From a virus (taxonomy: Duplodnaviria > Caudoviricetes): a stretch of DNA of 61,975 nucleotides. The translations under genes were made by a program, and so were the position numbers. How positions within the stretch are numbered: the stretch's first letter is position 1; each line of letters opens with the position of its first letter. Shown piece after piece: positions 1 to 61,975 of this stretch. The notes under the pieces were generated by a model. That model made no database searches. It was not told where the DNA came from and was given only the letters and a program-made list of their open reading frames with translations. The stretch is from positions 1-61,975 of IMG/VR virus record IMGVR_UViG_3300037247_001905; one strand, written 5' to 3'.

Positions 1-228
1 GTTGCCGCCCAAGGCCATAGGCTAGTGGTTGCCAACGGTGGGCCTGTTGAGAATGGGTTCTCACTAAGCATGTAGTGGTGGCTACGACCATAGCTACGAC
101 ACCCTGCCACGCCAACACGACCGATGCGGTAGAGGTGACTGCCGGCACGCCAGCATGACCGCTGCGGCTGGTGCGGTCGCCCTCCGTTGGTGCGGGGGTG
201 TGCCGCTGGCGTGGCGGGGTGCCGCCCG
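1..228 (+). repeat. Left copy of 228-bp terminal direct repeat
   Basis: Matches 61748-61975 except G128 vs A61875. Confidence 0.95.
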
Positions 229-508
229 TGCGCTGGGGGTTGCCCCTGAAGTGGAGAGCAGGCTACAAATAAAGGTCAAATACTGGTGCGTGACGCTTGC
301 GGTGCCGATGACTGTCATGTATGATGCGTGCATGTCAGTCAGTTGGTCAGACGATGGGCGAGTGACACTAATGAGAATGGAAACTCACCTACCCTCCTCC
401 ACCCCTACCACACCCCATACACCCACTCCCCCGCGCGCAAATGACCCCTTATTGCGACCCCATTCTCAACAAACCCCCGCCCCCACACCACACGAAAGGC
501 CCCACACC

Positions 509-733
509 ATGCCCGACAACCGCGACCATATCACGCACCGCAAACTACGCGAAGGTCTCGAACGCTGGCTCTCAAACCCCGCCGTCCGCACTCCCGCAAA
601 GGACATCGTGCGCACCGGTCTCAACCGCGACATCCTCGATGCTGCACACGACGCGCGCCAAGCTGCTTCTATTCTTACCGCCGTTGCTGCCGACATCGGT
701 GGTGGCGACCCAATCGCCAACCCCTTCGAGTAA
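509..733 (+). CDS. Hypothetical early protein
   Basis: ATG follows CACGAAAGG RBS; in-frame part of ORF 155..733. Confidence 0.7.
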   Translation: MPDNRDHITHRKLREGLERWLSNPAVRTPAKDIVRTGLNRDILDAAHDARQAASILTAVAADIGGGDPIANPFE

Positions 734-800
734 CCCCAGCGCGGCACCGCTCACCGGCGCTCGCCGCGCATTCAACCAACACGAAAGGACCACACACCCC

Positions 801-986
801 ATGCCCAAAACTGTATATAAACGAGCAACGGAACTAGGTCGCAGAGTTGCGGCCAAGCTGGAAGATTCAGCCGTAGACGAAAGAAAAACACGCGGACAAA
901 CGGCACGCTACCGGCTCGAACTTGACGCGGCCGACCTACTCCGAGCGTTTGCGGCCGAGCGCGATCGGCACCACCCCACAAACTAA
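801..986 (+). CDS. Hypothetical early protein
   Basis: ATG follows the conserved leader; MPKTVYKR... Confidence 0.7.
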   Translation: MPKTVYKRATELGRRVAAKLEDSAVDERKTRGQTARYRLELDAADLLRAFAAERDRHHPTN

Positions 987-1048
987 CCCTCTCTCGCCGA
1001 TCCCTTGACGGTGGTCGGCGGGATTTCACTAACTGAAAGGGTGCAGCC

Positions 1049-1375
1049 ATGAATCGGATTGCAACAATGATTGCAGCGCAGAGAGCGGAGATTGACCGTC
1101 GATTGACCGAAGGGTTGACGACTCAAGTGAAAGTCGACGAAACCTGCGCGGCCCTGGACATGGAACTTGACGAATACGTCAACTTCCAGAATCTCAAGAG
1201 TCTGGCGGTAGCCGACGGCACGTTGACCCCGGAAGAGGGTCAACTGGTCTACGCGTACTTGGGCGAATCGCCCACAACGTTCAACAATCAGCCCGTTGAA
1301 GTAAAAGCGATATTGACCAAGCTACACCACGAGTTGCTAGGCCGGACCATTCGAGCGCGGTCTGTAGCGTCCTAG
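1049..1375 (+). CDS. Hypothetical early protein
   Basis: 108 aa, GAAAGGG RBS, protein-like composition. Confidence 0.8.
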   Translation: MNRIATMIAAQRAEIDRRLTEGLTTQVKVDETCAALDMELDEYVNFQNLKSLAVADGTLTPEEGQLVYAYLGESPTTFNNQPVEVKAILTKLHHELLGRTIRARSVAS

Positions 1376-1442
1376 TTTCACCTCCGCCGATCGGCTACCG
1401 CTGCTCGGCGACGTTCAACCACCAACACGAAAGGACCACACC

Positions 1443-1739
1443 ATGAAAACCACCGAGATAATCGAACAGATGCTAACCGGCGAAGCGGTCCTCCTATCAA
1501 CCGACACCCTCGCCGAAATCGAGCAACTCAACCACCCCATCCGAACGGCGCACAACGCCGACCCCGCCGACGGCGCACACCCTTGGGTCGGATGGATGTC
1601 CGGCAGGGATAGCACGCGCCCCCCAGATTTTCACATCGACCAACAACCGCCCTACCACGCAACAGCGCGCCCGGGCCGCTGCATCTGGTCCCGCAGTCAT
1701 GCGCCACTCTCCGCCAACTACCGCGCCGACGTCAACTAA
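1443..1739 (+). CDS. Hypothetical early protein
   Basis: Conserved leader and RBS. Confidence 0.75.
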   Translation: MKTTEIIEQMLTGEAVLLSTDTLAEIEQLNHPIRTAHNADPADGAHPWVGWMSGRDSTRPPDFHIDQQPPYHATARPGRCIWSRSHAPLSANYRADVN

Positions 1740-1808
1740 CCGCCCTCGCACCCGCGCGCACCCCACCCGGTCCGCGCTGGCTTCAACCCCAACACGAAAG
1801 GATATTCC

Positions 1809-2066
1809 ATGTTCAGCCAACACGACGCAGACTGCGAAGCCCTGGAGGACGAGCGCGAAACCGAACCCGAACCCGAACGCCCCGACGTCCGCGTCGAAAA
1901 TCACGGCTCCCTCATCCGGCTCGTCCCCTCCACCCCCGACGCTACCAACTGGCTCCGCCAGAACACCGATTCAGACGCCACTTGGTTCAGCGGCCTGTGT
2001 TGCGAACCCCGCTACGCTGAAGCCATTGTTGCCGGCCTCATTGACGACGGCTTTACCGTCAAATGA
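1809..2066 (+). CDS. Hypothetical early protein
   Basis: Conserved leader and RBS; 85 aa. Confidence 0.8.
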   Translation: MFSQHDADCEALEDERETEPEPERPDVRVENHGSLIRLVPSTPDATNWLRQNTDSDATWFSGLCCEPRYAEAIVAGLIDDGFTVK

Positions 2067-2133
2067 CCTCGCCCCACCCGTGTCGGTGGCTACCGCTACC
2101 GCGCGGGTTTCAACCCAACACGAAAGGATCCAC

Positions 2134-2397
2134 ATGTGGACGTTTGCAATATTCGGCACAATCAACGCAGAAGGCACGTTTGTCCCTAAATGCGGTACTG
2201 ACGCTACAGCGCGGGTAGATGGGCGACTGGGACACGCGAGACAATTGGCAGGGGCAAAGAGCTATCGCAAAAGGCACGCCAAAGTGTGGCCTAAATGGGC
2301 GGGGACTGCCGTGCAGTTTCACAAAGCCGAAACCGTACGAGACTTGCCCAATCTCTGGGGAGACCGAGCAAGCAAACACCCCACGCACAAACTCTAA
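2134..2397 (+). CDS. Hypothetical early protein
   Basis: Conserved leader; MWTFAIFG... Confidence 0.75.
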   Translation: MWTFAIFGTINAEGTFVPKCGTDATARVDGRLGHARQLAGAKSYRKRHAKVWPKWAGTAVQFHKAETVRDLPNLWGDRASKHPTHKL

Positions 2398-2461
2398 ACC
2401 GTTCAACACACGCCCCCGGCTAATGCGCACGGCATGCACCAACACGAAAGGACGCCCGCCA

Positions 2462-2827
2462 ATGACCCAAGCCACGGAAACCGCGCTCATAGCGCAACTC
2501 ATCCGAGAGAACCGCAATGCACCCGCGGACACGCTCATCCGCGCCGTCTTCAACGCCGGAGCAACAAACGTCAAAGACGTAGCGGAGCCGCAAGCCGAGC
2601 GATTCAGCACGGCACGCGCGGCCCTCGATTACTGGTACTCCGTTGACGAAATGCAGCTAGGTTTCATCGTGGAAAGCCGCCCGGCCTGGCTGCTGCTCAT
2701 CCACCAACACAGCCTCCATCGGCCCCACGTCGACGACGTCTGTGACTACACAACCAACCTCGAAGACATCGACGGCATCGCGCCCGCGCTCAAAGAGGAA
2801 AGCTACGCCCTGATCTACCGCGACTGA
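2462..2827 (+). CDS. Hypothetical early protein
   Basis: Conserved leader; MTQATETA... Confidence 0.75.
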   Translation: MTQATETALIAQLIRENRNAPADTLIRAVFNAGATNVKDVAEPQAERFSTARAALDYWYSVDEMQLGFIVESRPAWLLLIHQHSLHRPHVDDVCDYTTNLEDIDGIAPALKEESYALIYRD

Positions 2828-2861
2828 CCAACCAACCCCAACGCACGAAAGGAAACCCCCC

Positions 2862-3494
2862 ATGCACCTCAACGACAAAGGCGCGACCCCATCAACCGCG
2901 CGTACAGCCATCAAACGACGCGCAAACGCCCGCGACTACCCCCCGCCCCCCACCGATTGCCACGACCGCGACGCCTGGACAACCTACCTCCACAAACACC
3001 ACTCGGTAGCCGCCGACGCCTTCTGTGTTCTCATTGAACGATCCGCCAACGACTACACCCGCTACAACAACGAGCGCGACGAGAGCGCCGAAGCCAACTA
3101 CCAACGCAACAGCGACGCGGCCAAGCTCATTGCTGCCGTCTTCTCAATCCGTCTCGACTGGCCCGGCCTTTACCCCACCTTTCACTTTGGCGACAACCCC
3201 ACCACCCATTATTACGACAACCCCAACGGCACCCGACGCGCCTTCGCCGAATCCATCAACGCTAGGCCCCCGGCGCGACCCATTTACTACATCCTCAAGG
3301 ACGCGGGAATTCCCATCGACTCCCATGAATCCGACCTCTACGCGCTCAAAACCCCCGAGTCCGAGCGCATCTTGCGCGACTACCCATCCCGCGCCAACGT
3401 CACCACCTTTCTCTCTGCCACCGACGGCAAAGTCTGGTACGACATCCCCTTTGCCTACATCCCGTTCTGGGCCGCCAAGCCCACCCGCCACTGA
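2862..3494 (+). CDS. Hypothetical early protein, probably two domains
   Basis: Conserved leader; C-terminal IDSHESDLY...DGKVWYDIPFAY resembles a small domain I recall from phages and mobile elements, function unknown. Confidence 0.8.
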   Translation: MHLNDKGATPSTARTAIKRRANARDYPPPPTDCHDRDAWTTYLHKHHSVAADAFCVLIERSANDYTRYNNERDESAEANYQRNSDAAKLIAAVFSIRLDWPGLYPTFHFGDNPTTHYYDNPNGTRRAFAESINARPPARPIYYILKDAGIPIDSHESDLYALKTPESERILRDYPSRANVTTFLSATDGKVWYDIPFAYIPFWAAKPTRH

Positions 3495-3521
3495 CCACAC
3501 CCACACGAAAGGAATCCCCCA

Positions 3522-4058
3522 ATGACCGACAAACCCGAAACCTGCATCGTCGACGTTAGCGGCTGTACTTTCGATCTCTCCCGCATCGAATCCGTTACCT
3601 TTGCCAACCCGACCACCTCCGGCATTCACTGGGACAGCGAACTAGCGGGACCAGACGGCTGCATGGTTGCCCTCTTCCCAACCGAGAACCACACCCGCGA
3701 CGACATCGCCAGCGCCAAAGCCGAGCTGCGCAACGCCCGCGATGTCGTCTCATTCAACATCTTCCGCGTACAAGAATCCGACTTGCCCCCGCTGCACACC
3801 GACGAGCCCGAAACCGGCCACTGGCTGCACGCTATTCGGCACATCGTCGACACTTGTCAAGCACGTCGCGTCACCGCTGACGGCGCACTCGTTCCCAAAG
3901 GAAAGCGGGGCGGTCAACTCGTCGATTTGTTTAGCGCCTCAATCGTCGCCCAAGTCTACGACGCCGTCAATGCCAAGAACCGCGCCAAGATGCACGCTAT
4001 GTCGTTACCTGTCGCCATGCACGTTGCCCTTGGTGTCGCCAACAAAGCCAGCACCTAA
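3522..4058 (+). CDS. Hypothetical early protein
   Basis: Conserved leader; 178 aa. Confidence 0.8.
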   Translation: MTDKPETCIVDVSGCTFDLSRIESVTFANPTTSGIHWDSELAGPDGCMVALFPTENHTRDDIASAKAELRNARDVVSFNIFRVQESDLPPLHTDEPETGHWLHAIRHIVDTCQARRVTADGALVPKGKRGGQLVDLFSASIVAQVYDAVNAKNRAKMHAMSLPVAMHVALGVANKAST

Positions 4059-4295
4059 CCGATATCCTTTCGTGGCCCTCCTTGTTGGAGGCGCGCCCGA
4101 CCCCCGCCCCACGCGCGCGGGGGAAGGGCACACCCCCAACGCTGAAAGGACTCTCATGCCCTGACCCACGAACGCACGGCGCGCGAGCCTCCATCCGCAC
4201 AACGGCGCACGCTGCACAACTGCGCCTTTTCAATCAACCGTGCCGGCGCCCAACCGCGTCGGCGCGGCTTCAACCCCTCACGCGAAAGGAACCCA

Positions 4296-4691
4296 ATGTC
4301 CGAGAAACAATCCGAACCCCTTGACCCCACCGCAGAAGCCAAGCGCATTGGCGAAACCGACGCCCTCATTGCCAAACACTGCCCACACGTCAAGCGCACG
4401 AAACACACGCCAGGGCCGTGGGCCATCATATTCGGCGGCATGGGCGAGGATGAACATTTTACCATTGGCGCTAAGCGCGATGATGTTCTAGTGGCCGAAT
4501 GTGCGAACAGCCGCGCACCAGGAGAACAGGTACGCGCAAACGCCGCACTCATTGCCGCCGCGCCGGACCTTCTGGCGGCGCTGCGGGGGGTACTCCCCCA
4601 TATTGAACACGAAGCCGACAACGGTGGTGGTTGGGACGAACTCGTCAAGACACTCAGCGCCGCGATCGCGGCGGCCGAAGGGAGCAAGTAA
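4296..4691 (+). CDS. Phage protein of the HTPGPW...NAxLIAAAPDLL type
   Basis: KHTPGPW and ANAALIAAAPDLL motifs. Confidence 0.85.
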   Translation: MSEKQSEPLDPTAEAKRIGETDALIAKHCPHVKRTKHTPGPWAIIFGGMGEDEHFTIGAKRDDVLVAECANSRAPGEQVRANAALIAAAPDLLAALRGVLPHIEHEADNGGGWDELVKTLSAAIAAAEGSK

Positions 4692-5032
4692 TGAGCAAGC
4701 ACACGCCGGGGCCGTGGGAAGCGTGGAACACTTTTGGCGGTAAGATCATGAAACAGTGGCGGATTGGCGAGCGCAATTCGACGCCGGGCATCGTCAGACC
4801 GGTTGCGGTGATATGCAATGAGGACGAGCAGCGTAGCGGTGACGAGCAAACAGCTAACGCCGCACTTATCGCCGCCTCGCCGGACCTGCTGGAGGCGTTG
4901 CGGGATCTATGCGCACCGCCAGAGGGATCACAAAAGGCACTTGGCTTGCACAATGGCCTCGGACAAAGTGGCGGCGCGATGCAGAAAGCCTATGACGCTG
5001 CCCGCGCCGCGATCGCCAAGGCCGAACCATGA
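4691..5032 (+). CDS. Second HTPGPW...NAxLIAAxPDLL protein (tandem paralog)
   Basis: MSKHTPGPW and ANAALIAASPDLL; TAATG overlap with the preceding gene. Confidence 0.85.
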   Translation: MSKHTPGPWEAWNTFGGKIMKQWRIGERNSTPGIVRPVAVICNEDEQRSGDEQTANAALIAASPDLLEALRDLCAPPEGSQKALGLHNGLGQSGGAMQKAYDAARAAIAKAEP

Positions 5033-5120
5033 CCCCTCCCCAACTCGCCTACCTCTGGCTCATCGTCGGCCTCTTCTACTCCCTCTCCATCCGCACCCGC
5101 CCGCCCCAAGGCGCCGACTA

Positions 5121-5345
5121 ATGCTCAACTACGCGGACGCCCTCATCAAAGCACAGCGCATCGGCCCATCGCGCGCCGAAGGGGACGCCGACCTCGCCCA
5201 AACGTGCAGCGCACTTGCCAGCGTCCACGCGATCAATCCCCAAATGTGGTTCGAGGCAGCACAACGAAAGAAACTCTCGGCAACCGACCTTGCGCAACTT
5301 GCCAACACCAATCTTGGTACATTCGCCTTTCTCCCTTGGGAGTAA
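5121..5345 (+). CDS. Hypothetical protein
   Basis: In-frame ATG within ORF 4818..5345. Confidence 0.6.
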   Translation: MLNYADALIKAQRIGPSRAEGDADLAQTCSALASVHAINPQMWFEAAQRKKLSATDLAQLANTNLGTFAFLPWE

Positions 5346-5349
5346 ACAA

Positions 5350-5760
5350 ATGCCGCTCAAACGCGCCGACAAAATGCTCATCGCCGAAGTGCGCAAGCTC
5401 ACTGCCGCCATGCCCGCATTCATGGACTCCCTCGGCTTCACCCCCATCCCCGACGAATGCTTCTCGGGCACTTGGGAAATCCACTCCCCCCGCTTCGACT
5501 GCAACTTCACCGTCCACTACATCACCAACGAAGACATCGGTCACAACCCCTGGCTCGGTTGCTGCTTCAACCGTCCCTTGCCCCACCCCGAACTTCCATG
5601 GAGCCACGAGAGCAACCTCAGCAACTACCAAGACATCCACGACGCCCTCTGCGCCAACAAGTTCACCGGCAAATACAACTGCCACCTCTTCAGGCGCAAC
5701 TCTGCCGATGTCATCCTCGACATCTTCCGCTACCACCTCACCGCCGCCCTCACAGCCTAA
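5350..5760 (+). CDS. Hypothetical protein
   Basis: GGAG RBS, C-ending codon bias typical of this arm. Confidence 0.75.
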   Translation: MPLKRADKMLIAEVRKLTAAMPAFMDSLGFTPIPDECFSGTWEIHSPRFDCNFTVHYITNEDIGHNPWLGCCFNRPLPHPELPWSHESNLSNYQDIHDALCANKFTGKYNCHLFRRNSADVILDIFRYHLTAALTA

Positions 5761-5770
5761 GAGCCCCACC

Positions 5771-6067
5771 ATGATGACCCCCGCGCTCCCCTGCCTCGAA
5801 CCACAAGCCGCCCAAGCCGGCGACATTGTGTTCTGCGATCGCGGCCGCGCCGTCCCCATCCTCACTCTCCACTCCAACGCCCTCGAAACATTCGAGCGCG
5901 AAGCCCTCTCCCGCTACCTCTCAAGTTACGACACTCTCCTTACCGACGCGCGCTACCTTGCCGACTTGCTCTACGACCGCGAAGCAGTTGTTAGCACCCC
6001 CGCCGCAATCAACAAAGCCAAAGACGAACTCATTGCCACCCTCAACTACATCGAAAACACTGCCTAA
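5771..6067 (+). CDS. Hypothetical protein
   Basis: In-frame ATG; tiles between neighbours. Confidence 0.7.
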   Translation: MMTPALPCLEPQAAQAGDIVFCDRGRAVPILTLHSNALETFEREALSRYLSSYDTLLTDARYLADLLYDREAVVSTPAAINKAKDELIATLNYIENTA

Positions 6068-6083
6068 ACCGCAAGGAACCCCA

Positions 6084-6404
6084 ATGCCACTCATTGACAG
6101 CACCAAATCCACCCCTCTCCCCGGCTATCCTCTTGCTCTAACCGAAGCCGTTGACACCAACGGCAATCCTTCTGTTGTCTGCCTCGGCATGTACGCGACG
6201 CCCGTCGGCCAAGACTTCTTTGACGAACACGTCTACATCGTCCGCGTTGAAGAACACAGACTAGACGGGCACCTCGCCGTCGACGATCCACACAACCGCC
6301 TCGAAAAGTTCTACGACATGGACGACCCGCACGGCCCCTACAAAACCTACGAAGTGCCCGGACTCGACGGCGACTGGGTGCCCCTCTTCTACCCCCGCTG
6401 CTAA
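6084..6404 (+). CDS. Hypothetical protein
   Basis: AAGGA RBS; MPLIDSTK... Confidence 0.75.
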   Translation: MPLIDSTKSTPLPGYPLALTEAVDTNGNPSVVCLGMYATPVGQDFFDEHVYIVRVEEHRLDGHLAVDDPHNRLEKFYDMDDPHGPYKTYEVPGLDGDWVPLFYPRC

Positions 6405-6462
6405 CCCCGCTTACCCACGACTACAACTAAAGCCCGCCGCCCAAACCACCGAAGGAAACAGC

Positions 6463-6717
6463 ATGCCCCTCAGCACACGCGAAACACACCTCATCATCGA
6501 CAAGATCGCCGAGCGCTCGGCCAGCGGCGCAATCGGCGCTCTTGCAATCGCCAAAGTGCTAGGCGCAGTCAACAAACGTACGCCCCTCAATCTCGAACGG
6601 CTCTACGACTTCAACGTCTTCAACTTTACACACGACATCAAGGGAATCATCGAACACGCCAACCCCAAAACCGGCAAACTGCTCGATCATTTCTCGCCCC
6701 GCTGCGGATTCCGTTGA
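6463..6717 (+). CDS. DUF6874-like phage protein
   Basis: PLNLERL..F..FNFTHDI.GI..H.N.KTGKL..HF.PR pattern, recalled from memory. Confidence 0.65.
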   Translation: MPLSTRETHLIIDKIAERSASGAIGALAIAKVLGAVNKRTPLNLERLYDFNVFNFTHDIKGIIEHANPKTGKLLDHFSPRCGFR

Positions 6718-6729
6718 AAGGACTCGACA

Positions 6730-7053
6730 ATGCCCCTCACCCATGCCCAACTCAGCTACCGCCAACAGAGCAGCGCCCAAGCGCTCATGTTCAACCGCAT
6801 CATCCGCCGCGCACTCGCGGGCGCCACCAACTTCGGCGGCGCCCTCCAGACTACAATCTCCTCATGCCTCCTCGAATCCGAACGCGCCGGCGACCCGGTC
6901 CTCACTACCCGCAACATCATCCTCAACTCCGTACTCCCCTGCGGCACTCTGGTCTCCGAACACTTCACCCTCCTGGCCGACATCGCCGCCCGCAGCGCCG
7001 TCTACATCTCTCCCAACGAACCCCACGTCCACCTCTCCCTCCTCCCCGCCTGA
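6730..7053 (+). CDS. Hypothetical protein
   Basis: GAAAGGA RBS; 107 aa. Confidence 0.7.
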   Translation: MPLTHAQLSYRQQSSAQALMFNRIIRRALAGATNFGGALQTTISSCLLESERAGDPVLTTRNIILNSVLPCGTLVSEHFTLLADIAARSAVYISPNEPHVHLSLLPA

Positions 7054-7078
7054 CCGCATCCAAAGGACCAAAGCAAAG

Positions 7079-7333
7079 ATGAACAAACTAGCGTGCCAAC
7101 CCTGGGCGACCAGCGCACGCATGCAACTGCGCGAGCTGCGCCGCCACAACAACCTGACGCAACGCGAGATCGCAGCGGTGCTCGGCTACAAACGCTCCGC
7201 AATCGAAAGTGTCGAGTCGGGCCGCTACGCAATCAGCATCACAATGCTCGTCGCCCTACACAAAAAGTTCAATATCTCAATCGACGAGTGGGTCTGCCCC
7301 ACCGAATCCGCAGCAAGGGGGAGTAAAGAATGA
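7079..7333 (+). CDS. XRE-family helix-turn-helix transcriptional regulator
   Basis: LRELRRHNNLTQREIAAVLGYKRSAIESVESGR is a canonical Cro/CI-type HTH. Confidence 0.88.
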   Translation: MNKLACQPWATSARMQLRELRRHNNLTQREIAAVLGYKRSAIESVESGRYAISITMLVALHKKFNISIDEWVCPTESAARGSKE

Positions 7334-7527
7334 ACCGACAGGAAATAGCAACTGGAGTTCAGAAAGAGTATCAGCGGCTCATCGCGGACGCTAGCAAGGA
7401 TGTGGCGGCCGGTGCCGCAAGATCCCTTGAAGGCTACTTCTACGGCATCATGGCCCAAGATTTTGGGGAAAGGGTGGCGGCAGCCGTACAATCCATCGCC
7501 CGCGACGCAGCGGAAAGGAACAAGTGA
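7330..7527 (+). CDS. Hypothetical protein
   Basis: Overlap-coupled with the HTH gene; GGAG RBS. Confidence 0.65.
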   Translation: MNRQEIATGVQKEYQRLIADASKDVAAGAARSLEGYFYGIMAQDFGERVAAAVQSIARDAAERNK

Positions 7528-7850
7528 TGGGCACCTACCAGATGCGAACGCAACGAAAGTTCGCATGGCGGCCGATTTGGTGTGAGATCCACGACTTCCG
7601 CGCCAAACGGTGGTTCTGTTTCTACTGGCGTGTGCAGACGCGCTGCCTCGGATGCGTCCATTGGAAAACGGAAACACGATACCGCTGTAGGGACCGCGCC
7701 ATTGCCCAGATCGACGAGCAGAAGCCAGCAGACATCGACCTGAAGCCCACCGTACACGGCACCAGATCAATGAAAGTGAAGTTGGTGCGTCGTGGCAAGG
7801 CCAAAGTTGAGTATCTCGACGACGAACAGAAGGAAGCCAACGATGAGTGA
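7524..7850 (+). CDS. Hypothetical protein
   Basis: GTGA overlap; AAAGGA RBS. Confidence 0.55.
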   Translation: MMGTYQMRTQRKFAWRPIWCEIHDFRAKRWFCFYWRVQTRCLGCVHWKTETRYRCRDRAIAQIDEQKPADIDLKPTVHGTRSMKVKLVRRGKAKVEYLDDEQKEANDE

Positions 7851-8205
7851 GTACCCGCCCGTAAACGCGACCGGTCACGATGCCGACGACGAGTTCTGGG
7901 CCAATATGGAGCAGGCGGGCGTAGCCGCCGACGTGCGTGGCTACGTCAAGCACACGGTTGATGACCTCGCCGCCGCGAACGAGCGGGCTGACGAGGCGGA
8001 AGAGAAATGGTCTAAGTTTTGGGAGAAATGTGCGGATAAGAGGCAGTTGGGCTCGGCGGCGTATTGGCACGATATGTACCAGCAAATCGAGCAGATCGCG
8101 ACCGATTGGCAGAAGAAGCACGACGCGGTGCAGGCCGAGGTCGAGCGGCTGCGGTCAACATGGACACCGCCGAAAGACGACCAGGAGCACGACGATGGGA
8201 ACTGA
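7843..8205 (+). CDS. Hypothetical coiled-coil protein
   Basis: AAGGAAG RBS; MSEYPPVN... Confidence 0.7.
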   Translation: MSEYPPVNATGHDADDEFWANMEQAGVAADVRGYVKHTVDDLAAANERADEAEEKWSKFWEKCADKRQLGSAAYWHDMYQQIEQIATDWQKKHDAVQAEVERLRSTWTPPKDDQEHDDGN

Positions 8206-9157
8206 ACAGGCGTACATGGAGCGCGACGCATTGCGGGAAATAGTTGTCGAACGCGACGCCCAAATCACGAAACTGGAAAAACAGAACGAGCGGGTGTGGG
8301 ACGCATGCGAAATGGCAATCGGCATGTACGAACGCATCGCGGACAAGTACGAGCCCAACCGGGAACCCCAATCTACACTCGCCGCGCTGCGCGACATAGC
8401 AGAGCGCGCACTCAACGGCAAAGAGTCATCGGGGATGGTAGTTGCCAGATTGACCGACGAACTCGCCACTGCAAACAAGCAGATAGAACACCTAAAACTG
8501 AGCGATGCAGTATGGGAGGCAATGGCGAAAGATAGCGGGCGTCGTTGCGACACGGCACAGAAAGAGGTCAAGAAACAATACCGAGCGCGAGATATCCTCC
8601 GCACCGCACTACAGCAGGAGCGGAACAAGACGTTCCCAATCCAAAGAAGCCGCGAGTACGGAAAACCGCACCCCCTCGCGGTTCCATGGAGCATAGCAGA
8701 ACTTGCCTACTCGGTGTATTCCTCACTCTATCACGGACAAACTCTGGAACGGCTGGCCGAGCGCGGCGGGTTCGCTCCCCAGGAAATGGACGAATACTAC
8801 CCTGGCTGGATCGAATGCTGTAGCGAGATTACCCAAATCAAAGCCGTCCTCACTGCTGCAAACGCCCGCACTGCGGCGTACAAGCGCGATGTAGCCGAGA
8901 TCAGCAAAAGCCACGCAGAACTTGCCCTCGGTGTCAAGGCCGCCCTCGGATTCGAGAACTGGCCAAAGTTCGACGGCCCCTTCAACAAAGCGGTGGGCGC
9001 ATTCGTAGCAATGCGCATTGCAGAACTCGAAGCAAAACTCAAACCGAAGCGCCACCCTGACCTGTGGTTCTGCGACCGCTGCGGCTACCAGACCGGCGGC
9101 GGCACAATATGCAGCAGGTGCGGCCATCCACGCACCAAAGACGATCCCTCCCATTGA
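8195..9157 (+). CDS. Mosaic coiled-coil protein with C-terminal Zn ribbon
   Basis: AGGAG RBS; GQTLERLAERGGF motif; CDRC...CSRC. Confidence 0.75.
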   Translation: MGTEQAYMERDALREIVVERDAQITKLEKQNERVWDACEMAIGMYERIADKYEPNREPQSTLAALRDIAERALNGKESSGMVVARLTDELATANKQIEHLKLSDAVWEAMAKDSGRRCDTAQKEVKKQYRARDILRTALQQERNKTFPIQRSREYGKPHPLAVPWSIAELAYSVYSSLYHGQTLERLAERGGFAPQEMDEYYPGWIECCSEITQIKAVLTAANARTAAYKRDVAEISKSHAELALGVKAALGFENWPKFDGPFNKAVGAFVAMRIAELEAKLKPKRHPDLWFCDRCGYQTGGGTICSRCGHPRTKDDPSH

Positions 9158-9201
9158 CACACGACAACCCTCCGATAAACTCAGACCAAAGGAGCCCCTC
9201 A

Positions 9202-9966
9202 ATGACCGCACTCGCCACCGCCCCCACCCAAATCCCCGTCGAGACCTCCGGCATCGTCATTGCTCACAACCCGGCCGAAATGAAAACGGCCCGCACCAAA
9301 CTCACCGCCTGGGCCGCCGATAAGGAGGCAGCCGCCCAAGCCGAACTCGACGACATCGCCGCCTGTCTCGAAGTCGCCGAGCGCAACAAACAGCGCACCT
9401 CCACCCTCAAACGTCTCCGCCTGCGCGCCACACGCCGCCTCGAATACTTCGAGAAGATCCGCCTTGCCCTCGACGCTGGCTACGTCATCGTGCCCGACAT
9501 GGGCGGGGACATCTTCGCCATCCGCACGACCGCCGAACTTCCCCACGGCGGCGAAGTCACCACCCGCTACGGCAAGCCCATCGTAAACGACGAGCGCGAG
9601 AAGGCTCTGCCCACCGGCGAGGGCGACTACGTCGACGCCGAACCCACCCAACAAAACTACACCAGCAAAGACACCGATCACAACGGCAAAGAGATCACCG
9701 TCAACGCCGCCTACCCCCTCGCGTGGCGGGGCGTTGAACTCCCCTCGTTCGCCGCCAAGCCCGTCATCTTCGCCGACCTCGAACGCGCCATGCAGGACCG
9801 CATCTTCGACGAATTCGCCATCGCCCCCTCCCGCAAGTCCAGCCGCACCGACCCCACCATCACCGGCCGCATCATTCACCCCTCCGACGCGGGCAAGCTC
9901 TTGTGGCGCCGCCGCGCCGTCACCTTCCTCATCGCCTGGTGGATCGACCCCACCGACCTCGAATAA
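9202..9966 (+). CDS. Hypothetical protein
   Basis: AAAGGAG RBS; 254 aa. Confidence 0.85.
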   Translation: MTALATAPTQIPVETSGIVIAHNPAEMKTARTKLTAWAADKEAAAQAELDDIAACLEVAERNKQRTSTLKRLRLRATRRLEYFEKIRLALDAGYVIVPDMGGDIFAIRTTAELPHGGEVTTRYGKPIVNDEREKALPTGEGDYVDAEPTQQNYTSKDTDHNGKEITVNAAYPLAWRGVELPSFAAKPVIFADLERAMQDRIFDEFAIAPSRKSSRTDPTITGRIIHPSDAGKLLWRRRAVTFLIAWWIDPTDLE

Positions 9967-10007
9967 CCCCTTGACACCCACTCACACCCCCGCTACCCTG
10001 TCCTGAC

Positions 10008-10628
10008 ATGCCCACCCCCGACCCCCACACCGATCCCCTCGTCCGCGCCGCGATCGACGTCGCCGCTATAGCCACCGACGCCCTCGTGCTCACCTTCAAG
10101 GGCGAGGGCATCGCGTGGGCCTCCCTCGGCCTCTTCCTCGTCTCCCGCGCCTGCCAACTCCACGACCCTCCATCCGCAACCACCGACGCTTTCATCGAGC
10201 GCACCCTCTACGACTGGTTCACCCGCGCCTGCGTCACCCCGACCACCCCCGTCTCCGAAGCAATCCCCCGCCTTCTCAGGATCATGGCCACCCAAACCAA
10301 CCCTGCTACTACGCACGGCTTGGGCGGCAAGGAAACTCTCGAGAGCAAGCCCCGGCAACAGGGCTGTACCGAGCGCGCCGTTCTCATCCTGGCAGACGAA
10401 CTGCGGAAGCCTAATGTCCGCGCGGTCTACTGCTGTCTGACACCTACCGCGCGCACATCATTCATGGATCGTGTTATTGCAGCGCTCAAATGTGACCTGT
10501 CCGTCTCCGCGCGCACCGATGACCGCATCGACTTTGCAAACGGTTCTACCCTGACGATTCCCATTGAACTCACCAGAACGGGCAGCAATGTGTCACAAGT
10601 GCATAACCTGCGGCGTCGCCACCGTTGA
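10008..10628 (+). CDS. Hypothetical protein
   Basis: 206-aa ORF with arm-typical codon bias. Confidence 0.6.
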   Translation: MPTPDPHTDPLVRAAIDVAAIATDALVLTFKGEGIAWASLGLFLVSRACQLHDPPSATTDAFIERTLYDWFTRACVTPTTPVSEAIPRLLRIMATQTNPATTHGLGGKETLESKPRQQGCTERAVLILADELRKPNVRAVYCCLTPTARTSFMDRVIAALKCDLSVSARTDDRIDFANGSTLTIPIELTRTGSNVSQVHNLRRRHR

Positions 10629-10769
10629 CCGTTCAGGCGGTGTCTGTATCCCCTGCCGCGACGCCCGCCTCATGGAACTTCGTCGCCAGTCAAACTACAG
10701 CCACAAGTCACGCGGCGACATCAACGGCCACTGCGAGCAGCGCACCCCGCCTCCCCGAAGGAAAGAACA

Positions 10770-10979
10770 ATGCCTCGTAAGCCCAAACTGACGATGTCTC
10801 CAATCAACCGCGCGATCGCTAGCAAAGAACGCGCCATCAAGAACCTGCGCAACCGCGCCCGTAGCGTCAAGCTAGACGCCGACGTCGAGATCATGCGTCT
10901 CCTTGACAAAGCCACCGAACACGAGGCCATCCTTAGCGCCCTCTGTGTCGTCAGGCAACAGCGCAGCAAGAGCAAGTAA
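10770..10979 (+). CDS. Small basic hypothetical protein
   Basis: GAAGGA RBS. Confidence 0.6.
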   Translation: MPRKPKLTMSPINRAIASKERAIKNLRNRARSVKLDADVEIMRLLDKATEHEAILSALCVVRQQRSKSK

Positions 10980-10980
10980 C

Positions 10981-11175
10981 ATGGCAATGACACCCTACGA
11001 CCGTAACTGTCTTATTGTACTCGTTGTGATATGGGTAACAACGGCACTCATTCTAGGGGCGTGCATGATTGCAGTTCTCCAGGACGCAACGGTTTCCATC
11101 CGATGGTATGCTCAATGGGCAATCTTTGGCCAAGTCTATTGCACACTTAGTCTTTGGTTCACGTCCCTAAAATGA
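10981..11175 (+). CDS. Small membrane protein (2 hydrophobic segments)
   Basis: LIVLVVIWVTTALILGACMIAVL; locally AT-rich. Confidence 0.5.
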   Translation: MAMTPYDRNCLIVLVVIWVTTALILGACMIAVLQDATVSIRWYAQWAIFGQVYCTLSLWFTSLK

Positions 11176-11915
11176 CTCCCCTCCCCGCCCATCCCGACTG
11201 TACCGCCTGTGAACTTCACGAACACGCACAGTCCGTCGGTCTGCCTACGGTCCATGAGGGATTGCCGCCCAAGCCGAATGCGCCCGCTGTGTTCGCCATC
11301 GGCCAGAACCCCGGCAACGACGAGGACATCCACGGCTTGCCGTTCGTTGGCCCCTCGGGCGCCCTCCTGCGCGGCGCACTCTTCACCCCCAGCGACGAAC
11401 TCACGCTCAACCCCGCGCTTGGCGAGTTTCAGCCCGGCATCTACTTCCATCCACACAAACTTCACGCCCGCTGCTCCATCTACATCACCAACACCGTGCG
11501 CTGTCACACCGGCGCCAACGCCAAGCCCGGCTACCGCGCCCACATTGTCCCCTGCGCCCCGCACACCCTTGTCGACCTTACCGCCGTCCTCGACACCCAC
11601 CACGAATGCGACCGCAACATTGTGCTCTGCCTGGGCGCCGTTGCCGCCGACTTCGTCTGGAAGCTTGTGCTCGGCAACTCTCGAGCCCGTCCCATGAAAG
11701 AACACTTCGGGCACCAGGGCGAACTCCACGCCATCGACGGCCGCCCCTTCACCCTCTTCTTTACCTACCACCCGGCGGCCGTCATCCGTGACTGGAACCT
11801 CTCGCACGCCGTTGAGGGCCACATGAAACTCCTCAGCGACTTCCTCGACGGCATTGTCCCCTTTATCTCCAAACCCACCATCGTCCCCGTCCGCATCCTC
11901 GGCGCCCCCAGATAG
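11172..11915 (+). CDS. udg: Uracil-DNA glycosylase superfamily protein (family 4/5-like, Fe-S cysteines)
   Basis: CTACELH, IGQNPG..ED..G.PFVGPSG.LL, YITNTVRC, TYHPAA. Confidence 0.88.
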   Translation: MTPLPAHPDCTACELHEHAQSVGLPTVHEGLPPKPNAPAVFAIGQNPGNDEDIHGLPFVGPSGALLRGALFTPSDELTLNPALGEFQPGIYFHPHKLHARCSIYITNTVRCHTGANAKPGYRAHIVPCAPHTLVDLTAVLDTHHECDRNIVLCLGAVAADFVWKLVLGNSRARPMKEHFGHQGELHAIDGRPFTLFFTYHPAAVIRDWNLSHAVEGHMKLLSDFLDGIVPFISKPTIVPVRILGAPR

Positions 11916-11925
11916 GAACACTGCC

Positions 11926-12189
11926 ATGAGCATCGACATTGCAAACGTGCTTGCAGCCAACGTCTCCATTGAATCGTTCGACGCCAACAATGTACGGGTT
12001 ACACTTGAAGACCTTGAACTGGGCGAATCCATCCCCGTTGGTACGGTTCTTGAGGACTACACGGCAACGGACATCCTTAGCGAGTTCGAGGCCGCCGAGA
12101 TCGTTGAACACTTTGATGTCGTTGCGCTGCTCGACGAAATCGGCCGTGATCGTGTCATTGAATACTTCGACATCAAAGAGATTGAATGA
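11926..12189 (+). CDS. Small acidic protein, paralog of 12951..13157
   Basis: LLDEIGRDRVIEYFDI vs LLDAIGEDAAMKHFDL. Confidence 0.75.
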   Translation: MSIDIANVLAANVSIESFDANNVRVTLEDLELGESIPVGTVLEDYTATDILSEFEAAEIVEHFDVVALLDEIGRDRVIEYFDIKEIE

Positions 12190-12458
12190 AACTCGCCTCT
12201 GTCCATCCCAACTTTTCCGTGCGCCAACTGCTCGTCCTCTCCTGCCTTACCGACGAGCCCGAGCGGGGCAACGTTGTTCGTCACCGCTTCGAGCAGCGCT
12301 GCTACGTCATCGCTGATACACTCTTCTACCGTGCCCTGCACCAACTCCACAAACACGGCTTGGTCGCCGCCAGCGGCACCGAGCACGTCTACTGGCGGCG
12401 CAGCGCCAAGGGCCGCGACCTTCTGCAATCCGTCCACACCGCAACCACAACCCCCTGA
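12186..12458 (+). CDS. Putative winged-helix (PadR-like) DNA-binding protein
   Basis: FYRALHQLHKHGLV...YWRRSAKGRDLL. Confidence 0.55.
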   Translation: MKLASVHPNFSVRQLLVLSCLTDEPERGNVVRHRFEQRCYVIADTLFYRALHQLHKHGLVAASGTEHVYWRRSAKGRDLLQSVHTATTTP

Positions 12459-12470
12459 CCGAAAGGACCG

Positions 12471-12914
12471 TTGGTGCCACTCGAACCAACACTAATCGAA
12501 AAGCAGACGCTCGCCGCTGAGATCCTCGCCTACAGCAAGGTGTATGACTACACGCGCAGCGCTATCGGCGGCGACGCCGTTGAGTCCTTCGTCCGCCGGA
12601 TGCTCAACGATCTCGGGCTCTCCATCAACGACCAGACGGTGCGCCCCACCAAGGACCGCGTGCTCATCCGCCGCGACAACCCCGCCACTCACACCGCCGC
12701 CAACGTCGAGATCCCCGAAGACTCCCGCGAGACACCCAACAGCGGTACCGTCGTCGCCGTCGGCGAAGACCTCGCCGCCGAAGATCCCCCGCGCATCCGC
12801 CCCGGCGACCGCGTCGTCATCGGCGAGTTCGCGGGCACCGAAACGCCCAACCCGCTTGGCGGACCCCCGCTCCTCATCGTCTCCTACGACGCCGTCTGCG
12901 CCATTCTCGACTAA
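12471..12914 (+). CDS. groES: GroES/Cpn10 co-chaperonin with N-terminal extension
   Basis: VRPTKDRVLIRR, GTVVAVG, IRPGDRVVIGEFAGTE, LIVSYDAVCAIL. Confidence 0.88.
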   Translation: MVPLEPTLIEKQTLAAEILAYSKVYDYTRSAIGGDAVESFVRRMLNDLGLSINDQTVRPTKDRVLIRRDNPATHTAANVEIPEDSRETPNSGTVVAVGEDLAAEDPPRIRPGDRVVIGEFAGTETPNPLGGPPLLIVSYDAVCAILD

Positions 12915-12950
12915 CCCCGCCAAAGAACACCCCAGCACAGGAAATAAGCC

Positions 12951-13157
12951 ATGGAAGATGTCACGATCACAGCCACCGACGTCGAGATCAGCACGGCGCT
13001 CCAGAACAACCACATTCGGCTCGTCATCTCGGGTGCCGACCTGAGCGAGTTGAATCCTCAGACGATCGTGGATGCCCAGGACACCGATGAACTGCTCGAC
13101 GCAATCGGTGAGGATGCGGCAATGAAGCACTTTGACCTCATCAAGAACGAGGGCTGA
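12951..13157 (+). CDS. Small acidic protein, paralog of 11926..12189
   Basis: Shared C-terminal pattern; AGGA RBS. Confidence 0.7.
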   Translation: MEDVTITATDVEISTALQNNHIRLVISGADLSELNPQTIVDAQDTDELLDAIGEDAAMKHFDLIKNEG

Positions 13158-13162
13158 ACTGC

Positions 13163-13366
13163 ATGGAACTCACACCAGAAAACAAATCACACATCGACGC
13201 GCTCTCGTACCGATCACTCCTGTCACGATGGCGCAATACACCTGCCGGTGACGAGTGGTTCCAAGGAGCAACAGGCATGTATTGGGGCAAGCGCATGAAC
13301 GAACTCCGTGCGCAACCGGGCGGCGACGAGAGACACGTCCGCGCCAGCAAAGACATCGGCTGGTAG
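13163..13366 (+). CDS. Hypothetical protein
   Basis: 67 aa, tiles between neighbours. Confidence 0.7.
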   Translation: MELTPENKSHIDALSYRSLLSRWRNTPAGDEWFQGATGMYWGKRMNELRAQPGGDERHVRASKDIGW

Positions 13367-13378
13367 AAAGCAGAACAA

Positions 13379-13567
13379 ATGGCAGAAGAAACAGCAGCAG
13401 AGCAACCCAAGAAGATCGAGGACTACCTCGGCGACGGGGTCTACGCGACGTTCGACGGCTACCACCTCTGGCTTGACCTGCGAGGGCAGGACAGCACCAC
13501 GAGGATCGCCCTGGAACCGGCGGTGCTCGACGCTCTGGACAGATTCAGGAAGCGGGTGATGCCATGA
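13379..13567 (+). CDS. Hypothetical protein
   Basis: DYLGDGVYATFDG...IALEP motif typical of small phage proteins. Confidence 0.75.
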   Translation: MAEETAAEQPKKIEDYLGDGVYATFDGYHLWLDLRGQDSTTRIALEPAVLDALDRFRKRVMP

Positions 13568-13803
13568 ACAAACACACACGAGTACGCGGCGCCAAGGGCC
13601 GTAGGGAGGACAAGTTCGTTCCCTACAAGGTGCTCATCACTAGCGTTCGGATCACACAGACGCCCGGGCACGATCAGGTCGAAATCTTCAACCGTGGACA
13701 AAAGACCGGCGACATCTTCGTAAGGATCGGCGACGGTGCCATGATCGCACTGTTGCTATTACCGTCAGGTGTCTGGGAAGACGAAAGCCCGCGCTCGCGC
13801 TAA
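13564..13803 (+). CDS. Hypothetical protein
   Basis: ATGA overlap. Confidence 0.55.
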   Translation: MNKHTRVRGAKGRREDKFVPYKVLITSVRITQTPGHDQVEIFNRGQKTGDIFVRIGDGAMIALLLLPSGVWEDESPRSR

Positions 13804-13818
13804 CCGATAAGACCGCAA

Positions 13819-16062
13819 ATGACAGACCCCCGCGTCATCTCGCTAGACATTGAAACCTACGGCGCCTGTAAACACAACACACGCGGCGACCCGCTCCCCG
13901 AACAGACCGTCTTCCACCCGCTCAAGGCGCTCGCCCATGACCGTGTCGCCCCGCGCGACCTCATTCTTACCTGTTCCATTACCATCCCCAAGGAAGATCC
14001 ACGATGCCACAACCTCAAATCGCCATCACACAATACAAAAGCGGAGACAACACCAAAACAGTTGTCACGCTCCCGACGGCGGAAGAAACCGCCGAATGGC
14101 TCGTTGCCGTCATCACAGCCACGGAATCTGCCTTGGAGCGCCAGCGCAATAGCGGCGATGGTACCGGGTGACACTTGGGTCTACGACTTCGCCAACCCTA
14201 CGCATCGCCGCATGCTGGCGCGCACCCTTTACTACGCCGATACCATCATTGGCAAGGACGTCGTCTTCGACATTATCCACCTCCGCCGGTTCCCCGCCCT
14301 GCGCGCCGCGCTCGACGGCTTCCGTCACACCCTCATCGACGTCTCGTGGCTCAACTTCCTTCAGTGTGAAGTTCGTCCCGAACGTGCCCTCAAGAACATT
14401 GGCCCTGTCCTTGGCAAGTACCGGTACGACCCCGAGGCCACGCTCGCCGGTGGGCACCGCTATCTTGCTCCCTTCGCCGTCGACGCCAACGGCAACTCCT
14501 GTATGCACTACAACGCCGAAGACACACACAACAGCATTCTTGCCGCCGCCGAGTTTGCCGCTCGCATCATTGACGAGTTCCCCGACACCGATAAGCTCTC
14601 TCCCTTTTGCCTTACCCACTTTTCCGAACTGCAATGGACCGCCGTGCGCATGTCCGAAGCCGGCGTTCCCGTCCACCGCGCATCGCTTGTGGCCCTCGAG
14701 CGATCTCTTACCGCCACCGTCGCCCGCTGTGACAAATCGCTTGCCGCCCAAGCCCTGCAAATGGAGGGCAGGGGCTCTGACTCCTCGCGGCGGGGCTTCA
14801 TTGAGAAAGCCCTTGACCACATCGACGAAACCATCGACGTTGCTGAAGCCATCGAACACGAATCGGTCTGGGTAGCAAAGCATTTGGTACACATCACCAA
14901 GACCGGCAAGGTTTCGATGGACGAAACGACGCGGGCCACCGCGCTCCACCTGCTTCCCAAAGACGACACGATCTACCGCCCCGCGCTTGAACTCTGGAAC
15001 GAACGCTCCGTAGCCAACACCCTTATCACCCGGCACACCTGCCCCCTGCTTCGTTACAAACGGCCATCCTCTCTTGGCAAGATGAAAGACAAGCCGCTTG
15101 CTTCCAAACTCGTGCCCTCGCCCCTACCTACCGCGCGCGCTCTCGGCATCGAACTTGCCTACCCCTCGTGGTTCGTTGTTCCCTCGGCGTTCAAGGACGA
15201 TCGCGGCGGGCCGGGCGGCCAGCGTCAAGGCCGGATGAGCGCATCAAGCCCGCCCGTCTCGCAGTGGAACGTCCCGCTCAAACGCTGCGTGCGCTCCCGC
15301 TTTTACAACGGTTCCATCGTTGCCGCAGACCTTTCCCAAATCGAACTTCGCGTTGCGGCCGTCTGTTCGGGCGAGCCCACCATGCTCGACAACTATGCGC
15401 ACGACGGCGACCTGCACGGCGACCGTGCCGTCTTCGTATTCGGCCCCGACGTTGTCAACGATCCCGCCTTTCACAGCGGCGACATGCAGACCGACCCTCG
15501 CCAGTGGGCCAAACGATTCAACTTCGAGGATCTCTACTGGGCGGGCGCCAAGAAGATGCAGGAGATGCTCCTGCTCGAATCTGGTGTCTTCCGCCCCATC
15601 GCCTTCTTCTACGAAGTCGTCGACTCTCGTTCCGAACTCCGGCCCACGCTCTACGCATGGCAGCGATCCCTCGTCGCAAAGGCCCACCGTGACGGCGTGC
15701 TCATCCTCCCGTTCACCGGCCACTCCCGCTCCCTCATCGCCGCCAAACCGAACGAGGCCGTCAACTTCCCCGTCCAGACAATCGCCGCCGTCACAATGGT
15801 TGCTGTCCAACGCGAACTCCACCGCCTTCTGCCCGCGCTCAACCACCCCGCACCACCCTGCTACCTCATTACCAACTGGTACGACGCCAACTACTTCGAC
15901 TGCGCCCCGTCTTTCCTCTCCGAACTCAAAGACGCCTTCGCCATTGCCATCCACCACGTTGCGCACACCGGTTACTGGGCGCAAATCTGTAGCTACTACG
16001 GCCACTACGTCCCTCTCAAGTACGAACTCAAGTCCGCCCCCACCGCCGACGCCGCCGCCTGA
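13819..16062 (+). CDS. polA: Family A DNA polymerase with 3'-5' exonuclease domain (divergent)
   Basis: ExoI SLDIETYG, ExoII GKDVVFDI, ExoIII YNAEDT; GRMS; motif A ADLSQIELRV; motif B RQWAKRFNF...Y; NFPVQ; motif C-like NWYDA. Confidence 0.92.
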   Translation: MTDPRVISLDIETYGACKHNTRGDPLPEQTVFHPLKALAHDRVAPRDLILTCSITIPKEDPRCHNLKSPSHNTKAETTPKQLSRSRRRKKPPNGSLPSSQPRNLPWSASAIAAMVPGDTWVYDFANPTHRRMLARTLYYADTIIGKDVVFDIIHLRRFPALRAALDGFRHTLIDVSWLNFLQCEVRPERALKNIGPVLGKYRYDPEATLAGGHRYLAPFAVDANGNSCMHYNAEDTHNSILAAAEFAARIIDEFPDTDKLSPFCLTHFSELQWTAVRMSEAGVPVHRASLVALERSLTATVARCDKSLAAQALQMEGRGSDSSRRGFIEKALDHIDETIDVAEAIEHESVWVAKHLVHITKTGKVSMDETTRATALHLLPKDDTIYRPALELWNERSVANTLITRHTCPLLRYKRPSSLGKMKDKPLASKLVPSPLPTARALGIELAYPSWFVVPSAFKDDRGGPGGQRQGRMSASSPPVSQWNVPLKRCVRSRFYNGSIVAADLSQIELRVAAVCSGEPTMLDNYAHDGDLHGDRAVFVFGPDVVNDPAFHSGDMQTDPRQWAKRFNFEDLYWAGAKKMQEMLLLESGVFRPIAFFYEVVDSRSELRPTLYAWQRSLVAKAHRDGVLILPFTGHSRSLIAAKPNEAVNFPVQTIAAVTMVAVQRELHRLLPALNHPAPPCYLITNWYDANYFDCAPSFLSELKDAFAIAIHHVAHTGYWAQICSYYGHYVPLKYELKSAPTADAAA
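14004..14171 (+). CDS. Nested 55-aa ORF in an alternative frame inside the polymerase
   Basis: AAGGAAG RBS 7 nt upstream; MPQPQIAITQYKSGDNTKTVVTLPTAEETAEWLVAVITATESALERQRNSGDGTG*. Confidence 0.55.
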   Translation: MPQPQIAITQYKSGDNTKTVVTLPTAEETAEWLVAVITATESALERQRNSGDGTG

Positions 16063-16073
16063 AAGGAATCCCT

Positions 16074-16271
16074 GTGCCCCCTCTGTTGTTCGTTGCCGCA
16101 TGTCTTCTGATTATGGCTTGGCTTTTTTTATGGACAACGTGGCTCAATATATTCATCTTCAGTTTAGAACAAGGGGACGCATCCGTTGAAGGCACTAGCA
16201 TCATTTGGTGGGCTGCCGTTGTGTGTATTGCAGGCGCAATGCTGCTTGCGGGAACGCACTGGTACGCGTAG
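16074..16271 (+). CDS. Small membrane protein
   Basis: GAAAGGA RBS; two hydrophobic segments; AT-rich. Confidence 0.6.
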   Translation: MPPLLFVAACLLIMAWLFLWTTWLNIFIFSLEQGDASVEGTSIIWWAAVVCIAGAMLLAGTHWYA

Positions 16272-16274
16272 CCA

Positions 16275-16649
16275 ATGCACGCGCACTACCTCCTTGTTGA
16301 CGCACTCCTCGCGCGTGGCTACCACCCTACCAACATCGCCCTTGCTCTTTCCCTACACCACCCCGAAATCTATCGGCACTGCGTTTGCTACGACCTGCCT
16401 ACCAACCGCAGGATCACCGCCCGCAGCAAAACGGCCCGCCTCATCCGCCGCCAACTCATCGATCAACTCTGGACCCCCGAAGAAGTCGGCCGGTTCTACC
16501 GTCAGTCCCCCGACAACATCCGTGATATCGCCGGCGGCCACGCCAATCGCCGTACATTCATCTTGCCGCCCAAGCCCCTGATTGCCTACCTCCGGCGTAC
16601 ACTGCTCAACAATGCCCCGCACACAGGTCATCCTGGTGGATCAGCGTGA
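16275..16649 (+). CDS. Hypothetical protein
   Basis: 124-aa ORF. Confidence 0.55.
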   Translation: MHAHYLLVDALLARGYHPTNIALALSLHHPEIYRHCVCYDLPTNRRITARSKTARLIRRQLIDQLWTPEEVGRFYRQSPDNIRDIAGGHANRRTFILPPKPLIAYLRRTLLNNAPHTGHPGGSA

Positions 16650-17157
16650 ACGCAAGCCCCTGCCATTTCCCAAGCGGATCACCGATCTCGAACTGGGGCT
16701 TGGGCGGCAAGGGGCTGTCACCCTCGAGATCCGCCGCAAGAGGCTGGCAGTGGCCGATTACATGCTCGACGGGCTCCGGGGCAACTGCTACACTGCCGGC
16801 GCGGGCGCGGCCGTCATCGAGACCAAACGCTCGCTCTCGGAGTTGCACGGCAATGTCTTCGGAAAGAAGCGACCAAACTTCGTCCGGCTCCTCTCGCGAA
16901 TGCGTGAGCGCTTTAGATTCCCTCTTCTGGTTGTCGAGGGGCTTGTCTTCAACCCGGACGACGAGGACGCCGGTCCTGTCTGCGACGCCTTCCAACGTCT
17001 GCTCATGGAGCATGGCGTCCCGCACCTCATGTTTGCCCCCTGCAACACACCGGCACAGCGAAGGAAACTTGCGTGGTACGCCGCGCGTTGGCTCGTAAAT
17101 GGAGCGTTGACTTATGAGCGCACCCCCCACAATGACGAAGATCGCAACGGTGACTGA
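16612..17157 (+). CDS. ERCC4/XPF-family nuclease
   Basis: ILVDQRERKPL, LAVADY, AVIETKRSLSEL, LLVVEG. Confidence 0.85.
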   Translation: MPRTQVILVDQRERKPLPFPKRITDLELGLGRQGAVTLEIRRKRLAVADYMLDGLRGNCYTAGAGAAVIETKRSLSELHGNVFGKKRPNFVRLLSRMRERFRFPLLVVEGLVFNPDDEDAGPVCDAFQRLLMEHGVPHLMFAPCNTPAQRRKLAWYAARWLVNGALTYERTPHNDEDRNGD

Positions 17158-17764
17158 CGGCACGCAGCGGCGGCAACTCGTCAGCCAGTCCACGCCGCCG
17201 TTTGTTCTCAATCGCGACAGCCAACTGGCGCAGACTACTCCTACCGATCCGTGGGCGACCTTCGAGGCTACACACACGGATGCTGGCAGCGGTCCCGCTG
17301 ATGGCTACAACTGCATCGTCATCCAAAACCCGGAAAACCTGCCCCACCTCAACCTCTACAACTTCATCAAATACACCAGCGGTGCCGTTAGTGCCGCGTG
17401 CAAGATCAGGTGCTTCGGCGCCTTTAGCATGTCGGACATTTCGGCGAACGATCTCAAGGAGCCCGCCTTCTTCGATCCAGACAACTTTGAGTCGTTCATC
17501 AAGTTGCGCACTACGGATCCGGCGACGGCAACCGATTGGTTTGAGCGGTGGTGGCAACCTCTCTACAACCCCGTAACCGGCCTGCACGAAATCGACTTTG
17601 ACACTACGCTCGAATATATTCAGGAGGGGCCGCCGGCCTACCGCATTCAACACGCCAACAACTTCGTCTTTACACGCGGCCTCCAATACGTCGGCGCCGT
17701 CATCTCGCAGGCGATGACCGACATCGTTGGCACGTCAATGGTGCTCGGCACCTTCTCCAGCTAG
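17114..17764 (+). CDS. Hypothetical, possibly virion-associated protein
   Basis: 216 aa; first gene of a structural-looking block. Confidence 0.65.
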   Translation: MSAPPTMTKIATVTDGTQRRQLVSQSTPPFVLNRDSQLAQTTPTDPWATFEATHTDAGSGPADGYNCIVIQNPENLPHLNLYNFIKYTSGAVSAACKIRCFGAFSMSDISANDLKEPAFFDPDNFESFIKLRTTDPATATDWFERWWQPLYNPVTGLHEIDFDTTLEYIQEGPPAYRIQHANNFVFTRGLQYVGAVISQAMTDIVGTSMVLGTFSS

Positions 17765-17774
17765 AGAGGCAGCA

Positions 17775-19127
17775 ATGGCCGACAACACAGAACTCAATGT
17801 CGGCTCCGGCGGGGATGTGATCGCCACCGACGACATCGGGGGCGTCAAGCACCAGCGCGTCAAGGTCCAGCACGGGGTGGACGGCGCGGCGGACGACGTC
17901 TCGGCCAATAATCCGCTCCCGGTCGTCATGCCAGAGACCATGCGCGACGCCTTTGGAAGGCTCCGCACCTCCGAGCCCCACACGATCTTCGATTCCAAAC
18001 AGATATTCGACTCCCAACCGCTGTTCTGGGACGAATCGCTAGAGAGCGGCGCGGGGATCACGTCGGCACATTCAACCGCGCGGGCCTCAACAACCATCAC
18101 CTCGACGATCAGCACAGCCGGCGTCTACACCAGACAGACGTACGAGCGATTCAACTATCAGCCGGGCAAAAGCCAGATGATCCTGATGACCGGCATCATG
18201 GACCGCTTGGGAGGGGGTACTGGCGTCCAGCGACGTATCGGCCAGTTCGACGACGACAACGGGATCTTCTTTGAGGACGACGAAGGCACCTTCAAGGTCG
18301 TAGTTCGGTCCAGCACGAGCGGATCGCCCGTTGACACCAAGGTTGCTCAATCGAGCTTCAACCTCGATACACTTGACGGAACTGGTGCTTCGGGCGTCAC
18401 GATCGACCTGAGCAAAGCGCAGATATTTATCATTGATTACGAGTGGCTAGGCGTTGGTCGAGTCCGCTTGGGCTTAGCTGTTGGCGGCGAAATCATTTAC
18501 TGCCACGAGGTGCTCAACGCCAATGTGCTCGACGTGGTGTATATGTCGACGCCGAACAACCCTCTTCGGTATCAGATCGTCACTACCGGCAGTTCGCTGG
18601 CTTCTGAGCTTGAATGTAACTGTTCAACGGTAATCACTGAGGGCGGCGCGACGCATCTTGGCCAGCTTCGGTTCAAGTCGACCGCCGGGACACACGTCGA
18701 TGTTGCGGTCGAGAACACGATCTACGCAATCATCGGCATGCGGCTCAAGTCCACACACTTGGGCGAGACGATCGACATCCTCAAAAAGAGCATTGCCGAG
18801 CACGCCGGCAACAAGAACTATGAATGGCTGCTGATCTTCAACCCGACAGTAGCCGGGACGTTTACCTACTCGAACGAGACCAACTCGGCTGTGCAGACGG
18901 CGACCGGAGCGACGGCCAACACCGTGACGGGCGGGACGATCATTGACGGCGGTTTCGCGGCGTCCGCCAATAAGGGAGGGTCCGAGAGCAGCAACCTGGA
19001 AAACGCGATCCGGCTCGGGGCCGCGATCGACGGGACCGTGGACGAGATAGTGCTGTGCGTGCGTCCCGTAGGCGGGTCAAGCAATATCGACATTGAGGCT
19101 TCAATCGCGTGGCGGGAACGGCAATAG
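17775..19127 (+). CDS. Putative virion fibre/decoration protein (beta-rich)
   Basis: MADN..N.G.GGD.IATDDIGGVKHQRVK N-terminus and DAFGRLRTSEP motif recalled from phage structural proteins; Thr/Gly/Ser-rich. Confidence 0.6.
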   Translation: MADNTELNVGSGGDVIATDDIGGVKHQRVKVQHGVDGAADDVSANNPLPVVMPETMRDAFGRLRTSEPHTIFDSKQIFDSQPLFWDESLESGAGITSAHSTARASTTITSTISTAGVYTRQTYERFNYQPGKSQMILMTGIMDRLGGGTGVQRRIGQFDDDNGIFFEDDEGTFKVVVRSSTSGSPVDTKVAQSSFNLDTLDGTGASGVTIDLSKAQIFIIDYEWLGVGRVRLGLAVGGEIIYCHEVLNANVLDVVYMSTPNNPLRYQIVTTGSSLASELECNCSTVITEGGATHLGQLRFKSTAGTHVDVAVENTIYAIIGMRLKSTHLGETIDILKKSIAEHAGNKNYEWLLIFNPTVAGTFTYSNETNSAVQTATGATANTVTGGTIIDGGFAASANKGGSESSNLENAIRLGAAIDGTVDEIVLCVRPVGGSSNIDIEASIAWRERQ

Positions 19128-19130
19128 CCA

Positions 19131-21869
19131 ATGCTGCTGCCGCTGGTCAGGAATCTTGATGCTCCGCCGGAGGTGCCAATGTCTGCCCTCTCTCGACTCT
19201 GGGAAACCGTACCCTCCGGCCAAGAGATCGGCTCCGGCCGTTGGCGTGTCCCAAACACACTCGAAAAGTGCGAGTTCGCCAGCACGTCCCTGTCCGAAAT
19301 CCCCGACCTGCTCGACCGCGACTTCATTGTGTTCTCGCCGGTCGCGCACAACGCAACAGGCAATAATCTCTGGCTCTGGGGGCTCAACGGCAACAGCGGC
19401 ACAGCCGACAACAACATCTCGGTTCGTTACCGAACTCTGGCGGCCACCTTGCATCTTCGCTGGGCCGTCACGGGCACCGACCGAGGCGCAATCGACGCCT
19501 ATGCAGGCACCATCCGTACCGGACCGGTTACGCTCATCTTCTCCGGTCTCCGTGACGATGGCACCGGCGACAAGTATCCGTTTATCGGTCACATCGCCGA
19601 GGACAATACCGTTTCCATCGCGTTCGGCGTGACCCCGATCACCGGGAGCTACGTCTGGGACTCGATGCGCGGACGCGCCGGACGAAAGTTTATGATTGGC
19701 GGCTTCGACCACGGCGTAGCTGGTGTGAGGGCCACGCAAGGGCTCTGGAGCCACAACACGTTCTGCCGGTGCCGGTCCGGTGAGTCGATCGACGATGTGC
19801 TTGGCGACATCACGGCTTCTGCCGGGCAGGACACGATCAAGAAGCTGCTGCTCAACGCCGACCTAATCCGCGACTACGCCGACGTCGCCGGGGTCGCCAA
19901 CAAGTTCGATGCTCTCTGGAGCTTCGGGAATCTGAAAGACTCAAGCAACAACCTAAAGGCGTTCAACGCCGCTATTGCAGCGGGCGACAAGCTCGTCTGC
20001 CCGTGGACCGACGCAGAACTGGTCATAACCGAAGTTGGCTCCGACGTGTTCGTCGGCGAGCAGAACGGGCCGGTCGGCGCTGGTGTGCAGGCGGTCGGAC
20101 CGTACACCAACAGCGAGTTCGAGCAGAGCAGCGTCTTTGTGCAGCACTCGTCATTCCCGCCGTACTTCCCGGTGCCCGACGACCCATCCCGTCTCTTGTC
20201 ATCGAACATCAACCTGGAGGGCTCCAACAAGTCCGCAGCCGGTTCGCTTGCGGTCCGGAACGCGGCGACCGGAGCGCTCGATCGACATCCGATCCCGCTC
20301 CATGTTCAGGTCCGAGCGATCGACCAAGCGGGCGCCCCATCAGATACGTTCACGACCTACACGCGCAAGAATGTCACGGACGAGAACCATCGCGGCTGCG
20401 AGATCGTCCTGCTCGACACGTCCATCGTTGTCGCAAACCACGTCCACAGCGACATCATCGTTGATTATCCCGCAGCAGGAAACCGCAAGTTCGACGAGCT
20501 TGCAGTCTGGAGGATCACCGAGGACGGCCCCGTCGCCCTTACCCCCGACTTCTCCGACTTCACCGACCCGTGGGGCACGCCGGGCCTCGAATACGACACA
20601 AACGTCACGGCGTATGTGCGTTACACGGTCGGCTACGTCCAGGCGGCGAGGATCAACGACCTCGCGGTTATGCTAATGAGGAACGGGGGCTCCGCCAACG
20701 GCGACGCCTCGATCCTGTTCGTCGATGACGACGGAAACCAAGAACACCTCTGGATCGCACAGGACGAGGGACAGGTTCTCGACGTGCCGAAGATGGGGAT
20801 GGGCCAACCTTCCCGCGTGATAAATCTTCCGGGCAACAAGGCTCTGCTTCTCTGGAATGCGCGCGCCTATATCTACGAAACCGAGCCGATACGACATGGC
20901 AAGCGATATCCCAACCCGATCGGCATGATTCTCACCGATCTCTCCTCGCTCGCTAGCGCCGCGTCGAACGCCAACGCCTACTCCGCACGCACCGGACTCG
21001 CCCTTACCGGCGCTGGCGGCAACCCCGAAGCCGGATCATCGTGCGACATCACGTTCGCCGACATCGCCAACTTTGGGCTCTACGACGAGAACGACGACAG
21101 CGGCTCCATCAAGGCCGTGCCCGATTCGGTGTTCATGCGCGATGCGGTCGCCATCGACGGGGGATACGTCGCCATCATCTACCAGATCGAAGGTGGCGAT
21201 GGGTACGAAGACAGCGGCGACGCGGTTGTCAGCGACCACTTCATCCGCGTCTTCAAGCTCGTCGGCAACGCGCTCGTCAAGCAGCACGACATCAGCATCA
21301 ACACCGAGATCCAGTCCATCATCGGCTCCGGCGCACAGTACACCGACAAGCGGGACTACTGCTTCGCCACACGCGCCGGCAAACGGGCTGCACTCGTTAC
21401 GTTCTCCTACTACGCCGGGGCAGACCCCGTCGAAGATTTCCCCGACATCGGGCCGGGCAACCAACCCAAGGGTGTTATGAGTCTCGGTCTCTGGGGAGAG
21501 AAGGTCCGCGCCGTCTCGATCAGCGACCTTCTCGACGAGAATGCAACCGTTACAGCGCTCGACGATCCTGTGTACGACGTGGCCGTGGACGGCGGCGTGA
21601 CGTGCCGGCCGTTCCCGATGGTCAACGAGCACCCGTGGGGCGCGTCGGCGTGTGTTCAGGTTCTCCGCGACATCCAGATCAACCAATGGAGCAGCGGCGA
21701 CCCCGTCGTCGGCGGTGCAGACCGTGCTCAGAGCAACATTCTTATTGTCGACGCTACGGCGCAGCTCCCCGACGAACCTACGGGATGGCTTCCAACTACG
21801 GCAATAGGAACAGGTTACGGGCGGGGCCCCAGATTTCGTGGGCCAAATCCGTATTATCCGCGTGGCTAG
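19131..21869 (+). CDS. Large beta-rich protein, putative tailspike/receptor-binding protein
   Basis: 912 aa, Asp/Gly-rich, follows the fibre-like gene; function inferred from context only. Confidence 0.5.
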   Translation: MLLPLVRNLDAPPEVPMSALSRLWETVPSGQEIGSGRWRVPNTLEKCEFASTSLSEIPDLLDRDFIVFSPVAHNATGNNLWLWGLNGNSGTADNNISVRYRTLAATLHLRWAVTGTDRGAIDAYAGTIRTGPVTLIFSGLRDDGTGDKYPFIGHIAEDNTVSIAFGVTPITGSYVWDSMRGRAGRKFMIGGFDHGVAGVRATQGLWSHNTFCRCRSGESIDDVLGDITASAGQDTIKKLLLNADLIRDYADVAGVANKFDALWSFGNLKDSSNNLKAFNAAIAAGDKLVCPWTDAELVITEVGSDVFVGEQNGPVGAGVQAVGPYTNSEFEQSSVFVQHSSFPPYFPVPDDPSRLLSSNINLEGSNKSAAGSLAVRNAATGALDRHPIPLHVQVRAIDQAGAPSDTFTTYTRKNVTDENHRGCEIVLLDTSIVVANHVHSDIIVDYPAAGNRKFDELAVWRITEDGPVALTPDFSDFTDPWGTPGLEYDTNVTAYVRYTVGYVQAARINDLAVMLMRNGGSANGDASILFVDDDGNQEHLWIAQDEGQVLDVPKMGMGQPSRVINLPGNKALLLWNARAYIYETEPIRHGKRYPNPIGMILTDLSSLASAASNANAYSARTGLALTGAGGNPEAGSSCDITFADIANFGLYDENDDSGSIKAVPDSVFMRDAVAIDGGYVAIIYQIEGGDGYEDSGDAVVSDHFIRVFKLVGNALVKQHDISINTEIQSIIGSGAQYTDKRDYCFATRAGKRAALVTFSYYAGADPVEDFPDIGPGNQPKGVMSLGLWGEKVRAVSISDLLDENATVTALDDPVYDVAVDGGVTCRPFPMVNEHPWGASACVQVLRDIQINQWSSGDPVVGGADRAQSNILIVDATAQLPDEPTGWLPTTAIGTGYGRGPRFRGPNPYYPRG

Positions 21870-21908
21870 CCTTGCATCCACAACCCCCCCAAGATAGGAT
21901 GACACCCC

Positions 21909-22535
21909 ATGACACCAGCACCACCCCCCCAGCACAGCAAGAACCTCCTCCAATCAAGAACCATCTGGGCGCTCATCGTTGCAGCGGTTGCATTCGGACT
22001 CGAGCAGTTGGTCCCAAACATCCCGCTCGAGGAACGCCAGGGCGCTATCGACGCCGTGCAAACCCACGGCCCCACTGTTGTCGCCTTCCTTTCACTCGTT
22101 GCCGCAGCCATCTTTCGCCGCAAGGCCGACGGCCCGCTCACCATCGTCCCAAACACAACCGTACGGATGCTCCTGTACGGCACCCTGAGTCTCGGCTTGG
22201 GCGGCACGGCGGTTGGTACGGCTCTCAGCATTCCGGGCTGCACATCGCAGCAGGCCGGCCCTGAAGCCGCTCAGCGGGACATCCAAGAGAACGTCATCTT
22301 TGCACAACGGGCACTGTTGGCGGCCTACAGCGCCGGTTGGATCACCCGCGACACCTGGAAGACTACCGTCAACCCGGTCATCCAAGAAGCTGCTGCGTTC
22401 GTCAACGACTACGACGCGGCCCGACTCGTAGGCGACATTGACGAGATGGCGCTCATCCGCGCCAGCCTCGAACGCAGTCTGATCAAGCTCAGGGATCTTG
22501 AGCAGACACATCACCCCGCACCGGAGACACCGTAA
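21909..22535 (+). CDS. Holin-like membrane protein with internal lipobox-like segment
   Basis: LQSRTIWALIVAAVAFGL; second hydrophobic segment; LSIPGC followed by a helical domain. Confidence 0.55.
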   Translation: MTPAPPPQHSKNLLQSRTIWALIVAAVAFGLEQLVPNIPLEERQGAIDAVQTHGPTVVAFLSLVAAAIFRRKADGPLTIVPNTTVRMLLYGTLSLGLGGTAVGTALSIPGCTSQQAGPEAAQRDIQENVIFAQRALLAAYSAGWITRDTWKTTVNPVIQEAAAFVNDYDAARLVGDIDEMALIRASLERSLIKLRDLEQTHHPAPETP

Positions 22536-22735
22536 TGACTCTCAGCGCCGCAATCGCCCTGCTCGAACTGGGGCTGGCCACTTTCGACCGCGTTGCCGCA
22601 ACGTCCAACATACCGCCCACCGAAGCGGAACTTCAGATGCGACGTGGCGTCGTCAACGAACTCGCTCGGCTCAGTCAGATGATCGCCGACGGCGGCGATA
22701 GTCCGTCCGCGACACCTCCGGCGGACGGCACCTAA
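22535..22735 (+). CDS. Small hypothetical protein
   Basis: TAATG coupling; GGAG RBS. Confidence 0.65.
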   Translation: MTLSAAIALLELGLATFDRVAATSNIPPTEAELQMRRGVVNELARLSQMIADGGDSPSATPPADGT

Positions 22736-22944
22736 ACAGGTCAGGACGACAAACGCGGAGAGGGTGCCACTCTCCCTCGAAGCGCTTGCCGCCCAAGCCG
22801 GGTGCGGTCTGCTTCCCGTGGGCCGCATCCTTTTCCACCCGGCGACGCGCCACGGGTTAGCGGGATTAGATACCCTGCAACGCGTTACCCTGAGCCGCCT
22901 GAAGGGGCAGTCTTCAGGGTTTGGAACAATGAAGGAGCCCTCCC
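22736..22944 (+). ncRNA. Candidate structured RNA or leader with four hairpins
   Basis: Stems 22757-62/22770-75, 22800-10/22820-30, 22856-64/22874-81, 22898-905/22911-18, several with G-U pairs on +. Confidence 0.35.
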
Positions 22945-24381
22945 GTGCCACCGACTATTGCGCGGCCCGTCGTTCCGTCGGGCACCACCGACCCCTGCGC
23001 GAAAAGCTGGCTTGAACACGTCGGCCTGCTTGCAAAGACACCGCCCATTCGATCCTCGATGTTCGGCGACGCCGAAAAAGCCCCGTTTCGTCTCTACCTC
23101 GAGAGTCGGCTGGGCATCTGCTCGCCCTTTCGCAAATCCGAAGCGCTCAATGTGGGCACCTACTTCCACGTTGCCGGCGAGCAAATCGGGAACGAGCCCG
23201 CAGTTGCCGTGCATGCGGTTGAGCAGGCCATTGCGCTGCGCAAGAAGGAAATCGGCAAGGTCTGTCGTCAACTCAAAATGACGGAGACCACCCGTGTTCG
23301 CATGTGTGAAGACGAAGAGGACGACGCCCGCTTTGCGCTCGCTCTCTTTCTCGCCGCCGAGAAGTTCCGCCTTCCCAACAATGCCTATCTCAAGAACGGG
23401 TTTACCGGATACTTCCGGCAGAGTCGCTGGCAGCATCTCGCCGTTGAACTTCGCGTACGGTACGTCGATCCCGACTATCCCAACGCCGTGCTGTGCTGCA
23501 CCATCGACAAGCTTCTATTTGACAAGAAGAAGAATCTTCTCTGGATCGTTGACTACAAAACCACCTCGTTTTCTCCCATCATGCGTGCTCAGACAGTGCG
23601 CGCCGAGCCGCAGCCAATCCACTACCTGCACATTCTTGAGGGCACCCTGCGGCTCATCATTGAACGCTACGAGCTACCGTCTGCAACAAAGCTCGGCGGC
23701 GTCCTGCACATGATCGTGCGCAAGCCGAGTTCCAGTATGCGGCGCCCCGGCACCGCCGATCGCGACTTCTGCTACATCTCCCAGTCCAAGCGGGCCAAAC
23801 TAGCGGGTTCAGTCGCGTTTACCCGCTCTAAGATAATCGTTATCGTGCGTACCTGGAACGAGGCCGAGCCCGACGACAACAAACTGATCCACCGCCAAGA
23901 GTTTGCCGCCCAAGCCGAAGATGCTCTGGCGAAAGCTATTGCCTTCCTCGAAGAGAAGGTGACAACCAAGGCCAAGAAGGAATACATCGGCGAGCCCTCG
24001 TGGGAGCGGTTCAACGAGCGGGTTGTCGATTGGGAACTCGGACGTGGCAACTTCGCCGACGAGGACCGTGGCAGCGATCCGCCCGTCAACTTCTCACGCA
24101 CCCCGATGGCAGAGTTCCGCAGCCCCCGCCGGCAGCACGCGTACCACAAGCGACTGCGTCGCGTCTACGACCTTCTGACCTGTGATGCAGACCCCGTCAA
24201 CTTTCCGGAAACCGCTGAGGGAATGCTCGCCTTTACCGGCCGGTCGCTCAGCCCGTTCGCCGATTTTCACGTCACCGAGCCGCACCAATGGCTCGACGTG
24301 ATGCGGCGCAACCACCTACTGCCCGGCCTCCATCGCGACGCCGACATCATTGACGACGCCTGCATAACAGCCCTTGACTAA
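22945..24381 (+). CDS. PD-(D/E)XK nuclease (RecB/Cas4-like exonuclease)
   Basis: ALNVGTYFH, AVE, TIDKL, IVDYKTT, Q..HY; AAGGAG RBS before GTG. Confidence 0.85.
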   Translation: MPPTIARPVVPSGTTDPCAKSWLEHVGLLAKTPPIRSSMFGDAEKAPFRLYLESRLGICSPFRKSEALNVGTYFHVAGEQIGNEPAVAVHAVEQAIALRKKEIGKVCRQLKMTETTRVRMCEDEEDDARFALALFLAAEKFRLPNNAYLKNGFTGYFRQSRWQHLAVELRVRYVDPDYPNAVLCCTIDKLLFDKKKNLLWIVDYKTTSFSPIMRAQTVRAEPQPIHYLHILEGTLRLIIERYELPSATKLGGVLHMIVRKPSSSMRRPGTADRDFCYISQSKRAKLAGSVAFTRSKIIVIVRTWNEAEPDDNKLIHRQEFAAQAEDALAKAIAFLEEKVTTKAKKEYIGEPSWERFNERVVDWELGRGNFADEDRGSDPPVNFSRTPMAEFRSPRRQHAYHKRLRRVYDLLTCDADPVNFPETAEGMLAFTGRSLSPFADFHVTEPHQWLDVMRRNHLLPGLHRDADIIDDACITALD

Positions 24382-24446
24382 ACCGAACACCAGTTTGCGG
24401 GAAGGGTTCCCCGAACGCCTCTAACCCCCTGAAAGGAACAGCACCA

Positions 24447-24812
24447 ATGGCAAAGAAGCAGTCCATCAAGAAACGCGCCGGCGATGAGCCGAAGAAGTCT
24501 TCGCTCCGGCAACTCATGGACGACATCACCATCAAGTTCGGTAAGGACGACACGGTCGTCATCGAAGGCATCGGCAACGCCGTCCTCCGCCCGATCATCA
24601 ATACCCTCGTTCAGCGGCTTGGCTACAACGTGACGATGGCCGATCTTCACGCCAAGTTTGTGAAGACGACCAGCATTCCGATCTCTCGTTCGCTCTTCAA
24701 CGAGTGGATGAAGGAACTCGGCATCGGCACCGTACAGACCGTAAGCGGGCTCGGTGAAGAGGAAACCGCTCCGAAGGAAGGCAACGCCGATGGCGAAGAA
24801 AACGACGACTAA
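24447..24812 (+). CDS. Hypothetical protein with acidic tail
   Basis: GAAAGGA RBS. Confidence 0.75.
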   Translation: MAKKQSIKKRAGDEPKKSSLRQLMDDITIKFGKDDTVVIEGIGNAVLRPIINTLVQRLGYNVTMADLHAKFVKTTSIPISRSLFNEWMKELGIGTVQTVSGLGEEETAPKEGNADGEENDD

Positions 24813-25809
24813 GCCCAAACAGACCCTCGCCGCCGGCAAAACCGTCGACGCCTTCTACGGCGACCCCATCCTCAGCGGCTTCCATAACGTCGCCATTACC
24901 ATTGCGCCGGAATCGGCGCTGATGCAGTTTGCCTCGAAGCCCGGTCGCGGCAAAACCACTCTCGTACAGTCCATCCCGGGCGCTTACGTCATCAACACTG
25001 ACACCTCATCTTCACCACAGAAACCCCGTGCGCTGGTGTGGCCCGTACGCAGCCCGCAGGGTCGCGTGATTGAGGCCGACCCCGCACACCCGTCGGATCT
25101 CTCCAAAGCCCGTCCCATCAAACTAACGTGGAAGGGCATCCGCGCAAAGAAGGATCATCTCCTGAAACTGTCCGAGCAGGATGCGCCTCGTCCAAGTGTT
25201 GTCGTGCTCGACACCGTTGACAGTGCGGTCGCCCTCATCAAGCAGTTCATGGTCGATGAGTGGAACGACCGGTATGGCGACACCAACCCCAAGGATGAGT
25301 TCAATGATCTTGACGGACGACAGGCGTGGCCTAACCTCTACGAAGAGGTCGTCACCTTCGGTCTTGAACTCAACCGTGCAGGGTACGGCTTCATCTGGCT
25401 TTATCACTTAGCCGACAAGGTCATTACGCTCGGCAAGCAACCCAATACCTACCGTGAACTTCTCAAGAACACGCCGCGCATCCAGGCAAATCTCTGGAAC
25501 GAAACAGTGGCGTGGGCCGAGGTCTGCGGCACCATAAAGTCTCGCATCGTTGACAAACCCTACCAAGTCAAGGTTACAAAGAACGGCAAACCCGTCATGC
25601 TCAAGAACGGTAAGCCCAAGACCCTGACCAAATACAGAAAAGCTAAAGAGGTCTACGTCTGTGTCGAGAGCACCGGCGAAGACGAGGGCGACAAGGACAA
25701 CAAGACGCGCTATTTCGGCCTGCCCGACGAGATCATTCTGGACAAGAAAGACCCGTGGGGCGCGTTCTCCCGGGCCGTCACCGAAGCGGTCGCCAAAGAA
25801 ACCGCGTAA
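24790..25809 (+). CDS. Sak4-like AAA ATPase / recombinase
   Basis: Walker A KPGRGKTT, Walker B VVVLDTVD, YHL; sits between exonuclease and SSB-like gene. Confidence 0.75.
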   Translation: MAKKTTTKPKQTLAAGKTVDAFYGDPILSGFHNVAITIAPESALMQFASKPGRGKTTLVQSIPGAYVINTDTSSSPQKPRALVWPVRSPQGRVIEADPAHPSDLSKARPIKLTWKGIRAKKDHLLKLSEQDAPRPSVVVLDTVDSAVALIKQFMVDEWNDRYGDTNPKDEFNDLDGRQAWPNLYEEVVTFGLELNRAGYGFIWLYHLADKVITLGKQPNTYRELLKNTPRIQANLWNETVAWAEVCGTIKSRIVDKPYQVKVTKNGKPVMLKNGKPKTLTKYRKAKEVYVCVESTGEDEGDKDNKTRYFGLPDEIILDKKDPWGAFSRAVTEAVAKETA

Positions 25810-25833
25810 CCACACAGCAAGGAGCATCAACCC

Positions 25834-26523
25834 ATGAGTGACACGATCAAGTTCAGCAAGGCGCTGGCCAAGCGCATGCAGACCCGCAGCCCCAACAAGG
25901 GCTTCGGTTTCCGAGGGAAATGGCCGATGGAGCCGCTTCCCTTCGAGACATGCGCGCACGTCATCACCTGTCAACTCCTCGGCGTCACCGTCAAGGACGA
26001 CGCCAAGTTCAGGTATTCGCAGGGCAAAGGCGCAACCCGCGCCATGATCGAAGCCGACGCCATCAGCTTCCGTGCGCACTACCGATGGGAAGACGAAGAC
26101 GGCGAGACGCTCAAGTTCGATGGCGAAACCATCATCGTTCCCAAGGACGTCGACAAGCTTCCCGAAGAGGAAGGCTGCAAGCAACAAACACGCGCCGACA
26201 TTCAGATCGACCGGCTGCTCGGGCAGATTGAGGGCGTCGTCGGTGAAGTGCCAACCGATCCAAACGAGGGCATCCGTCGTATCGACGCCATGTTCCGCGA
26301 GGCGGACAAGAACGAATCTCCCGTTGAGGTCGAGGTCAAGCTCAACTTCGAGCTAAACGAATACACCAACCGCGCGGGCAAAGACGTCCGCCGCGAGGAA
26401 GCCTGCGACTTCATCCAATCAATCGTCAGCGGCCCCGGCTACGGCGAGGAAGAAGAGGAAGAAACAGAAGACACCAAGGGCGCAGAAGAAGAGGAGGGGG
26501 AGGAAACAGTAGAGGAAGAGTAG
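25834..26523 (+). CDS. Putative single-stranded DNA-binding protein
   Basis: Follows the Sak4-like gene; beta-rich core and strongly acidic C-terminal tail. Confidence 0.6.
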   Translation: MSDTIKFSKALAKRMQTRSPNKGFGFRGKWPMEPLPFETCAHVITCQLLGVTVKDDAKFRYSQGKGATRAMIEADAISFRAHYRWEDEDGETLKFDGETIIVPKDVDKLPEEEGCKQQTRADIQIDRLLGQIEGVVGEVPTDPNEGIRRIDAMFREADKNESPVEVEVKLNFELNEYTNRAGKDVRREEACDFIQSIVSGPGYGEEEEEETEDTKGAEEEEGEETVEEE

Positions 26524-26537
26524 CATCCGCCGCCCCG

Positions 26538-26571
26538 ACCCCCGGCGCACCCAACGGTCACTGGGGGTTTT
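26538..26571 (+). terminator. Possible intrinsic terminator
   Basis: ACCCCCGG / CTGGGGGT stem then a short T run after the SSB-like gene; loop is long. Confidence 0.35.
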
Positions 26572-26573
26572 CA

Positions 26574-26765
26574 ATGCACAAGAACACCTGTCCGTATTGG
26601 CGTGCAAAGAAACGGTATTGCACACAGAAAAGGGCAATGCGCGAGGCCCGCTTCATTCGTGACTTCAGCCAACTGCCCGGCTCAAAGACGTGCAGCAGCT
26701 TCAAGTGCGATCACTGCGGCGGCTGGCACATCGGCCGTAGCGAAAGGTCGGGACAACCAGATTAG
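26574..26765 (+). CDS. Small Zn-finger-like protein
   Basis: C....KKRY...FKCDHCGGWHI. Confidence 0.65.
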   Translation: MHKNTCPYWRAKKRYCTQKRAMREARFIRDFSQLPGSKTCSSFKCDHCGGWHIGRSERSGQPD

Positions 26766-26774
26766 GAGCGTAGC

Positions 26775-27908
26775 ATGAGCAGCAGGAATCCCTGCCTAAC
26801 CGCCGAACAGTCCGCAGCGGTGACGGGTATCTTCGAGATCATCGAGAACAGCAGTTTTTGCGGGATGACGCTGGCCGGCGTCGCGGGCACCGGCAAGACC
26901 ACCTGCATCAAGGCGATCGTCGACCGTTGCGCAGCAACGTACCGCCCCTGCGTCGTGGCGCCCACCGGCAAAGCAGCGTTCGTCCTCTGCAACAAAGGCG
27001 TCCCTGCGCGCACCGTCCACGCGGCCATCTATCACTGTGTTCGCGACGACCACGGCTTTGTCAAGTTCCTGCTCGACAACCGCGCAGAAACATGGGATAC
27101 CGTTGACCTGCTCATCTGCGACGAGGCTTCAATGGTCAACACCGCCCTGCACGAAGACATCACGACAATCTGTCGCACGCACGAGATCCCGCTTCTCTAC
27201 GTCGGCGATCCCTGCCAACTCGAGCCCATCGGCCAAGACCCGCGATTGCTTGACGACCCTGATTTCCTCCTTGCCGAGATCCACCGACAGGCGCTGGCTT
27301 CTCCCATCATTCGCTTTGCGCACGCCGAGCGCGTCGGCGACATCTTCGGTGAATCCAAGGACCAGACGGGCCTCAAGATCGTGCCGCAACAGGCGGCGCC
27401 TGAACACGCCACCGCAGCAGACTGCGTCATCTGCGGCTTCAACGACACCCGACAACTCTACAACGAGACCTTCCGCGAAATCCACGACTTTAGCGGCGTC
27501 CTGCAACCAGGCGAACAGATCATCTGCCTCCGCAACAACCGGGAGCACGGCATCTACAACGGCATGTCCGCCAAGGTGCTGCGCATCATTAGCGAAACGG
27601 ACCGTATCATCGTCGTTGATATCGCACTCGACAACGGCGCACGGCTCGTCTGTGTCCCCCTGCTCAAAGAGCAGTTCGGCGCTCCCGCCATCCCGTTCGG
27701 TAAAGAGCCGGCTTGGGCGGCAACCGGCGGCCCCTACACCCTCTGGGACTACGGCTACTGCATTACCGCACACAAGGCTCAGGGCTCCGAGTGGGACAAC
27801 GTTCTCGTCATTGAAGAAACCTCATCCGGTTGGAACGAACACCGCTGGCGGTATACTGCCATCACACGAGCGGCCAAACGGCTCGTCTACGCCACCGATC
27901 GCTTCTAA
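26775..27908 (+). CDS. RecD/Dda-like superfamily 1B helicase
   Basis: GVAGTGKTT, APTGKAA, ICDEASM, VGDPCQL.P, EIHRQ, YCITAHKAQGSEW, YTAITRA. Confidence 0.95.
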   Translation: MSSRNPCLTAEQSAAVTGIFEIIENSSFCGMTLAGVAGTGKTTCIKAIVDRCAATYRPCVVAPTGKAAFVLCNKGVPARTVHAAIYHCVRDDHGFVKFLLDNRAETWDTVDLLICDEASMVNTALHEDITTICRTHEIPLLYVGDPCQLEPIGQDPRLLDDPDFLLAEIHRQALASPIIRFAHAERVGDIFGESKDQTGLKIVPQQAAPEHATAADCVICGFNDTRQLYNETFREIHDFSGVLQPGEQIICLRNNREHGIYNGMSAKVLRIISETDRIIVVDIALDNGARLVCVPLLKEQFGAPAIPFGKEPAWAATGGPYTLWDYGYCITAHKAQGSEWDNVLVIEETSSGWNEHRWRYTAITRAAKRLVYATDRF

Positions 27909-27928
27909 ACCACAGCCAAGGAGACTCT

Positions 27929-29638
27929 ATGCTCACCCGCACACTCATCCTGATAGGACTCTTTGCCGCCCAAGCCGCGGCCCAAACCCCGTCCGTGCCT
28001 GCGAAGGCACCTGTAGCGCGGTTTCTCGACCCGCCGGGGCTGCCTGCCGTAACCATCGAAGTTGGTGTCTGGGACTCAACTGGGATTGCCTATGTTGAGT
28101 ACCTCAGCGTTCAACGACAACCGCATGCGCTCGGGTATCTGACGCTTGATGTGCCTTGGGGCGCAGAGACCGAACGCAATGAGGTTGTCCGTGTCGTAGC
28201 CAATGACGGTACCGAGCGCACAATCACCATTCATCTCGAACGCCCCGCTGCGCTGCGCGCGGTTGCAACTCAAGCAGAGTTCGATGATGCGCTGGCCACC
28301 ATGACCAACGGCGGCGTCATCAGTCTTGCTCCGCACCAGACGTGGTTGCTGCGCGACGTCCCCGCAGCCAGCGCCCGATGGATCTGGATTACTTCCCCCG
28401 AGGGCGCCGCGTTTGTGGTGGGTGCCGGCTCTGGTATCACCCGGATCCATGCCGACCATCTTGGCTTTGTGGGTTGCACCCTCGATCTGCCCTCGATCGG
28501 CGCGTTCTCGATTGACTCGAACGATGAAATCGCATTTGTTGACTGCGACTTGGTTGGCAAGGAGGGTATCCGCTGGGTACCGGCGGTCATTGGCGGCGAC
28601 GCCGGTGCCGGGCAGAAGTTCTACTTCGAGCGGTGTCACATCGTCGGCCGCACAACCTACGGTTTTACCGATGCGTACCTCGTTGATCGGTGCATCATCG
28701 ACTCGTTTCGTGGCGACGCGTTTCAGCACAGCCTAAACATTACGCGGTGCCGGATCGACGAGGTGTACGATTCAGGAGACGGCCACCACAAGGATCTTCT
28801 TCAGGACTTCGTTGACGTCGAAAACCAACTCATAAGTGACGTGCAGCTACTTGGGATCGCCGTCGGATTGCAGGACGACTTCGACGAAGACAACTTCCGC
28901 ATCGGGCAGTACGATGCGCGCATAGATGCTGTACGAGACCGCTATGTAAAGGCGAACAGCGTCATTCGTCGGGTGCAGGTGCTTCGCCACGACACAATCA
29001 GCCCGCCGCAGTCTCAACAATGGGGCACACAATCCAACTGCGGTATCATCGACTGCGCGTTCCTTCAGGGTATCTCATGGCGGGGCTCGGCATCGAACAC
29101 CAACCAGTTTACAGCGCTCAACGGCTACACCGTTGACGGTCTGCTCTGCGGATTGGCGTCATCTATTGAAATCACGGGCGAGCGGTTCGGCACCGGTGGA
29201 TTTGGGCCGGGCGTAACGTGGAACAATGTGGGCGTCACCGAATCGAAGTGGGCGAACAACGGGTTTGTCGGAGTCACAGAGGCGTACCCGTACACCGATG
29301 CGCTCGCGTACCTCGGCATTGAACCGCCGCTCTCGCCGGACTCCGCGCCGCCGGACGTCACTCCGGTTCTGGTCTACGACATCCGATTTGACATAACCAC
29401 GCAGGGCGTCGCAGCCGGCGATCCTGGTTGGCTTGAGCCCGATGGCCTGATTAGCGGCGCGGACCTCCAGGCGTTTACGAACCTCTGGCACACCCAGGAC
29501 CAACGCGCGGACCTGACGACTCAAGGGGCCAGCCTGAGCGACCCCGCGTACATGGTGCCCGACGGCTTTGTGACCGGCGCGGACATCGCGGTGTACGTCA
29601 ACTATTGGCACATCAACAACGGCGCGGCTGCCCTGTAA
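27929..29638 (+). CDS. Secreted beta-helix-like protein with C-terminal Phycisphaerales-style (GC-type) dockerin repeat
   Basis: Signal peptide MLTRTLILIGLFAAQAAAQ; twin repeats DITTQG...DPGW..PDG.ISGADL..F.NLW and DLTTQG...DPAY..PDG.VTGADI..YVNYW. Confidence 0.75.
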   Translation: MLTRTLILIGLFAAQAAAQTPSVPAKAPVARFLDPPGLPAVTIEVGVWDSTGIAYVEYLSVQRQPHALGYLTLDVPWGAETERNEVVRVVANDGTERTITIHLERPAALRAVATQAEFDDALATMTNGGVISLAPHQTWLLRDVPAASARWIWITSPEGAAFVVGAGSGITRIHADHLGFVGCTLDLPSIGAFSIDSNDEIAFVDCDLVGKEGIRWVPAVIGGDAGAGQKFYFERCHIVGRTTYGFTDAYLVDRCIIDSFRGDAFQHSLNITRCRIDEVYDSGDGHHKDLLQDFVDVENQLISDVQLLGIAVGLQDDFDEDNFRIGQYDARIDAVRDRYVKANSVIRRVQVLRHDTISPPQSQQWGTQSNCGIIDCAFLQGISWRGSASNTNQFTALNGYTVDGLLCGLASSIEITGERFGTGGFGPGVTWNNVGVTESKWANNGFVGVTEAYPYTDALAYLGIEPPLSPDSAPPDVTPVLVYDIRFDITTQGVAAGDPGWLEPDGLISGADLQAFTNLWHTQDQRADLTTQGASLSDPAYMVPDGFVTGADIAVYVNYWHINNGAAAL

Positions 29639-29655
29639 CCGAAAGGCCAACACGC

Positions 29656-30153
29656 ATGAACATCGTACAGGAACTCCCCGTTGAACCCCTGTTCACCCTG
29701 CATGGGGACTGCGCCCGCATGGAACTGGCGCCCACCCACATGAGCGAGGGTCTGCGCACGATCACGCCCCGCGGCGCCGATGTCTGCCCGGCGGTGGCGG
29801 GCCTCTTTCGTGACGCCGATCGCAAGCCAACGCACATCGTTCTGTCGTGGGCGCTCGACGGATCGAACGTCGCCAGCCCCGTTCACGAAGACGCCGTCTG
29901 CGAACACGAGCCCGGCGCTCAGGGCACGGACTACGACATTGCCCTGAGCGACAACACTACCGTTCGTGTCAAGTGGGCAAAGAACCGTGAGTTTTGCAGT
30001 GCCGCGGCCTCCGTTGCGCCCGCTATGGGCGACGGTAAACGTGAGTGCGGCTATCTTACTGCCGCGTTGTCAGACCGTAGGCTGCCCGGTGCCCTGCGCA
30101 TCATCGACACCGCAGCGGCGCGCCTCTGCCAACTCTGGATCCAACTGCCGTAG
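29656..30153 (+). CDS. Hypothetical protein
   Basis: GAAAGG RBS. Confidence 0.7.
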   Translation: MNIVQELPVEPLFTLHGDCARMELAPTHMSEGLRTITPRGADVCPAVAGLFRDADRKPTHIVLSWALDGSNVASPVHEDAVCEHEPGAQGTDYDIALSDNTTVRVKWAKNREFCSAAASVAPAMGDGKRECGYLTAALSDRRLPGALRIIDTAAARLCQLWIQLP

Positions 30154-30162
30154 GAGACCGCG

Positions 30163-30360
30163 ATGTTCGCCGACGACACACAAGTCGCACAGATCCGCGA
30201 CCTCGACAACTCCGACGCCGACCTGGGCTCACGCGAGGCGCAGTTCATAGGCGATCTCCTCGACAAGCTGGAGAGGACGGGCCGCGTCTTCCTCACCGAC
30301 AAGCAGCGACGGTGGCTCTCTGACATCTACGAACGCCAGCGGTCTGCGGGCAACGTCTAG
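30163..30360 (+). CDS. Hypothetical protein
   Basis: AGGAG RBS; E..FI.DL...LTDKQ..WL..IYER pattern. Confidence 0.75.
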   Translation: MFADDTQVAQIRDLDNSDADLGSREAQFIGDLLDKLERTGRVFLTDKQRRWLSDIYERQRSAGNV

Positions 30361-30362
30361 CA

Positions 30363-30722
30363 GTGCCAGCGATACCGCTCCACAACCGTCACGGCGCTGT
30401 CATTGCGTACGCGATCGTAGACGAACGGGACGCCCATCTCGCCGACCACCGCTGGCATCTGTCCCACAAGGCTTCGCGCAGTTATGCACAGCGCACCTAT
30501 CACATTCCCGGCACGGGCGGCAAGCGCAAGACCGTTCTGCTGCACCGCGTAGTCATGGCCGAAGAACTTGGCGATCAACTGCACATGCACGTCGATCACA
30601 TCAACGGCGACACGCTTGATTGCACCCGAGCGAACCTGCGCGTCTGCTCCCCCCGCGACAACTACCGCCACCGCGATCAGCGCAACAGCGATCCTGAAAA
30701 CATCGACCATCTGCCCGTCTGA
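30363..30722 (+). CDS. HNH endonuclease
   Basis: LHRVVM...VDHINGDTLDCTRANLR.C...DN. Confidence 0.9.
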   Translation: MPAIPLHNRHGAVIAYAIVDERDAHLADHRWHLSHKASRSYAQRTYHIPGTGGKRKTVLLHRVVMAEELGDQLHMHVDHINGDTLDCTRANLRVCSPRDNYRHRDQRNSDPENIDHLPV

Positions 30723-30731
30723 CGCGATGCG

Positions 30732-31034
30732 CTATCTGCCGTTGCCGGATAGCTGCTGCTTTACGATCTTTTCGGTGATGCACTCGAGAAGGGCGGTTGT
30801 CGCCTTTAGATTCTCGCTGATTATGAGATTTGTCTGTGCGGTGCTCGCCGCCTCGCGGTTGCTCACCTCAAGAGAGACCGCCGAAGACTTGAAGGCGTTA
30901 GCAACCGCCTCCATATGCCGTGCAAGTTCACGGCCGACGCTTCTCCACAGAACAATCACTACGCCGCACAACAAGACGATTGCAGCCGCCATCGGGCCTG
31001 CATCTTGTATGAAATCAGCCAGCTCAGGCGCCAT
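30732..31034 (-). CDS. Small membrane protein (holin-like, one TM plus coiled coil)
   Basis: AAAIVLLCGVVIVLW; last gene of the late operon; AAGGAG RBS. Confidence 0.55.
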   Translation of the reverse strand: MAPELADFIQDAGPMAAAIVLLCGVVIVLWRSVGRELARHMEAVANAFKSSAVSLEVSNREAASTAQTNLIISENLKATTALLECITEKIVKQQLSGNGR

Positions 31035-31055
31035 AACAGTCTCCTTGGAAACAGT

Positions 31056-34000
31056 CTACCGCAGACCCTCGAAGCGGTCGAACGCCGTGCGCCCTTTGGA
31101 GCCGCCCAGCCGTCCCTCGAACTCTTCCAGTCTTCCTTCCAGTTCGGCAACCATCGCCGCGCGCCCCTCATTCCCAACGGCCTGCCTGCGACTCGTTGCC
31201 GTACCGTGCTGCACGATGACCTCAGGGGGCAACCCCGTTGATCGGCTGAGGGTGGCCACGAAAGCGTCGGTGTACTCCTGACGCACGTCCGCCGGGATGG
31301 AATCCAAGATCCGCTCCATACGGGGGCTCTCCCTGAGCCTCGCGGCTGCAACGAGCTTCTGGCGGTTCAGCCTCATCGGGAACCCAAAGCGTTTCTCGAA
31401 CTCTCTGCCGGCTCCCTCAAAGGCGTCCATGTCATTAGCTTGCAGGGCGTCGACAGCCGCCTTCGTGATCTGAAGGGCCGTCTCACGCCCCGCCAGCAGC
31501 GCCCGCTCGGCCTCCTGGGTCTGCCGGCCCACCGGGATCCCCAACGCCCGCAGCATGACGTCCAGAGCCGCCTCACGCCCGATCAGATTGCCGCTTGGCC
31601 CGTCAAAGACCGGCACCGTCAGCCGCCCGGTCTCGGCGTCCCGCTCGAGATCCTGCCAGCCCACATACCGGGGCTGTACCCCCTTCGGCAACGGGGCCCG
31701 TCCGAACACCTGAGTAAGTCGTCTCGCAGCAATCCCGCCCGGGATCAGCCGCGACGCGTTCCTCCCCAACAGTTCGGCATCCTGCGTGGCCAACCCGATC
31801 GCCAGCCCATACGCAAGGTCGATCGCCGGCGGAACAGGCAACGGGCCCTCCCGTGCGCTGAACCGCCCGCTCTCGAACCCCGGCAGTACATCCGTCTGCG
31901 CACTGAAGAACAGCCCGCGCGACAGGTCCAGCCCCAGTACGTTCTTTCCGACCTCATACACAAGCGCGCTAAACCCGATCCCGCGCATGATGTCGAACGC
32001 GGAGGCGCCCGCTCGTCCGAGTTCAATGTCACGACCTGCAAAGGTGCGTGTCGTGCCCGCCAGCTTTGACGTAAACGCAAACGGCGATGTAAACGATCGC
32101 GTCTGGAAACTGAGGAACTGCCGCATCACCGGCCCGGCAAAGAACCCGCCCGTCGGTGAGAGGTCGGCGGCGCGCCCCGTCGCCTGAAAGATGACCGGCG
32201 TGTTGCGCACACCCGCCCCGAACTGCGTCTCGTCCACGATACGACGCACATCGGTTATGAACTCCGGCGCGTCCAGCGCAAGCCCCTTCGTCCGGTAGAA
32301 ACTCTCAACCGCGTGCGCAGTTACAGACCTGTTCAACCACTCTGCCTTCTCAAACAGCTTCATCGGATACTCAAAGATGATCTGTTCGGCCAACGGCCCC
32401 CGGCCAATGTTCCCGCGCACCTGTCTCGAGGTCACGTCATCAAGCAACTCAAACGACGTAGCTAGCAGTCCGCTCTCCTCCCCATACTTGAAGTGCGCCC
32501 GTACCAACTCGTCGCGTTGCAACTTCGTAATCGGCTTGAATCCATACCGCCGGGCGCGCTCGGCACCGTAGTCAAGCATCTCCTTTACGCCCTTGGCGTA
32601 TCCCTTGAGAACGTGACGTTCGCCAAGGATCACCGGCCCCAGCAGGAACGGCTGCGTCATATTGAGGATCACGCTGCCCATGTTCACGCCAAGGTGCGAC
32701 ACATAAAGCGTGCCCGCCACCGCACGGCTCAACCCCTGCGCGTCCGCGAGCGTCGTCGGCCGATCGGCCCAGTTCTTTAGCGACCCGACGAACCGCTTGC
32801 CCCGCTCTCCGGTCTTCGCGATCGCGTCGCCCAAGCCTGAATCCGCCAGCGCCCTTGCCGAGTGCTTCGCCTGAATGAGCGAGAGTTGCACGGCCATCGA
32901 CTTCGGCTGCGCAACGCCGAGCGCCTGCGGCATAACAATGTCGGTGATGACCCGCTGCGCATACCCGTTGTGGTTGAGCGCTTTCCAGTCGGCCTCGATC
33001 AGATCCGTCACCGCCCACCCGCCCGGCGGCGCGTTCTCAAGGCTCTGCACCGGCACCGTCACATCATCGAGCCCCAGTTTCTTTGCGGCCTCCTTGCTGA
33101 CGCTGCTGTACCCCGCACCGCCCACGCTCTTTGGGTCGAGAACCTGTACAACTTTCTTGCCGCCCAAGCCTGTCTCATTGCGGATTGCGGCGTGGGCGGC
33201 AAGCACCTCCGCGTTGGGCGCGTCGCTGAGCGCAAGCATCCGTGTCGTCGCGTTGTGGTGCTTGGCTACTTGCTCCATCGCGTTGATCCGCAAGAACCGG
33301 GTCGAGCGAGACGCGTCTCTTGTTTTGTTGAGTAGCTTTTCGGCGTCTTCAATCAACACGCTCAACTCGGCGGTCGCGTCGTTGCCGAAGGTCTTGCGTA
33401 GCGAGTTTAGGTCGTCGGGGTGGTGGTGCAGCGTAAATCGCTTGCGGTTGAACACCGACGGCGCGGGCCGCACGGCGCTAATGGGGTTGCCGCGCCGCTG
33501 CACCCATGCGTTTTGGTCTAGCACTTCACCGTTGATGATATCGTCGAACAGGTTGCGGGGCATGTAGGTCGCACGGTTGACGCTGACCGGTGCGCGAATC
33601 GTGTTCTCCAGAGCCTCCCGAAACTGGATGAAGGAAACCTTACCGAGTGCAACTTGTTCGCTCATTGGGCCAAGGAACTGTCGGGCGATCTCCGCTCCCT
33701 GAATCGTCTCGACGTCGAGTGTCGCCCCGCCCCGGATGCTGCGGTTCTGGAGCACGTTGAAGATCCGCCGGAGCCGGTCCTCGTCCCCAAATATCAACGT
33801 GGCGCTGTCGTCAAAGTGGTCGTCGATCGCTTTGGACAGGTTCCCCAATCCGAGCGAAGCTACCTTGTCGTCAACGGCCTTCCGTGACGCCACCAGCGCG
33901 GGGTGCTGTACGACCTCCTGCACCGGCACCCCGTCCTTTACGACCGTTACGCGCTCGGCGGTGTTCTCCCACATCCGCATCCGCTTGGCCGTCAGCACAT

Positions 34001-34577
34001 CACTGATCTCGCGGGCCCGTGCGCGCTTGACAGGATCATTGATGGTCTGCCAATCAAGGTGCGGCAGGTTGTACCGTGCAAGAACATCGTGCAGGGGACG
34101 CTCAAAGCGTTTGGCAAAGATCGCGTTGCGGCTGAACGTGCGTGAAGCTATCTGGGCTTGGGCGGCACCGACGACTGTCCGTTCAAGCACCTGTTGCGGC
34201 GTCTTGAAGGCCCCGAGCCAACCGGCCTGTTCCAGCACGAACGCCGAGTGCTTTGCCTTCATGCTGCCCACAAGTGACTTGGCGCCCCGTCCGATCGCCG
34301 TTGTGCCGATGGGCGTCGTAACCACCCAGAACCAGATGAGAGGGTTGGTAGCGATGTCGACCAGGGCGTTCGTAATGCTGCCGCCCCCCGCCGCGTCCTT
34401 CAGCCGGCGCGCAACACCATTGCGCTCCTTAGGCGTCAACTTCGAGGGATCGAAGAACGTTGCCAGCGCCGCGTCTGTCGTAAACTCTCTGTCCCAGACG
34501 AGACTGAATACCTGCTCGGGCGCGTCGTAGACGCCGAGCGGCTCGAAAGGCGACGTTCTGATCGGCACTTGTGACAT
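31056..34577 (-). CDS. Large internal virion / DNA ejection protein (putative)
   Basis: 1173 aa, helical, distal position in a podovirus-type late operon. Confidence 0.6.
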   Translation of the reverse strand: MSQVPIRTSPFEPLGVYDAPEQVFSLVWDREFTTDAALATFFDPSKLTPKERNGVARRLKDAAGGGSITNALVDIATNPLIWFWVVTTPIGTTAIGRGAKSLVGSMKAKHSAFVLEQAGWLGAFKTPQQVLERTVVGAAQAQIASRTFSRNAIFAKRFERPLHDVLARYNLPHLDWQTINDPVKRARAREISDVLTAKRMRMWENTAERVTVVKDGVPVQEVVQHPALVASRKAVDDKVASLGLGNLSKAIDDHFDDSATLIFGDEDRLRRIFNVLQNRSIRGGATLDVETIQGAEIARQFLGPMSEQVALGKVSFIQFREALENTIRAPVSVNRATYMPRNLFDDIINGEVLDQNAWVQRRGNPISAVRPAPSVFNRKRFTLHHHPDDLNSLRKTFGNDATAELSVLIEDAEKLLNKTRDASRSTRFLRINAMEQVAKHHNATTRMLALSDAPNAEVLAAHAAIRNETGLGGKKVVQVLDPKSVGGAGYSSVSKEAAKKLGLDDVTVPVQSLENAPPGGWAVTDLIEADWKALNHNGYAQRVITDIVMPQALGVAQPKSMAVQLSLIQAKHSARALADSGLGDAIAKTGERGKRFVGSLKNWADRPTTLADAQGLSRAVAGTLYVSHLGVNMGSVILNMTQPFLLGPVILGERHVLKGYAKGVKEMLDYGAERARRYGFKPITKLQRDELVRAHFKYGEESGLLATSFELLDDVTSRQVRGNIGRGPLAEQIIFEYPMKLFEKAEWLNRSVTAHAVESFYRTKGLALDAPEFITDVRRIVDETQFGAGVRNTPVIFQATGRAADLSPTGGFFAGPVMRQFLSFQTRSFTSPFAFTSKLAGTTRTFAGRDIELGRAGASAFDIMRGIGFSALVYEVGKNVLGLDLSRGLFFSAQTDVLPGFESGRFSAREGPLPVPPAIDLAYGLAIGLATQDAELLGRNASRLIPGGIAARRLTQVFGRAPLPKGVQPRYVGWQDLERDAETGRLTVPVFDGPSGNLIGREAALDVMLRALGIPVGRQTQEAERALLAGRETALQITKAAVDALQANDMDAFEGAGREFEKRFGFPMRLNRQKLVAAARLRESPRMERILDSIPADVRQEYTDAFVATLSRSTGLPPEVIVQHGTATSRRQAVGNEGRAAMVAELEGRLEEFEGRLGGSKGRTAFDRFEGLR

Positions 34578-34642
34578 AGCAAAGGGGGCCGAGCCCTGCT
34601 TTGTAGAAGCCCGACCCCCTGGTGGTTACTGCACTACGCGCG

Positions 34643-35308
34643 TTACGCCCCGCTTGACGATGCCTCTGACAACGATACCGAAGACGATGCCGCCGATGAT
34701 GATATTGACCCTGACGTAGTGGTTGCCGCCGACGAAGTAGTTACCGCCGACGAAGAAGAAATGGCGGAGCCGCCTGTTGCCGGGAACGTATTGGTGAACG
34801 CCGGGGGTGCGCTGGCGCCCGGACCGCTGCCGTCGCCGCCGGCGGGCAGCATTTCGGTCGTGCCGCCCGACAAGATTGACGGGGATTCCTGCCCGCTCAC
34901 CTCTGTCGTGTAGAGCATAAGCGTGTATTCGGCGCTGGCCAACGAGTCGTTTGCAATCAGCCACAGTGTTTCGCCGGGCTCGAGTACGGGGTTGCCGCCG
35001 TCGTTGTCGGCTTTCGCGATCGTAAAGTCGCGGCGACGCGCGGCGTTGTCGTCGAGCGCAATGGTGTTGCTGATGACAATACCGTTCGTTTCGGGCTCGG
35101 CATCGCCGGCCTGCCCAACATACAGGGTTGCCGCGCGGCTGGCTGGTTCGTTTGTCCCGTGCATCAGGTGCGCCCCGTCGATGCGGGTAGGCTTGCGTGC
35201 CGTCAGCAGGGGGATTGTCGTTCGCCCTGATCCCGCGAACGCAAACAGATGACGCATTGCGTCGCCGGGGTACATCTCAACAGGTGCGCCAGGATCTTGT
35301 TTCATCAC
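34643..35308 (-). CDS. Putative virion protein with Ser/Thr-rich C-terminal tail
   Basis: Beta-rich N-terminus; ends SAISSSSAVTTSSAATTTSGSISSSAASSSVSLSEASSSGA. Confidence 0.7.
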   Translation of the reverse strand: MMKQDPGAPVEMYPGDAMRHLFAFAGSGRTTIPLLTARKPTRIDGAHLMHGTNEPASRAATLYVGQAGDAEPETNGIVISNTIALDDNAARRRDFTIAKADNDGGNPVLEPGETLWLIANDSLASAEYTLMLYTTEVSGQESPSILSGGTTEMLPAGGDGSGPGASAPPAFTNTFPATGGSAISSSSAVTTSSAATTTSGSISSSAASSSVSLSEASSSGA

Positions 35309-36093
35309 AGTTCTCCGATCGGGTCGAGGTCAATGCTGTTTGCAAACCGCCCTTCCAGCATGGCTCCTGCTACTTGGTCGAGCGCATCGACGCGATCGAC
35401 GTTGCCAAACATTCTACCGCCTCGGGGCAGGAGTCGACCCGCCCGCAACTGATTGTAGAGGTGCGGGTCCATCCCTGCAAGCCGTGCCAACTGCTGGGCC
35501 TTCAACTCCTGAATCCGTTGGATCCGCTCCTGAAGGAGCATCTGCTGCCGCGTCTGGAACTCAATGGCCCCCGCCAACTGCTGTGTACGGCCTCCCACAT
35601 CAGTAACAATCGCCTCTCCAAGCGGCTCGCCAGCCGCTCGCCCAACGACAGTTGCACCCAGCAGCGTGCCTGCTCCGGCTGTAATGGGATGGCTGATAAA
35701 CCCCTGACGTGTCGTGCGTGCAGCCGCCTTCAGCAGCCCCTCTCCCTCACGCGATACCAGCCGGGTTTGCCGCCCAGAGCCGATTGTCGACTGTAGCTCT
35801 TGCAGCAGTTGTTTGCGGCCCTTGACTGTTTCTACTGCCGGCCCGAACTGTCGGCGAGCTTTGCCGCTGAACGCAGGCCCAGCGCCCCCGCCGGGCTTGA
35901 AGGGATTGACCTTGACCTTTGCGCCGCTGGCGAACTCGACCTCGAGACGCGTGCCTACCGACCGTGTACGACGGACGCGGTCGCCCGCTTTGGTCAGCTT
36001 CGTAACCTCGGCGAAGTCGTCCAGTCGGATACGGCGCGCACCACGAGCGGCCTGCAATGCCGTCTTCAATGCGCTGGTTGCCAATCGACTCAT
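35305..36093 (-). CDS. Putative internal virion protein
   Basis: 262 aa, coupled within the late operon. Confidence 0.6.
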   Translation of the reverse strand: MSRLATSALKTALQAARGARRIRLDDFAEVTKLTKAGDRVRRTRSVGTRLEVEFASGAKVKVNPFKPGGGAGPAFSGKARRQFGPAVETVKGRKQLLQELQSTIGSGRQTRLVSREGEGLLKAAARTTRQGFISHPITAGAGTLLGATVVGRAAGEPLGEAIVTDVGGRTQQLAGAIEFQTRQQMLLQERIQRIQELKAQQLARLAGMDPHLYNQLRAGRLLPRGGRMFGNVDRVDALDQVAGAMLEGRFANSIDLDPIGEL

Positions 36094-36452
36094 CAGATGC
36101 CCAATGCTTGTGCGATCTCGGCGATGGTCGCGTGCGGCCGGATGCTCGCGCTGGCCAGCGCCGTTTGGTTCTGTTCTATTACACCCAGCAGTTCGAGGTC
36201 GCCCACAAAGGTTGCACCGGCGACGGCGCGGCCGCCCTCCAGTTGCAGTTCGGCGATGGCGTCGAAGAACGCGGTATCGCGCTCGGCCTTTTGCAGTGCA
36301 GTGCCGACCGCAGCCGCCTCTTCACCGAAGAGAAATCGCTGCGCCTCCGCTGGCGCCGGGTCGCGGCCTGTCAGATCGCGACCAAGCCGCCCAAGTTCTA
36401 CAGCGGTGAACCCGATAGTTGTGCCCCCAAGCAGCAGTGCAGGTAGTCCCAT
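36093..36452 (-). CDS. Putative internal virion protein
   Basis: TGATG coupling; hydrophobic Gly-rich N-terminus. Confidence 0.6.
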   Translation of the reverse strand: MGLPALLLGGTTIGFTAVELGRLGRDLTGRDPAPAEAQRFLFGEEAAAVGTALQKAERDTAFFDAIAELQLEGGRAVAGATFVGDLELLGVIEQNQTALASASIRPHATIAEIAQALGI

Positions 36453-36799
36453 CAGGCGGCTCCTTCACGGAGGTCAGTGCAGAACTGGCCCTCCTCAACC
36501 GCCGTAAGCATACCAACGCCGACCGTACTCTGGTTGGTCTGTACGTCGTGGGATGTCCAGATCACGGCGTCCTCATGGTTCTTTACGTCGTTCGGCACGT
36601 CCCGCAACAACCGCCGCACGTCCTGCTTCGGCAGCAACAGGCGGCCGTCTACGCGCAGCGTTGCGTCCTCGGCGCCCGCGAGGAACGCCGGACAATCGCC
36701 GATCGTCTCCAGCGTGCGCAGCCGTACTACGCAACCGCCCGCTTCTGCGTGCAACCGGGCCACCAGATGACTGACGAGTTTGGCCTCCGCCCCGGTCAC
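36452..36799 (-). CDS. Hypothetical protein
   Basis: Coupled at both ends. Confidence 0.5.
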   Translation of the reverse strand: MTGAEAKLVSHLVARLHAEAGGCVVRLRTLETIGDCPAFLAGAEDATLRVDGRLLLPKQDVRRLLRDVPNDVKNHEDAVIWTSHDVQTNQSTVGVGMLTAVEEGQFCTDLREGAA

Positions 36800-38403
36800 A
36801 GCCCGGCCTCAAGTTCCCTGGCAAGTTGTTCCTGGGCTTCTGCCTCCGCCTCGGCGACGCCCAACGCCCCGCGCACATTGACCGCTTCGTCAATATCGAG
36901 GGCGAGTTCCGCCCGGCGGCCCGCGATGTCTTCCAGCCGCCCGGTTTTGCTCTTGCGCTTCTCGAGCAGTTTGGCCCCTCGCTCAAGCAGCGCAACATAC
37001 CGATCGTACTCATCAGGTGTGCCTTCTTGTGCTAGTGTCGTAAGATGGTCTCGGATGACTTGCGGGTCGCTCTCGGCAACCGCCGCCAGTCCCATCGCCA
37101 GTGTGTTCGAGATGTCTCCCTGTTGGCGTGCGACACCGACGATGCCGGCTTCCCGCGCGAACACGTCGATTGTTGACAGCGACTCTACAACACGAGTGAA
37201 TATCTTGGTCTGCTTCTCACCGAGCCCCTTGACTTTTACTTTGCCCTCGTTGTCGATGATGTTCTGCGCAATGAACGCTTGGTCGCCCTCGGCGCGGAAG
37301 TCGAACGCGTCCGCCATGCCGTCCACAATGTACGCCAGCGTATGCGCGTCGATCGTTTCCTTTAGGTCTGCGGCGATGCTCTTGCTCCGTCCGTTTAGAG
37401 ATTCCAACGCTTCCTGTCTGGTGGTTGCTTCCGCAACGCTGGCCAGCCCCAAGCGCACGTCGATGCGCGTTCCTAGTGACGGCTTGGCGAACCCCTCGGC
37501 GAACGCCGTGTCGGTCATCCCTGTTAGATATGCCTGCGACGCCAACACCTCTACCAGTTGTGTCACCCGTGACTGGGCATGGTCGCGCTGATCTTTGCTG
37601 ACGTGCGCAAATACGCCCCGCTGCGCCAGCCCGCGCACGACGTCTTCCGCCACCAGCGCGATCGCCCGCCGTCCCTGAAACTCACTCGCGAACGAGGGCT
37701 GCGCCTGTTCGGTGAGCGCCTTGCGAAAATCATCGCCCCCGATCACAGCCAACGAAGCGTTGCGTACTGCGGCGTTGACGGACTGCAACACCTGGTTCCC
37801 TGACTGCTCCATTGCCAACGTGACCTGCTCGCCTTCCTTCCCGATCCGTACGATTGCAGCGGGCAGCAGTTGCCCGTTTATGACACCCACAGCGGTTTGC
37901 AGCGCGGAGGCTTCCTGCGCCAGCGATACTTCCTCCTTGTCAAACTGTCGTAACTCCTTCTTTACCGCAACGAGCGCTTCTACTTCGCCCCGAGCGGCCT
38001 GGGCCTTTGCACGCGCGACTGCGGCCACCCGCTTTGTGTCAAGTTCGTTGCGGAGGCGGACCATCTTCTCTTCTTGGGCCAGCCGTTCGGTGTGCTGCTG
38101 TTCTTGCGCAGTGCGTAAGGCGTCGGCGTCGGCGGACGTGGCCTCACGGTCGAGCGCGCCCTCTTCCCCTAGGAACTCGCGCTGCTTGTCGAAGCCCTCC
38201 TGCCGCAGCTTCTCGCGTTCGATTTCGGCCTCGATTTCGGCAGCGGCGATCTCGCGACGACCCTCGATATCCGCCTTCGCTTGCTTCTCCTGCGCACCGA
38301 TCGCGGCAATGCGCACGCGACGATCCGCAGCCTGATTCAGATTGTCCGCCGCCTGCCCCAGCAGGCCAGCAGCCACCGGTGTTACAGGTCCAACTCGGCT
38401 CAT
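36796..38403 (-). CDS. Coiled-coil internal virion protein (putative)
   Basis: 535 aa, Ala/Glu/Arg-rich. Confidence 0.65.
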   Translation of the reverse strand: MSRVGPVTPVAAGLLGQAADNLNQAADRRVRIAAIGAQEKQAKADIEGRREIAAAEIEAEIEREKLRQEGFDKQREFLGEEGALDREATSADADALRTAQEQQHTERLAQEEKMVRLRNELDTKRVAAVARAKAQAARGEVEALVAVKKELRQFDKEEVSLAQEASALQTAVGVINGQLLPAAIVRIGKEGEQVTLAMEQSGNQVLQSVNAAVRNASLAVIGGDDFRKALTEQAQPSFASEFQGRRAIALVAEDVVRGLAQRGVFAHVSKDQRDHAQSRVTQLVEVLASQAYLTGMTDTAFAEGFAKPSLGTRIDVRLGLASVAEATTRQEALESLNGRSKSIAADLKETIDAHTLAYIVDGMADAFDFRAEGDQAFIAQNIIDNEGKVKVKGLGEKQTKIFTRVVESLSTIDVFAREAGIVGVARQQGDISNTLAMGLAAVAESDPQVIRDHLTTLAQEGTPDEYDRYVALLERGAKLLEKRKSKTGRLEDIAGRRAELALDIDEAVNVRGALGVAEAEAEAQEQLARELEAGL

Positions 38404-38406
38404 GGC

Positions 38407-39666
38407 TTACTCCGGAAGGTTGAAGGCGGAGATGTTTCGGCCGCCCGGTGCGGTGGCCAGCGACAGGAGCGCCGCCAGCCCCTCGAACATCGAGATAAAC
38501 GGCGTGTTCAGCAGCATGTCCAGGTACGCCGTACGGCCCTGCAACTCCATCTGGGTTGCCTGCAACTCCGCCGATCCGGTGATGTCCGCCATCAGGCTTG
38601 CCAGATTCGTCCGCAACTCCTGAAAGGCCAGCCGCGTTTGAGCAATCGCTTGATCCCTCGCTAGATCGACCTCGGCTTCCGCTGCCCTGCCCGCCGTGCG
38701 CTGCTGCTCAACGCCCAGCAGCGTCGCGTCACGGGCGGCAGCGGCCCGTGTACCCTCGGCGACCAGCGCACCCCCGGCTTGGGTGGCGGCGACCTCCAGA
38801 CCCGCTCCCTGAAGGTTGACGTCCGCCAACGCCAACTCCGTCTGCGCAAGCGCTTGGTCGAGCCCGGCCCGAAACTTTGTGGCGTCCGCGCGCACCGCCG
38901 CCGTTGTCTGGGCAGTGATGAGACCTGTGTCAAACGCCAACTGCCGCGACGCCGCTCGCTTTTCAGAAGAGGTCATTGCCGTACCGTCTGGGTTGACGCC
39001 GGCCTGAATAAGCTGCTTCTGGCTCAGCGCCCGGCGCTGCATCCCCGCACTGATCGCGCTGATCGTCTCCCCTACGCGAGCGTTGAACCCCGTCGCCGTT
39101 TGCCGTGCGGTCTTGACCGCGCCGACCGCCGCCGAAATAGCATCGTCAATACGACCGCCCACGTTGCCAAGTTGTTCCAGCAGCCGGCTGATACGGGCGT
39201 CAGTTGTAGCAAACGCTCCCTGCGCCCCCGTCGCCACACGGTCCAGTCGTTCTTCGTCCACGAGGTCTGCCGGCCCTGTATCCAGCCGCGAGACGAGATC
39301 CGATTCGGTGGCCTCCAGTTCAAGATCGCGGCCCGCCAATAACTCGTTCGTGTCCCTTGCGGTTGCACGGATGTTTTCGCCGACGCCGCCCACGAAATCA
39401 CCGAACTCGGCGGTCGCTTCCTGAAACGGCGCCTGCACATTTTCGGAAAGGAAGTCGATGTCTTCGCCAAGCGCGACCGCAGCCTGATCGAACGCGGTGA
39501 TCGCGCTGGGGTCGCTGATCTGCGATATCGGCGTCCTCGTTGGAAACCCGCCGTGCGTCCCGAATGCAAAGTCGCCCTCCACATGAAGACCCTGCTGACG
39601 CGCGGCAGCCGCCCGAGACGACTGTGCCATTGACCGTGGCTTTGGAATCCCGCTGAAGCGACTCAC
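38407..39666 (-). CDS. Ala/Gln-rich internal virion protein (putative pilot/ejection protein)
   Basis: 419 aa directly after the nozzle-like gene. Confidence 0.65.
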   Translation of the reverse strand: MSRFSGIPKPRSMAQSSRAAAARQQGLHVEGDFAFGTHGGFPTRTPISQISDPSAITAFDQAAVALGEDIDFLSENVQAPFQEATAEFGDFVGGVGENIRATARDTNELLAGRDLELEATESDLVSRLDTGPADLVDEERLDRVATGAQGAFATTDARISRLLEQLGNVGGRIDDAISAAVGAVKTARQTATGFNARVGETISAISAGMQRRALSQKQLIQAGVNPDGTAMTSSEKRAASRQLAFDTGLITAQTTAAVRADATKFRAGLDQALAQTELALADVNLQGAGLEVAATQAGGALVAEGTRAAAARDATLLGVEQQRTAGRAAEAEVDLARDQAIAQTRLAFQELRTNLASLMADITGSAELQATQMELQGRTAYLDMLLNTPFISMFEGLAALLSLATAPGGRNISAFNLPE

Positions 39667-42566
39667 GCCAGTTCCTCCCGAGACAGTCCTCTATCAAGGA
39701 TCTTACCCTCAACCCGGACGCCCAACAACGTGTACCGCAGTTCGGGGCAGAACACCTCAATACCTGGGTGCAGCGAAGGCCCCTGGATCCCTCCTCGGCT
39801 GCCGTCACCCCCGCCAAAGCCCGCCGGGTACTCCTTGGCGATCGCATCGTCGCCCCCCACCGATTGCCAGTCCGCCGTGCGGTCGGGAGCGGCCGGGAAC
39901 ACCGATTCCTCGGCTTGGGCGGCATTCCCCTTGTAGACCAGCGCACGGTACCTCGCGTCGGTCGAAGAGGATGCAGCACCGTTGACGTCCGTTATAGCCG
40001 CCTTGATCGTGTTGACCTGCCGCTGGCGAAAGAACTCGTGCGACCCAAACTTGAAACCGTCCTCGGTCTGAAGCCCCACGCCCGCGCCCACCCACCGCTG
40101 ATGCACCGGGCTCAATCCGAGCCGTTGGCCGGCAACGCTTGCAAACTGTGCCGCGTCTTCTAGGGTCACCTCCTGAGCCGCGCCATTCGTTGCCGTGATC
40201 TTTGTGCGGTTGCCCGCGTCGTCGCCGTTCAGTACATAGATGTAGCACCCCTGAAGACGGTCGGTGTCGTTGAAGGCAAACGGCAACGTCAGTGTTGCAC
40301 CCGACGGGTTGCTTGCCTGCGTCCACCGTTTCGTCGCCGAGGTTGGCTGCATCAACGTCAGTTCGCTCTTTGTCTCCAGACGATCGTGCGCCCACACGCG
40401 CAACCGCTTTACATTAGCGATCGTGTATACCTCGAAGAAGACCGCACGCTTCTCCAGCGGATTCGTCTGTGCGTTGGGGGCTTGTGTTGGGTCGCGCGGC
40501 ATCACTCCATCGTCGACGTGACGGAACGGCAGATCGGCGAGCGCAGTGATCTTGCTCGTCTCGAACCACAGCAGTTGCGCCTCGCCCAACGACGTGTTCA
40601 GCACCCAGACCACGCCCACCGCGTCGTCGTACGCGCACTCCACGGACTCCAGACTTGCCGCCCAGACCGAGCGTATGACATAGTTGAGTGCGGCGAGGTC
40701 GGCAAGCTGCCCGCGTGCGTCGATTTCTTTGGCGCCCCGTCTTGTAATGCCGTAGCCGTGGCTGCCCATCTCGGCTGCGGCGCGGTCGTTGACCAGCCCG
40801 TACCCGCGATGGACCGGAAACCCCTTGAGCGACCGTGTCTCGCGGTGGAAGGCGTAAATGTTCTGCCCCGTCCAGCCCAAGATCGACGTGCCAATCTGCA
40901 AGAAGCGGAGCACCTCTTCGCTGGCGGCCTTCAGCGCGTACTTGTCTGCCGGGTCGAAGAGTTCAACGGCGGGCTCCAACAGGCTCGACCACCGCACGAT
41001 ACCGACGCCGGCCTCGTCCGGATCGAGCACGCCCGAGTTGCCGACCAGCATCGTGTTCTCACTGAACAGCAGGGCGCCGCCGGGAGGCATGTCCTCAAGG
41101 TACACGGGAATGTCAACCAGCGCGTTCTGCAACGGCAACTCATCCACCGCAGTCTGTACGAAGTAGCCTGCAACCCTCCACGGCGCTGCGGGCTGGCTGT
41201 CAATGTCATAATCTGCCAGCACAATCGTACCGTCGAGGTGCATGATTACGCTGTCGTTGTTGATGGTCAGCGTGCTCCGTCCACGGTACACCTGCATCGT
41301 GTCGTAGAGGCTGCTGTCGTAAATGACGTAGACCATCGGGAACGGTATGTTGAAGGTCAACCGGTGCATGTAATCGGACTGATCCGGGTCGTAGATATAG
41401 CTGAAGGAGCCAGAGCTTCCCGTCTTGGAAAGCTCCGCCGCTACCCGATTGCTTAGGGCGCTCTTGCGCCCGGTGCGGCTGTCGAGCAACCGGTACATGA
41501 ATATGCCACCCGGCGACGGCGTTGCGTCCGTGCGCAGTAGCGGCGCCGGTTCTTCGGCAGCGATGTCTCTTACGTCGCGGTTGTACCCGGCGCTCGTAAA
41601 CTCACCGGCGGGGCTCGGGAACGGATACACCGGTGTTTGTGGCGCACCGGCGGGGGCGGTGAGCAGGAACAGCGTGCGAAAGTTTGGGTCGCTGTGCGGG
41701 GGCGACGCCCACAACAGCCCGCCGCCCGGCAACCGCAGATCGCTCGGTCCGCGCAGACCAAGGGCGTAGTCCGGTCCCGCCGTGATGTTGCGCTCGCTCA
41801 AGTACGGGTTGGTCTCGTCAGCGGGACCGCCGCCCACTGTGCTGACGCCGGCCGTATTCCCAAACCCGCAGTATACGACGGTCGCTTCTGCGGGTTTGCT
41901 GGCCGGTGTGCTCTTGACAGGGATTGCTTCAACCATGTCGGGGTGTGGCGTCGCTGGCGCACTGTTCAGCGCACGCGAAGCAACGGCGTCCGTCCCGGCG
42001 GCCACCAGTTCCGGGGGCTCGCCCGGCCCGGTGTCTTCTATAACGATCAGATCAAAGACGCCCGGCGACGTCTCCGTAATGTAGAACATGAAGGTGGGCT
42101 TGCCGCGACGTCCGACATATACGAATCGACCTACGACCTCGACGCTCATCTCCTCAAAGCCAAACGGCTCGTCAGGGATGAGCCCCGTCACGAATCCATC
42201 GTCGAAGTCGTGTATCCACGTTGTTGAATCGCCAATCCGGTATTGGAGTCGGTAACGCGCGATCGTTTCCGCCGAGTTTGTGAACCGCATCAACACGCCA
42301 TAGGCGTAGGTTGTCGCGTCCACTCGAGACTCCCACATCCGCGCCCCGTGCAGGGTGCCCCCGCCGGCAAGTGTTGTGCTGTACCCGATGTCGACGTCGA
42401 AGTAGTGAATGAAGCCCGGAAACGGGCGCGTCCCGCCGTCGTACGAGCCGTCCGCCCCCAGCAACTCGGCGGCGGCGTTGGTCGCCGTGCCTGTGCGCGA
42501 CGTCTCGCGGTTCTGTGTGGCGAACGCGAGCGGATAATCCCATGCTGGACGGTCAATCGGCGGCAT
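39663..42566 (-). CDS. Tail nozzle / stabilisation protein (T7 gp12 or P22 gp10-like, putative)
   Basis: 967 aa, beta-propeller-like; RPFPG at N-terminus, VRWSSLLEP; position in operon. Confidence 0.6.
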   Translation of the reverse strand: MPPIDRPAWDYPLAFATQNRETSRTGTATNAAAELLGADGSYDGGTRPFPGFIHYFDVDIGYSTTLAGGGTLHGARMWESRVDATTYAYGVLMRFTNSAETIARYRLQYRIGDSTTWIHDFDDGFVTGLIPDEPFGFEEMSVEVVGRFVYVGRRGKPTFMFYITETSPGVFDLIVIEDTGPGEPPELVAAGTDAVASRALNSAPATPHPDMVEAIPVKSTPASKPAEATVVYCGFGNTAGVSTVGGGPADETNPYLSERNITAGPDYALGLRGPSDLRLPGGGLLWASPPHSDPNFRTLFLLTAPAGAPQTPVYPFPSPAGEFTSAGYNRDVRDIAAEEPAPLLRTDATPSPGGIFMYRLLDSRTGRKSALSNRVAAELSKTGSSGSFSYIYDPDQSDYMHRLTFNIPFPMVYVIYDSSLYDTMQVYRGRSTLTINNDSVIMHLDGTIVLADYDIDSQPAAPWRVAGYFVQTAVDELPLQNALVDIPVYLEDMPPGGALLFSENTMLVGNSGVLDPDEAGVGIVRWSSLLEPAVELFDPADKYALKAASEEVLRFLQIGTSILGWTGQNIYAFHRETRSLKGFPVHRGYGLVNDRAAAEMGSHGYGITRRGAKEIDARGQLADLAALNYVIRSVWAASLESVECAYDDAVGVVWVLNTSLGEAQLLWFETSKITALADLPFRHVDDGVMPRDPTQAPNAQTNPLEKRAVFFEVYTIANVKRLRVWAHDRLETKSELTLMQPTSATKRWTQASNPSGATLTLPFAFNDTDRLQGCYIYVLNGDDAGNRTKITATNGAAQEVTLEDAAQFASVAGQRLGLSPVHQRWVGAGVGLQTEDGFKFGSHEFFRQRQVNTIKAAITDVNGAASSSTDARYRALVYKGNAAQAEESVFPAAPDRTADWQSVGGDDAIAKEYPAGFGGGDGSRGGIQGPSLHPGIEVFCPELRYTLLGVRVEGKILDRGLSREELA

Positions 42567-42843
42567 CGTTCACAGGCAGCATAGCAGATGCGCTGAGCCT
42601 TGCGAGTTGCTCGTGGATCTCGGCGAGCGTTTCCCGCACACAGTAGACTATCTGCCCGTTGCCGCCCGTAAACGGCAGTTCGATCACCGCCCCGCACCGT
42701 TCCTCCGGCGGCCGTCTCTCTTCGGGCAGATCCTCCGGCGACCGCTTGGCGGCCTCCCCAATGAGCATCCCCTCTACCGGAGCCAGAAGGATCGTGCGGC
42801 CGTCCCACTTCGGATCCGAATGCACCTGTGTCAGTTTCAGCAT
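42553..42843 (-). CDS. FlbD-like small protein
   Basis: MLKLT...VRETLAEI pattern. Confidence 0.5.
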   Translation of the reverse strand: MLKLTQVHSDPKWDGRTILLAPVEGMLIGEAAKRSPEDLPEERRPPEERCGAVIELPFTGGNGQIVYCVRETLAEIHEQLARLSASAMLPVNDAAD

Positions 42844-43142
42844 GGTAGTGTTCCCTTAGCGATTGCCACGAGCATGTCGGCGGCAACCTCGTACGATTTC
42901 TCAGCCGCTTTGTTGTGATGCTGAGATGCAAGCAACCCAGTTAGCGCCTGCCCCGCAAAACGATCGCGCCGCGCCGTGTGGATCATTGCGTCTATCTGTT
43001 CGTCACCACTGTTGGGGACACACAGATGGATTGCAGCGTACACGCGACGATCAAGCATGACGTGAGCAACTGTCTGCGTAAGCATCTGCCACGTCTTGCC
43101 GCCCTCGTCGTCATCTTTGGTCGTTTGGTCTTCTGCTGACAT
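42837..43142 (-). CDS. Small phage protein (RD.FA..A..G type)
   Basis: RRDRFAGQALTGLLA...AEKSYEVAADML; AAGGA RBS. Confidence 0.65.
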   Translation of the reverse strand: MSAEDQTTKDDDEGGKTWQMLTQTVAHVMLDRRVYAAIHLCVPNSGDEQIDAMIHTARRDRFAGQALTGLLASQHHNKAAEKSYEVAADMLVAIAKGTLPC

Positions 43143-43164
43143 ATGCGGGTTCCTTGTGTGAGGA

Positions 43165-43839
43165 CTATTCTCTTGCCGCCCAAGCCGCGTCTGGTGTGTC
43201 GTAGTAGGGTACGTCGTGTGCGCGAGGGGTTTCGATGTTGTCGGAGTCGAACTTCGTAGAGCGCTCGACGGGGCGTGGTTCGTCGGGTGTGTAGACCATC
43301 ATCTGCGGGTGCAGCCCGGCGAGAAGCTGGTCGGCCCAATGCGCCCGTGTCTCGAGGGCGGCGAGACAACGGTCGTAGGCAACGTCGCGCACGGCGTAGG
43401 CCACCGTCCAATACATATAGGAGGGGCGGCAGCAGTAGCCGCGCACCAACCGCTTGTCGAGCATGATCTTGCCGCCGAGATAGAACATCTCCCAGTCGGA
43501 GGGCATATCCCGCAAGAACTGCGACGTCATCTCGTTGAAACGGTGGTTGAGTTTGGCGTCGTCCTCGAAGATCAGGACGCCTTTGTACCCCATGATCTTC
43601 GCCATTGAAATGACGGTGTGGTGTGACAGCAACGAGGCGAGCGCCCCGCCTTTTAGCGGGTAGACCAGCGGTGGACTCTCGGGCACCTTCTTCAGTGTGG
43701 CGCCATTGATCGCCTCGAACCGTGTCACCTCCAGGCCGCACCGCTCGAACTGTGGCCACATGAACGCCCACTTATCCTTGCGCCGTCGCAGGTTGATGCA
43801 GAACGCGGCGTCCACCGCTTCGAGCAGTTCCGGTATCAT
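43165..43839 (-). CDS. Glycosyltransferase family 25
   Basis: FCINL.RR.D, RFEAING, G..ASLLSH, VLIFEDDA, WEMFYLG. Confidence 0.88.
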   Translation of the reverse strand: MIPELLEAVDAAFCINLRRRKDKWAFMWPQFERCGLEVTRFEAINGATLKKVPESPPLVYPLKGGALASLLSHHTVISMAKIMGYKGVLIFEDDAKLNHRFNEMTSQFLRDMPSDWEMFYLGGKIMLDKRLVRGYCCRPSYMYWTVAYAVRDVAYDRCLAALETRAHWADQLLAGLHPQMMVYTPDEPRPVERSTKFDSDNIETPRAHDVPYYDTPDAAWAARE

Positions 43840-44111
43840 TTGTTGTCTCTGTGCAAGGGGGCAGGTTTCTTGTAGAGACAGAACGTGTTGGGGCCGGTGC
43901 GCACACCGCATTCGATCTCGCCGACACGCAACGGCACATCCTTGCCTGTGGCGGCGATGAGTCTGTCGTGCAGCATCCAGTCAAGCGGAGGGCTGTCCTC
44001 CGTGTCGTCCCGCAGAATGCTGTAGCTAGCAGGCTGTGCGTGGGCGAGGTTGCGGATAACAACGACGCGTGCCTCGTTGCAAACGGCGATGACGTTGCCT
44101 TCCCAACTCAC
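43836..44111 (-). CDS. Small hypothetical protein in the glycosylation operon
   Basis: GTGA and ATGA coupling with both neighbours. Confidence 0.5.
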   Translation of the reverse strand: MSWEGNVIAVCNEARVVVIRNLAHAQPASYSILRDDTEDSPPLDWMLHDRLIAATGKDVPLRVGEIECGVRTGPNTFCLYKKPAPLHRDNK

Positions 44112-45010
44112 TTTTCGTACCAGCCTTCCGTCGGAACCGACTTTTCGCACTCGGCCGCCGCCTTGTCCACCGCCTTCTTGAAGTCCATTGTCGGGAACGC
44201 CTTGAGCTTTGAACTGGGTGTTACGTTGATGATGTGAAACTTCATCTTTCGCCGGGTGATAACGCTCTGGATGTCGGCGAAGCGATCGTCAAGCGTGCCG
44301 TACCGTGTGTTGTTCGATTCGCGGGCGCCCTCCGACTTGCGTTCATCGAAGGCGTAGGCGCTGCCCTTAGCGGGCATGTTGAAGTCGGCGCCGACGAGAT
44401 AGACATTGCAGAACCCCAAGAAGTGTGCAAGCCGCAAGCAGCAGAGCATTGTCGAGCGGTTGCCCTTGACGCCTGAAGCATCGTGTTCGCCCTCGTCACA
44501 ACCCCACGCCACGCTCGTCTCTTCAAAGAACGTGTGCGGCTGAAAGTGCGTGTTGCGGCGGAAGAAATAGGTGGCGGGCATCTCACCGGTACGGAACGCC
44601 GACTCCCGCTTCTTGCCGTCCTGCATTACTCCCAGCTTGCTGTTGACGTGCGCGGCGGGCACGAACTTTATGATGCCGGGATCTTTCCAGCCGACATCGG
44701 CAAAACGATTAGGCGGGTCCGTGCAGCACCAGAAGTTCGGACGGTGTACCAACCACCCATTGTTCAGGCCCATCGTCATCAGACCGCGTCTACGCAACTG
44801 ATCGAGCGGTGTCTTTTTTAGCGACGGCCCGTTCAACAAGAGGAACAGGGATGAGCCGTGTCCCGACGTGTGCGCGTACACCCCGGAAAGAGGCGCGGGC
44901 GTGCCGTCGGCGCGAAACACCAGATTTGGGTAGAAGCGCTGGCCGCGCCACGGCGCAGAAATGTCAGATGGAGACGTGTGTCGGTTGCGGGGGAGTTCGG
45001 TGTCGATCAT
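44108..45010 (-). CDS. Maf/DUF115-like (GT42/GT29-fold) glycosyltransferase
   Basis: LLLNGPSL, MGLNN, PNFWCCTD, LAHFLGFCNVYLVGADF, IINVT..S.L.AF. Confidence 0.75.
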   Translation of the reverse strand: MIDTELPRNRHTSPSDISAPWRGQRFYPNLVFRADGTPAPLSGVYAHTSGHGSSLFLLLNGPSLKKTPLDQLRRRGLMTMGLNNGWLVHRPNFWCCTDPPNRFADVGWKDPGIIKFVPAAHVNSKLGVMQDGKKRESAFRTGEMPATYFFRRNTHFQPHTFFEETSVAWGCDEGEHDASGVKGNRSTMLCCLRLAHFLGFCNVYLVGADFNMPAKGSAYAFDERKSEGARESNNTRYGTLDDRFADIQSVITRRKMKFHIINVTPSSKLKAFPTMDFKKAVDKAAAECEKSVPTEGWYEK

Positions 45011-45597
45011 GGCGGGGGCCTTAGCAGTATAGTCGAGGTGCGCCTGTACCGTTCAAGCACCGTTGCGCCCTGCGCCACGAAGGCTTGAATCCACCAGTCC
45101 AGCGGGCGGACGGTCAGATGTAAGTTCTTGACCCCCATTGCTTTAGCCTTCGCCGTCGGCCTCTGCTTTGCGGGGCTCGTCGCTATCCGGCAGAACACAT
45201 GTTGCCGAGCAACCCGCAGGCATTGCCCAATGGCGCGGACCGCGTCTAACTGTTGCAGGTGCTCGAAGACGTCGGCGTGCATCACGACGTCGAAGCTCTT
45301 GTCGGGGAAGGGAAGGTTGCAGGCGCTCCCGACCACGCACGGCCGCCGCATCCGCAGCGTGCGTCCGATGACGACTGAAGACGCGTCCACGCCCATTGCA
45401 AAGCAGCCGTTTGCGTTTAGGTAGGCAACAGACGGGCCGTGCCCGCACCCGACGTCGAGTACGGTACAGCCCGGCCACCGCCTTGCTATCTCACGGGTAA
45501 CAGGCCACGCAAGATGTCCCGCGTGCATCTGTGCAGACGTGAAGTAGCCGTTGGTGTAGAGGTCGTCGTAGAGCGCGGTGTAGTTGATCTCGTTCAT
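45007..45597 (-). CDS. Class I SAM-dependent methyltransferase
   Basis: VLDVGCGHG, GVDAS, LPFPDKSFDVV...DVFEHL, HLTVRP.DWW. Confidence 0.9.
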   Translation of the reverse strand: MNEINYTALYDDLYTNGYFTSAQMHAGHLAWPVTREIARRWPGCTVLDVGCGHGPSVAYLNANGCFAMGVDASSVVIGRTLRMRRPCVVGSACNLPFPDKSFDVVMHADVFEHLQQLDAVRAIGQCLRVARQHVFCRIATSPAKQRPTAKAKAMGVKNLHLTVRPLDWWIQAFVAQGATVLERYRRTSTILLRPPP

Positions 45598-46148
45598 GGC
45601 GTCACCTGTGCAATATAGCCGGCTGCAACAACGTCCGCCAGCCATTCACGCTCCGCTGTTTCGGCGTGCTGTCGGTTTTCGGGGGCGTCCAGTTCCCAGT
45701 AGTGCTTGCCCATCTTGTCCATCTCTCCAATGCCGCAGAACCGCACGGGGCGTTCACAGCCCATGAGCAACGCCGCCCGCAACACAATAATGCCGAGAGA
45801 TGGCCCAACGCCGTCACCCCACAACGGGTGTTCGTCGCCGGCGATCCACTCCGCCGCGTACGGCACGAGAATCACGGGCAATGGCGTCCACAACCGGGAA
45901 TACTTTTCCAGATAACCGCTTGGGATGTGCGGCGGCACCCATAACCACACGCGGCAGCAATCGCCCGGCGGTTCTCTTTGGATATTGCCCCAGTTCACGA
46001 CCCAATCGGTTGTGCGACAACCAACATCGTTCTCGTGGCCGTCCGTTACGAAGTTGTTGAGCCGAACAACACGGTCGCACGCGTCAATCTGGGTTCCCAT
46101 CTCGGACCCTGCAAGAGACGGTGCGTTTCCAACAACGATCATGCTCAT
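45594..46148 (-). CDS. Glycosyltransferase family 29 (sialyltransferase-like)
   Basis: L-sialylmotif-like IVVGNAPSLAGSEMGTQIDACDRVVRLNN...DVGCRTT; S-like PSLG; HYW; VS-like H...AE. Confidence 0.82.
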   Translation of the reverse strand: MSMIVVGNAPSLAGSEMGTQIDACDRVVRLNNFVTDGHENDVGCRTTDWVVNWGNIQREPPGDCCRVWLWVPPHIPSGYLEKYSRLWTPLPVILVPYAAEWIAGDEHPLWGDGVGPSLGIIVLRAALLMGCERPVRFCGIGEMDKMGKHYWELDAPENRQHAETAEREWLADVVAAGYIAQVTP

Positions 46149-46157
46149 GGGATTCCC

Positions 46158-46910
46158 TTATTCCGCAGTGCTGGTGGTCGTGTGAGATAGTACGGGTGTC
46201 CCCGTTGTACCGCCCGACGTCGTTGTCGACACTGTTGAAGGCGCAGTAGTAGACGCGGCGCTGCTTGTTGCAGTGGTCGATGCAGTTGAACTGCCGGTGC
46301 CCGACCCGCTGCCTGAACCCGAACCGGATCCCGAACCGCTCCCGCTGCCCGAACCGGACGCGCTGTCGGAACTGGTTGCTGTGCTGGTAGTAGTGCCTGG
46401 ACTCGAGCCGGTGCTTGAACCAACACTTGAAGCGGTACTAGAGGCGGTGCTCGAAGCAGTGCTTGAAGCAGTGCTGGAGACGCCGCTTGAACTGCCGGAC
46501 GCCGATCCGCTGCTGCCCGAACTGCCGCTTGCCGCCGACGATGAAGCAGAACTTGCGGAGGACGATGCCGTCGACGATGCCGTTGACGACGTCGTTGACG
46601 ATGTTGCAGTGCTCGAAGGCGGTACAGATGAAGAGGACGAACTGCCGCCGGGTGTAATCGTTGTGCTGGAGGGCAGCGGTGGTTCGGTGACGACAGGGGC
46701 GGGCGCAACGCCGTATGTCTCCTCAAAGAACACCTCGATGGGGAACGGCAGCCGTAACGCAAACGGGGGCTGCGCAAGCCGTCGACCAAACGCCGGGCCG
46801 GTCGTTCTTTGGTCACGCAACACCAACTTTGGGTACAACCCCTCGGAGAACCGCCGCATCAGATATTCGGACTGCCCGGCAACGAGACGATCTGGAAAGT
46901 CACGCGGCAC
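46158..46910 (-). CDS. Mucin-like Ser/Thr-rich protein (putative virion component)
   Basis: About 75-aa ordinary N-terminus followed by about 170 aa of S/T/A/G, including STAS and GS repeats. Confidence 0.8.
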   Translation of the reverse strand: MPRDFPDRLVAGQSEYLMRRFSEGLYPKLVLRDQRTTGPAFGRRLAQPPFALRLPFPIEVFFEETYGVAPAPVVTEPPLPSSTTITPGGSSSSSSVPPSSTATSSTTSSTASSTASSSASSASSSAASGSSGSSGSASGSSSGVSSTASSTASSTASSTASSVGSSTGSSPGTTTSTATSSDSASGSGSGSGSGSGSGSGSGSGTGSSTASTTATSSAASTTAPSTVSTTTSGGTTGTPVLSHTTTSTAE

Positions 46911-46913
46911 CGA

Positions 46914-47831
46914 TTACCACCATCGTCCCATCGCCGGCTCCCACGCAATAAAGCCCGGGTCGTTGCGCATGGCGTTGTCGATTGTGTTCCGCTCGAACTG
47001 CGGGCCCACCCTGATAACGCGGTGCTTCAGCGTATTCAGCAGGGTGCGCCTCGCGTTGTGCTGTTTGGTCTCGAACGCCTGTAACGATATCCCGCTGAAC
47101 TTCCCGGCAATCGCCCGCGCCATTGCGATTTCATGGACAATCGCTTCCATCATTGCCTGCGAACCGCGCGGCGCAATCTCGTAGAGCGGAGCCGCCATTG
47201 GTGCCGGATCGAATGCGCTCTTTACGACTACAACACGAGTAACAGGATCGTAGGTGTCGATCACCCGTTCCTGGTGTACGCCACCTGTTGGAATCAGCCG
47301 GAGCACAGATCCGTTATACGCGCTCGGGCGCCGGTCGCGCATCCCCACCGCCGGGTCGTCTTCCAGTATCAACGAGGTCGTAGTTGCGCTTGCGCCTGCT
47401 CCCTCGTGCATCAGCATGTCGCCGGACGGCACATACAACAAGACAAGATCGCTGTCGTCTTTCTGGATGCGCGGGCGAAATACCAACTCGTTTTCTTCAA
47501 CGTACCAGTTCGGCCCTCTCGGGTGGAACTGTCCCCGAGGATAAGCATCGGCCAACAACTCCTTCTCGTCACTGAACTCAACAATGCCCCACACCTCGCC
47601 GACCATCGGCGGCAGCACGGCGCGCTCCTGCTCCTTCGTCAGCGTCAACGAGAGTGTCAGCAATACCGGTTGCGCTTCGGTCAACAGGATCTCGGACCAC
47701 AACTCGACGTACGCCGGGCCGATCAACTGCCGCACAATATAATCGGTGCTCAGCCGATCGCCGTCGCCGATGTCAAGCGCGTTGCGAACGCGCTCGGCAA
47801 TCGTTTCCAGAACCGAGCCAGAGCGGTGCAT
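46914..47831 (-). CDS. Head-tail adaptor / tail tubular protein A (putative)
   Basis: 305 aa downstream of capsid; helical ends around a beta core. Confidence 0.55.
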   Translation of the reverse strand: MHRSGSVLETIAERVRNALDIGDGDRLSTDYIVRQLIGPAYVELWSEILLTEAQPVLLTLSLTLTKEQERAVLPPMVGEVWGIVEFSDEKELLADAYPRGQFHPRGPNWYVEENELVFRPRIQKDDSDLVLLYVPSGDMLMHEGAGASATTTSLILEDDPAVGMRDRRPSAYNGSVLRLIPTGGVHQERVIDTYDPVTRVVVVKSAFDPAPMAAPLYEIAPRGSQAMMEAIVHEIAMARAIAGKFSGISLQAFETKQHNARRTLLNTLKHRVIRVGPQFERNTIDNAMRNDPGFIAWEPAMGRWW

Positions 47832-47834
47832 AGG

Positions 47835-48305
47835 TCACTCCTTGACGATGCTAGTGCGATCCGCAATCCGGCCGACATCAAGCACACGGTCGATGAGATC
47901 CTGATCGCCGGAAGCATCGGCGTGTGGCATGATACCAGCTTCCATCGCCCTCGCGATATCGGGGTCGCCGACCCGCCGTTCCAGCCTGATCTTCTCCGCC
48001 CGCGTCTCGGCGTCTCGTCGCTGCAACTCACTTGCCGCCCAAGCCTGCTCGCGCAACCGCCGTAGAGCCTCGCGGATGTGCAGTTGTTCGGGACGGAGTT
48101 GCTGCATCATGTAGTCGATGCGGGGAGGGAACCAGCCGTCGGCGTAGATCCGGTCGGGATGCCGTTGGAGACACTCCAGGGGCGCCAGCCGCCCGTCCTG
48201 GGCGACAAAGATCGTCCACCCGTGCCGCGTTCTCGCCATCGCAAGGTCCGCCGGCAACTCGTTCAGACGGGCCGCCGAACGCAGCGTTTCAAGATAGCCG
48301 TTCAT
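47835..48305 (-). CDS. Hypothetical late protein
   Basis: 156 aa, coupled. Confidence 0.7.
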   Translation of the reverse strand: MNGYLETLRSAARLNELPADLAMARTRHGWTIFVAQDGRLAPLECLQRHPDRIYADGWFPPRIDYMMQQLRPEQLHIREALRRLREQAWAASELQRRDAETRAEKIRLERRVGDPDIARAMEAGIMPHADASGDQDLIDRVLDVGRIADRTSIVKE

Positions 48306-48493
48306 GTGAGCACCGCTTTCCTGCCCTCACACAATGGGCACGGGATTGGATGTCCTGTGCTGGGCTGCCGATTGCCGTAACCGGAGTTGCGCACTCCGTA
48401 CGTTTTCGGGCAGGGGACATGGCCTTGCCCCTTGCACTCGGGGCACAGCCGCATCGTCAAGCCGTCGGTGAGCTTGAGGGAAGGACCAGTCAT
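48302..48493 (-). CDS. Small Zn-finger protein
   Basis: CPECKGQG...CPLCEG. Confidence 0.5.
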   Translation of the reverse strand: MTGPSLKLTDGLTMRLCPECKGQGHVPCPKTYGVRNSGYGNRQPSTGHPIPCPLCEGRKAVLT

Positions 48494-48495
48494 TG

Positions 48496-48528
48496 AAAGG
48501 GCACCCTCCCTGGTGAGGAAAGGTGCCC
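48496..48528 (-). terminator. Hairpin after the capsid gene (weak terminator or processing site)
   Basis: GGGCACC...GGTGCCC stem followed by TTT on the - strand. Confidence 0.45.
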
Positions 48529-48544
48529 GCCCTCGCACCGACAA

Positions 48545-50140
48545 TCAGTTTGACACCGGACGTGTCGAGTTGACGCCCTCGAGCACCAACATCGGAATCT
48601 GCTTGGTCGGGATGAACTGCATCGTGACCTTGCCCGGCAACTGCTTGAACTCGCTGGGGAGCACAAGCCCGGACGCGTCGGTCTGCATCAACGGGAAGTC
48701 GGCGCGGTCGTGGCCCACGCTCGGCATCGTAAACTCGAACGGGAACGCGGACGGCAGTTGCCCGCCGGCGTCCACACGGCTGTTGGCACTGATCGAGCCG
48801 TCGCCCGGCGGCGTGATGATGGCCCAGTTGCCCTTGCGGAGCATACCGAGCATTACCCCGTCCTCGAAGAACGGCGAGCTAAACCCCTCGTAAGTCCTGC
48901 CTGTTTCCGGATCGGTGATCGCGAAACCCTCACCACGCCCCAATGCGCGCACGCTGCCGACAACGCCCTGCCGTTCGCGCCGTTCGATGGGCTGGAGCGT
49001 CTCGAAGATGTTGGTAAAGATGCCCGGCGCCGCCAGGATCGTGTCCATCTCGAACTGCCAGTAGCTCATCGTCTCCCAGAACCGGGACAGGTAGCTGAGG
49101 AACTTCCGCTCGGTAAGCGAACCGACGTTGTTGAAGTAGAGCGAGGCCACCCAGCCACGGTCGCGGAGGTCGAGATAGTCGTCAGACGTAGTAGTGATGG
49201 CGCTGCCGCGCAGCACGCGGTTCTCTGCATCTGTGGAACCGCCCCACACCGCCCAGTCGCGCCACGAGTAGAACCCACGGTAGCCAAGCGATGCGTCGTA
49301 GGTGTCACGGAACACGACGAATGCGTCCGCGCCGATGTTGCCGGTGGTTGCCCATGTCGCAAAGTTCGAGGCGAACTCGCCCGTGAGAATCACCTTGTTC
49401 TGTTGGGGCAGAACATTGTGAACGAACAACAACTCACGCGTACCGCTGTCCTCATTGATGCGGGTCGTCGACTTCATTAGGTCGACTTCCTGCCCGACAG
49501 CGAAGTAGTGAACGGTCTTCTCGACCGGCGTAAACGTGATCGTCTTCGCCGTCGCGTCAATCGTGTAGGCGCCCGTGCCTGTCGAGGCCCCGAGGCTGCC
49601 CAGCCGATAACTCTGTGACGGGTTGAGATGCCACGACACCGTACCGAAGCGACCGATGTTCGAGCCCATCCCCTTCAGCAAGTCGGGGATGTGCTGCCGA
49701 ATGTTTGCTTCGGTGGCATCCAACCGCGCCATCGTCGCCGACAGCGCAAGGTTGGTGTCAAGCCCGAACATCTGCATCGTCAGACCGTACGGCGTCGGGT
49801 TTGCCCCATGGAGCGGGTTCGGCGCCAACTGGTTGAGTTGGTTGATCGAGATGTTCGTGCCCTTGGTGGTTGTGTCGCCCACCAAGCCGTAGAAGCTGCT
49901 CTTGTGGGACGGCCGGATCACGCCGGCGAGCGAGCCGCGATACCGCTTCTTGAGCAGGAAGTCACGGCCGGGACCGAACTGCCGGAGTTCGGCGCCGGTG
50001 CGCTTTCCGCCGGGGTCGATAATCATGTCCCGAAAGACAGGGCTGAGTTGCGGCAACACCAGCATGGCGCGCGTACCGATCAGTTCGCGCATGGTGGCCG
50101 CGTTCGTCTTCAGATATGTGTCAGCGATTGAACTGGGCAT
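48545..50140 (-). CDS. Major capsid protein (putative)
   Basis: 531 aa after portal and scaffold; strong AAAGGAG RBS; followed by a hairpin. Confidence 0.72.
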   Translation of the reverse strand: MPSSIADTYLKTNAATMRELIGTRAMLVLPQLSPVFRDMIIDPGGKRTGAELRQFGPGRDFLLKKRYRGSLAGVIRPSHKSSFYGLVGDTTTKGTNISINQLNQLAPNPLHGANPTPYGLTMQMFGLDTNLALSATMARLDATEANIRQHIPDLLKGMGSNIGRFGTVSWHLNPSQSYRLGSLGASTGTGAYTIDATAKTITFTPVEKTVHYFAVGQEVDLMKSTTRINEDSGTRELLFVHNVLPQQNKVILTGEFASNFATWATTGNIGADAFVVFRDTYDASLGYRGFYSWRDWAVWGGSTDAENRVLRGSAITTTSDDYLDLRDRGWVASLYFNNVGSLTERKFLSYLSRFWETMSYWQFEMDTILAAPGIFTNIFETLQPIERRERQGVVGSVRALGRGEGFAITDPETGRTYEGFSSPFFEDGVMLGMLRKGNWAIITPPGDGSISANSRVDAGGQLPSAFPFEFTMPSVGHDRADFPLMQTDASGLVLPSEFKQLPGKVTMQFIPTKQIPMLVLEGVNSTRPVSN

Positions 50141-50159
50141 TGCCTAGCTCCTTTGATGC

Positions 50160-51260
50160 TTAGGCTGCGCTCCCCGTGCCCTGTTCTTCAAGCTCGCGCA
50201 TGAGCCTGTCAACGGCCCAATCGTCGAACTCTTGGTCCTGTTCCGCTCCGGTTTTGGAGGGATCGAACTCGGGTCGGGAAACCGCCTTTGGATGTTGGTC
50301 GGACCATGACGGTTCCAGCGAGCCCTCTCCGCCGTACCCTTGCAGCCTGCCCAGCTTCGCCGGGTCGCCGTAAGACGCGCGGGCCTGACTCACCATGCTG
50401 GCGACGGCCTTCTTTGCAAGATCGTCCAGCCAGTCAAGGCTCATCTTACCCGTTTCGGCGAACTTCTGCACCACCAGCTTGCGCATTTCCTCAAAAGCGG
50501 TCTCGTGCAGCCGTTGCTGGGTGCTCTCCACCAGTTCTTTGACCTCGTCTTTGGGGGTCTCCGTCGCCTTTTCCCGCGCTTCCACCAACTTGATGTATTT
50601 GGCGATTTCCGCGTTGGCGAGCGGCCGAAGCGTCTGCTTCATGCTGTACCGCAGTATCTCCTTGAACTCGTCGGTTGGTCCCTTCTTGTCCTTGTCGTCG
50701 GCATCGGCCCCTTTTTTGCCCTTCTTGACGTCTTTGTCGTCGTCCTCGGCGGGGAAGTGCTCGGCGATCTGCTCGTCGATCTGTTCTTTGTCCCACCCCT
50801 GCGAAGCGAGGAACGTACGCATGGCGGTCTGCCGTTGAGTTGCCGTGGCGTCGGCGGCCTTCTCGCCCCAGAGCACCGCCGCCGCGTCGAGCACCTTCTT
50901 CTCGTTCTCGCCCTGTTTTATGGCGGTGTCCCTCGCCGACTCGAGCTTGTGGATGTCCTCGGCGCTGTAGAGCTTGTCGCCGATGCGCACGCGCTTATCG
51001 TCGAGCGCAACGACGCTGCCGGCTTGAGCGCCCTTGTCGGTCAGTTTGTCGATGAGCCCACCGCCACCGGTGTCCTTGCCGCCGTCGTCAGCAGCTTTGC
51101 CTTTCCCCTTGGTTTGGTCGTCGCTTCCCCCACCACCCCCACCACCACCACCCCCACCGCCGCTCGTGTCGTCGCCCTCGGGATGGAACAGCGGATGGAA
51201 TCCGGTGTAGTCGTGTGGGCACAAGGACGCAAGGTTCAATGCCATTGGTGTACGGTGCAT
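50160..51260 (-). CDS. Scaffolding protein (putative)
   Basis: Charged, low-complexity, poly-Gly N-terminal segment; lies between portal and capsid. Confidence 0.7.
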   Translation of the reverse strand: MHRTPMALNLASLCPHDYTGFHPLFHPEGDDTSGGGGGGGGGGGGSDDQTKGKGKAADDGGKDTGGGGLIDKLTDKGAQAGSVVALDDKRVRIGDKLYSAEDIHKLESARDTAIKQGENEKKVLDAAAVLWGEKAADATATQRQTAMRTFLASQGWDKEQIDEQIAEHFPAEDDDKDVKKGKKGADADDKDKKGPTDEFKEILRYSMKQTLRPLANAEIAKYIKLVEAREKATETPKDEVKELVESTQQRLHETAFEEMRKLVVQKFAETGKMSLDWLDDLAKKAVASMVSQARASYGDPAKLGRLQGYGGEGSLEPSWSDQHPKAVSRPEFDPSKTGAEQDQEFDDWAVDRLMRELEEQGTGSAA

Positions 51261-51269
51261 GAGGGTCTC

Positions 51270-53258
51270 CTATCGGGTTTGCGAGGACGCGACCAGTTCG
51301 CGTCCAGGGATCGTACCTGTGGGCGGGTTGGTAAGCAAGGCGATGTCCACCGGGTCCATTGCCGCCGGCGGCATGATCTGATCCATGATCTGCATGAGAA
51401 ACTCGCGGTACTCAATGAACTCGTTGACCACTTCCGTTGAAGCCAACCGCAACTCCGGCCCCGTGATGAACGCGTTGAGCACCCGCAACTGAAACGCGGG
51501 CAACTCGGTAAAGGGCGTGACCCAAAACGGCTGGCTGGGTGATTCGCCATCGCCGTACAACGCGAGGATGTTCATAACGATGGTGCGGTACGCCGCCTCT
51601 TCAGGCGCCAATATCATCGCCGGGTCAAGCCCTTCCTTCACCATCAGCCAACGGAACCGCGCCACATCGGCGACGCCCTGCGACAACAGTTCAAGCGCCT
51701 CGCGCTTCCGCAGCGATGGAGAGGCGGTGCTAATCGCCTTGATCTTGAAAGACAGCCGTGAAATGTCGGGGACGGGGTTGCGGTTGAACGACAGCGTTCC
51801 GCTCTCGAAGTCAATATTGGCGCCTACCAGCGACAGATCCAGCTTGCGCACCCGCAGGCGGTCTCCGCTTCGCAAGAGTTCGGCAATCGCCTCGGTAGTG
51901 GCGTAGCGGTGGGCCGCGCCGTAGGTTCGCGCGATGTTGGCAAGCGGTATGGTCATCGGCTCTTTGTTCTGCTCGTCAAGGAACTGAAGCGCCTGGAGCG
52001 AGTCGATACGGCCCTTGTCCCTTGCCAGATCGCGCACGAGCGCCGTTCGGTCCATCAGGTCGAGCAGGAGTTGCACAACACGCCCCGGCAGTTCAACGCC
52101 GGAACTGTGCGGCGCTATAGTAACCGGCCGCATCGGTGCACGAGAACCCGCGAACGCCAACCGCTCTTCATACGCCAAGATGCGGAGGGAGCGGCCATCG
52201 TCCTTGAAGGCGCGCCTCTCGTGCAGTTTGCCGTGCGGGATAAGCGTGATGGGATAGCGGTCGATGTCCTCGATGTTGTTGACGAGATTCTTTAGCGTAC
52301 GCTCGGCGTCCCGGTGCAGGCTCCAGAATATGTCACACAGTCCCGCACCGTAGAAGCCACCGGTCTCGATCATCCTGCACACGTTGAGCGCCGGCCATGC
52401 GATCAACCCCAGTTCCTTGTAGTCGACGTCGTGCAGGATGTAGTTGCCGGACCACGCCACGAACCGACTCATGCGGCCGAACTGGTCGTGCAACCACAAC
52501 CGACGGAACAGCACGGCGATGTAGCTCTCGTCGCTTTCACCGCCCGTTACACCACTCACGGTGCCTCGTTGATCCAGAAACGTGCGGTGCGCAGCGGTGT
52601 CAAGCGTGTCCGGGTAGCGAAGCTTGAACGCCGTCATCTTGCCAAGGTTGGCGGCAACGCGACTGCCAAACTCCTGCTTGAGCACATCGAGCGGTACATA
52701 CATCTGCCGCATGACGCCGCACGCCTTCGTTCGATCACGCCGCACGAGCGGGAAGGGGAATATCTCACGGGGATGCACGACCTCGTGATCGGCCTGCACG
52801 CCCACGCCCTCCATGCTGTCAACGTGCGTGTGCAGGGCGCAGGTGCCCAGCTTCGTCAGGATCTCATCAAAGGGGATCGCCTGTTCCTTTAGGCGTTGTT
52901 CACTGGTAACGTCGTCGGCGATGACCTGAGCAACGGCTCGGTCGCGGAGTTCGGCTACGGAGATGCCGTCCTTGGCGACCGCCGGCGCCCGATTGATCCC
53001 GGCGAGTACCCCCTGTACCCGATTCAACTGCGACAGCAGTTCTTGGAACTGGCTCTGCCAACGGCCGTCCTGATCGAGTTGGTAGGACGCCACACGGCCG
53101 GCGTGCGCGTCGATCACGTCGAAGCGGCGTGCCCCCTGAACATACGCCTCGAACAGATCCCACTTGGCCCAGTGCCAACGCGCGTCGACTTCAACCTCGC
53201 GCGCATACGCTTCGAGAACGCGTACGAGCTTCTTTTTATCCTTGGGCAGTTGAATCAC
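51270..53258 (-). CDS. Portal protein (putative)
   Basis: 662 aa after TerL; EVVHPREIF and GFYGAGL patterns typical of podovirus portals. Confidence 0.72.
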   Translation of the reverse strand: MIQLPKDKKKLVRVLEAYAREVEVDARWHWAKWDLFEAYVQGARRFDVIDAHAGRVASYQLDQDGRWQSQFQELLSQLNRVQGVLAGINRAPAVAKDGISVAELRDRAVAQVIADDVTSEQRLKEQAIPFDEILTKLGTCALHTHVDSMEGVGVQADHEVVHPREIFPFPLVRRDRTKACGVMRQMYVPLDVLKQEFGSRVAANLGKMTAFKLRYPDTLDTAAHRTFLDQRGTVSGVTGGESDESYIAVLFRRLWLHDQFGRMSRFVAWSGNYILHDVDYKELGLIAWPALNVCRMIETGGFYGAGLCDIFWSLHRDAERTLKNLVNNIEDIDRYPITLIPHGKLHERRAFKDDGRSLRILAYEERLAFAGSRAPMRPVTIAPHSSGVELPGRVVQLLLDLMDRTALVRDLARDKGRIDSLQALQFLDEQNKEPMTIPLANIARTYGAAHRYATTEAIAELLRSGDRLRVRKLDLSLVGANIDFESGTLSFNRNPVPDISRLSFKIKAISTASPSLRKREALELLSQGVADVARFRWLMVKEGLDPAMILAPEEAAYRTIVMNILALYGDGESPSQPFWVTPFTELPAFQLRVLNAFITGPELRLASTEVVNEFIEYREFLMQIMDQIMPPAAMDPVDIALLTNPPTGTIPGRELVASSQTR

Positions 53259-53628
53259 GATCGGCCTCCGCCCGCGCTTCTTCGGGGCTCAGCAGTTGCA
53301 TCCTATCACCAGACGGCTGCCGACGCGAAAGATCCTCCATGATCTCCGTCCGGATACGGTCAAGCCCCTCAGACAACGCCTTCGCGATCGCGGGCCGCAT
53401 CTCCTCCAGCACGGCCGCGCGGTCGGCCTCCGACGCCGGGACCAACCGGCCCTTCTCAACGTCGGCCGCCACCGCAACCAGCGTAACGTAGTGATCGAGC
53501 GGCACGACAATGTGGTCGAGTGACAGCCGCATCACCGTCGAACGCGGCTTGGGCGGCTCGCTCTCGGACTCCTCGCCCATGACGAGTTGACGGAGACGGG
53601 AGACTTCGGCCTGTTCGTCGGGGGTCAT
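53236..53628 (-). CDS. Hypothetical protein between terminase and portal
   Basis: GAGG RBS; coupled. Confidence 0.7.
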   Translation of the reverse strand: MTPDEQAEVSRLRQLVMGEESESEPPKPRSTVMRLSLDHIVVPLDHYVTLVAVAADVEKGRLVPASEADRAAVLEEMRPAIAKALSEGLDRIRTEIMEDLSRRQPSGDRMQLLSPEEARAEADRDSTAQG

Positions 53629-55646
53629 GCGGCACCTCGAGGGTCTTTGGGCGGCGAGCGCCGTCGAGCGGAGATTACGGCGGCGTCGGCGGGGCTCATC
53701 GTAGCAAGCGCCAGCATAAGCTCGTCGTGGCTGAGCCGCTCGCCCTGCTTCAGTCGTTCAATGACGTTGGTCTCGTCCTCCTCGGCGGCATCCTGTTCAG
53801 AGGGCAATCCAGAGACGACAAAGCGATTCATCGAAAGAGTGTCCAGGAAGTCGTCCTTGTTGAGCCCAGTGTTGTCGCCGCCGAGATTCTTGAACCCCTG
53901 TATCTGCTCGGCAAGCCTTGGCCACACCGTGTCATGCGCGTAGCGATACATCCACGGGAACTTGTAGAGCCCGAACTGCATCCTGAAGGTAATCGCGCCA
54001 GCAATCTTTGCGCACTTGGACGTGCGCCCGGGGTTGAAGCCCATGATTTCAGGCAGGTGTTCGCCCTCAAACTCTTTGACGGCCCGCGTGCGCACGACCT
54101 CAAGAAGATCCTGCACAACACCGATGCCGTCCTCGATCGCCTCTACGCCAATAACAGCAGCGCGCCAGAGCACCGCCATTGATATTGCATTGGTCACGAG
54201 ATCACTCTGCTCGGCCTGCGCACCCCACAACCCCAGGCTAAACAGTTCGTTGAAGTCTGTAAGCGCCATGCAATGCGCAACCTTCCAGTCCGAATGGGAG
54301 CCGCTCGTTTTTGAGGTATCACATGTAAGGAAGCGGGGAAAACGCTCGCAGAACTCCGTCAGCGGCATCTTGACAAGTTGCGGTATCTGGGCCTTGCCAA
54401 GCGGCTGCCGCCACCAGCAGATCAGGGTGGGCGACTTCCACGGCGCGTTGAACGCATCGGCGTCGTTTCCCTCGAACCAGTAGCCGTGCTTGTCCTTTTC
54501 GAGCACACCAAACACGGTGCCCGCTGCGCCACCGGGGTTGCCCAGCATCTCTGCCTCAAACGGCGCGTCTCCCATCAGCAGGCGCACCTCGTCAAGCGTC
54601 TTGGTATCGTCGAACAGCCCCAACTCGGATTTCTCAGCGGTGTCCGCAGGCCAACGATGCGGCCAGCACGACACCAGTTTGGAGGTGCCGTCTTCCTGCT
54701 TCACATGTGAAGCCGCCGGCTGGTGAATGCGGAACCACGCGTCAAAGGTCTTATCAACGGCAACCTCGATCTCTTTGCCTGTCTCCGGATCGGTAGCGGT
54801 CGTTGTCTCCATGATGTGCCAGAGGTACGCCTGCTGGTCGATGTATGTGCCAACGTAACTGCATCGCGTGCCCTGCCCCGTAATCATCGGCAACAACTGG
54901 TACCGCATCATGCGGTCAAAGTTCTCGCGCATCTGTTCGCGTGACGACGTCGCCGTGGGATCCCACTCGGCGTCGTCGATCACGATTTCAACGGGGCGCT
55001 TGCCCCGCTTGCGGGCCTCGGCCGACGTACAGAAAAGCCACGACCGATTCGTCAACACGAAGTCGGACATCCCGCTGCGCACCTCGCCGCGCTTGCCGAC
55101 AATCGCGCCGCCGTACTCCGGCGCCCAATCCGCCAACACCCGCTCGTTGTTGGTCAACAGATATTTGGTGTCGTCACCGAAGACCGTCGAAAGATCCTGC
55201 GTCGACGAGCAATAGAGAAATGAATAGCCGGGGTGCGACACCATCTGAAACGGCACCGACTTCTTCCAGTAGAACGTCTTGGCGCCGCCCCGGGGCGCAA
55301 CAGCCGCAACATAGTGGTAGATGACGCGTGCAACCGTGATATGGTCGTGAAACTTCGGCCGGGGGATCGCCTGCCCCTCAAAGAACATGGGGTTGAAGTC
55401 GCCGTCCGCCGTCAGGTAGTACCGCTCCCACAGGTCCAGACCGGCAACGAGCGCGTCGGCCTTGCGCCACCACATCGCCCGCTTGACTTTGGGCGCATCG
55501 CTCGCCTGCGGCGTGTGCAGCGTCCACTGCCGACAGGCGTTTACACGGGCGGCACGACGGCCCTCGTTCGTCAGGCCGTCGTAGTCAGCCGGGAGGGGAT
55601 AGTTCGCATTCCCCTCATCGTAATGAGGAACCTGTTTGACGATCAT
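53625..55646 (-). CDS. terL: Terminase large subunit
   Basis: Walker A APRGGAKT, Walker B IVIDDAE, VGT coupling motif, nuclease TCDTS, SD, VEA, KDDFLDTL. Confidence 0.88.
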   Translation of the reverse strand: MIVKQVPHYDEGNANYPLPADYDGLTNEGRRAARVNACRQWTLHTPQASDAPKVKRAMWWRKADALVAGLDLWERYYLTADGDFNPMFFEGQAIPRPKFHDHITVARVIYHYVAAVAPRGGAKTFYWKKSVPFQMVSHPGYSFLYCSSTQDLSTVFGDDTKYLLTNNERVLADWAPEYGGAIVGKRGEVRSGMSDFVLTNRSWLFCTSAEARKRGKRPVEIVIDDAEWDPTATSSREQMRENFDRMMRYQLLPMITGQGTRCSYVGTYIDQQAYLWHIMETTTATDPETGKEIEVAVDKTFDAWFRIHQPAASHVKQEDGTSKLVSCWPHRWPADTAEKSELGLFDDTKTLDEVRLLMGDAPFEAEMLGNPGGAAGTVFGVLEKDKHGYWFEGNDADAFNAPWKSPTLICWWRQPLGKAQIPQLVKMPLTEFCERFPRFLTCDTSKTSGSHSDWKVAHCMALTDFNELFSLGLWGAQAEQSDLVTNAISMAVLWRAAVIGVEAIEDGIGVVQDLLEVVRTRAVKEFEGEHLPEIMGFNPGRTSKCAKIAGAITFRMQFGLYKFPWMYRYAHDTVWPRLAEQIQGFKNLGGDNTGLNKDDFLDTLSMNRFVVSGLPSEQDAAEEDETNVIERLKQGERLSHDELMLALATMSPADAAVISARRRSPPKDPRGAA

Positions 55647-57172
55647 TCATCGTCTTCGTCTTCATCTTCGGTAGTGTCGTCTTCATCTTCGGCAGACTCG
55701 ACAATACCAGCGTTATCGTCAACGCCATCATTGCCGAAAGCTTCCTTGCCGCCCAAGCCTAGATTCTCACCGCCTGCGATGTTCCACGCAACCATTTCAC
55801 CGCTGGCGGGCAACGGCGGCGCGCCCACCGTAGAGATACCGGCCGCATCCGTGGGCATAGCAACTGTGTCGTCGATGTCGTTGTTGTCGATTGCTTGTTG
55901 AATGCTGTGGCGGAACTCCTGCGCAATGACGTGATCCGACGCTAAAAACACGGCGGGGGCCTTTGCGAGACCGACTTTGCGCGCTTCGCTTGCGTCGATT
56001 GTGATTGTTGCAGGCGTGCCATTTTCCATTGGTGTTTGCGGGTCAAGCACGAGCATCATTGGCATTGTTGTCCACGCGGTCGGCAGCACAAGCGATGTGT
56101 CGCCTTCATTCTCTGCTGCGTGTTGCACGAGCAGCGGGAACGTTGCGTTCTGCCACCCGTATGATACAGCAGCAAATCGCACTTCGACTTCGGTGCCGCT
56201 GTCAAGTGTGATTGTGCAACAAGCGGGCGCGCTAGTTGGTTCACCGAGCACGGTTGCGATTGCTTCGTTGAGATTGACAAGCGATTCCTGTTCTTCAGGA
56301 GTGAACTCGTCCGTAACGGCAAGCTGTAGGGCAAACGCGGCGGCCGTAGAAAGAATCGGCGCGTCCGTCTCAAGGCGGTCACGCAGGATGTCACGGAGTT
56401 TGAGGAGCATGTCGGCGGCAACCGTCGTGATGTCCTCGTTGGGAAGGCGGTGCGCAATGGCTGCCGCGAGTTGGGCAATGTCAACCTCGTCAAGCGGCTG
56501 CTCCTGGGTTTCGACGCGGAGGGGGATCTTGAGACGGTTGGCGACCGCGTGCTTGCGGCGATCCGCGTCGACGCCCCGGCAGTGCTCGTCGAGGATGTGC
56601 AGGGCGAACTCGGTGCGGTCGTCGCCGGACATGTTGCTGACCCGTTGGGCGAACGATTCGGAAGTGAACTCACGCGGCTGAAAGTCCCATGTGGTAGGGA
56701 GTTCGGCGGTGTTGCAGGCGTGCGACGCAACCACCCACGCGCCTGCAAAGCGAGCCAGCATACGCGCAAGCGTGCCGGGTCGCCCGAGGCCGTTGGCGTA
56801 GTGACAGAACATCACGGCGATCGCGGGCACCCAATCGCGGTAGTTGTAGAGTTGCCGTGTGTCTTCGTCGCTGCGGGCGTATCCGATGGCGCAGAGTTCG
56901 GCAGGCGTGTCGTTAGTGAGTTCTCGCTTGACGAGAAGTATGTTGATGATGGCGTCGCGGATCATGTGTCGCGGGGGCAACACCCGGTCGGGGTTCGCCA
57001 CGCTGATTGCGCGCAGGTAGTTGGTGGCGTCAATGTAGAAGTCGTACTCGTTGATCTCGTCCAACAGGAAAGGGATGGAAGAGACGATACTGTCCCGGCA
57101 TTCGTCAGCGCTGGGGGCTGTCTTCACGGCTTGGTCGAGTGACAGGACGGGTGATACGGGCGAGGGTGTCAT
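55643..57172 (-). CDS. Hypothetical acidic protein
   Basis: 509 aa; AGGAG RBS; coupled to TerL. Confidence 0.75.
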   Translation of the reverse strand: MTPSPVSPVLSLDQAVKTAPSADECRDSIVSSIPFLLDEINEYDFYIDATNYLRAISVANPDRVLPPRHMIRDAIINILLVKRELTNDTPAELCAIGYARSDEDTRQLYNYRDWVPAIAVMFCHYANGLGRPGTLARMLARFAGAWVVASHACNTAELPTTWDFQPREFTSESFAQRVSNMSGDDRTEFALHILDEHCRGVDADRRKHAVANRLKIPLRVETQEQPLDEVDIAQLAAAIAHRLPNEDITTVAADMLLKLRDILRDRLETDAPILSTAAAFALQLAVTDEFTPEEQESLVNLNEAIATVLGEPTSAPACCTITLDSGTEVEVRFAAVSYGWQNATFPLLVQHAAENEGDTSLVLPTAWTTMPMMLVLDPQTPMENGTPATITIDASEARKVGLAKAPAVFLASDHVIAQEFRHSIQQAIDNNDIDDTVAMPTDAAGISTVGAPPLPASGEMVAWNIAGGENLGLGGKEAFGNDGVDDNAGIVESAEDEDDTTEDEDEDDE

Positions 57173-57605
57173 TGGCGATCTCCTGGGCTGAGTTGCGGCC
57201 TGCCGTCAGGCTCTTTGCGGTAAGGGTCTGTTCGAGTGCAACGGGCTGTCCGTCCGCCGTACGACCGAGCGCGCGGGCGCGGAGGTGTTGGATCAGGCCG
57301 TCGTCCTCAAGGGCTTTGCGGGCGATTGTACGGAGTTCGCGCATCGCCTGCATCGAGGGGCCGTCCTCGCCGGTGTCGGCGATGTCGATGAGCCGTTCGA
57401 CCTCGGCACGGAGATCCCAGTCGTTCTCGATAAAGGCAATGGCGATCGTGTCGGCCTCGAAGAACGACATGAGCGCCGTGAGCGGGGCTTGTTCGCCGCC
57501 TGGCCGCCGCTTCGCTTTCTTGGAAGAGCGGTCACGGGGGGATCGGGTGCGTTGCTTTGTTTGCGCGTTGTCGGGCACGGCGGTCAATGGTAGCAGCGTT
57601 CGCAA
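57105..57605 (-). CDS. Possible terminase small subunit
   Basis: Helical ~160 aa upstream of TerL; position-based guess, start uncertain. Confidence 0.4.
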   Translation of the reverse strand: MRTLLPLTAVPDNAQTKQRTRSPRDRSSKKAKRRPGGEQAPLTALMSFFEADTIAIAFIENDWDLRAEVERLIDIADTGEDGPSMQAMRELRTIARKALEDDGLIQHLRARALGRTADGQPVALEQTLTAKSLTAGRNSAQEIANDTLARITRPVTRPSREDSPQR

Positions 57606-58059
57606 GGGACATGCGCGCGATCGCGTCGGCCACCCGGTCGACAGCGGCGTCGAACTGGGGCGGCGTGACCCCGAGACGACGTGGATTTAGGTCACGGGCG
57701 ATGGCCAAGAGGCCCACGGCGCTGCGAGCGCGCTCCTCGAAGTCATTGCCCATGCTGGAGATATAGCTCTTGGGGATGCGCTTGGGGATGTCGTGCCCAC
57801 CGGGACGCAGCAGAACCGCGAGGCAAAGCTGAAAGGACTGAAGCCACACGAAACGACGGCCGTCGGGCACCTCCATATAACGAGCGCCAAGGGCTGAATA
57901 CCACGCGCGGAAGGTCTCGATGGTGTGCCCGAAATGCTCGAAGTGGTCAAAGAGTTCAATGTCGTCGACCAGATCAAGCCCGGCACCGAGGCGAATGGCG
58001 GTGTGTGTCCGCCGTATTGACGGGGGGCGGGTCGCTGGTGTATCGTCTGGGTGCCCCAC
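57532..58059 (-). CDS. Hypothetical protein
   Basis: 175 aa; GAGG RBS. Confidence 0.65.
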   Translation of the reverse strand: MGHPDDTPATRPPSIRRTHTAIRLGAGLDLVDDIELFDHFEHFGHTIETFRAWYSALGARYMEVPDGRRFVWLQSFQLCLAVLLRPGGHDIPKRIPKSYISSMGNDFEERARSAVGLLAIARDLNPRRLGVTPPQFDAAVDRVADAIARMSLANAATIDRRARQRANKATHPIPP

Positions 58060-58062
58060 CGC

Positions 58063-58848
58063 TCACGACCTCGAAACAGGGCCGACGAGTCCAGCCAATG
58101 TTGTCGGCGATGTCCGCAACGAAGGCAGCCGACCCACGAGCGGGGGGCCTAGATAGGCGTCGCCTTCTAGGTCGTACAACTCACGCAGCGCTTCGTAAGT
58201 TGCGTCTTCCTGAGAAAGCCCCTTGTTCCGGTACGACTCAACACGAAGGAGGAAGAATGCACGGCGTTTAGAACGTGTGCGCGCGTCGGGTGCGGTTGGG
58301 TCGTACGGCAGATTGGAGACGGGCGGGACGAGCGGCCGGCTTGGAGCCTGCGGCGTTGTTGCTGATGGCGTCGCCGGCGGTAGCGGTTTCGGCCCAAGCG
58401 GAAACATCGGTATGGGTATTGCTAGCGGCAGTGCTGGCGGCTTTTCCCTCTTTGGCGGCACGAATAACTGTGGTTTTGTTGGCGCGGGTGTCTGTGGTTT
58501 TGTTGGTGCGGGTGTTGGCAGCGGTGTCGGCTGCGGCGTTTGCGTCGCGGGTGCTGCTTTCGTGGTGGTGTTGTCTGCTTTGGCGGGGCGGCGGAAAGCG
58601 TTGGGATTGTTGATGCGACCGGCGGCTTTCAGCGCAGAGCGGTTGGGGTCGCTCAGTCGGCCGATGATGTCGCCAACATCGAAAATCTTGTCTTGGACTT
58701 GGCGGTCGTCGTCTTTAGCAGTGCCTTTGGGTTTCGCGGCAAGGAGCTGCGCACGACGATCGGCCAGCATGGTCAATCGTTGGCCCGCGTTCTGGAGCAA
58801 GGATCGGGCGGCACCGATCCCCTTACTGGCTGGGCGTGCCTGTGGCAT
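58063..58848 (-). CDS. Pro/Thr-rich hypothetical protein
   Basis: MPQARPAS...; TPAPTKPQ repeated twice. Confidence 0.6.
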   Translation of the reverse strand: MPQARPASKGIGAARSLLQNAGQRLTMLADRRAQLLAAKPKGTAKDDDRQVQDKIFDVGDIIGRLSDPNRSALKAAGRINNPNAFRRPAKADNTTTKAAPATQTPQPTPLPTPAPTKPQTPAPTKPQLFVPPKREKPPALPLAIPIPMFPLGPKPLPPATPSATTPQAPSRPLVPPVSNLPYDPTAPDARTRSKRRAFFLLRVESYRNKGLSQEDATYEALRELYDLEGDAYLGPPLVGRLPSLRTSPTTLAGLVGPVSRS

Positions 58849-58922
58849 GACGGGAGTGTAGCAGATAGACGGCAAGGCAACCAAAAAGAGGGCTTGGGCG
58901 GCAAGGGAATCGGAGGCGATGC

Positions 58923-60371
58923 ATGAGTAAGCCGCTGGAACTGGGCAGCAAGGAGCCGATGAAGATTGCACGGGCGATAGCTGCAACGGTGCTTGGGGGT
59001 GAGTTGCCAAGGTTGCTGCGGGTAGGGGAGCATTGGTACGCGTGGAAAGAGCTTGTCACCCACAGCCGGTGGATGGAGGTGCCGCCGGAGTGGGTGTTTG
59101 ATTGTGCGGCGCTGGCGCTGGAGGACGCGTGCGTGCTAACGGTGAAGCATGACGACAGCGGAAAGACCGAGGTGCGTGATCGGTTGAAACCGAAGGTGAC
59201 GGATGTTAGAGAGGTCGTGGGGTTTCTCGAGACGGTGTGCAGGCACGAGGGCGGGATGCCGGCGTGGGTCGGGAAGAAACCGAAGGGGGCGCCGAGTGCG
59301 GACGAGTTGACGGCGTTCGCCGACCGCCTGGTATGGATAGACGGGAGCAAGCCGCCGGAATGGGTCACGTTTGAGAGGGACGAGCGATGGTTCGGGTTGG
59401 CAGTTGCGCCGGCGGCGTGGGATCCAAAGGCGAAGTGTCCAGAATGGGAACGGTCGATGAAAAGATGGCTCGATGGGGAGCAGAGCGCCGTCGAGTTGCG
59501 GGAGCGGTTCTACGGGGATCTGCTGCGGGCGCACAGGTGTCATGGGTACGCGCTGTACGAGTATGGAGAGACGAAGGCGGGGAAGGGCATCGGCACGCGG
59601 TTGTTGCAGGCGGCGCTCGGCGGCGCGCCGTCGTACTACGGCACGCGGATGGAAGTGGTGTCGGGCGAGTTCGGGCAGGACGGGTTGGAGCGCGCGCAGG
59701 TAACGGTGGTGGGCGAGTTGCACGGCGACCTGCGGCGGGGCGTTGGCGATCGGTTGGGGAGTCTCATCAAGACGATCCTGGGGTGGGATACGACAACGCT
59801 GAACGCAAAGCACGTCAGATTGCGGCAGGTGGAATACCAGTGCGGGCTCATTTTGCAGGGCAACCCGCTAGTGCGGCTGCCGGACGACAAGAAGAGTCTG
59901 AGCGGGAAGCTGCTGTTCCTGTATTTTGGAGCGAGCGCGTTGGGAGCAGAGGACTTGGGATTGGAGACGAGGCTGCACAAAGAGTTGGCAGGGATCATGT
60001 TGCGGTGGTGCGAAGCCGCATGGCGGCTGGGGGAGGCGAAAGCCGGAGAGCGATGGCCAAAAACCGAGGCCGGCACTGCTATTCAGTTGCGGTTGGAGCA
60101 GGATACGCACCCAGTCGATTCTTTCGTGGGAGCAGCGTTTGAGCGGTCGCCTCGGTGGTTTGTGACGGGGGATGTTGTTGGGAGGCAACGGGCGGTGTGG
60201 AAAGCCGCAACGGGTCTGGATATTGAGAGGGAGAACGGAAATGCCGTAAGTGACCTGCGGTTGTGTTCGTACATCGAAGAACACCTAACGGGTGGTGGTG
60301 TCACGCTATGCCGTCGGAAAAATAAGAGGGGGTTGCAGGGATTGAAGCCGTTGCAGAAGTTGAGGCTGTAG
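58923..60371 (+). CDS. D5-like superfamily 3 helicase (no primase domain recognised)
   Basis: WDPKAKCPEW, Walker A YGETKAGKG, Walker B-like VVGE, motif C LILQGN; GGAGG RBS. Confidence 0.8.
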   Translation: MSKPLELGSKEPMKIARAIAATVLGGELPRLLRVGEHWYAWKELVTHSRWMEVPPEWVFDCAALALEDACVLTVKHDDSGKTEVRDRLKPKVTDVREVVGFLETVCRHEGGMPAWVGKKPKGAPSADELTAFADRLVWIDGSKPPEWVTFERDERWFGLAVAPAAWDPKAKCPEWERSMKRWLDGEQSAVELRERFYGDLLRAHRCHGYALYEYGETKAGKGIGTRLLQAALGGAPSYYGTRMEVVSGEFGQDGLERAQVTVVGELHGDLRRGVGDRLGSLIKTILGWDTTTLNAKHVRLRQVEYQCGLILQGNPLVRLPDDKKSLSGKLLFLYFGASALGAEDLGLETRLHKELAGIMLRWCEAAWRLGEAKAGERWPKTEAGTAIQLRLEQDTHPVDSFVGAAFERSPRWFVTGDVVGRQRAVWKAATGLDIERENGNAVSDLRLCSYIEEHLTGGGVTLCRRKNKRGLQGLKPLQKLRL

Positions 60372-60430
60372 CACTGATTTTGGTTGCTGGTGCGTGGAAA
60401 ATCAGGGTTTGCCGCCCAAGCCGTGAGCGC

Positions 60431-60712
60431 TTAGTCAGAGGGCGGGAACTGCTGGGGGTGGTTTCGGCAGAAGAGTTGGGCGTGGAGCATGTGCCGGCCG
60501 ATGTCTATCAGGCCGAGGGCGTGGGTGGATGACGGGTAGTACCAGGTGCCGAGTGGGGCGCCGTCGTTGGGGCCGTCGTTGGTGGGCTCGAGTTCGACGA
60601 CGATGAAGGCGCCCCGCGTGCGCCGCATGATCTCGCTGCTGAGTTCGTCGAGGGTGTAGGTCGCGAGCGGGTTGACGTCGAGGGCGTTGGGTTTGTCGGG
60701 GGTGTCGGTCAT
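60431..60712 (-). CDS. Hypothetical protein
   Basis: 93 aa; ATGA coupling. Confidence 0.7.
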   Translation of the reverse strand: MTDTPDKPNALDVNPLATYTLDELSSEIMRRTRGAFIVVELEPTNDGPNDGAPLGTWYYPSSTHALGLIDIGRHMLHAQLFCRNHPQQFPPSD

Positions 60713-61032
60713 GCGTTGTTGTTGAGGGCGTGTGCTGCCGCGCGGCGGAGTTGGCGGGAGCGGCGCAGGGCGTCTTTGTCGCTGGTGAGAGCTTCGAGTT
60801 TTTGGCGTTGGATGGCGGCAACGCGTTTCTCGGGGGCGCGTGGGAAATGCTCGGCGTGTTTGGCGGGCGTGATCGCGGCTTGCAGTTTGGTAAGACGGGC
60901 CTCGAGGACGCGTTGTTCAGGACTGAGGGGAGAGAGCTTGGCGTGTTCGTCGGCGGTGAGCGGGACGAAGTCGTCACGGCGGTCGCGGGGGATGTCTGAG
61001 AGTTTGAGGATCTCGCCGGTGTGTGGATTCAT
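60709..61032 (-). CDS. Hypothetical protein
   Basis: AGGAG RBS; MNPHTGEI... Confidence 0.7.
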   Translation of the reverse strand: MNPHTGEILKLSDIPRDRRDDFVPLTADEHAKLSPLSPEQRVLEARLTKLQAAITPAKHAEHFPRAPEKRVAAIQRQKLEALTSDKDALRRSRQLRRAAAHALNNNA

Positions 61033-61747
61033 GGGGGGCTCCTGGGAAAATGGGACCGCCCCCGATGGAGGGACCACGGGGGCGATCCTGAAAGGGACGC
61101 GGGGAGTGTAGGGGGTAAGGGGCGGGAACGCAAGGCCGGGGTTGTGGGCGGCGGACGCTGGTGGGGCGGGACGGAGAGGGATTTTGTGGGCCGGTGGGTG
61201 GCTGAAGGGGGGCGAGGGCTTAGAGAGCGTTTGGGGGCTTCTGAGCGGTGGGTGGTTCTAAGCGTGGGACGGCAGAGGTACCGAACATGGGGGTGGGCGC
61301 GCGGGGATCGGAGCAAAATCGGGCAGAGGTGGACCTGAGAGGGGGTCGTGCCACTTTTTGAAAAGTGTAAGTGGTTGGGGGGCGAGGGGTTAGGGGGAAT
61401 CGTGCCAGTTTTGACGTTTGTAGGGGGGCGGGGGTTTGGGCCGCGTGCCTGGGCGTGCGTGGGTCTCTATATGTGTTTACAAGTGTCATAAGTGGCATAA
61501 AGAGGGTAAGGGCTGCTGGGGCAAGGGGTTACGGCTGCCACTTTGGGTGACGTTACGGGTACGTTGTGCCGGTTTGTGGTGGCGAAAACCTAACAGGGGG
61601 GTAACACTTTGGAGACAGAGACCTTGAGCGTGGGGAAATGTCCCCACACCCTGCCACGCTCGTTGCCGGGGGGCCGGTGGGGGGTCTTCTCCCTATGCGT
61701 CACGGGCACCCACTCCATCGTTAGGTATATGGTTGGTGGCTGGTTCA

Positions 61748-61975
61748 GTTGCCGCCCAAGGCCATAGGCTAGTGGTTGCCAACGGTGGGCCTGTTGAGAA
61801 TGGGTTCTCACTAAGCATGTAGTGGTGGCTACGACCATAGCTACGACACCCTGCCACGCCAACACGACCGATGCAGTAGAGGTGACTGCCGGCACGCCAG
61901 CATGACCGCTGCGGCTGGTGCGGTCGCCCTCCGTTGGTGCGGGGGTGTGCCGCTGGCGTGGCGGGGTGCCGCCCG
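61748..61975 (+). repeat. Right copy of 228-bp terminal direct repeat
   Basis: Matches 1-228 with one mismatch. Confidence 0.95.

What the first reader, a model, noticed from the sequence alone, without database searches (positions are those of the whole stretch)
2..61762. Genome-wide 14-bp signal TTGCCGCCCAAGCC written into genes in many reading frames
Seen: 15 exact copies (11 on +, 4 on -) and about 10 near copies, spread over the whole genome with no gap above about 6 kb. A rough base-composition estimate gives about 0.002 expected exact copies. The motif is translated differently in different genes: L/F-AAQA (polymerase, exonuclease, dockerin protein), LPPKP (UDG, 16275 gene), GLGGK (10008, 31056 and 55643 genes), AWAA (helicase, GT25, 47835 gene) and LGRQ (ERCC4). 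Selection is therefore on the DNA, not the protein. It also sits in three intergenic junctions (22786, divergent 58891, convergent 60409), and a variant starts at base 2 of the terminal repeat. It is non-palindromic and not strictly oriented with transcription, unlike mycobacteriophage L5 stoperators. Inference: a binding site for a phage or host protein, such as an operator array, a packaging/ejection/replication loading site, or a self mark (Chi-like) protecting against a host nuclease or defence system.
Basis: partly seen in the sequence, partly recalled or inferred. Interest (0 to 1): 0.9.

Follow-up and report, generated by a model that had tools for sequence, protein, structure and literature searches.

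The report
Phage-private DNA word, family dialects
An uncultured marine-sediment phage keeps one 14-letter DNA word at about 25 places on both strands, even inside genes; its distant relatives keep their own versions of such a word, so it is a real phage-specific DNA signal whose reader and purpose are not yet known.

Summary
There are 15 exact copies of TTGCCGCCCAAGCC (11+/4-) and 10 distinct near copies; shuffles give about 0 exact copies. Inside genes there are 12 exact copies against 0.125 under synonymous-codon shuffles, in five reading phases and with no link to the direction of transcription.

New here: the word is one dialect of a family trait. Among distant relatives (TerL identity 39% or less), 49 of 62 loci carry CCCCCACT-type words. 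Two others carry CCCCCACACCTC or GTCCCATCCGAT. In relatives the sites are conserved in position (68 of 94, about 26 expected). They are absent from the rest of the two MAGs that hold such phage contigs. Each strand's copies are spaced more evenly than chance in four of six genomes, and close pairs are mostly convergent.

The "terminal repeat" is an assembly overlap of a 61,747-bp circle.

Best reading, held at low confidence: the words are read strand by strand by the phage's own DNA replication or recombination machinery, as start or loading sites. Rivals are nick sites, an operator array, a Chi-like mark and a packaging tag.

This scan has noted the same kind of signal before on other DNA, in crAss-like and other phages.

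The parts
10317..10330 (-). exact copy; antisense in ORF 10008-10628, read as GLGGK
11262..11275 (+). exact copy; sense in UDG-family gene 11154-11915, read as LPPKP
14741..14754 (+). exact copy; sense in family A DNA polymerase gene 13819-16062, read as LAAQA
16563..16576 (+). exact copy; in ORF 16275-16649 (LPPKP), 6 bp before the ERCC4-like gene; makes a convergent pair with 16697 (134 bp apart)
16697..16710 (-). exact copy; antisense in ERCC4-like gene 16582-17157, read as GLGRQ
22786..22799 (+). exact copy; intergenic, 146 bp before the PD-(D/E)XK exonuclease gene 22945-24381
23903..23916 (+). exact copy; sense in PD-(D/E)XK exonuclease gene, read as FAAQA
27710..27723 (-). exact copy; antisense in RecD-like SF1 helicase gene 26775-27908, read as AWAA
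27963..27976 (+). exact copy; sense in ORF 27830-29638, read as FAAQA
33157..33170 (+). exact copy; antisense in 1173-aa gene 31056-34577 (GLGGK); convergent pair with 33189 (32 bp start to start)
43173..43186 (+). exact copy; antisense at the 3' end of GT25 gene 43165-43911, read as AWAA
48032..48045 (+). exact copy; antisense in ORF 47835-48305, read as AWAA
55746..55759 (+). exact copy; antisense in the 509-aa gene 55643-57172, about 100 bp upstream of the TerL start
58891..58904 (-). exact copy; divergent intergenic region, 19 bp before the D5-like helicase gene 58923-60371
60409..60422 (+). exact copy; convergent intergenic junction after the helicase gene
2..15 (+). 1-mismatch copy (…AAGGC); the same copy as 61749-61762 in the assembly overlap; lies in a non-coding region
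5805..5818 (+). copy with the 12-bp core intact and AA in place of TT; intergenic
9329..9342 (+). core-intact copy (CA prefix); sense in ORF 9064-9966, read as AAAQA
22194..22207 (-). core-intact copy (GT prefix); antisense in ORF 21909-22535
30510..30523 (-). 2-mismatch copy inside the HNH_3 gene 30363-30722; weak member
33189..33202 (-). 1-mismatch copy; partner of 33157
34155..34168 (-). core-intact copy (GT prefix); sense in the 1173-aa gene
39912..39925 (-). core-intact copy (AT prefix); sense in the 967-aa gene 39663-42566
40655..40668 (+). 2-mismatch copy; a 3-mismatch site on the - strand lies 37 bp downstream (40692); weak convergent pair
53546..53559 (-). core-intact copy (GA prefix); sense in ORF 53236-53628
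58923..60371 (+). D5_N/DUF5906 SF3 helicase gene, conserved across the family. Candidate reader by inference only; nothing ties it to the word directly

Best explanation
TTGCCGCCCAAGCC is this phage's own version ('dialect') of a DNA word that a whole family of uncultured phages writes through its genomes. The family has convergent gene arms and encodes PolA, UDG, a D5-like helicase, a Cas4-like exonuclease and Sak4.

Shown:
- The word is kept by selection on the DNA itself.
- It occurs on both strands and is independent of reading frame and of transcription direction.
- Related genomes carry sharply bounded 12-15-bp asymmetric words of their own.
- In relatives the sites are conserved in position.
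- The words are confined to phage DNA in the two MAGs tested.
- The copies on each single strand are spaced more evenly than chance.
- Close opposite-strand copies are mostly convergent.

Inferred:
- The process needs a site every few kb on each strand.

My most likely mechanism is that the words are dedicated start or loading sites for the phage replisome, meaning the D5-like SF3 helicase together with a priming activity not yet identified. Single words would start synthesis on one strand, and convergent pairs would act as two-way starts. A change of dialect would then make a lineage's replication private.

Odds: about 0.85 that this is a phage-intrinsic, selected, protein-read DNA signal; about 0.3 for the replication-start mechanism, which is the figure given as the confidence.
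For: - Enrichment and DNA-level selection.
- Sharp 15-bp logo with no flank information.
- Family trait: 49 of 62 TerL-family loci of at least 9 kb hold 5 or more copies of CCCCCACT, including members with GC 0.41-0.43.
- Whole genomes: G001 has CCCCCACACCT 57 times, G002 has CCCATCCGA 26 times, and G003-G005 have CCCCCACTG 26-35 times.
- Two cultured phages of similar build and size show no such word; their top 12-mers occur 3 and 4 times.
- Phage-only distribution: 21 of 21 copies of CCCCCACTCAAGG lie on the phage contig of a 3.4-Mb MAG. 19 of 21 copies of TCCCCCCACT lie on three contigs of another MAG: the TerL-bearing contig and two that I take, unverified, to be pieces of the same phage. 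The 8-mer core occurs 22 and 40 times outside those contigs, against 63 and 79 for the control word.
- Purifying selection on sites: 68 of 94 aligned sites are conserved against 26.3 expected, over 14 non-independent pairs at 77-92% identity.
- Even spacing per strand on the circular maps:
  - G000 + strand: n=15, CV 0.50, P=0.004.
  - G003 + strand: CV 0.18, P<0.0002; - strand: CV 0.49, P=0.001.
  - G004 + strand: P=0.003; - strand: P=0.019.
  - G005 + strand: P=0.008.
- Convergent pairs within 300 bp: 22 observed against 9.8 expected, reached by 0 of 5000 simulations. Divergent pairs: 5 against 9.9. Seven genomes in all.
- A D5_N/DUF5906 SF3 helicase is conserved in all six genomes, and one exact copy lies 19 bp before its gene.
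Against: - No primase or primase-polymerase domain was found in the 53 window ORFs scanned against Pfam, and nothing links the helicase to the word.
- Even spacing is not significant in G001, G002, the G005 - strand, or the G000 - strand at up to 2 mismatches (P=0.14). The choice of site set was made after looking.
- In G000 alone the convergent-pair excess is not significant (2 against 0.69).
- Both strands carry sites along the whole genome, so simple two-way replication from one origin does not fit.
- The 65:35 strand bias (139:75 over seven genomes) may only reflect base skew acting on a C-rich word.
- Sites cluster at both ends of the TerL gene (32 of 69 and 38 of 70 loci, about 12 expected) and are scarce around the capsid gene: 0 of 57 loci at its start and 5 of 53 at its stop, about 10 and 9 expected. 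A pure spacing rule does not predict this.
- Earlier checks of this scan priced the priming reading of similar crAss-phage words at only 7-9 in 100.
- No experiment or read-level data bears on this phage; only Logan contigs were available.
Confidence: 0.3

Rival explanations
1. Sites of programmed single-strand nicks made late in infection by a phage nickase, as in T5, phiKMV-like and tf/LUZ24-like phages.
For: The motif length, copy number and behaviour match. tf has 14 sites in 46 kb, inside genes, not tied to transcription direction, conserved in position among relatives, with a consensus that appears to co-evolve (PMC3517423, passages read). Rembedalsseter has 13 nicks at WACTRTGAC, and 60 relatives are enriched in that motif (PMC11780129, passages read). 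tf also has two convergent gene arms, like this phage. Sites in this family are conserved in position. The window encodes an HNH_3 endonuclease.
Against: In every described case all sites lie on one strand. Here the split is 11+/4-, and 35/22, 18/8 and so on in relatives. Close opposite-strand pairs 16-50 bp apart, which would weaken the duplex if both were nicked, are enriched rather than avoided. The HNH_3 gene is found in only 1 of 5 relatives. Contig ends of relatives do not fall at the words (1 of 108 within 25 bp, 1.7 expected), which is a weak test.
Confidence: 0.15
2. An array of binding sites for a phage regulator (operator or stoperator type) that silences or times transcription. Candidates are the XRE protein (about 7079-7333) and the PadR-like protein (12186-12458).
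For: Cluster A mycobacteriophages carry 20-30 asymmetric 13-bp repressor sites across the genome, with subcluster-specific consensus sequences that track the repressor (PMC6550527, passages read). Cluster O phages carry 34 copies of a 17-bp repeat of unknown function, about a third of them in genes (PMC4351075, passages read). The window encodes an HTH_3 protein and a weak PadR-like match. About a third of family sites are intergenic although only about 15% of the DNA is non-coding.
Against: Stoperators are oriented with transcription. Here the count is 10 sense to 10 antisense, 66 to 67 inside genes and 25 to 23 in co-directional gaps across six genomes. No integrase or partition gene was seen in the 53 ORFs scanned. 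The XRE, PadR-like and HNH proteins have no detectable counterpart in G001-G005 (tblastn E<0.05), although the trait is family-wide. Even spacing per strand is not expected of operators. The phage's genuine oriented, intergenic leader motif, CCAACACGAAAGGA, looks quite different.
Confidence: 0.15
3. A Chi-like strand signal that stops or redirects a DNA-end-processing nuclease and promotes Sak4-mediated recombination. The nuclease could be the phage's own Cas4/RecB-family exonuclease or a host RecBCD/AddAB.
For: The signal appears strand-specific, is evenly spaced and has a density of one site per 1-4 kb. The complement strands are G/T-rich. A PD-(D/E)XK exonuclease and a Sak4-like protein are core genes of the family. 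The moderate strand bias runs the same way in 7 of 7 genomes.
Against: As I recall, known Chi sites are 5-8 nt and are enriched in the host genome. These words are 12-15 bp, and the 8-mer core is not enriched in the two MAGs. The core CCCCCACT is shared by phages from GC 0.41 to 0.67, which argues against a host-specific enzyme. No phage exonuclease with a Chi-like control site is known to me. The strand bias may be compositional.
Confidence: 0.12
4. A dispersed packaging or 'self' tag read by the terminase (small subunit or the 509-aa protein upstream of TerL), so that only phage DNA is taken into capsids. The logic would be that of DNA uptake sequences.
For: The pattern resembles DUS/USS: both orientations, all frames, dialects with a conserved core, and inverted pairs. 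The genome assembles as a circle, which is compatible with headful packaging. A site lies within 150 bp of the TerL start in 32 of 69 loci (12.2 expected), at about a dozen different offsets, and at -107 in the window. The proteins just upstream of TerL are too divergent to align between G000 and its relatives.
Against: The same excess is seen at the TerL stop and the portal start (38 of 70 and 34 of 67), so it may be a gene-junction effect. No phage with dispersed pac sites is known to me. Orientation-specific even spacing is not needed for a simple tag.
Confidence: 0.1
5. A host-derived word (an uptake sequence, a host protein site or a defence-related self mark) copied by the phage.
For: None direct.
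Against: See (words confined to phage contigs in two MAGs; 80 listed of 120 metagenome stretches all hold a single copy; 78 of 80 listed viral stretches are single; the two doubles are tandem protein repeats). The core is conserved across phages of very different GC content.
Confidence: 0.04

Closest known systems
Nick-associated motifs of tf/LUZ24-like (Bruynoghevirus-type), phiKMV-like and T5-like phages (PMC3517423; PMC11780129)
   Same: A short, strictly conserved, phage-specific word occurring 4-14 or more times per genome. It lies inside genes regardless of frame and of transcription direction. Positions are conserved among relatives, the consensus differs between lineages, and the function is still unknown. 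tf also has two convergent gene arms.
   Different: All described sites lie on one strand; here both strands carry them and convergent pairs are enriched. Nicks are not shown here. TerL has no match in the GenBank phage collection at E<=1e-5, so this is not a member of those phage groups.
Stoperator/operator arrays of Cluster A mycobacteriophages (PMC6550527; PMC9283540, seen only in the search listing)
   Same: An asymmetric 13-14-bp site occurring 20-30 times across the genome, with lineage-specific consensus sequences.
   Different: Stoperators are oriented with transcription and serve a repressor of temperate phages. Here there is no orientation, most sites are inside genes, no lysogeny genes were seen, and the spacing per strand is even.
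DNA uptake sequences (DUS of Neisseriaceae, USS of Pasteurellaceae; recalled, not read here)
   Same: A 9-14-bp word in both orientations and all frames, at about one per 1-4 kb, with inverted pairs and dialects that share a core.
   Different: Those words belong to cellular genomes and to competence machinery. These are confined to phage DNA.
Evenly spaced, strand-specific dialect words noted by this scan in crAss-like and other uncultured phages (e1-1096585, e1-2317616, e1-5873261, e1-3272328, e1-6128016)
   Same: A C-run or G-run word, dialects across a family, copies written through genes, even spacing per strand, and paired copies on opposite strands.
   Different: A different phage family (no TerL match to GenBank phages, crAss-like ones included as far as that collection holds them), genomes of 44-62 kb, and a different word. 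Those notes are unpublished AI notes, not independent evidence.
17-bp repeat of Cluster O mycobacteriophages (PMC4351075)
   Same: More than 30 copies across a phage that does not appear temperate, partly inside genes, function unknown.
   Different: That repeat is palindromic, so a dimeric binder is expected. This word is asymmetric.

Membership tests
Stoperator/operator array (Cluster A mycobacteriophage type) | Asymmetric site of about 13 bp repeated 20-30 times across the genome | tested here: met
   15 exact copies plus 10 near copies of a 14-15-bp asymmetric word
Stoperator/operator array (Cluster A mycobacteriophage type) | Sites predominantly in one orientation relative to transcription | tested here: not met
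   10 sense to 10 antisense in the window; 66 to 67 inside genes and 25 to 23 in co-directional gaps across six genomes
Stoperator/operator array (Cluster A mycobacteriophage type) | Cognate immunity repressor and a temperate life style (integrase or parABS) | tested here: inconclusive
   An HTH_3 protein is present. No integrase or partition domain was found in the 53 ORFs scanned. The HTH proteins are not conserved in relatives. Binding was not testable.
Nick-associated motifs (T5, phiKMV-like, tf/LUZ24-like) | All motif copies on one DNA strand | tested here: not met
   11+/4- exact copies; relatives 35/22, 5/14, 12/3 and 15/9
Nick-associated motifs (T5, phiKMV-like, tf/LUZ24-like) | Physical single-strand interruptions at the motif in virion DNA | not testable with these tools
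   Only one run holds the phage, and it is kept as Logan contigs
Nick-associated motifs (T5, phiKMV-like, tf/LUZ24-like) | Motif and positions conserved among related phages | tested here: met
   Shown in relatives only: 68 of 94 aligned sites conserved against 26.3 expected. No close relative of the window itself was available.
DNA uptake sequences (DUS/USS) | The word is abundant in the cellular genome that uses it | tested here: not met
   0 copies of the 13-mer outside the phage contig in a 3.4-Mb MAG; the 8-mer core is below its control outside the phage contigs; only single hits in the metagenome scan. The host of the window is unknown.
Chi sites | A 5-8-nt word recognised by host RecBCD/AddAB and enriched in the host genome | tested here: not met
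   The word is 12-15 bp and the core is not enriched in the two MAGs.
Primase recognition or single-strand initiation sites | Strand-specific sites at regular intervals on the template strands | tested here: inconclusive
   Even spacing per strand is seen in G000 +, G003 both strands, G004 both strands and G005 + (P from 0.019 to below 0.0002). It is not seen in G001, G002, G000 - or G005 -.
Primase recognition or single-strand initiation sites | A cognate primase encoded by the phage | tested here: not met
   Only a D5_N/DUF5906 SF3 helicase was found. No primase domain appeared in the 53 ORFs scanned. Remote homologues could have been missed.
Phage single-subunit RNA polymerase promoters (T7 type) | Intergenic sites co-oriented with downstream genes, and a phage RNA polymerase gene | tested here: not met
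   20 of 25 sites lie inside ORFs in both orientations. No RNA polymerase family was hit, and the 912-aa protein has no match.

The most novel reading that the evidence does not exclude
A large family of uncultured phages writes a private, evolving 'replication-start code' into both DNA strands. Evenly spaced 12-15-bp words would be the only places where its D5-like helicase and priming machinery (or a trans-acting primer complementary to the word) begins new strands. Convergent pairs would serve as two-way origins. A change of dialect, as in this window, would isolate a lineage in replication from co-infecting relatives. Together with the similar words seen in crAss-like phages, this would be a general and undescribed way for phages to organise genome replication.
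Probability: 0.18. Interest if true: 0.85.

Novelty: new variant of a known kind. Interest (0 to 1): 0.62.

Why it matters
Genome-wide phage-specific DNA words are known in only a few cultured groups: repressor stoperators and nick motifs. For the nick motifs the function is still unknown decades after their discovery.

This case shows the same kind of signal in a large uncultured phage family from marine and other environmental metagenomes. The family shares a conserved core word and has lineage-specific dialects. In relatives the sites show purifying selection. Spacing is even per strand in four of six genomes, and close pairs are mostly convergent across the family.

That points to a strand-reading step of phage DNA handling that is not in the textbooks. 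It also gives a concrete, cheap experiment: test a 14-bp word against a short list of candidate proteins.

Practical uses follow. Such words are a simple marker for assigning metagenomic contigs to a phage lineage. They are also a caution for codon-based analyses of phage genes.

Tried and rejected
Closer relatives of the window. Single-protein searches of viral contigs with PolA and the 531-aa protein found nothing useful.

The host therefore remains unknown.

Scans with the 14-mer. They are weak negatives only.

Terminal role of the word. Rejected.

Mobile mini-element or longer repeat. Rejected, because there is no flank information and reading frames stay intact.

Adapter or assembly artefact. 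Rejected (and independent contigs from relatives).

Promoter for a phage RNA polymerase. I noticed from memory a resemblance between one relative's word and the T3 promoter core. I dropped the idea because no RNA polymerase was found and the sites have no orientation.

Pac site near terS. The excess of sites at the TerL start recurs at the TerL stop and the portal start, so it is not specific.

Replication polarity. GC-skew and motif-orientation switch points do not coincide clearly.

Strand alternation. The runs test is not significant in the window.

- Large accessory proteins at the same genome position in G000-G002 are unrelated and match no family.
- HNH_3 is present in only 1 of 5 relatives.
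- PDB sequence searches with the helicase and the 509-aa protein gave nothing.
- ESM Atlas gave no usable hit for two proteins.

Literature. Searches for the relatives' words as text returned only primer noise. Two concept searches found no paper that describes this family's word. Supplementary files were not opened. The supplements of PMC6550527 and PMC11780129 (site tables) might refine the comparisons.

Read laying gave contigs only, so nothing can be said about read starts, nicks or base modification.

The TerL tree is the quick tree. The careful search did not finish, several branches are very long, and only the grouping of G000 with L148 and L166 (support 98) is used.

Full report
**1. 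The observation**

The window is a complete IMG/VR virus record of 61,975 bases. In 100 dinucleotide-preserving shuffles it never occurred. At up to 2 mismatches there are 26 hits against 1.1 expected, and at up to 3 mismatches 46 against 11.2.

The 12-bp core GCCGCCCAAGCC is the commonest 12-mer of the genome at 21 copies; the next unrelated word has 5. A logo of the 21 core sites shows information only over tTGCCGCCCAAGCCg and none in the flanks. So this is a bare word, not part of a longer repeat or mobile element.

That uses five of the six phases, with 10 sense and 10 antisense among the 20 sites that lie in ORFs.

Shuffling synonymous codons within genes (200 times) gives 0.125 exact copies in coding DNA against 12 observed.

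There are no tRNA genes and no Rfam families in the window.

**2. The ends**

The two 228-bp end copies differ at position 128, that is after exactly 127 identical bases. A relative's 191-bp overlap has its single mismatch exactly 127 bases from the end. This is what a k=127 assembly graph with a SNP bubble produces.

An independent Logan contig of the only run that holds the phage is 61,777 nt long (61,747 + 30). It covers window 1-20000 in one piece with no differences and passes straight through window position 1.

The genome therefore assembles as a 61,747-bp circle. The hits at 2 and 61749 are one site, and its place 'at the start of the terminal repeat' has no shown meaning. Contig ends of relatives do not fall at their words either (1 of 108 within 25 bp, 1.7 expected).

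**3. The genome**

By Pfam and PHROGs, the + arm (about 1-30.7 kb) holds:
- small early genes;
- an XRE HTH protein and a weak PadR-like match;
- a UDG-family protein and a family A polymerase;
- an ERCC4-like nuclease and a PD-(D/E)XK (Cas4/RecB-type) exonuclease;
- a Sak4-like protein and a RecD-like helicase;
- an HNH_3 endonuclease.

The - arm (31-58.4 kb) holds TerL (53625-55646) and the structural genes. A D5_N/DUF5906 SF3 helicase gene follows at 58923-60371.

No integrase, partition, primase or RNA polymerase domain was seen in the 53 window ORFs scanned. TerL has no match in the GenBank phage collection at E<=1e-5, and the polymerase has only weak partial matches. The phage belongs to an uncultured group.

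**4. Relatives: the main new result**

TerL homologues are at most 39% identical. A profile of them retrieved 80 viral loci out of 361 confirmed relatives, plus three contigs in MAGs. None carries the window's word. Most carry their own dispersed word: 49 of 62 loci of at least 9 kb have 5 or more copies of CCCCCACT, including members with GC 0.41-0.43.

Five whole genomes were fetched:

| Genome | Word (logo) | Copies of core word |
|---|---|---|
| G001 | gtCCCCCACACCTc | 57 in 47 kb |
| G002 | gaGTCCCATCCGATa | 26 |
| G003 | ACCCCCACTGGt | 26 |
| G004 | aCCCCCACTGAT | 28 |
| G005 | ACCCCCACTG.T | 35 |

All are sharply bounded asymmetric words of 12-15 bp, present on both strands.

Over the six genomes the sites lie 66 sense to 67 antisense inside genes, and 25 to 23 in co-directional gaps. 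About a third are intergenic.

On a quick TerL tree the window groups with G001 and G002, the other two genomes with unusual dialects, as sister to the CCCCCACTG clade (the careful search did not finish).

Two cultured phages of similar size, one of them (HMO-2011) with the same convergent-arm layout, show nothing comparable: HMO-2011 and DSL-LC04 have top 12-mers of 3 and 4 copies.

**5. Phage or host?**

In a 3.4-Mb MAG that holds a 53-kb family contig, all 21 copies of that contig's 13-mer lie on the phage contig. In another MAG, 19 of 21 copies of its 10-mer lie on three contigs: the TerL-bearing contig and two that I take, unverified, to be pieces of the same phage. Outside those contigs, the shared 8-mer core occurs 22 and 40 times against 63 and 79 for the reversed control word.

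Binning does not prove who the host is, so this test is moderate. However, the conservation of the core across phages from GC 0.41 to 0.67 also argues for a phage-encoded reader.

For the window's own word, scans of viral and metagenome contigs returned only single chance hits. The two double hits are tandem protein repeats. The window's host is unknown.

**6. Selection on the sites**

In 14 pairs of class-I relatives at 77-92% identity, 68 of 94 aligned sites are fully conserved against 26.3 expected from random 9-mers in the same alignments. The pairs are not independent.

Between dialect classes the positions mostly differ. The capsid gene is free of sites in all six genomes. Sites also avoid its surroundings: 0 of 57 loci have one near its start and 5 of 53 near its stop.

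Sites cluster at both ends of TerL: 32 of 69 loci at the start and 38 of 70 at the stop, with about 12 expected.

**7. Geometry**

Earlier notes of this scan on crAss-like phages prompted me to test spacing. On the circular maps, each strand's sites are more even than random:

| Genome and strand | n | CV | P |
|---|---|---|---|
| G000 + | 15 | 0.50 | 0.004 |
| G003 + | 8 | 0.18 | <0.0002 |
| G003 - | 18 | 0.49 | 0.001 |
| G004 + | 18 | 0.54 | 0.003 |
| G004 - | 9 | 0.46 | 0.019 |
| G005 + | 23 | 0.59 | 0.008 |

G001, G002, G000 - (P=0.14 at up to 2 mismatches; P=0.018 for core-intact sites) and G005 - are not significant. The site sets were chosen after looking.

Both strands taken together are less regular (CV 0.69-0.78 in these four genomes; 0.96 in G001).

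Close opposite-strand pairs are mostly convergent, meaning the C-rich word comes first and its complement follows. There are 22 within 300 bp against 9.8 expected, reached by 0 of 5000 simulations. Divergent pairs number 5 against 9.9, over seven genomes.

In the window the convergent pairs are:
- 16563/16697, 134 bp apart;
- 33157/33189, 32 bp apart;
- two weak ones that each involve a 3-mismatch member: 10285/10317 (32 bp) and 40655/40692 (37 bp).

On its own the window's excess is not significant.

The C-rich form lies mostly on the strand opposite TerL in 7 of 7 genomes (139:75). With the observed GC skew, a C-rich word would show such a bias anyway.

**8. What it most likely is**

The following are shown: it is a selected DNA word of 12-15 bp, asymmetric and phage-intrinsic, with family dialects. 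It is independent of frame and of transcription direction, and in relatives it is conserved in position and tends to be evenly spaced per strand.

This fits a reader that is phage-encoded and works on one strand or in one orientation, in a process that needs a site every few kb.

I rank the readings as follows:
- Replication start or loading sites for the D5-like helicase plus a priming activity: 0.3.
- Nick sites: 0.15. This is the closest precedent in print. However, all known cases are one-stranded, and close opposite-strand pairs are enriched here.
- A regulator's operator array: 0.15. The orientation rule of stoperators fails, and the window's HTH proteins are not conserved in the family.
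- A Chi-like control of the phage exonuclease: 0.12.
- A packaging tag: 0.10.
- A host-derived word: 0.04.

The absence of a recognisable primase counts against the first choice, as does the low price that later checks of this scan gave the priming reading in crAss phages.

**9. Novelty**

In the held library I found no paper on this family or its words. I saw the following by passages: PMC3517423, PMC11780129, PMC6550527 and PMC4351075. I saw PMC9283540 only in a search listing. The features of DUS/USS, Chi, SV40/P4-type origin sites and T7/T3 promoters are recalled, not read.

The scan has already noted analogous evenly spaced dialect words in crAss-like and other uncultured phages. This is a further and separate family showing what may be a general phenomenon. 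I file it as a new variant of a known kind, namely genome-wide phage-specific site arrays, with function unknown.

Noticed in passing
window 776-3513: A second repeated word, CCAACACGAAAGGA, occurs 5 times exactly plus one 1-mismatch copy. All are on the + strand, in the early region, about 20 bp before start codons (for example 1422 before 1443, and 3500 before 3522). It is an ordinary oriented leader or RBS-type motif and a useful internal contrast to the 14-mer, which is absent from about 0.2-5.8 kb.
   Followed up: partly
window 1-228 and 61748-61975: The end overlap has one mismatch at position 128, after exactly 127 identical bases. Relative G004 has a 191-bp overlap with its mismatch 127 bases from the end. 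This is a k=127 assembly signature, and the Logan contig of 61,777 nt closes the circle.
   Followed up: yes
G001 (L202-L204), e.g. 6628, 10685, 12448, 14185, 15331, 42590, 44246, 47004: In relative G001, 32% of the 57 sites lie within 30 bp of a gene's 3' end (5% expected). Eight of them lie 1-7 bp after the stop codon in sense orientation. The complement of its word contains GAGGTG, which resembles a Shine-Dalgarno sequence. This may be a lineage-specific second use in gene expression.
   Followed up: partly
window 11154-16062 and 58923-60371: The replication set of UDG-family protein, DNA polymerase and D5_N/SF3 helicase recalls the poxvirus D4/E9/D5 trio. This is a resemblance from memory only.
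   Followed up: no
window 17727-19127: This 466-aa protein matches phrog_1645 'virion structural protein' (E 4e-88). It has 31-38% identical homologues in cyanomyoviruses, Puniceispirillum phage HMO-2011 and phage DSL-LC04, although it sits in the replication arm here.
   Followed up: partly
L039 708-820; L077 10675-10853: Two unrelated viral contigs from one sample carry the 14-mer 2-3 times. There it is part of a 33-bp-periodic tandem coding repeat, not a dispersed signal.
   Followed up: yes
G002 (L205) 1-60: The contig of relative G002 begins with a long, irregular G-rich run, which is probably an assembly or sequencing artefact.
   Followed up: no
capsid gene: window 48545-50140 and its homologues in G001, G002, G004 and G005 (the G003 ORF picked by the script, 290 aa, was probably not the capsid gene): The putative major capsid gene carries no copy of the word in any genome checked (five with a full-length homologue), and 0 of 57 family loci have a site within 150 bp of its start (10 expected). 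Both ends of TerL, by contrast, are enriched in sites.
   Followed up: partly
window 1-16000: The coding strand of the early and replication arm is strongly C-rich and A-rich (GC skew about -0.2, AT skew about +0.2). This is unusual for a coding strand.
   Followed up: no
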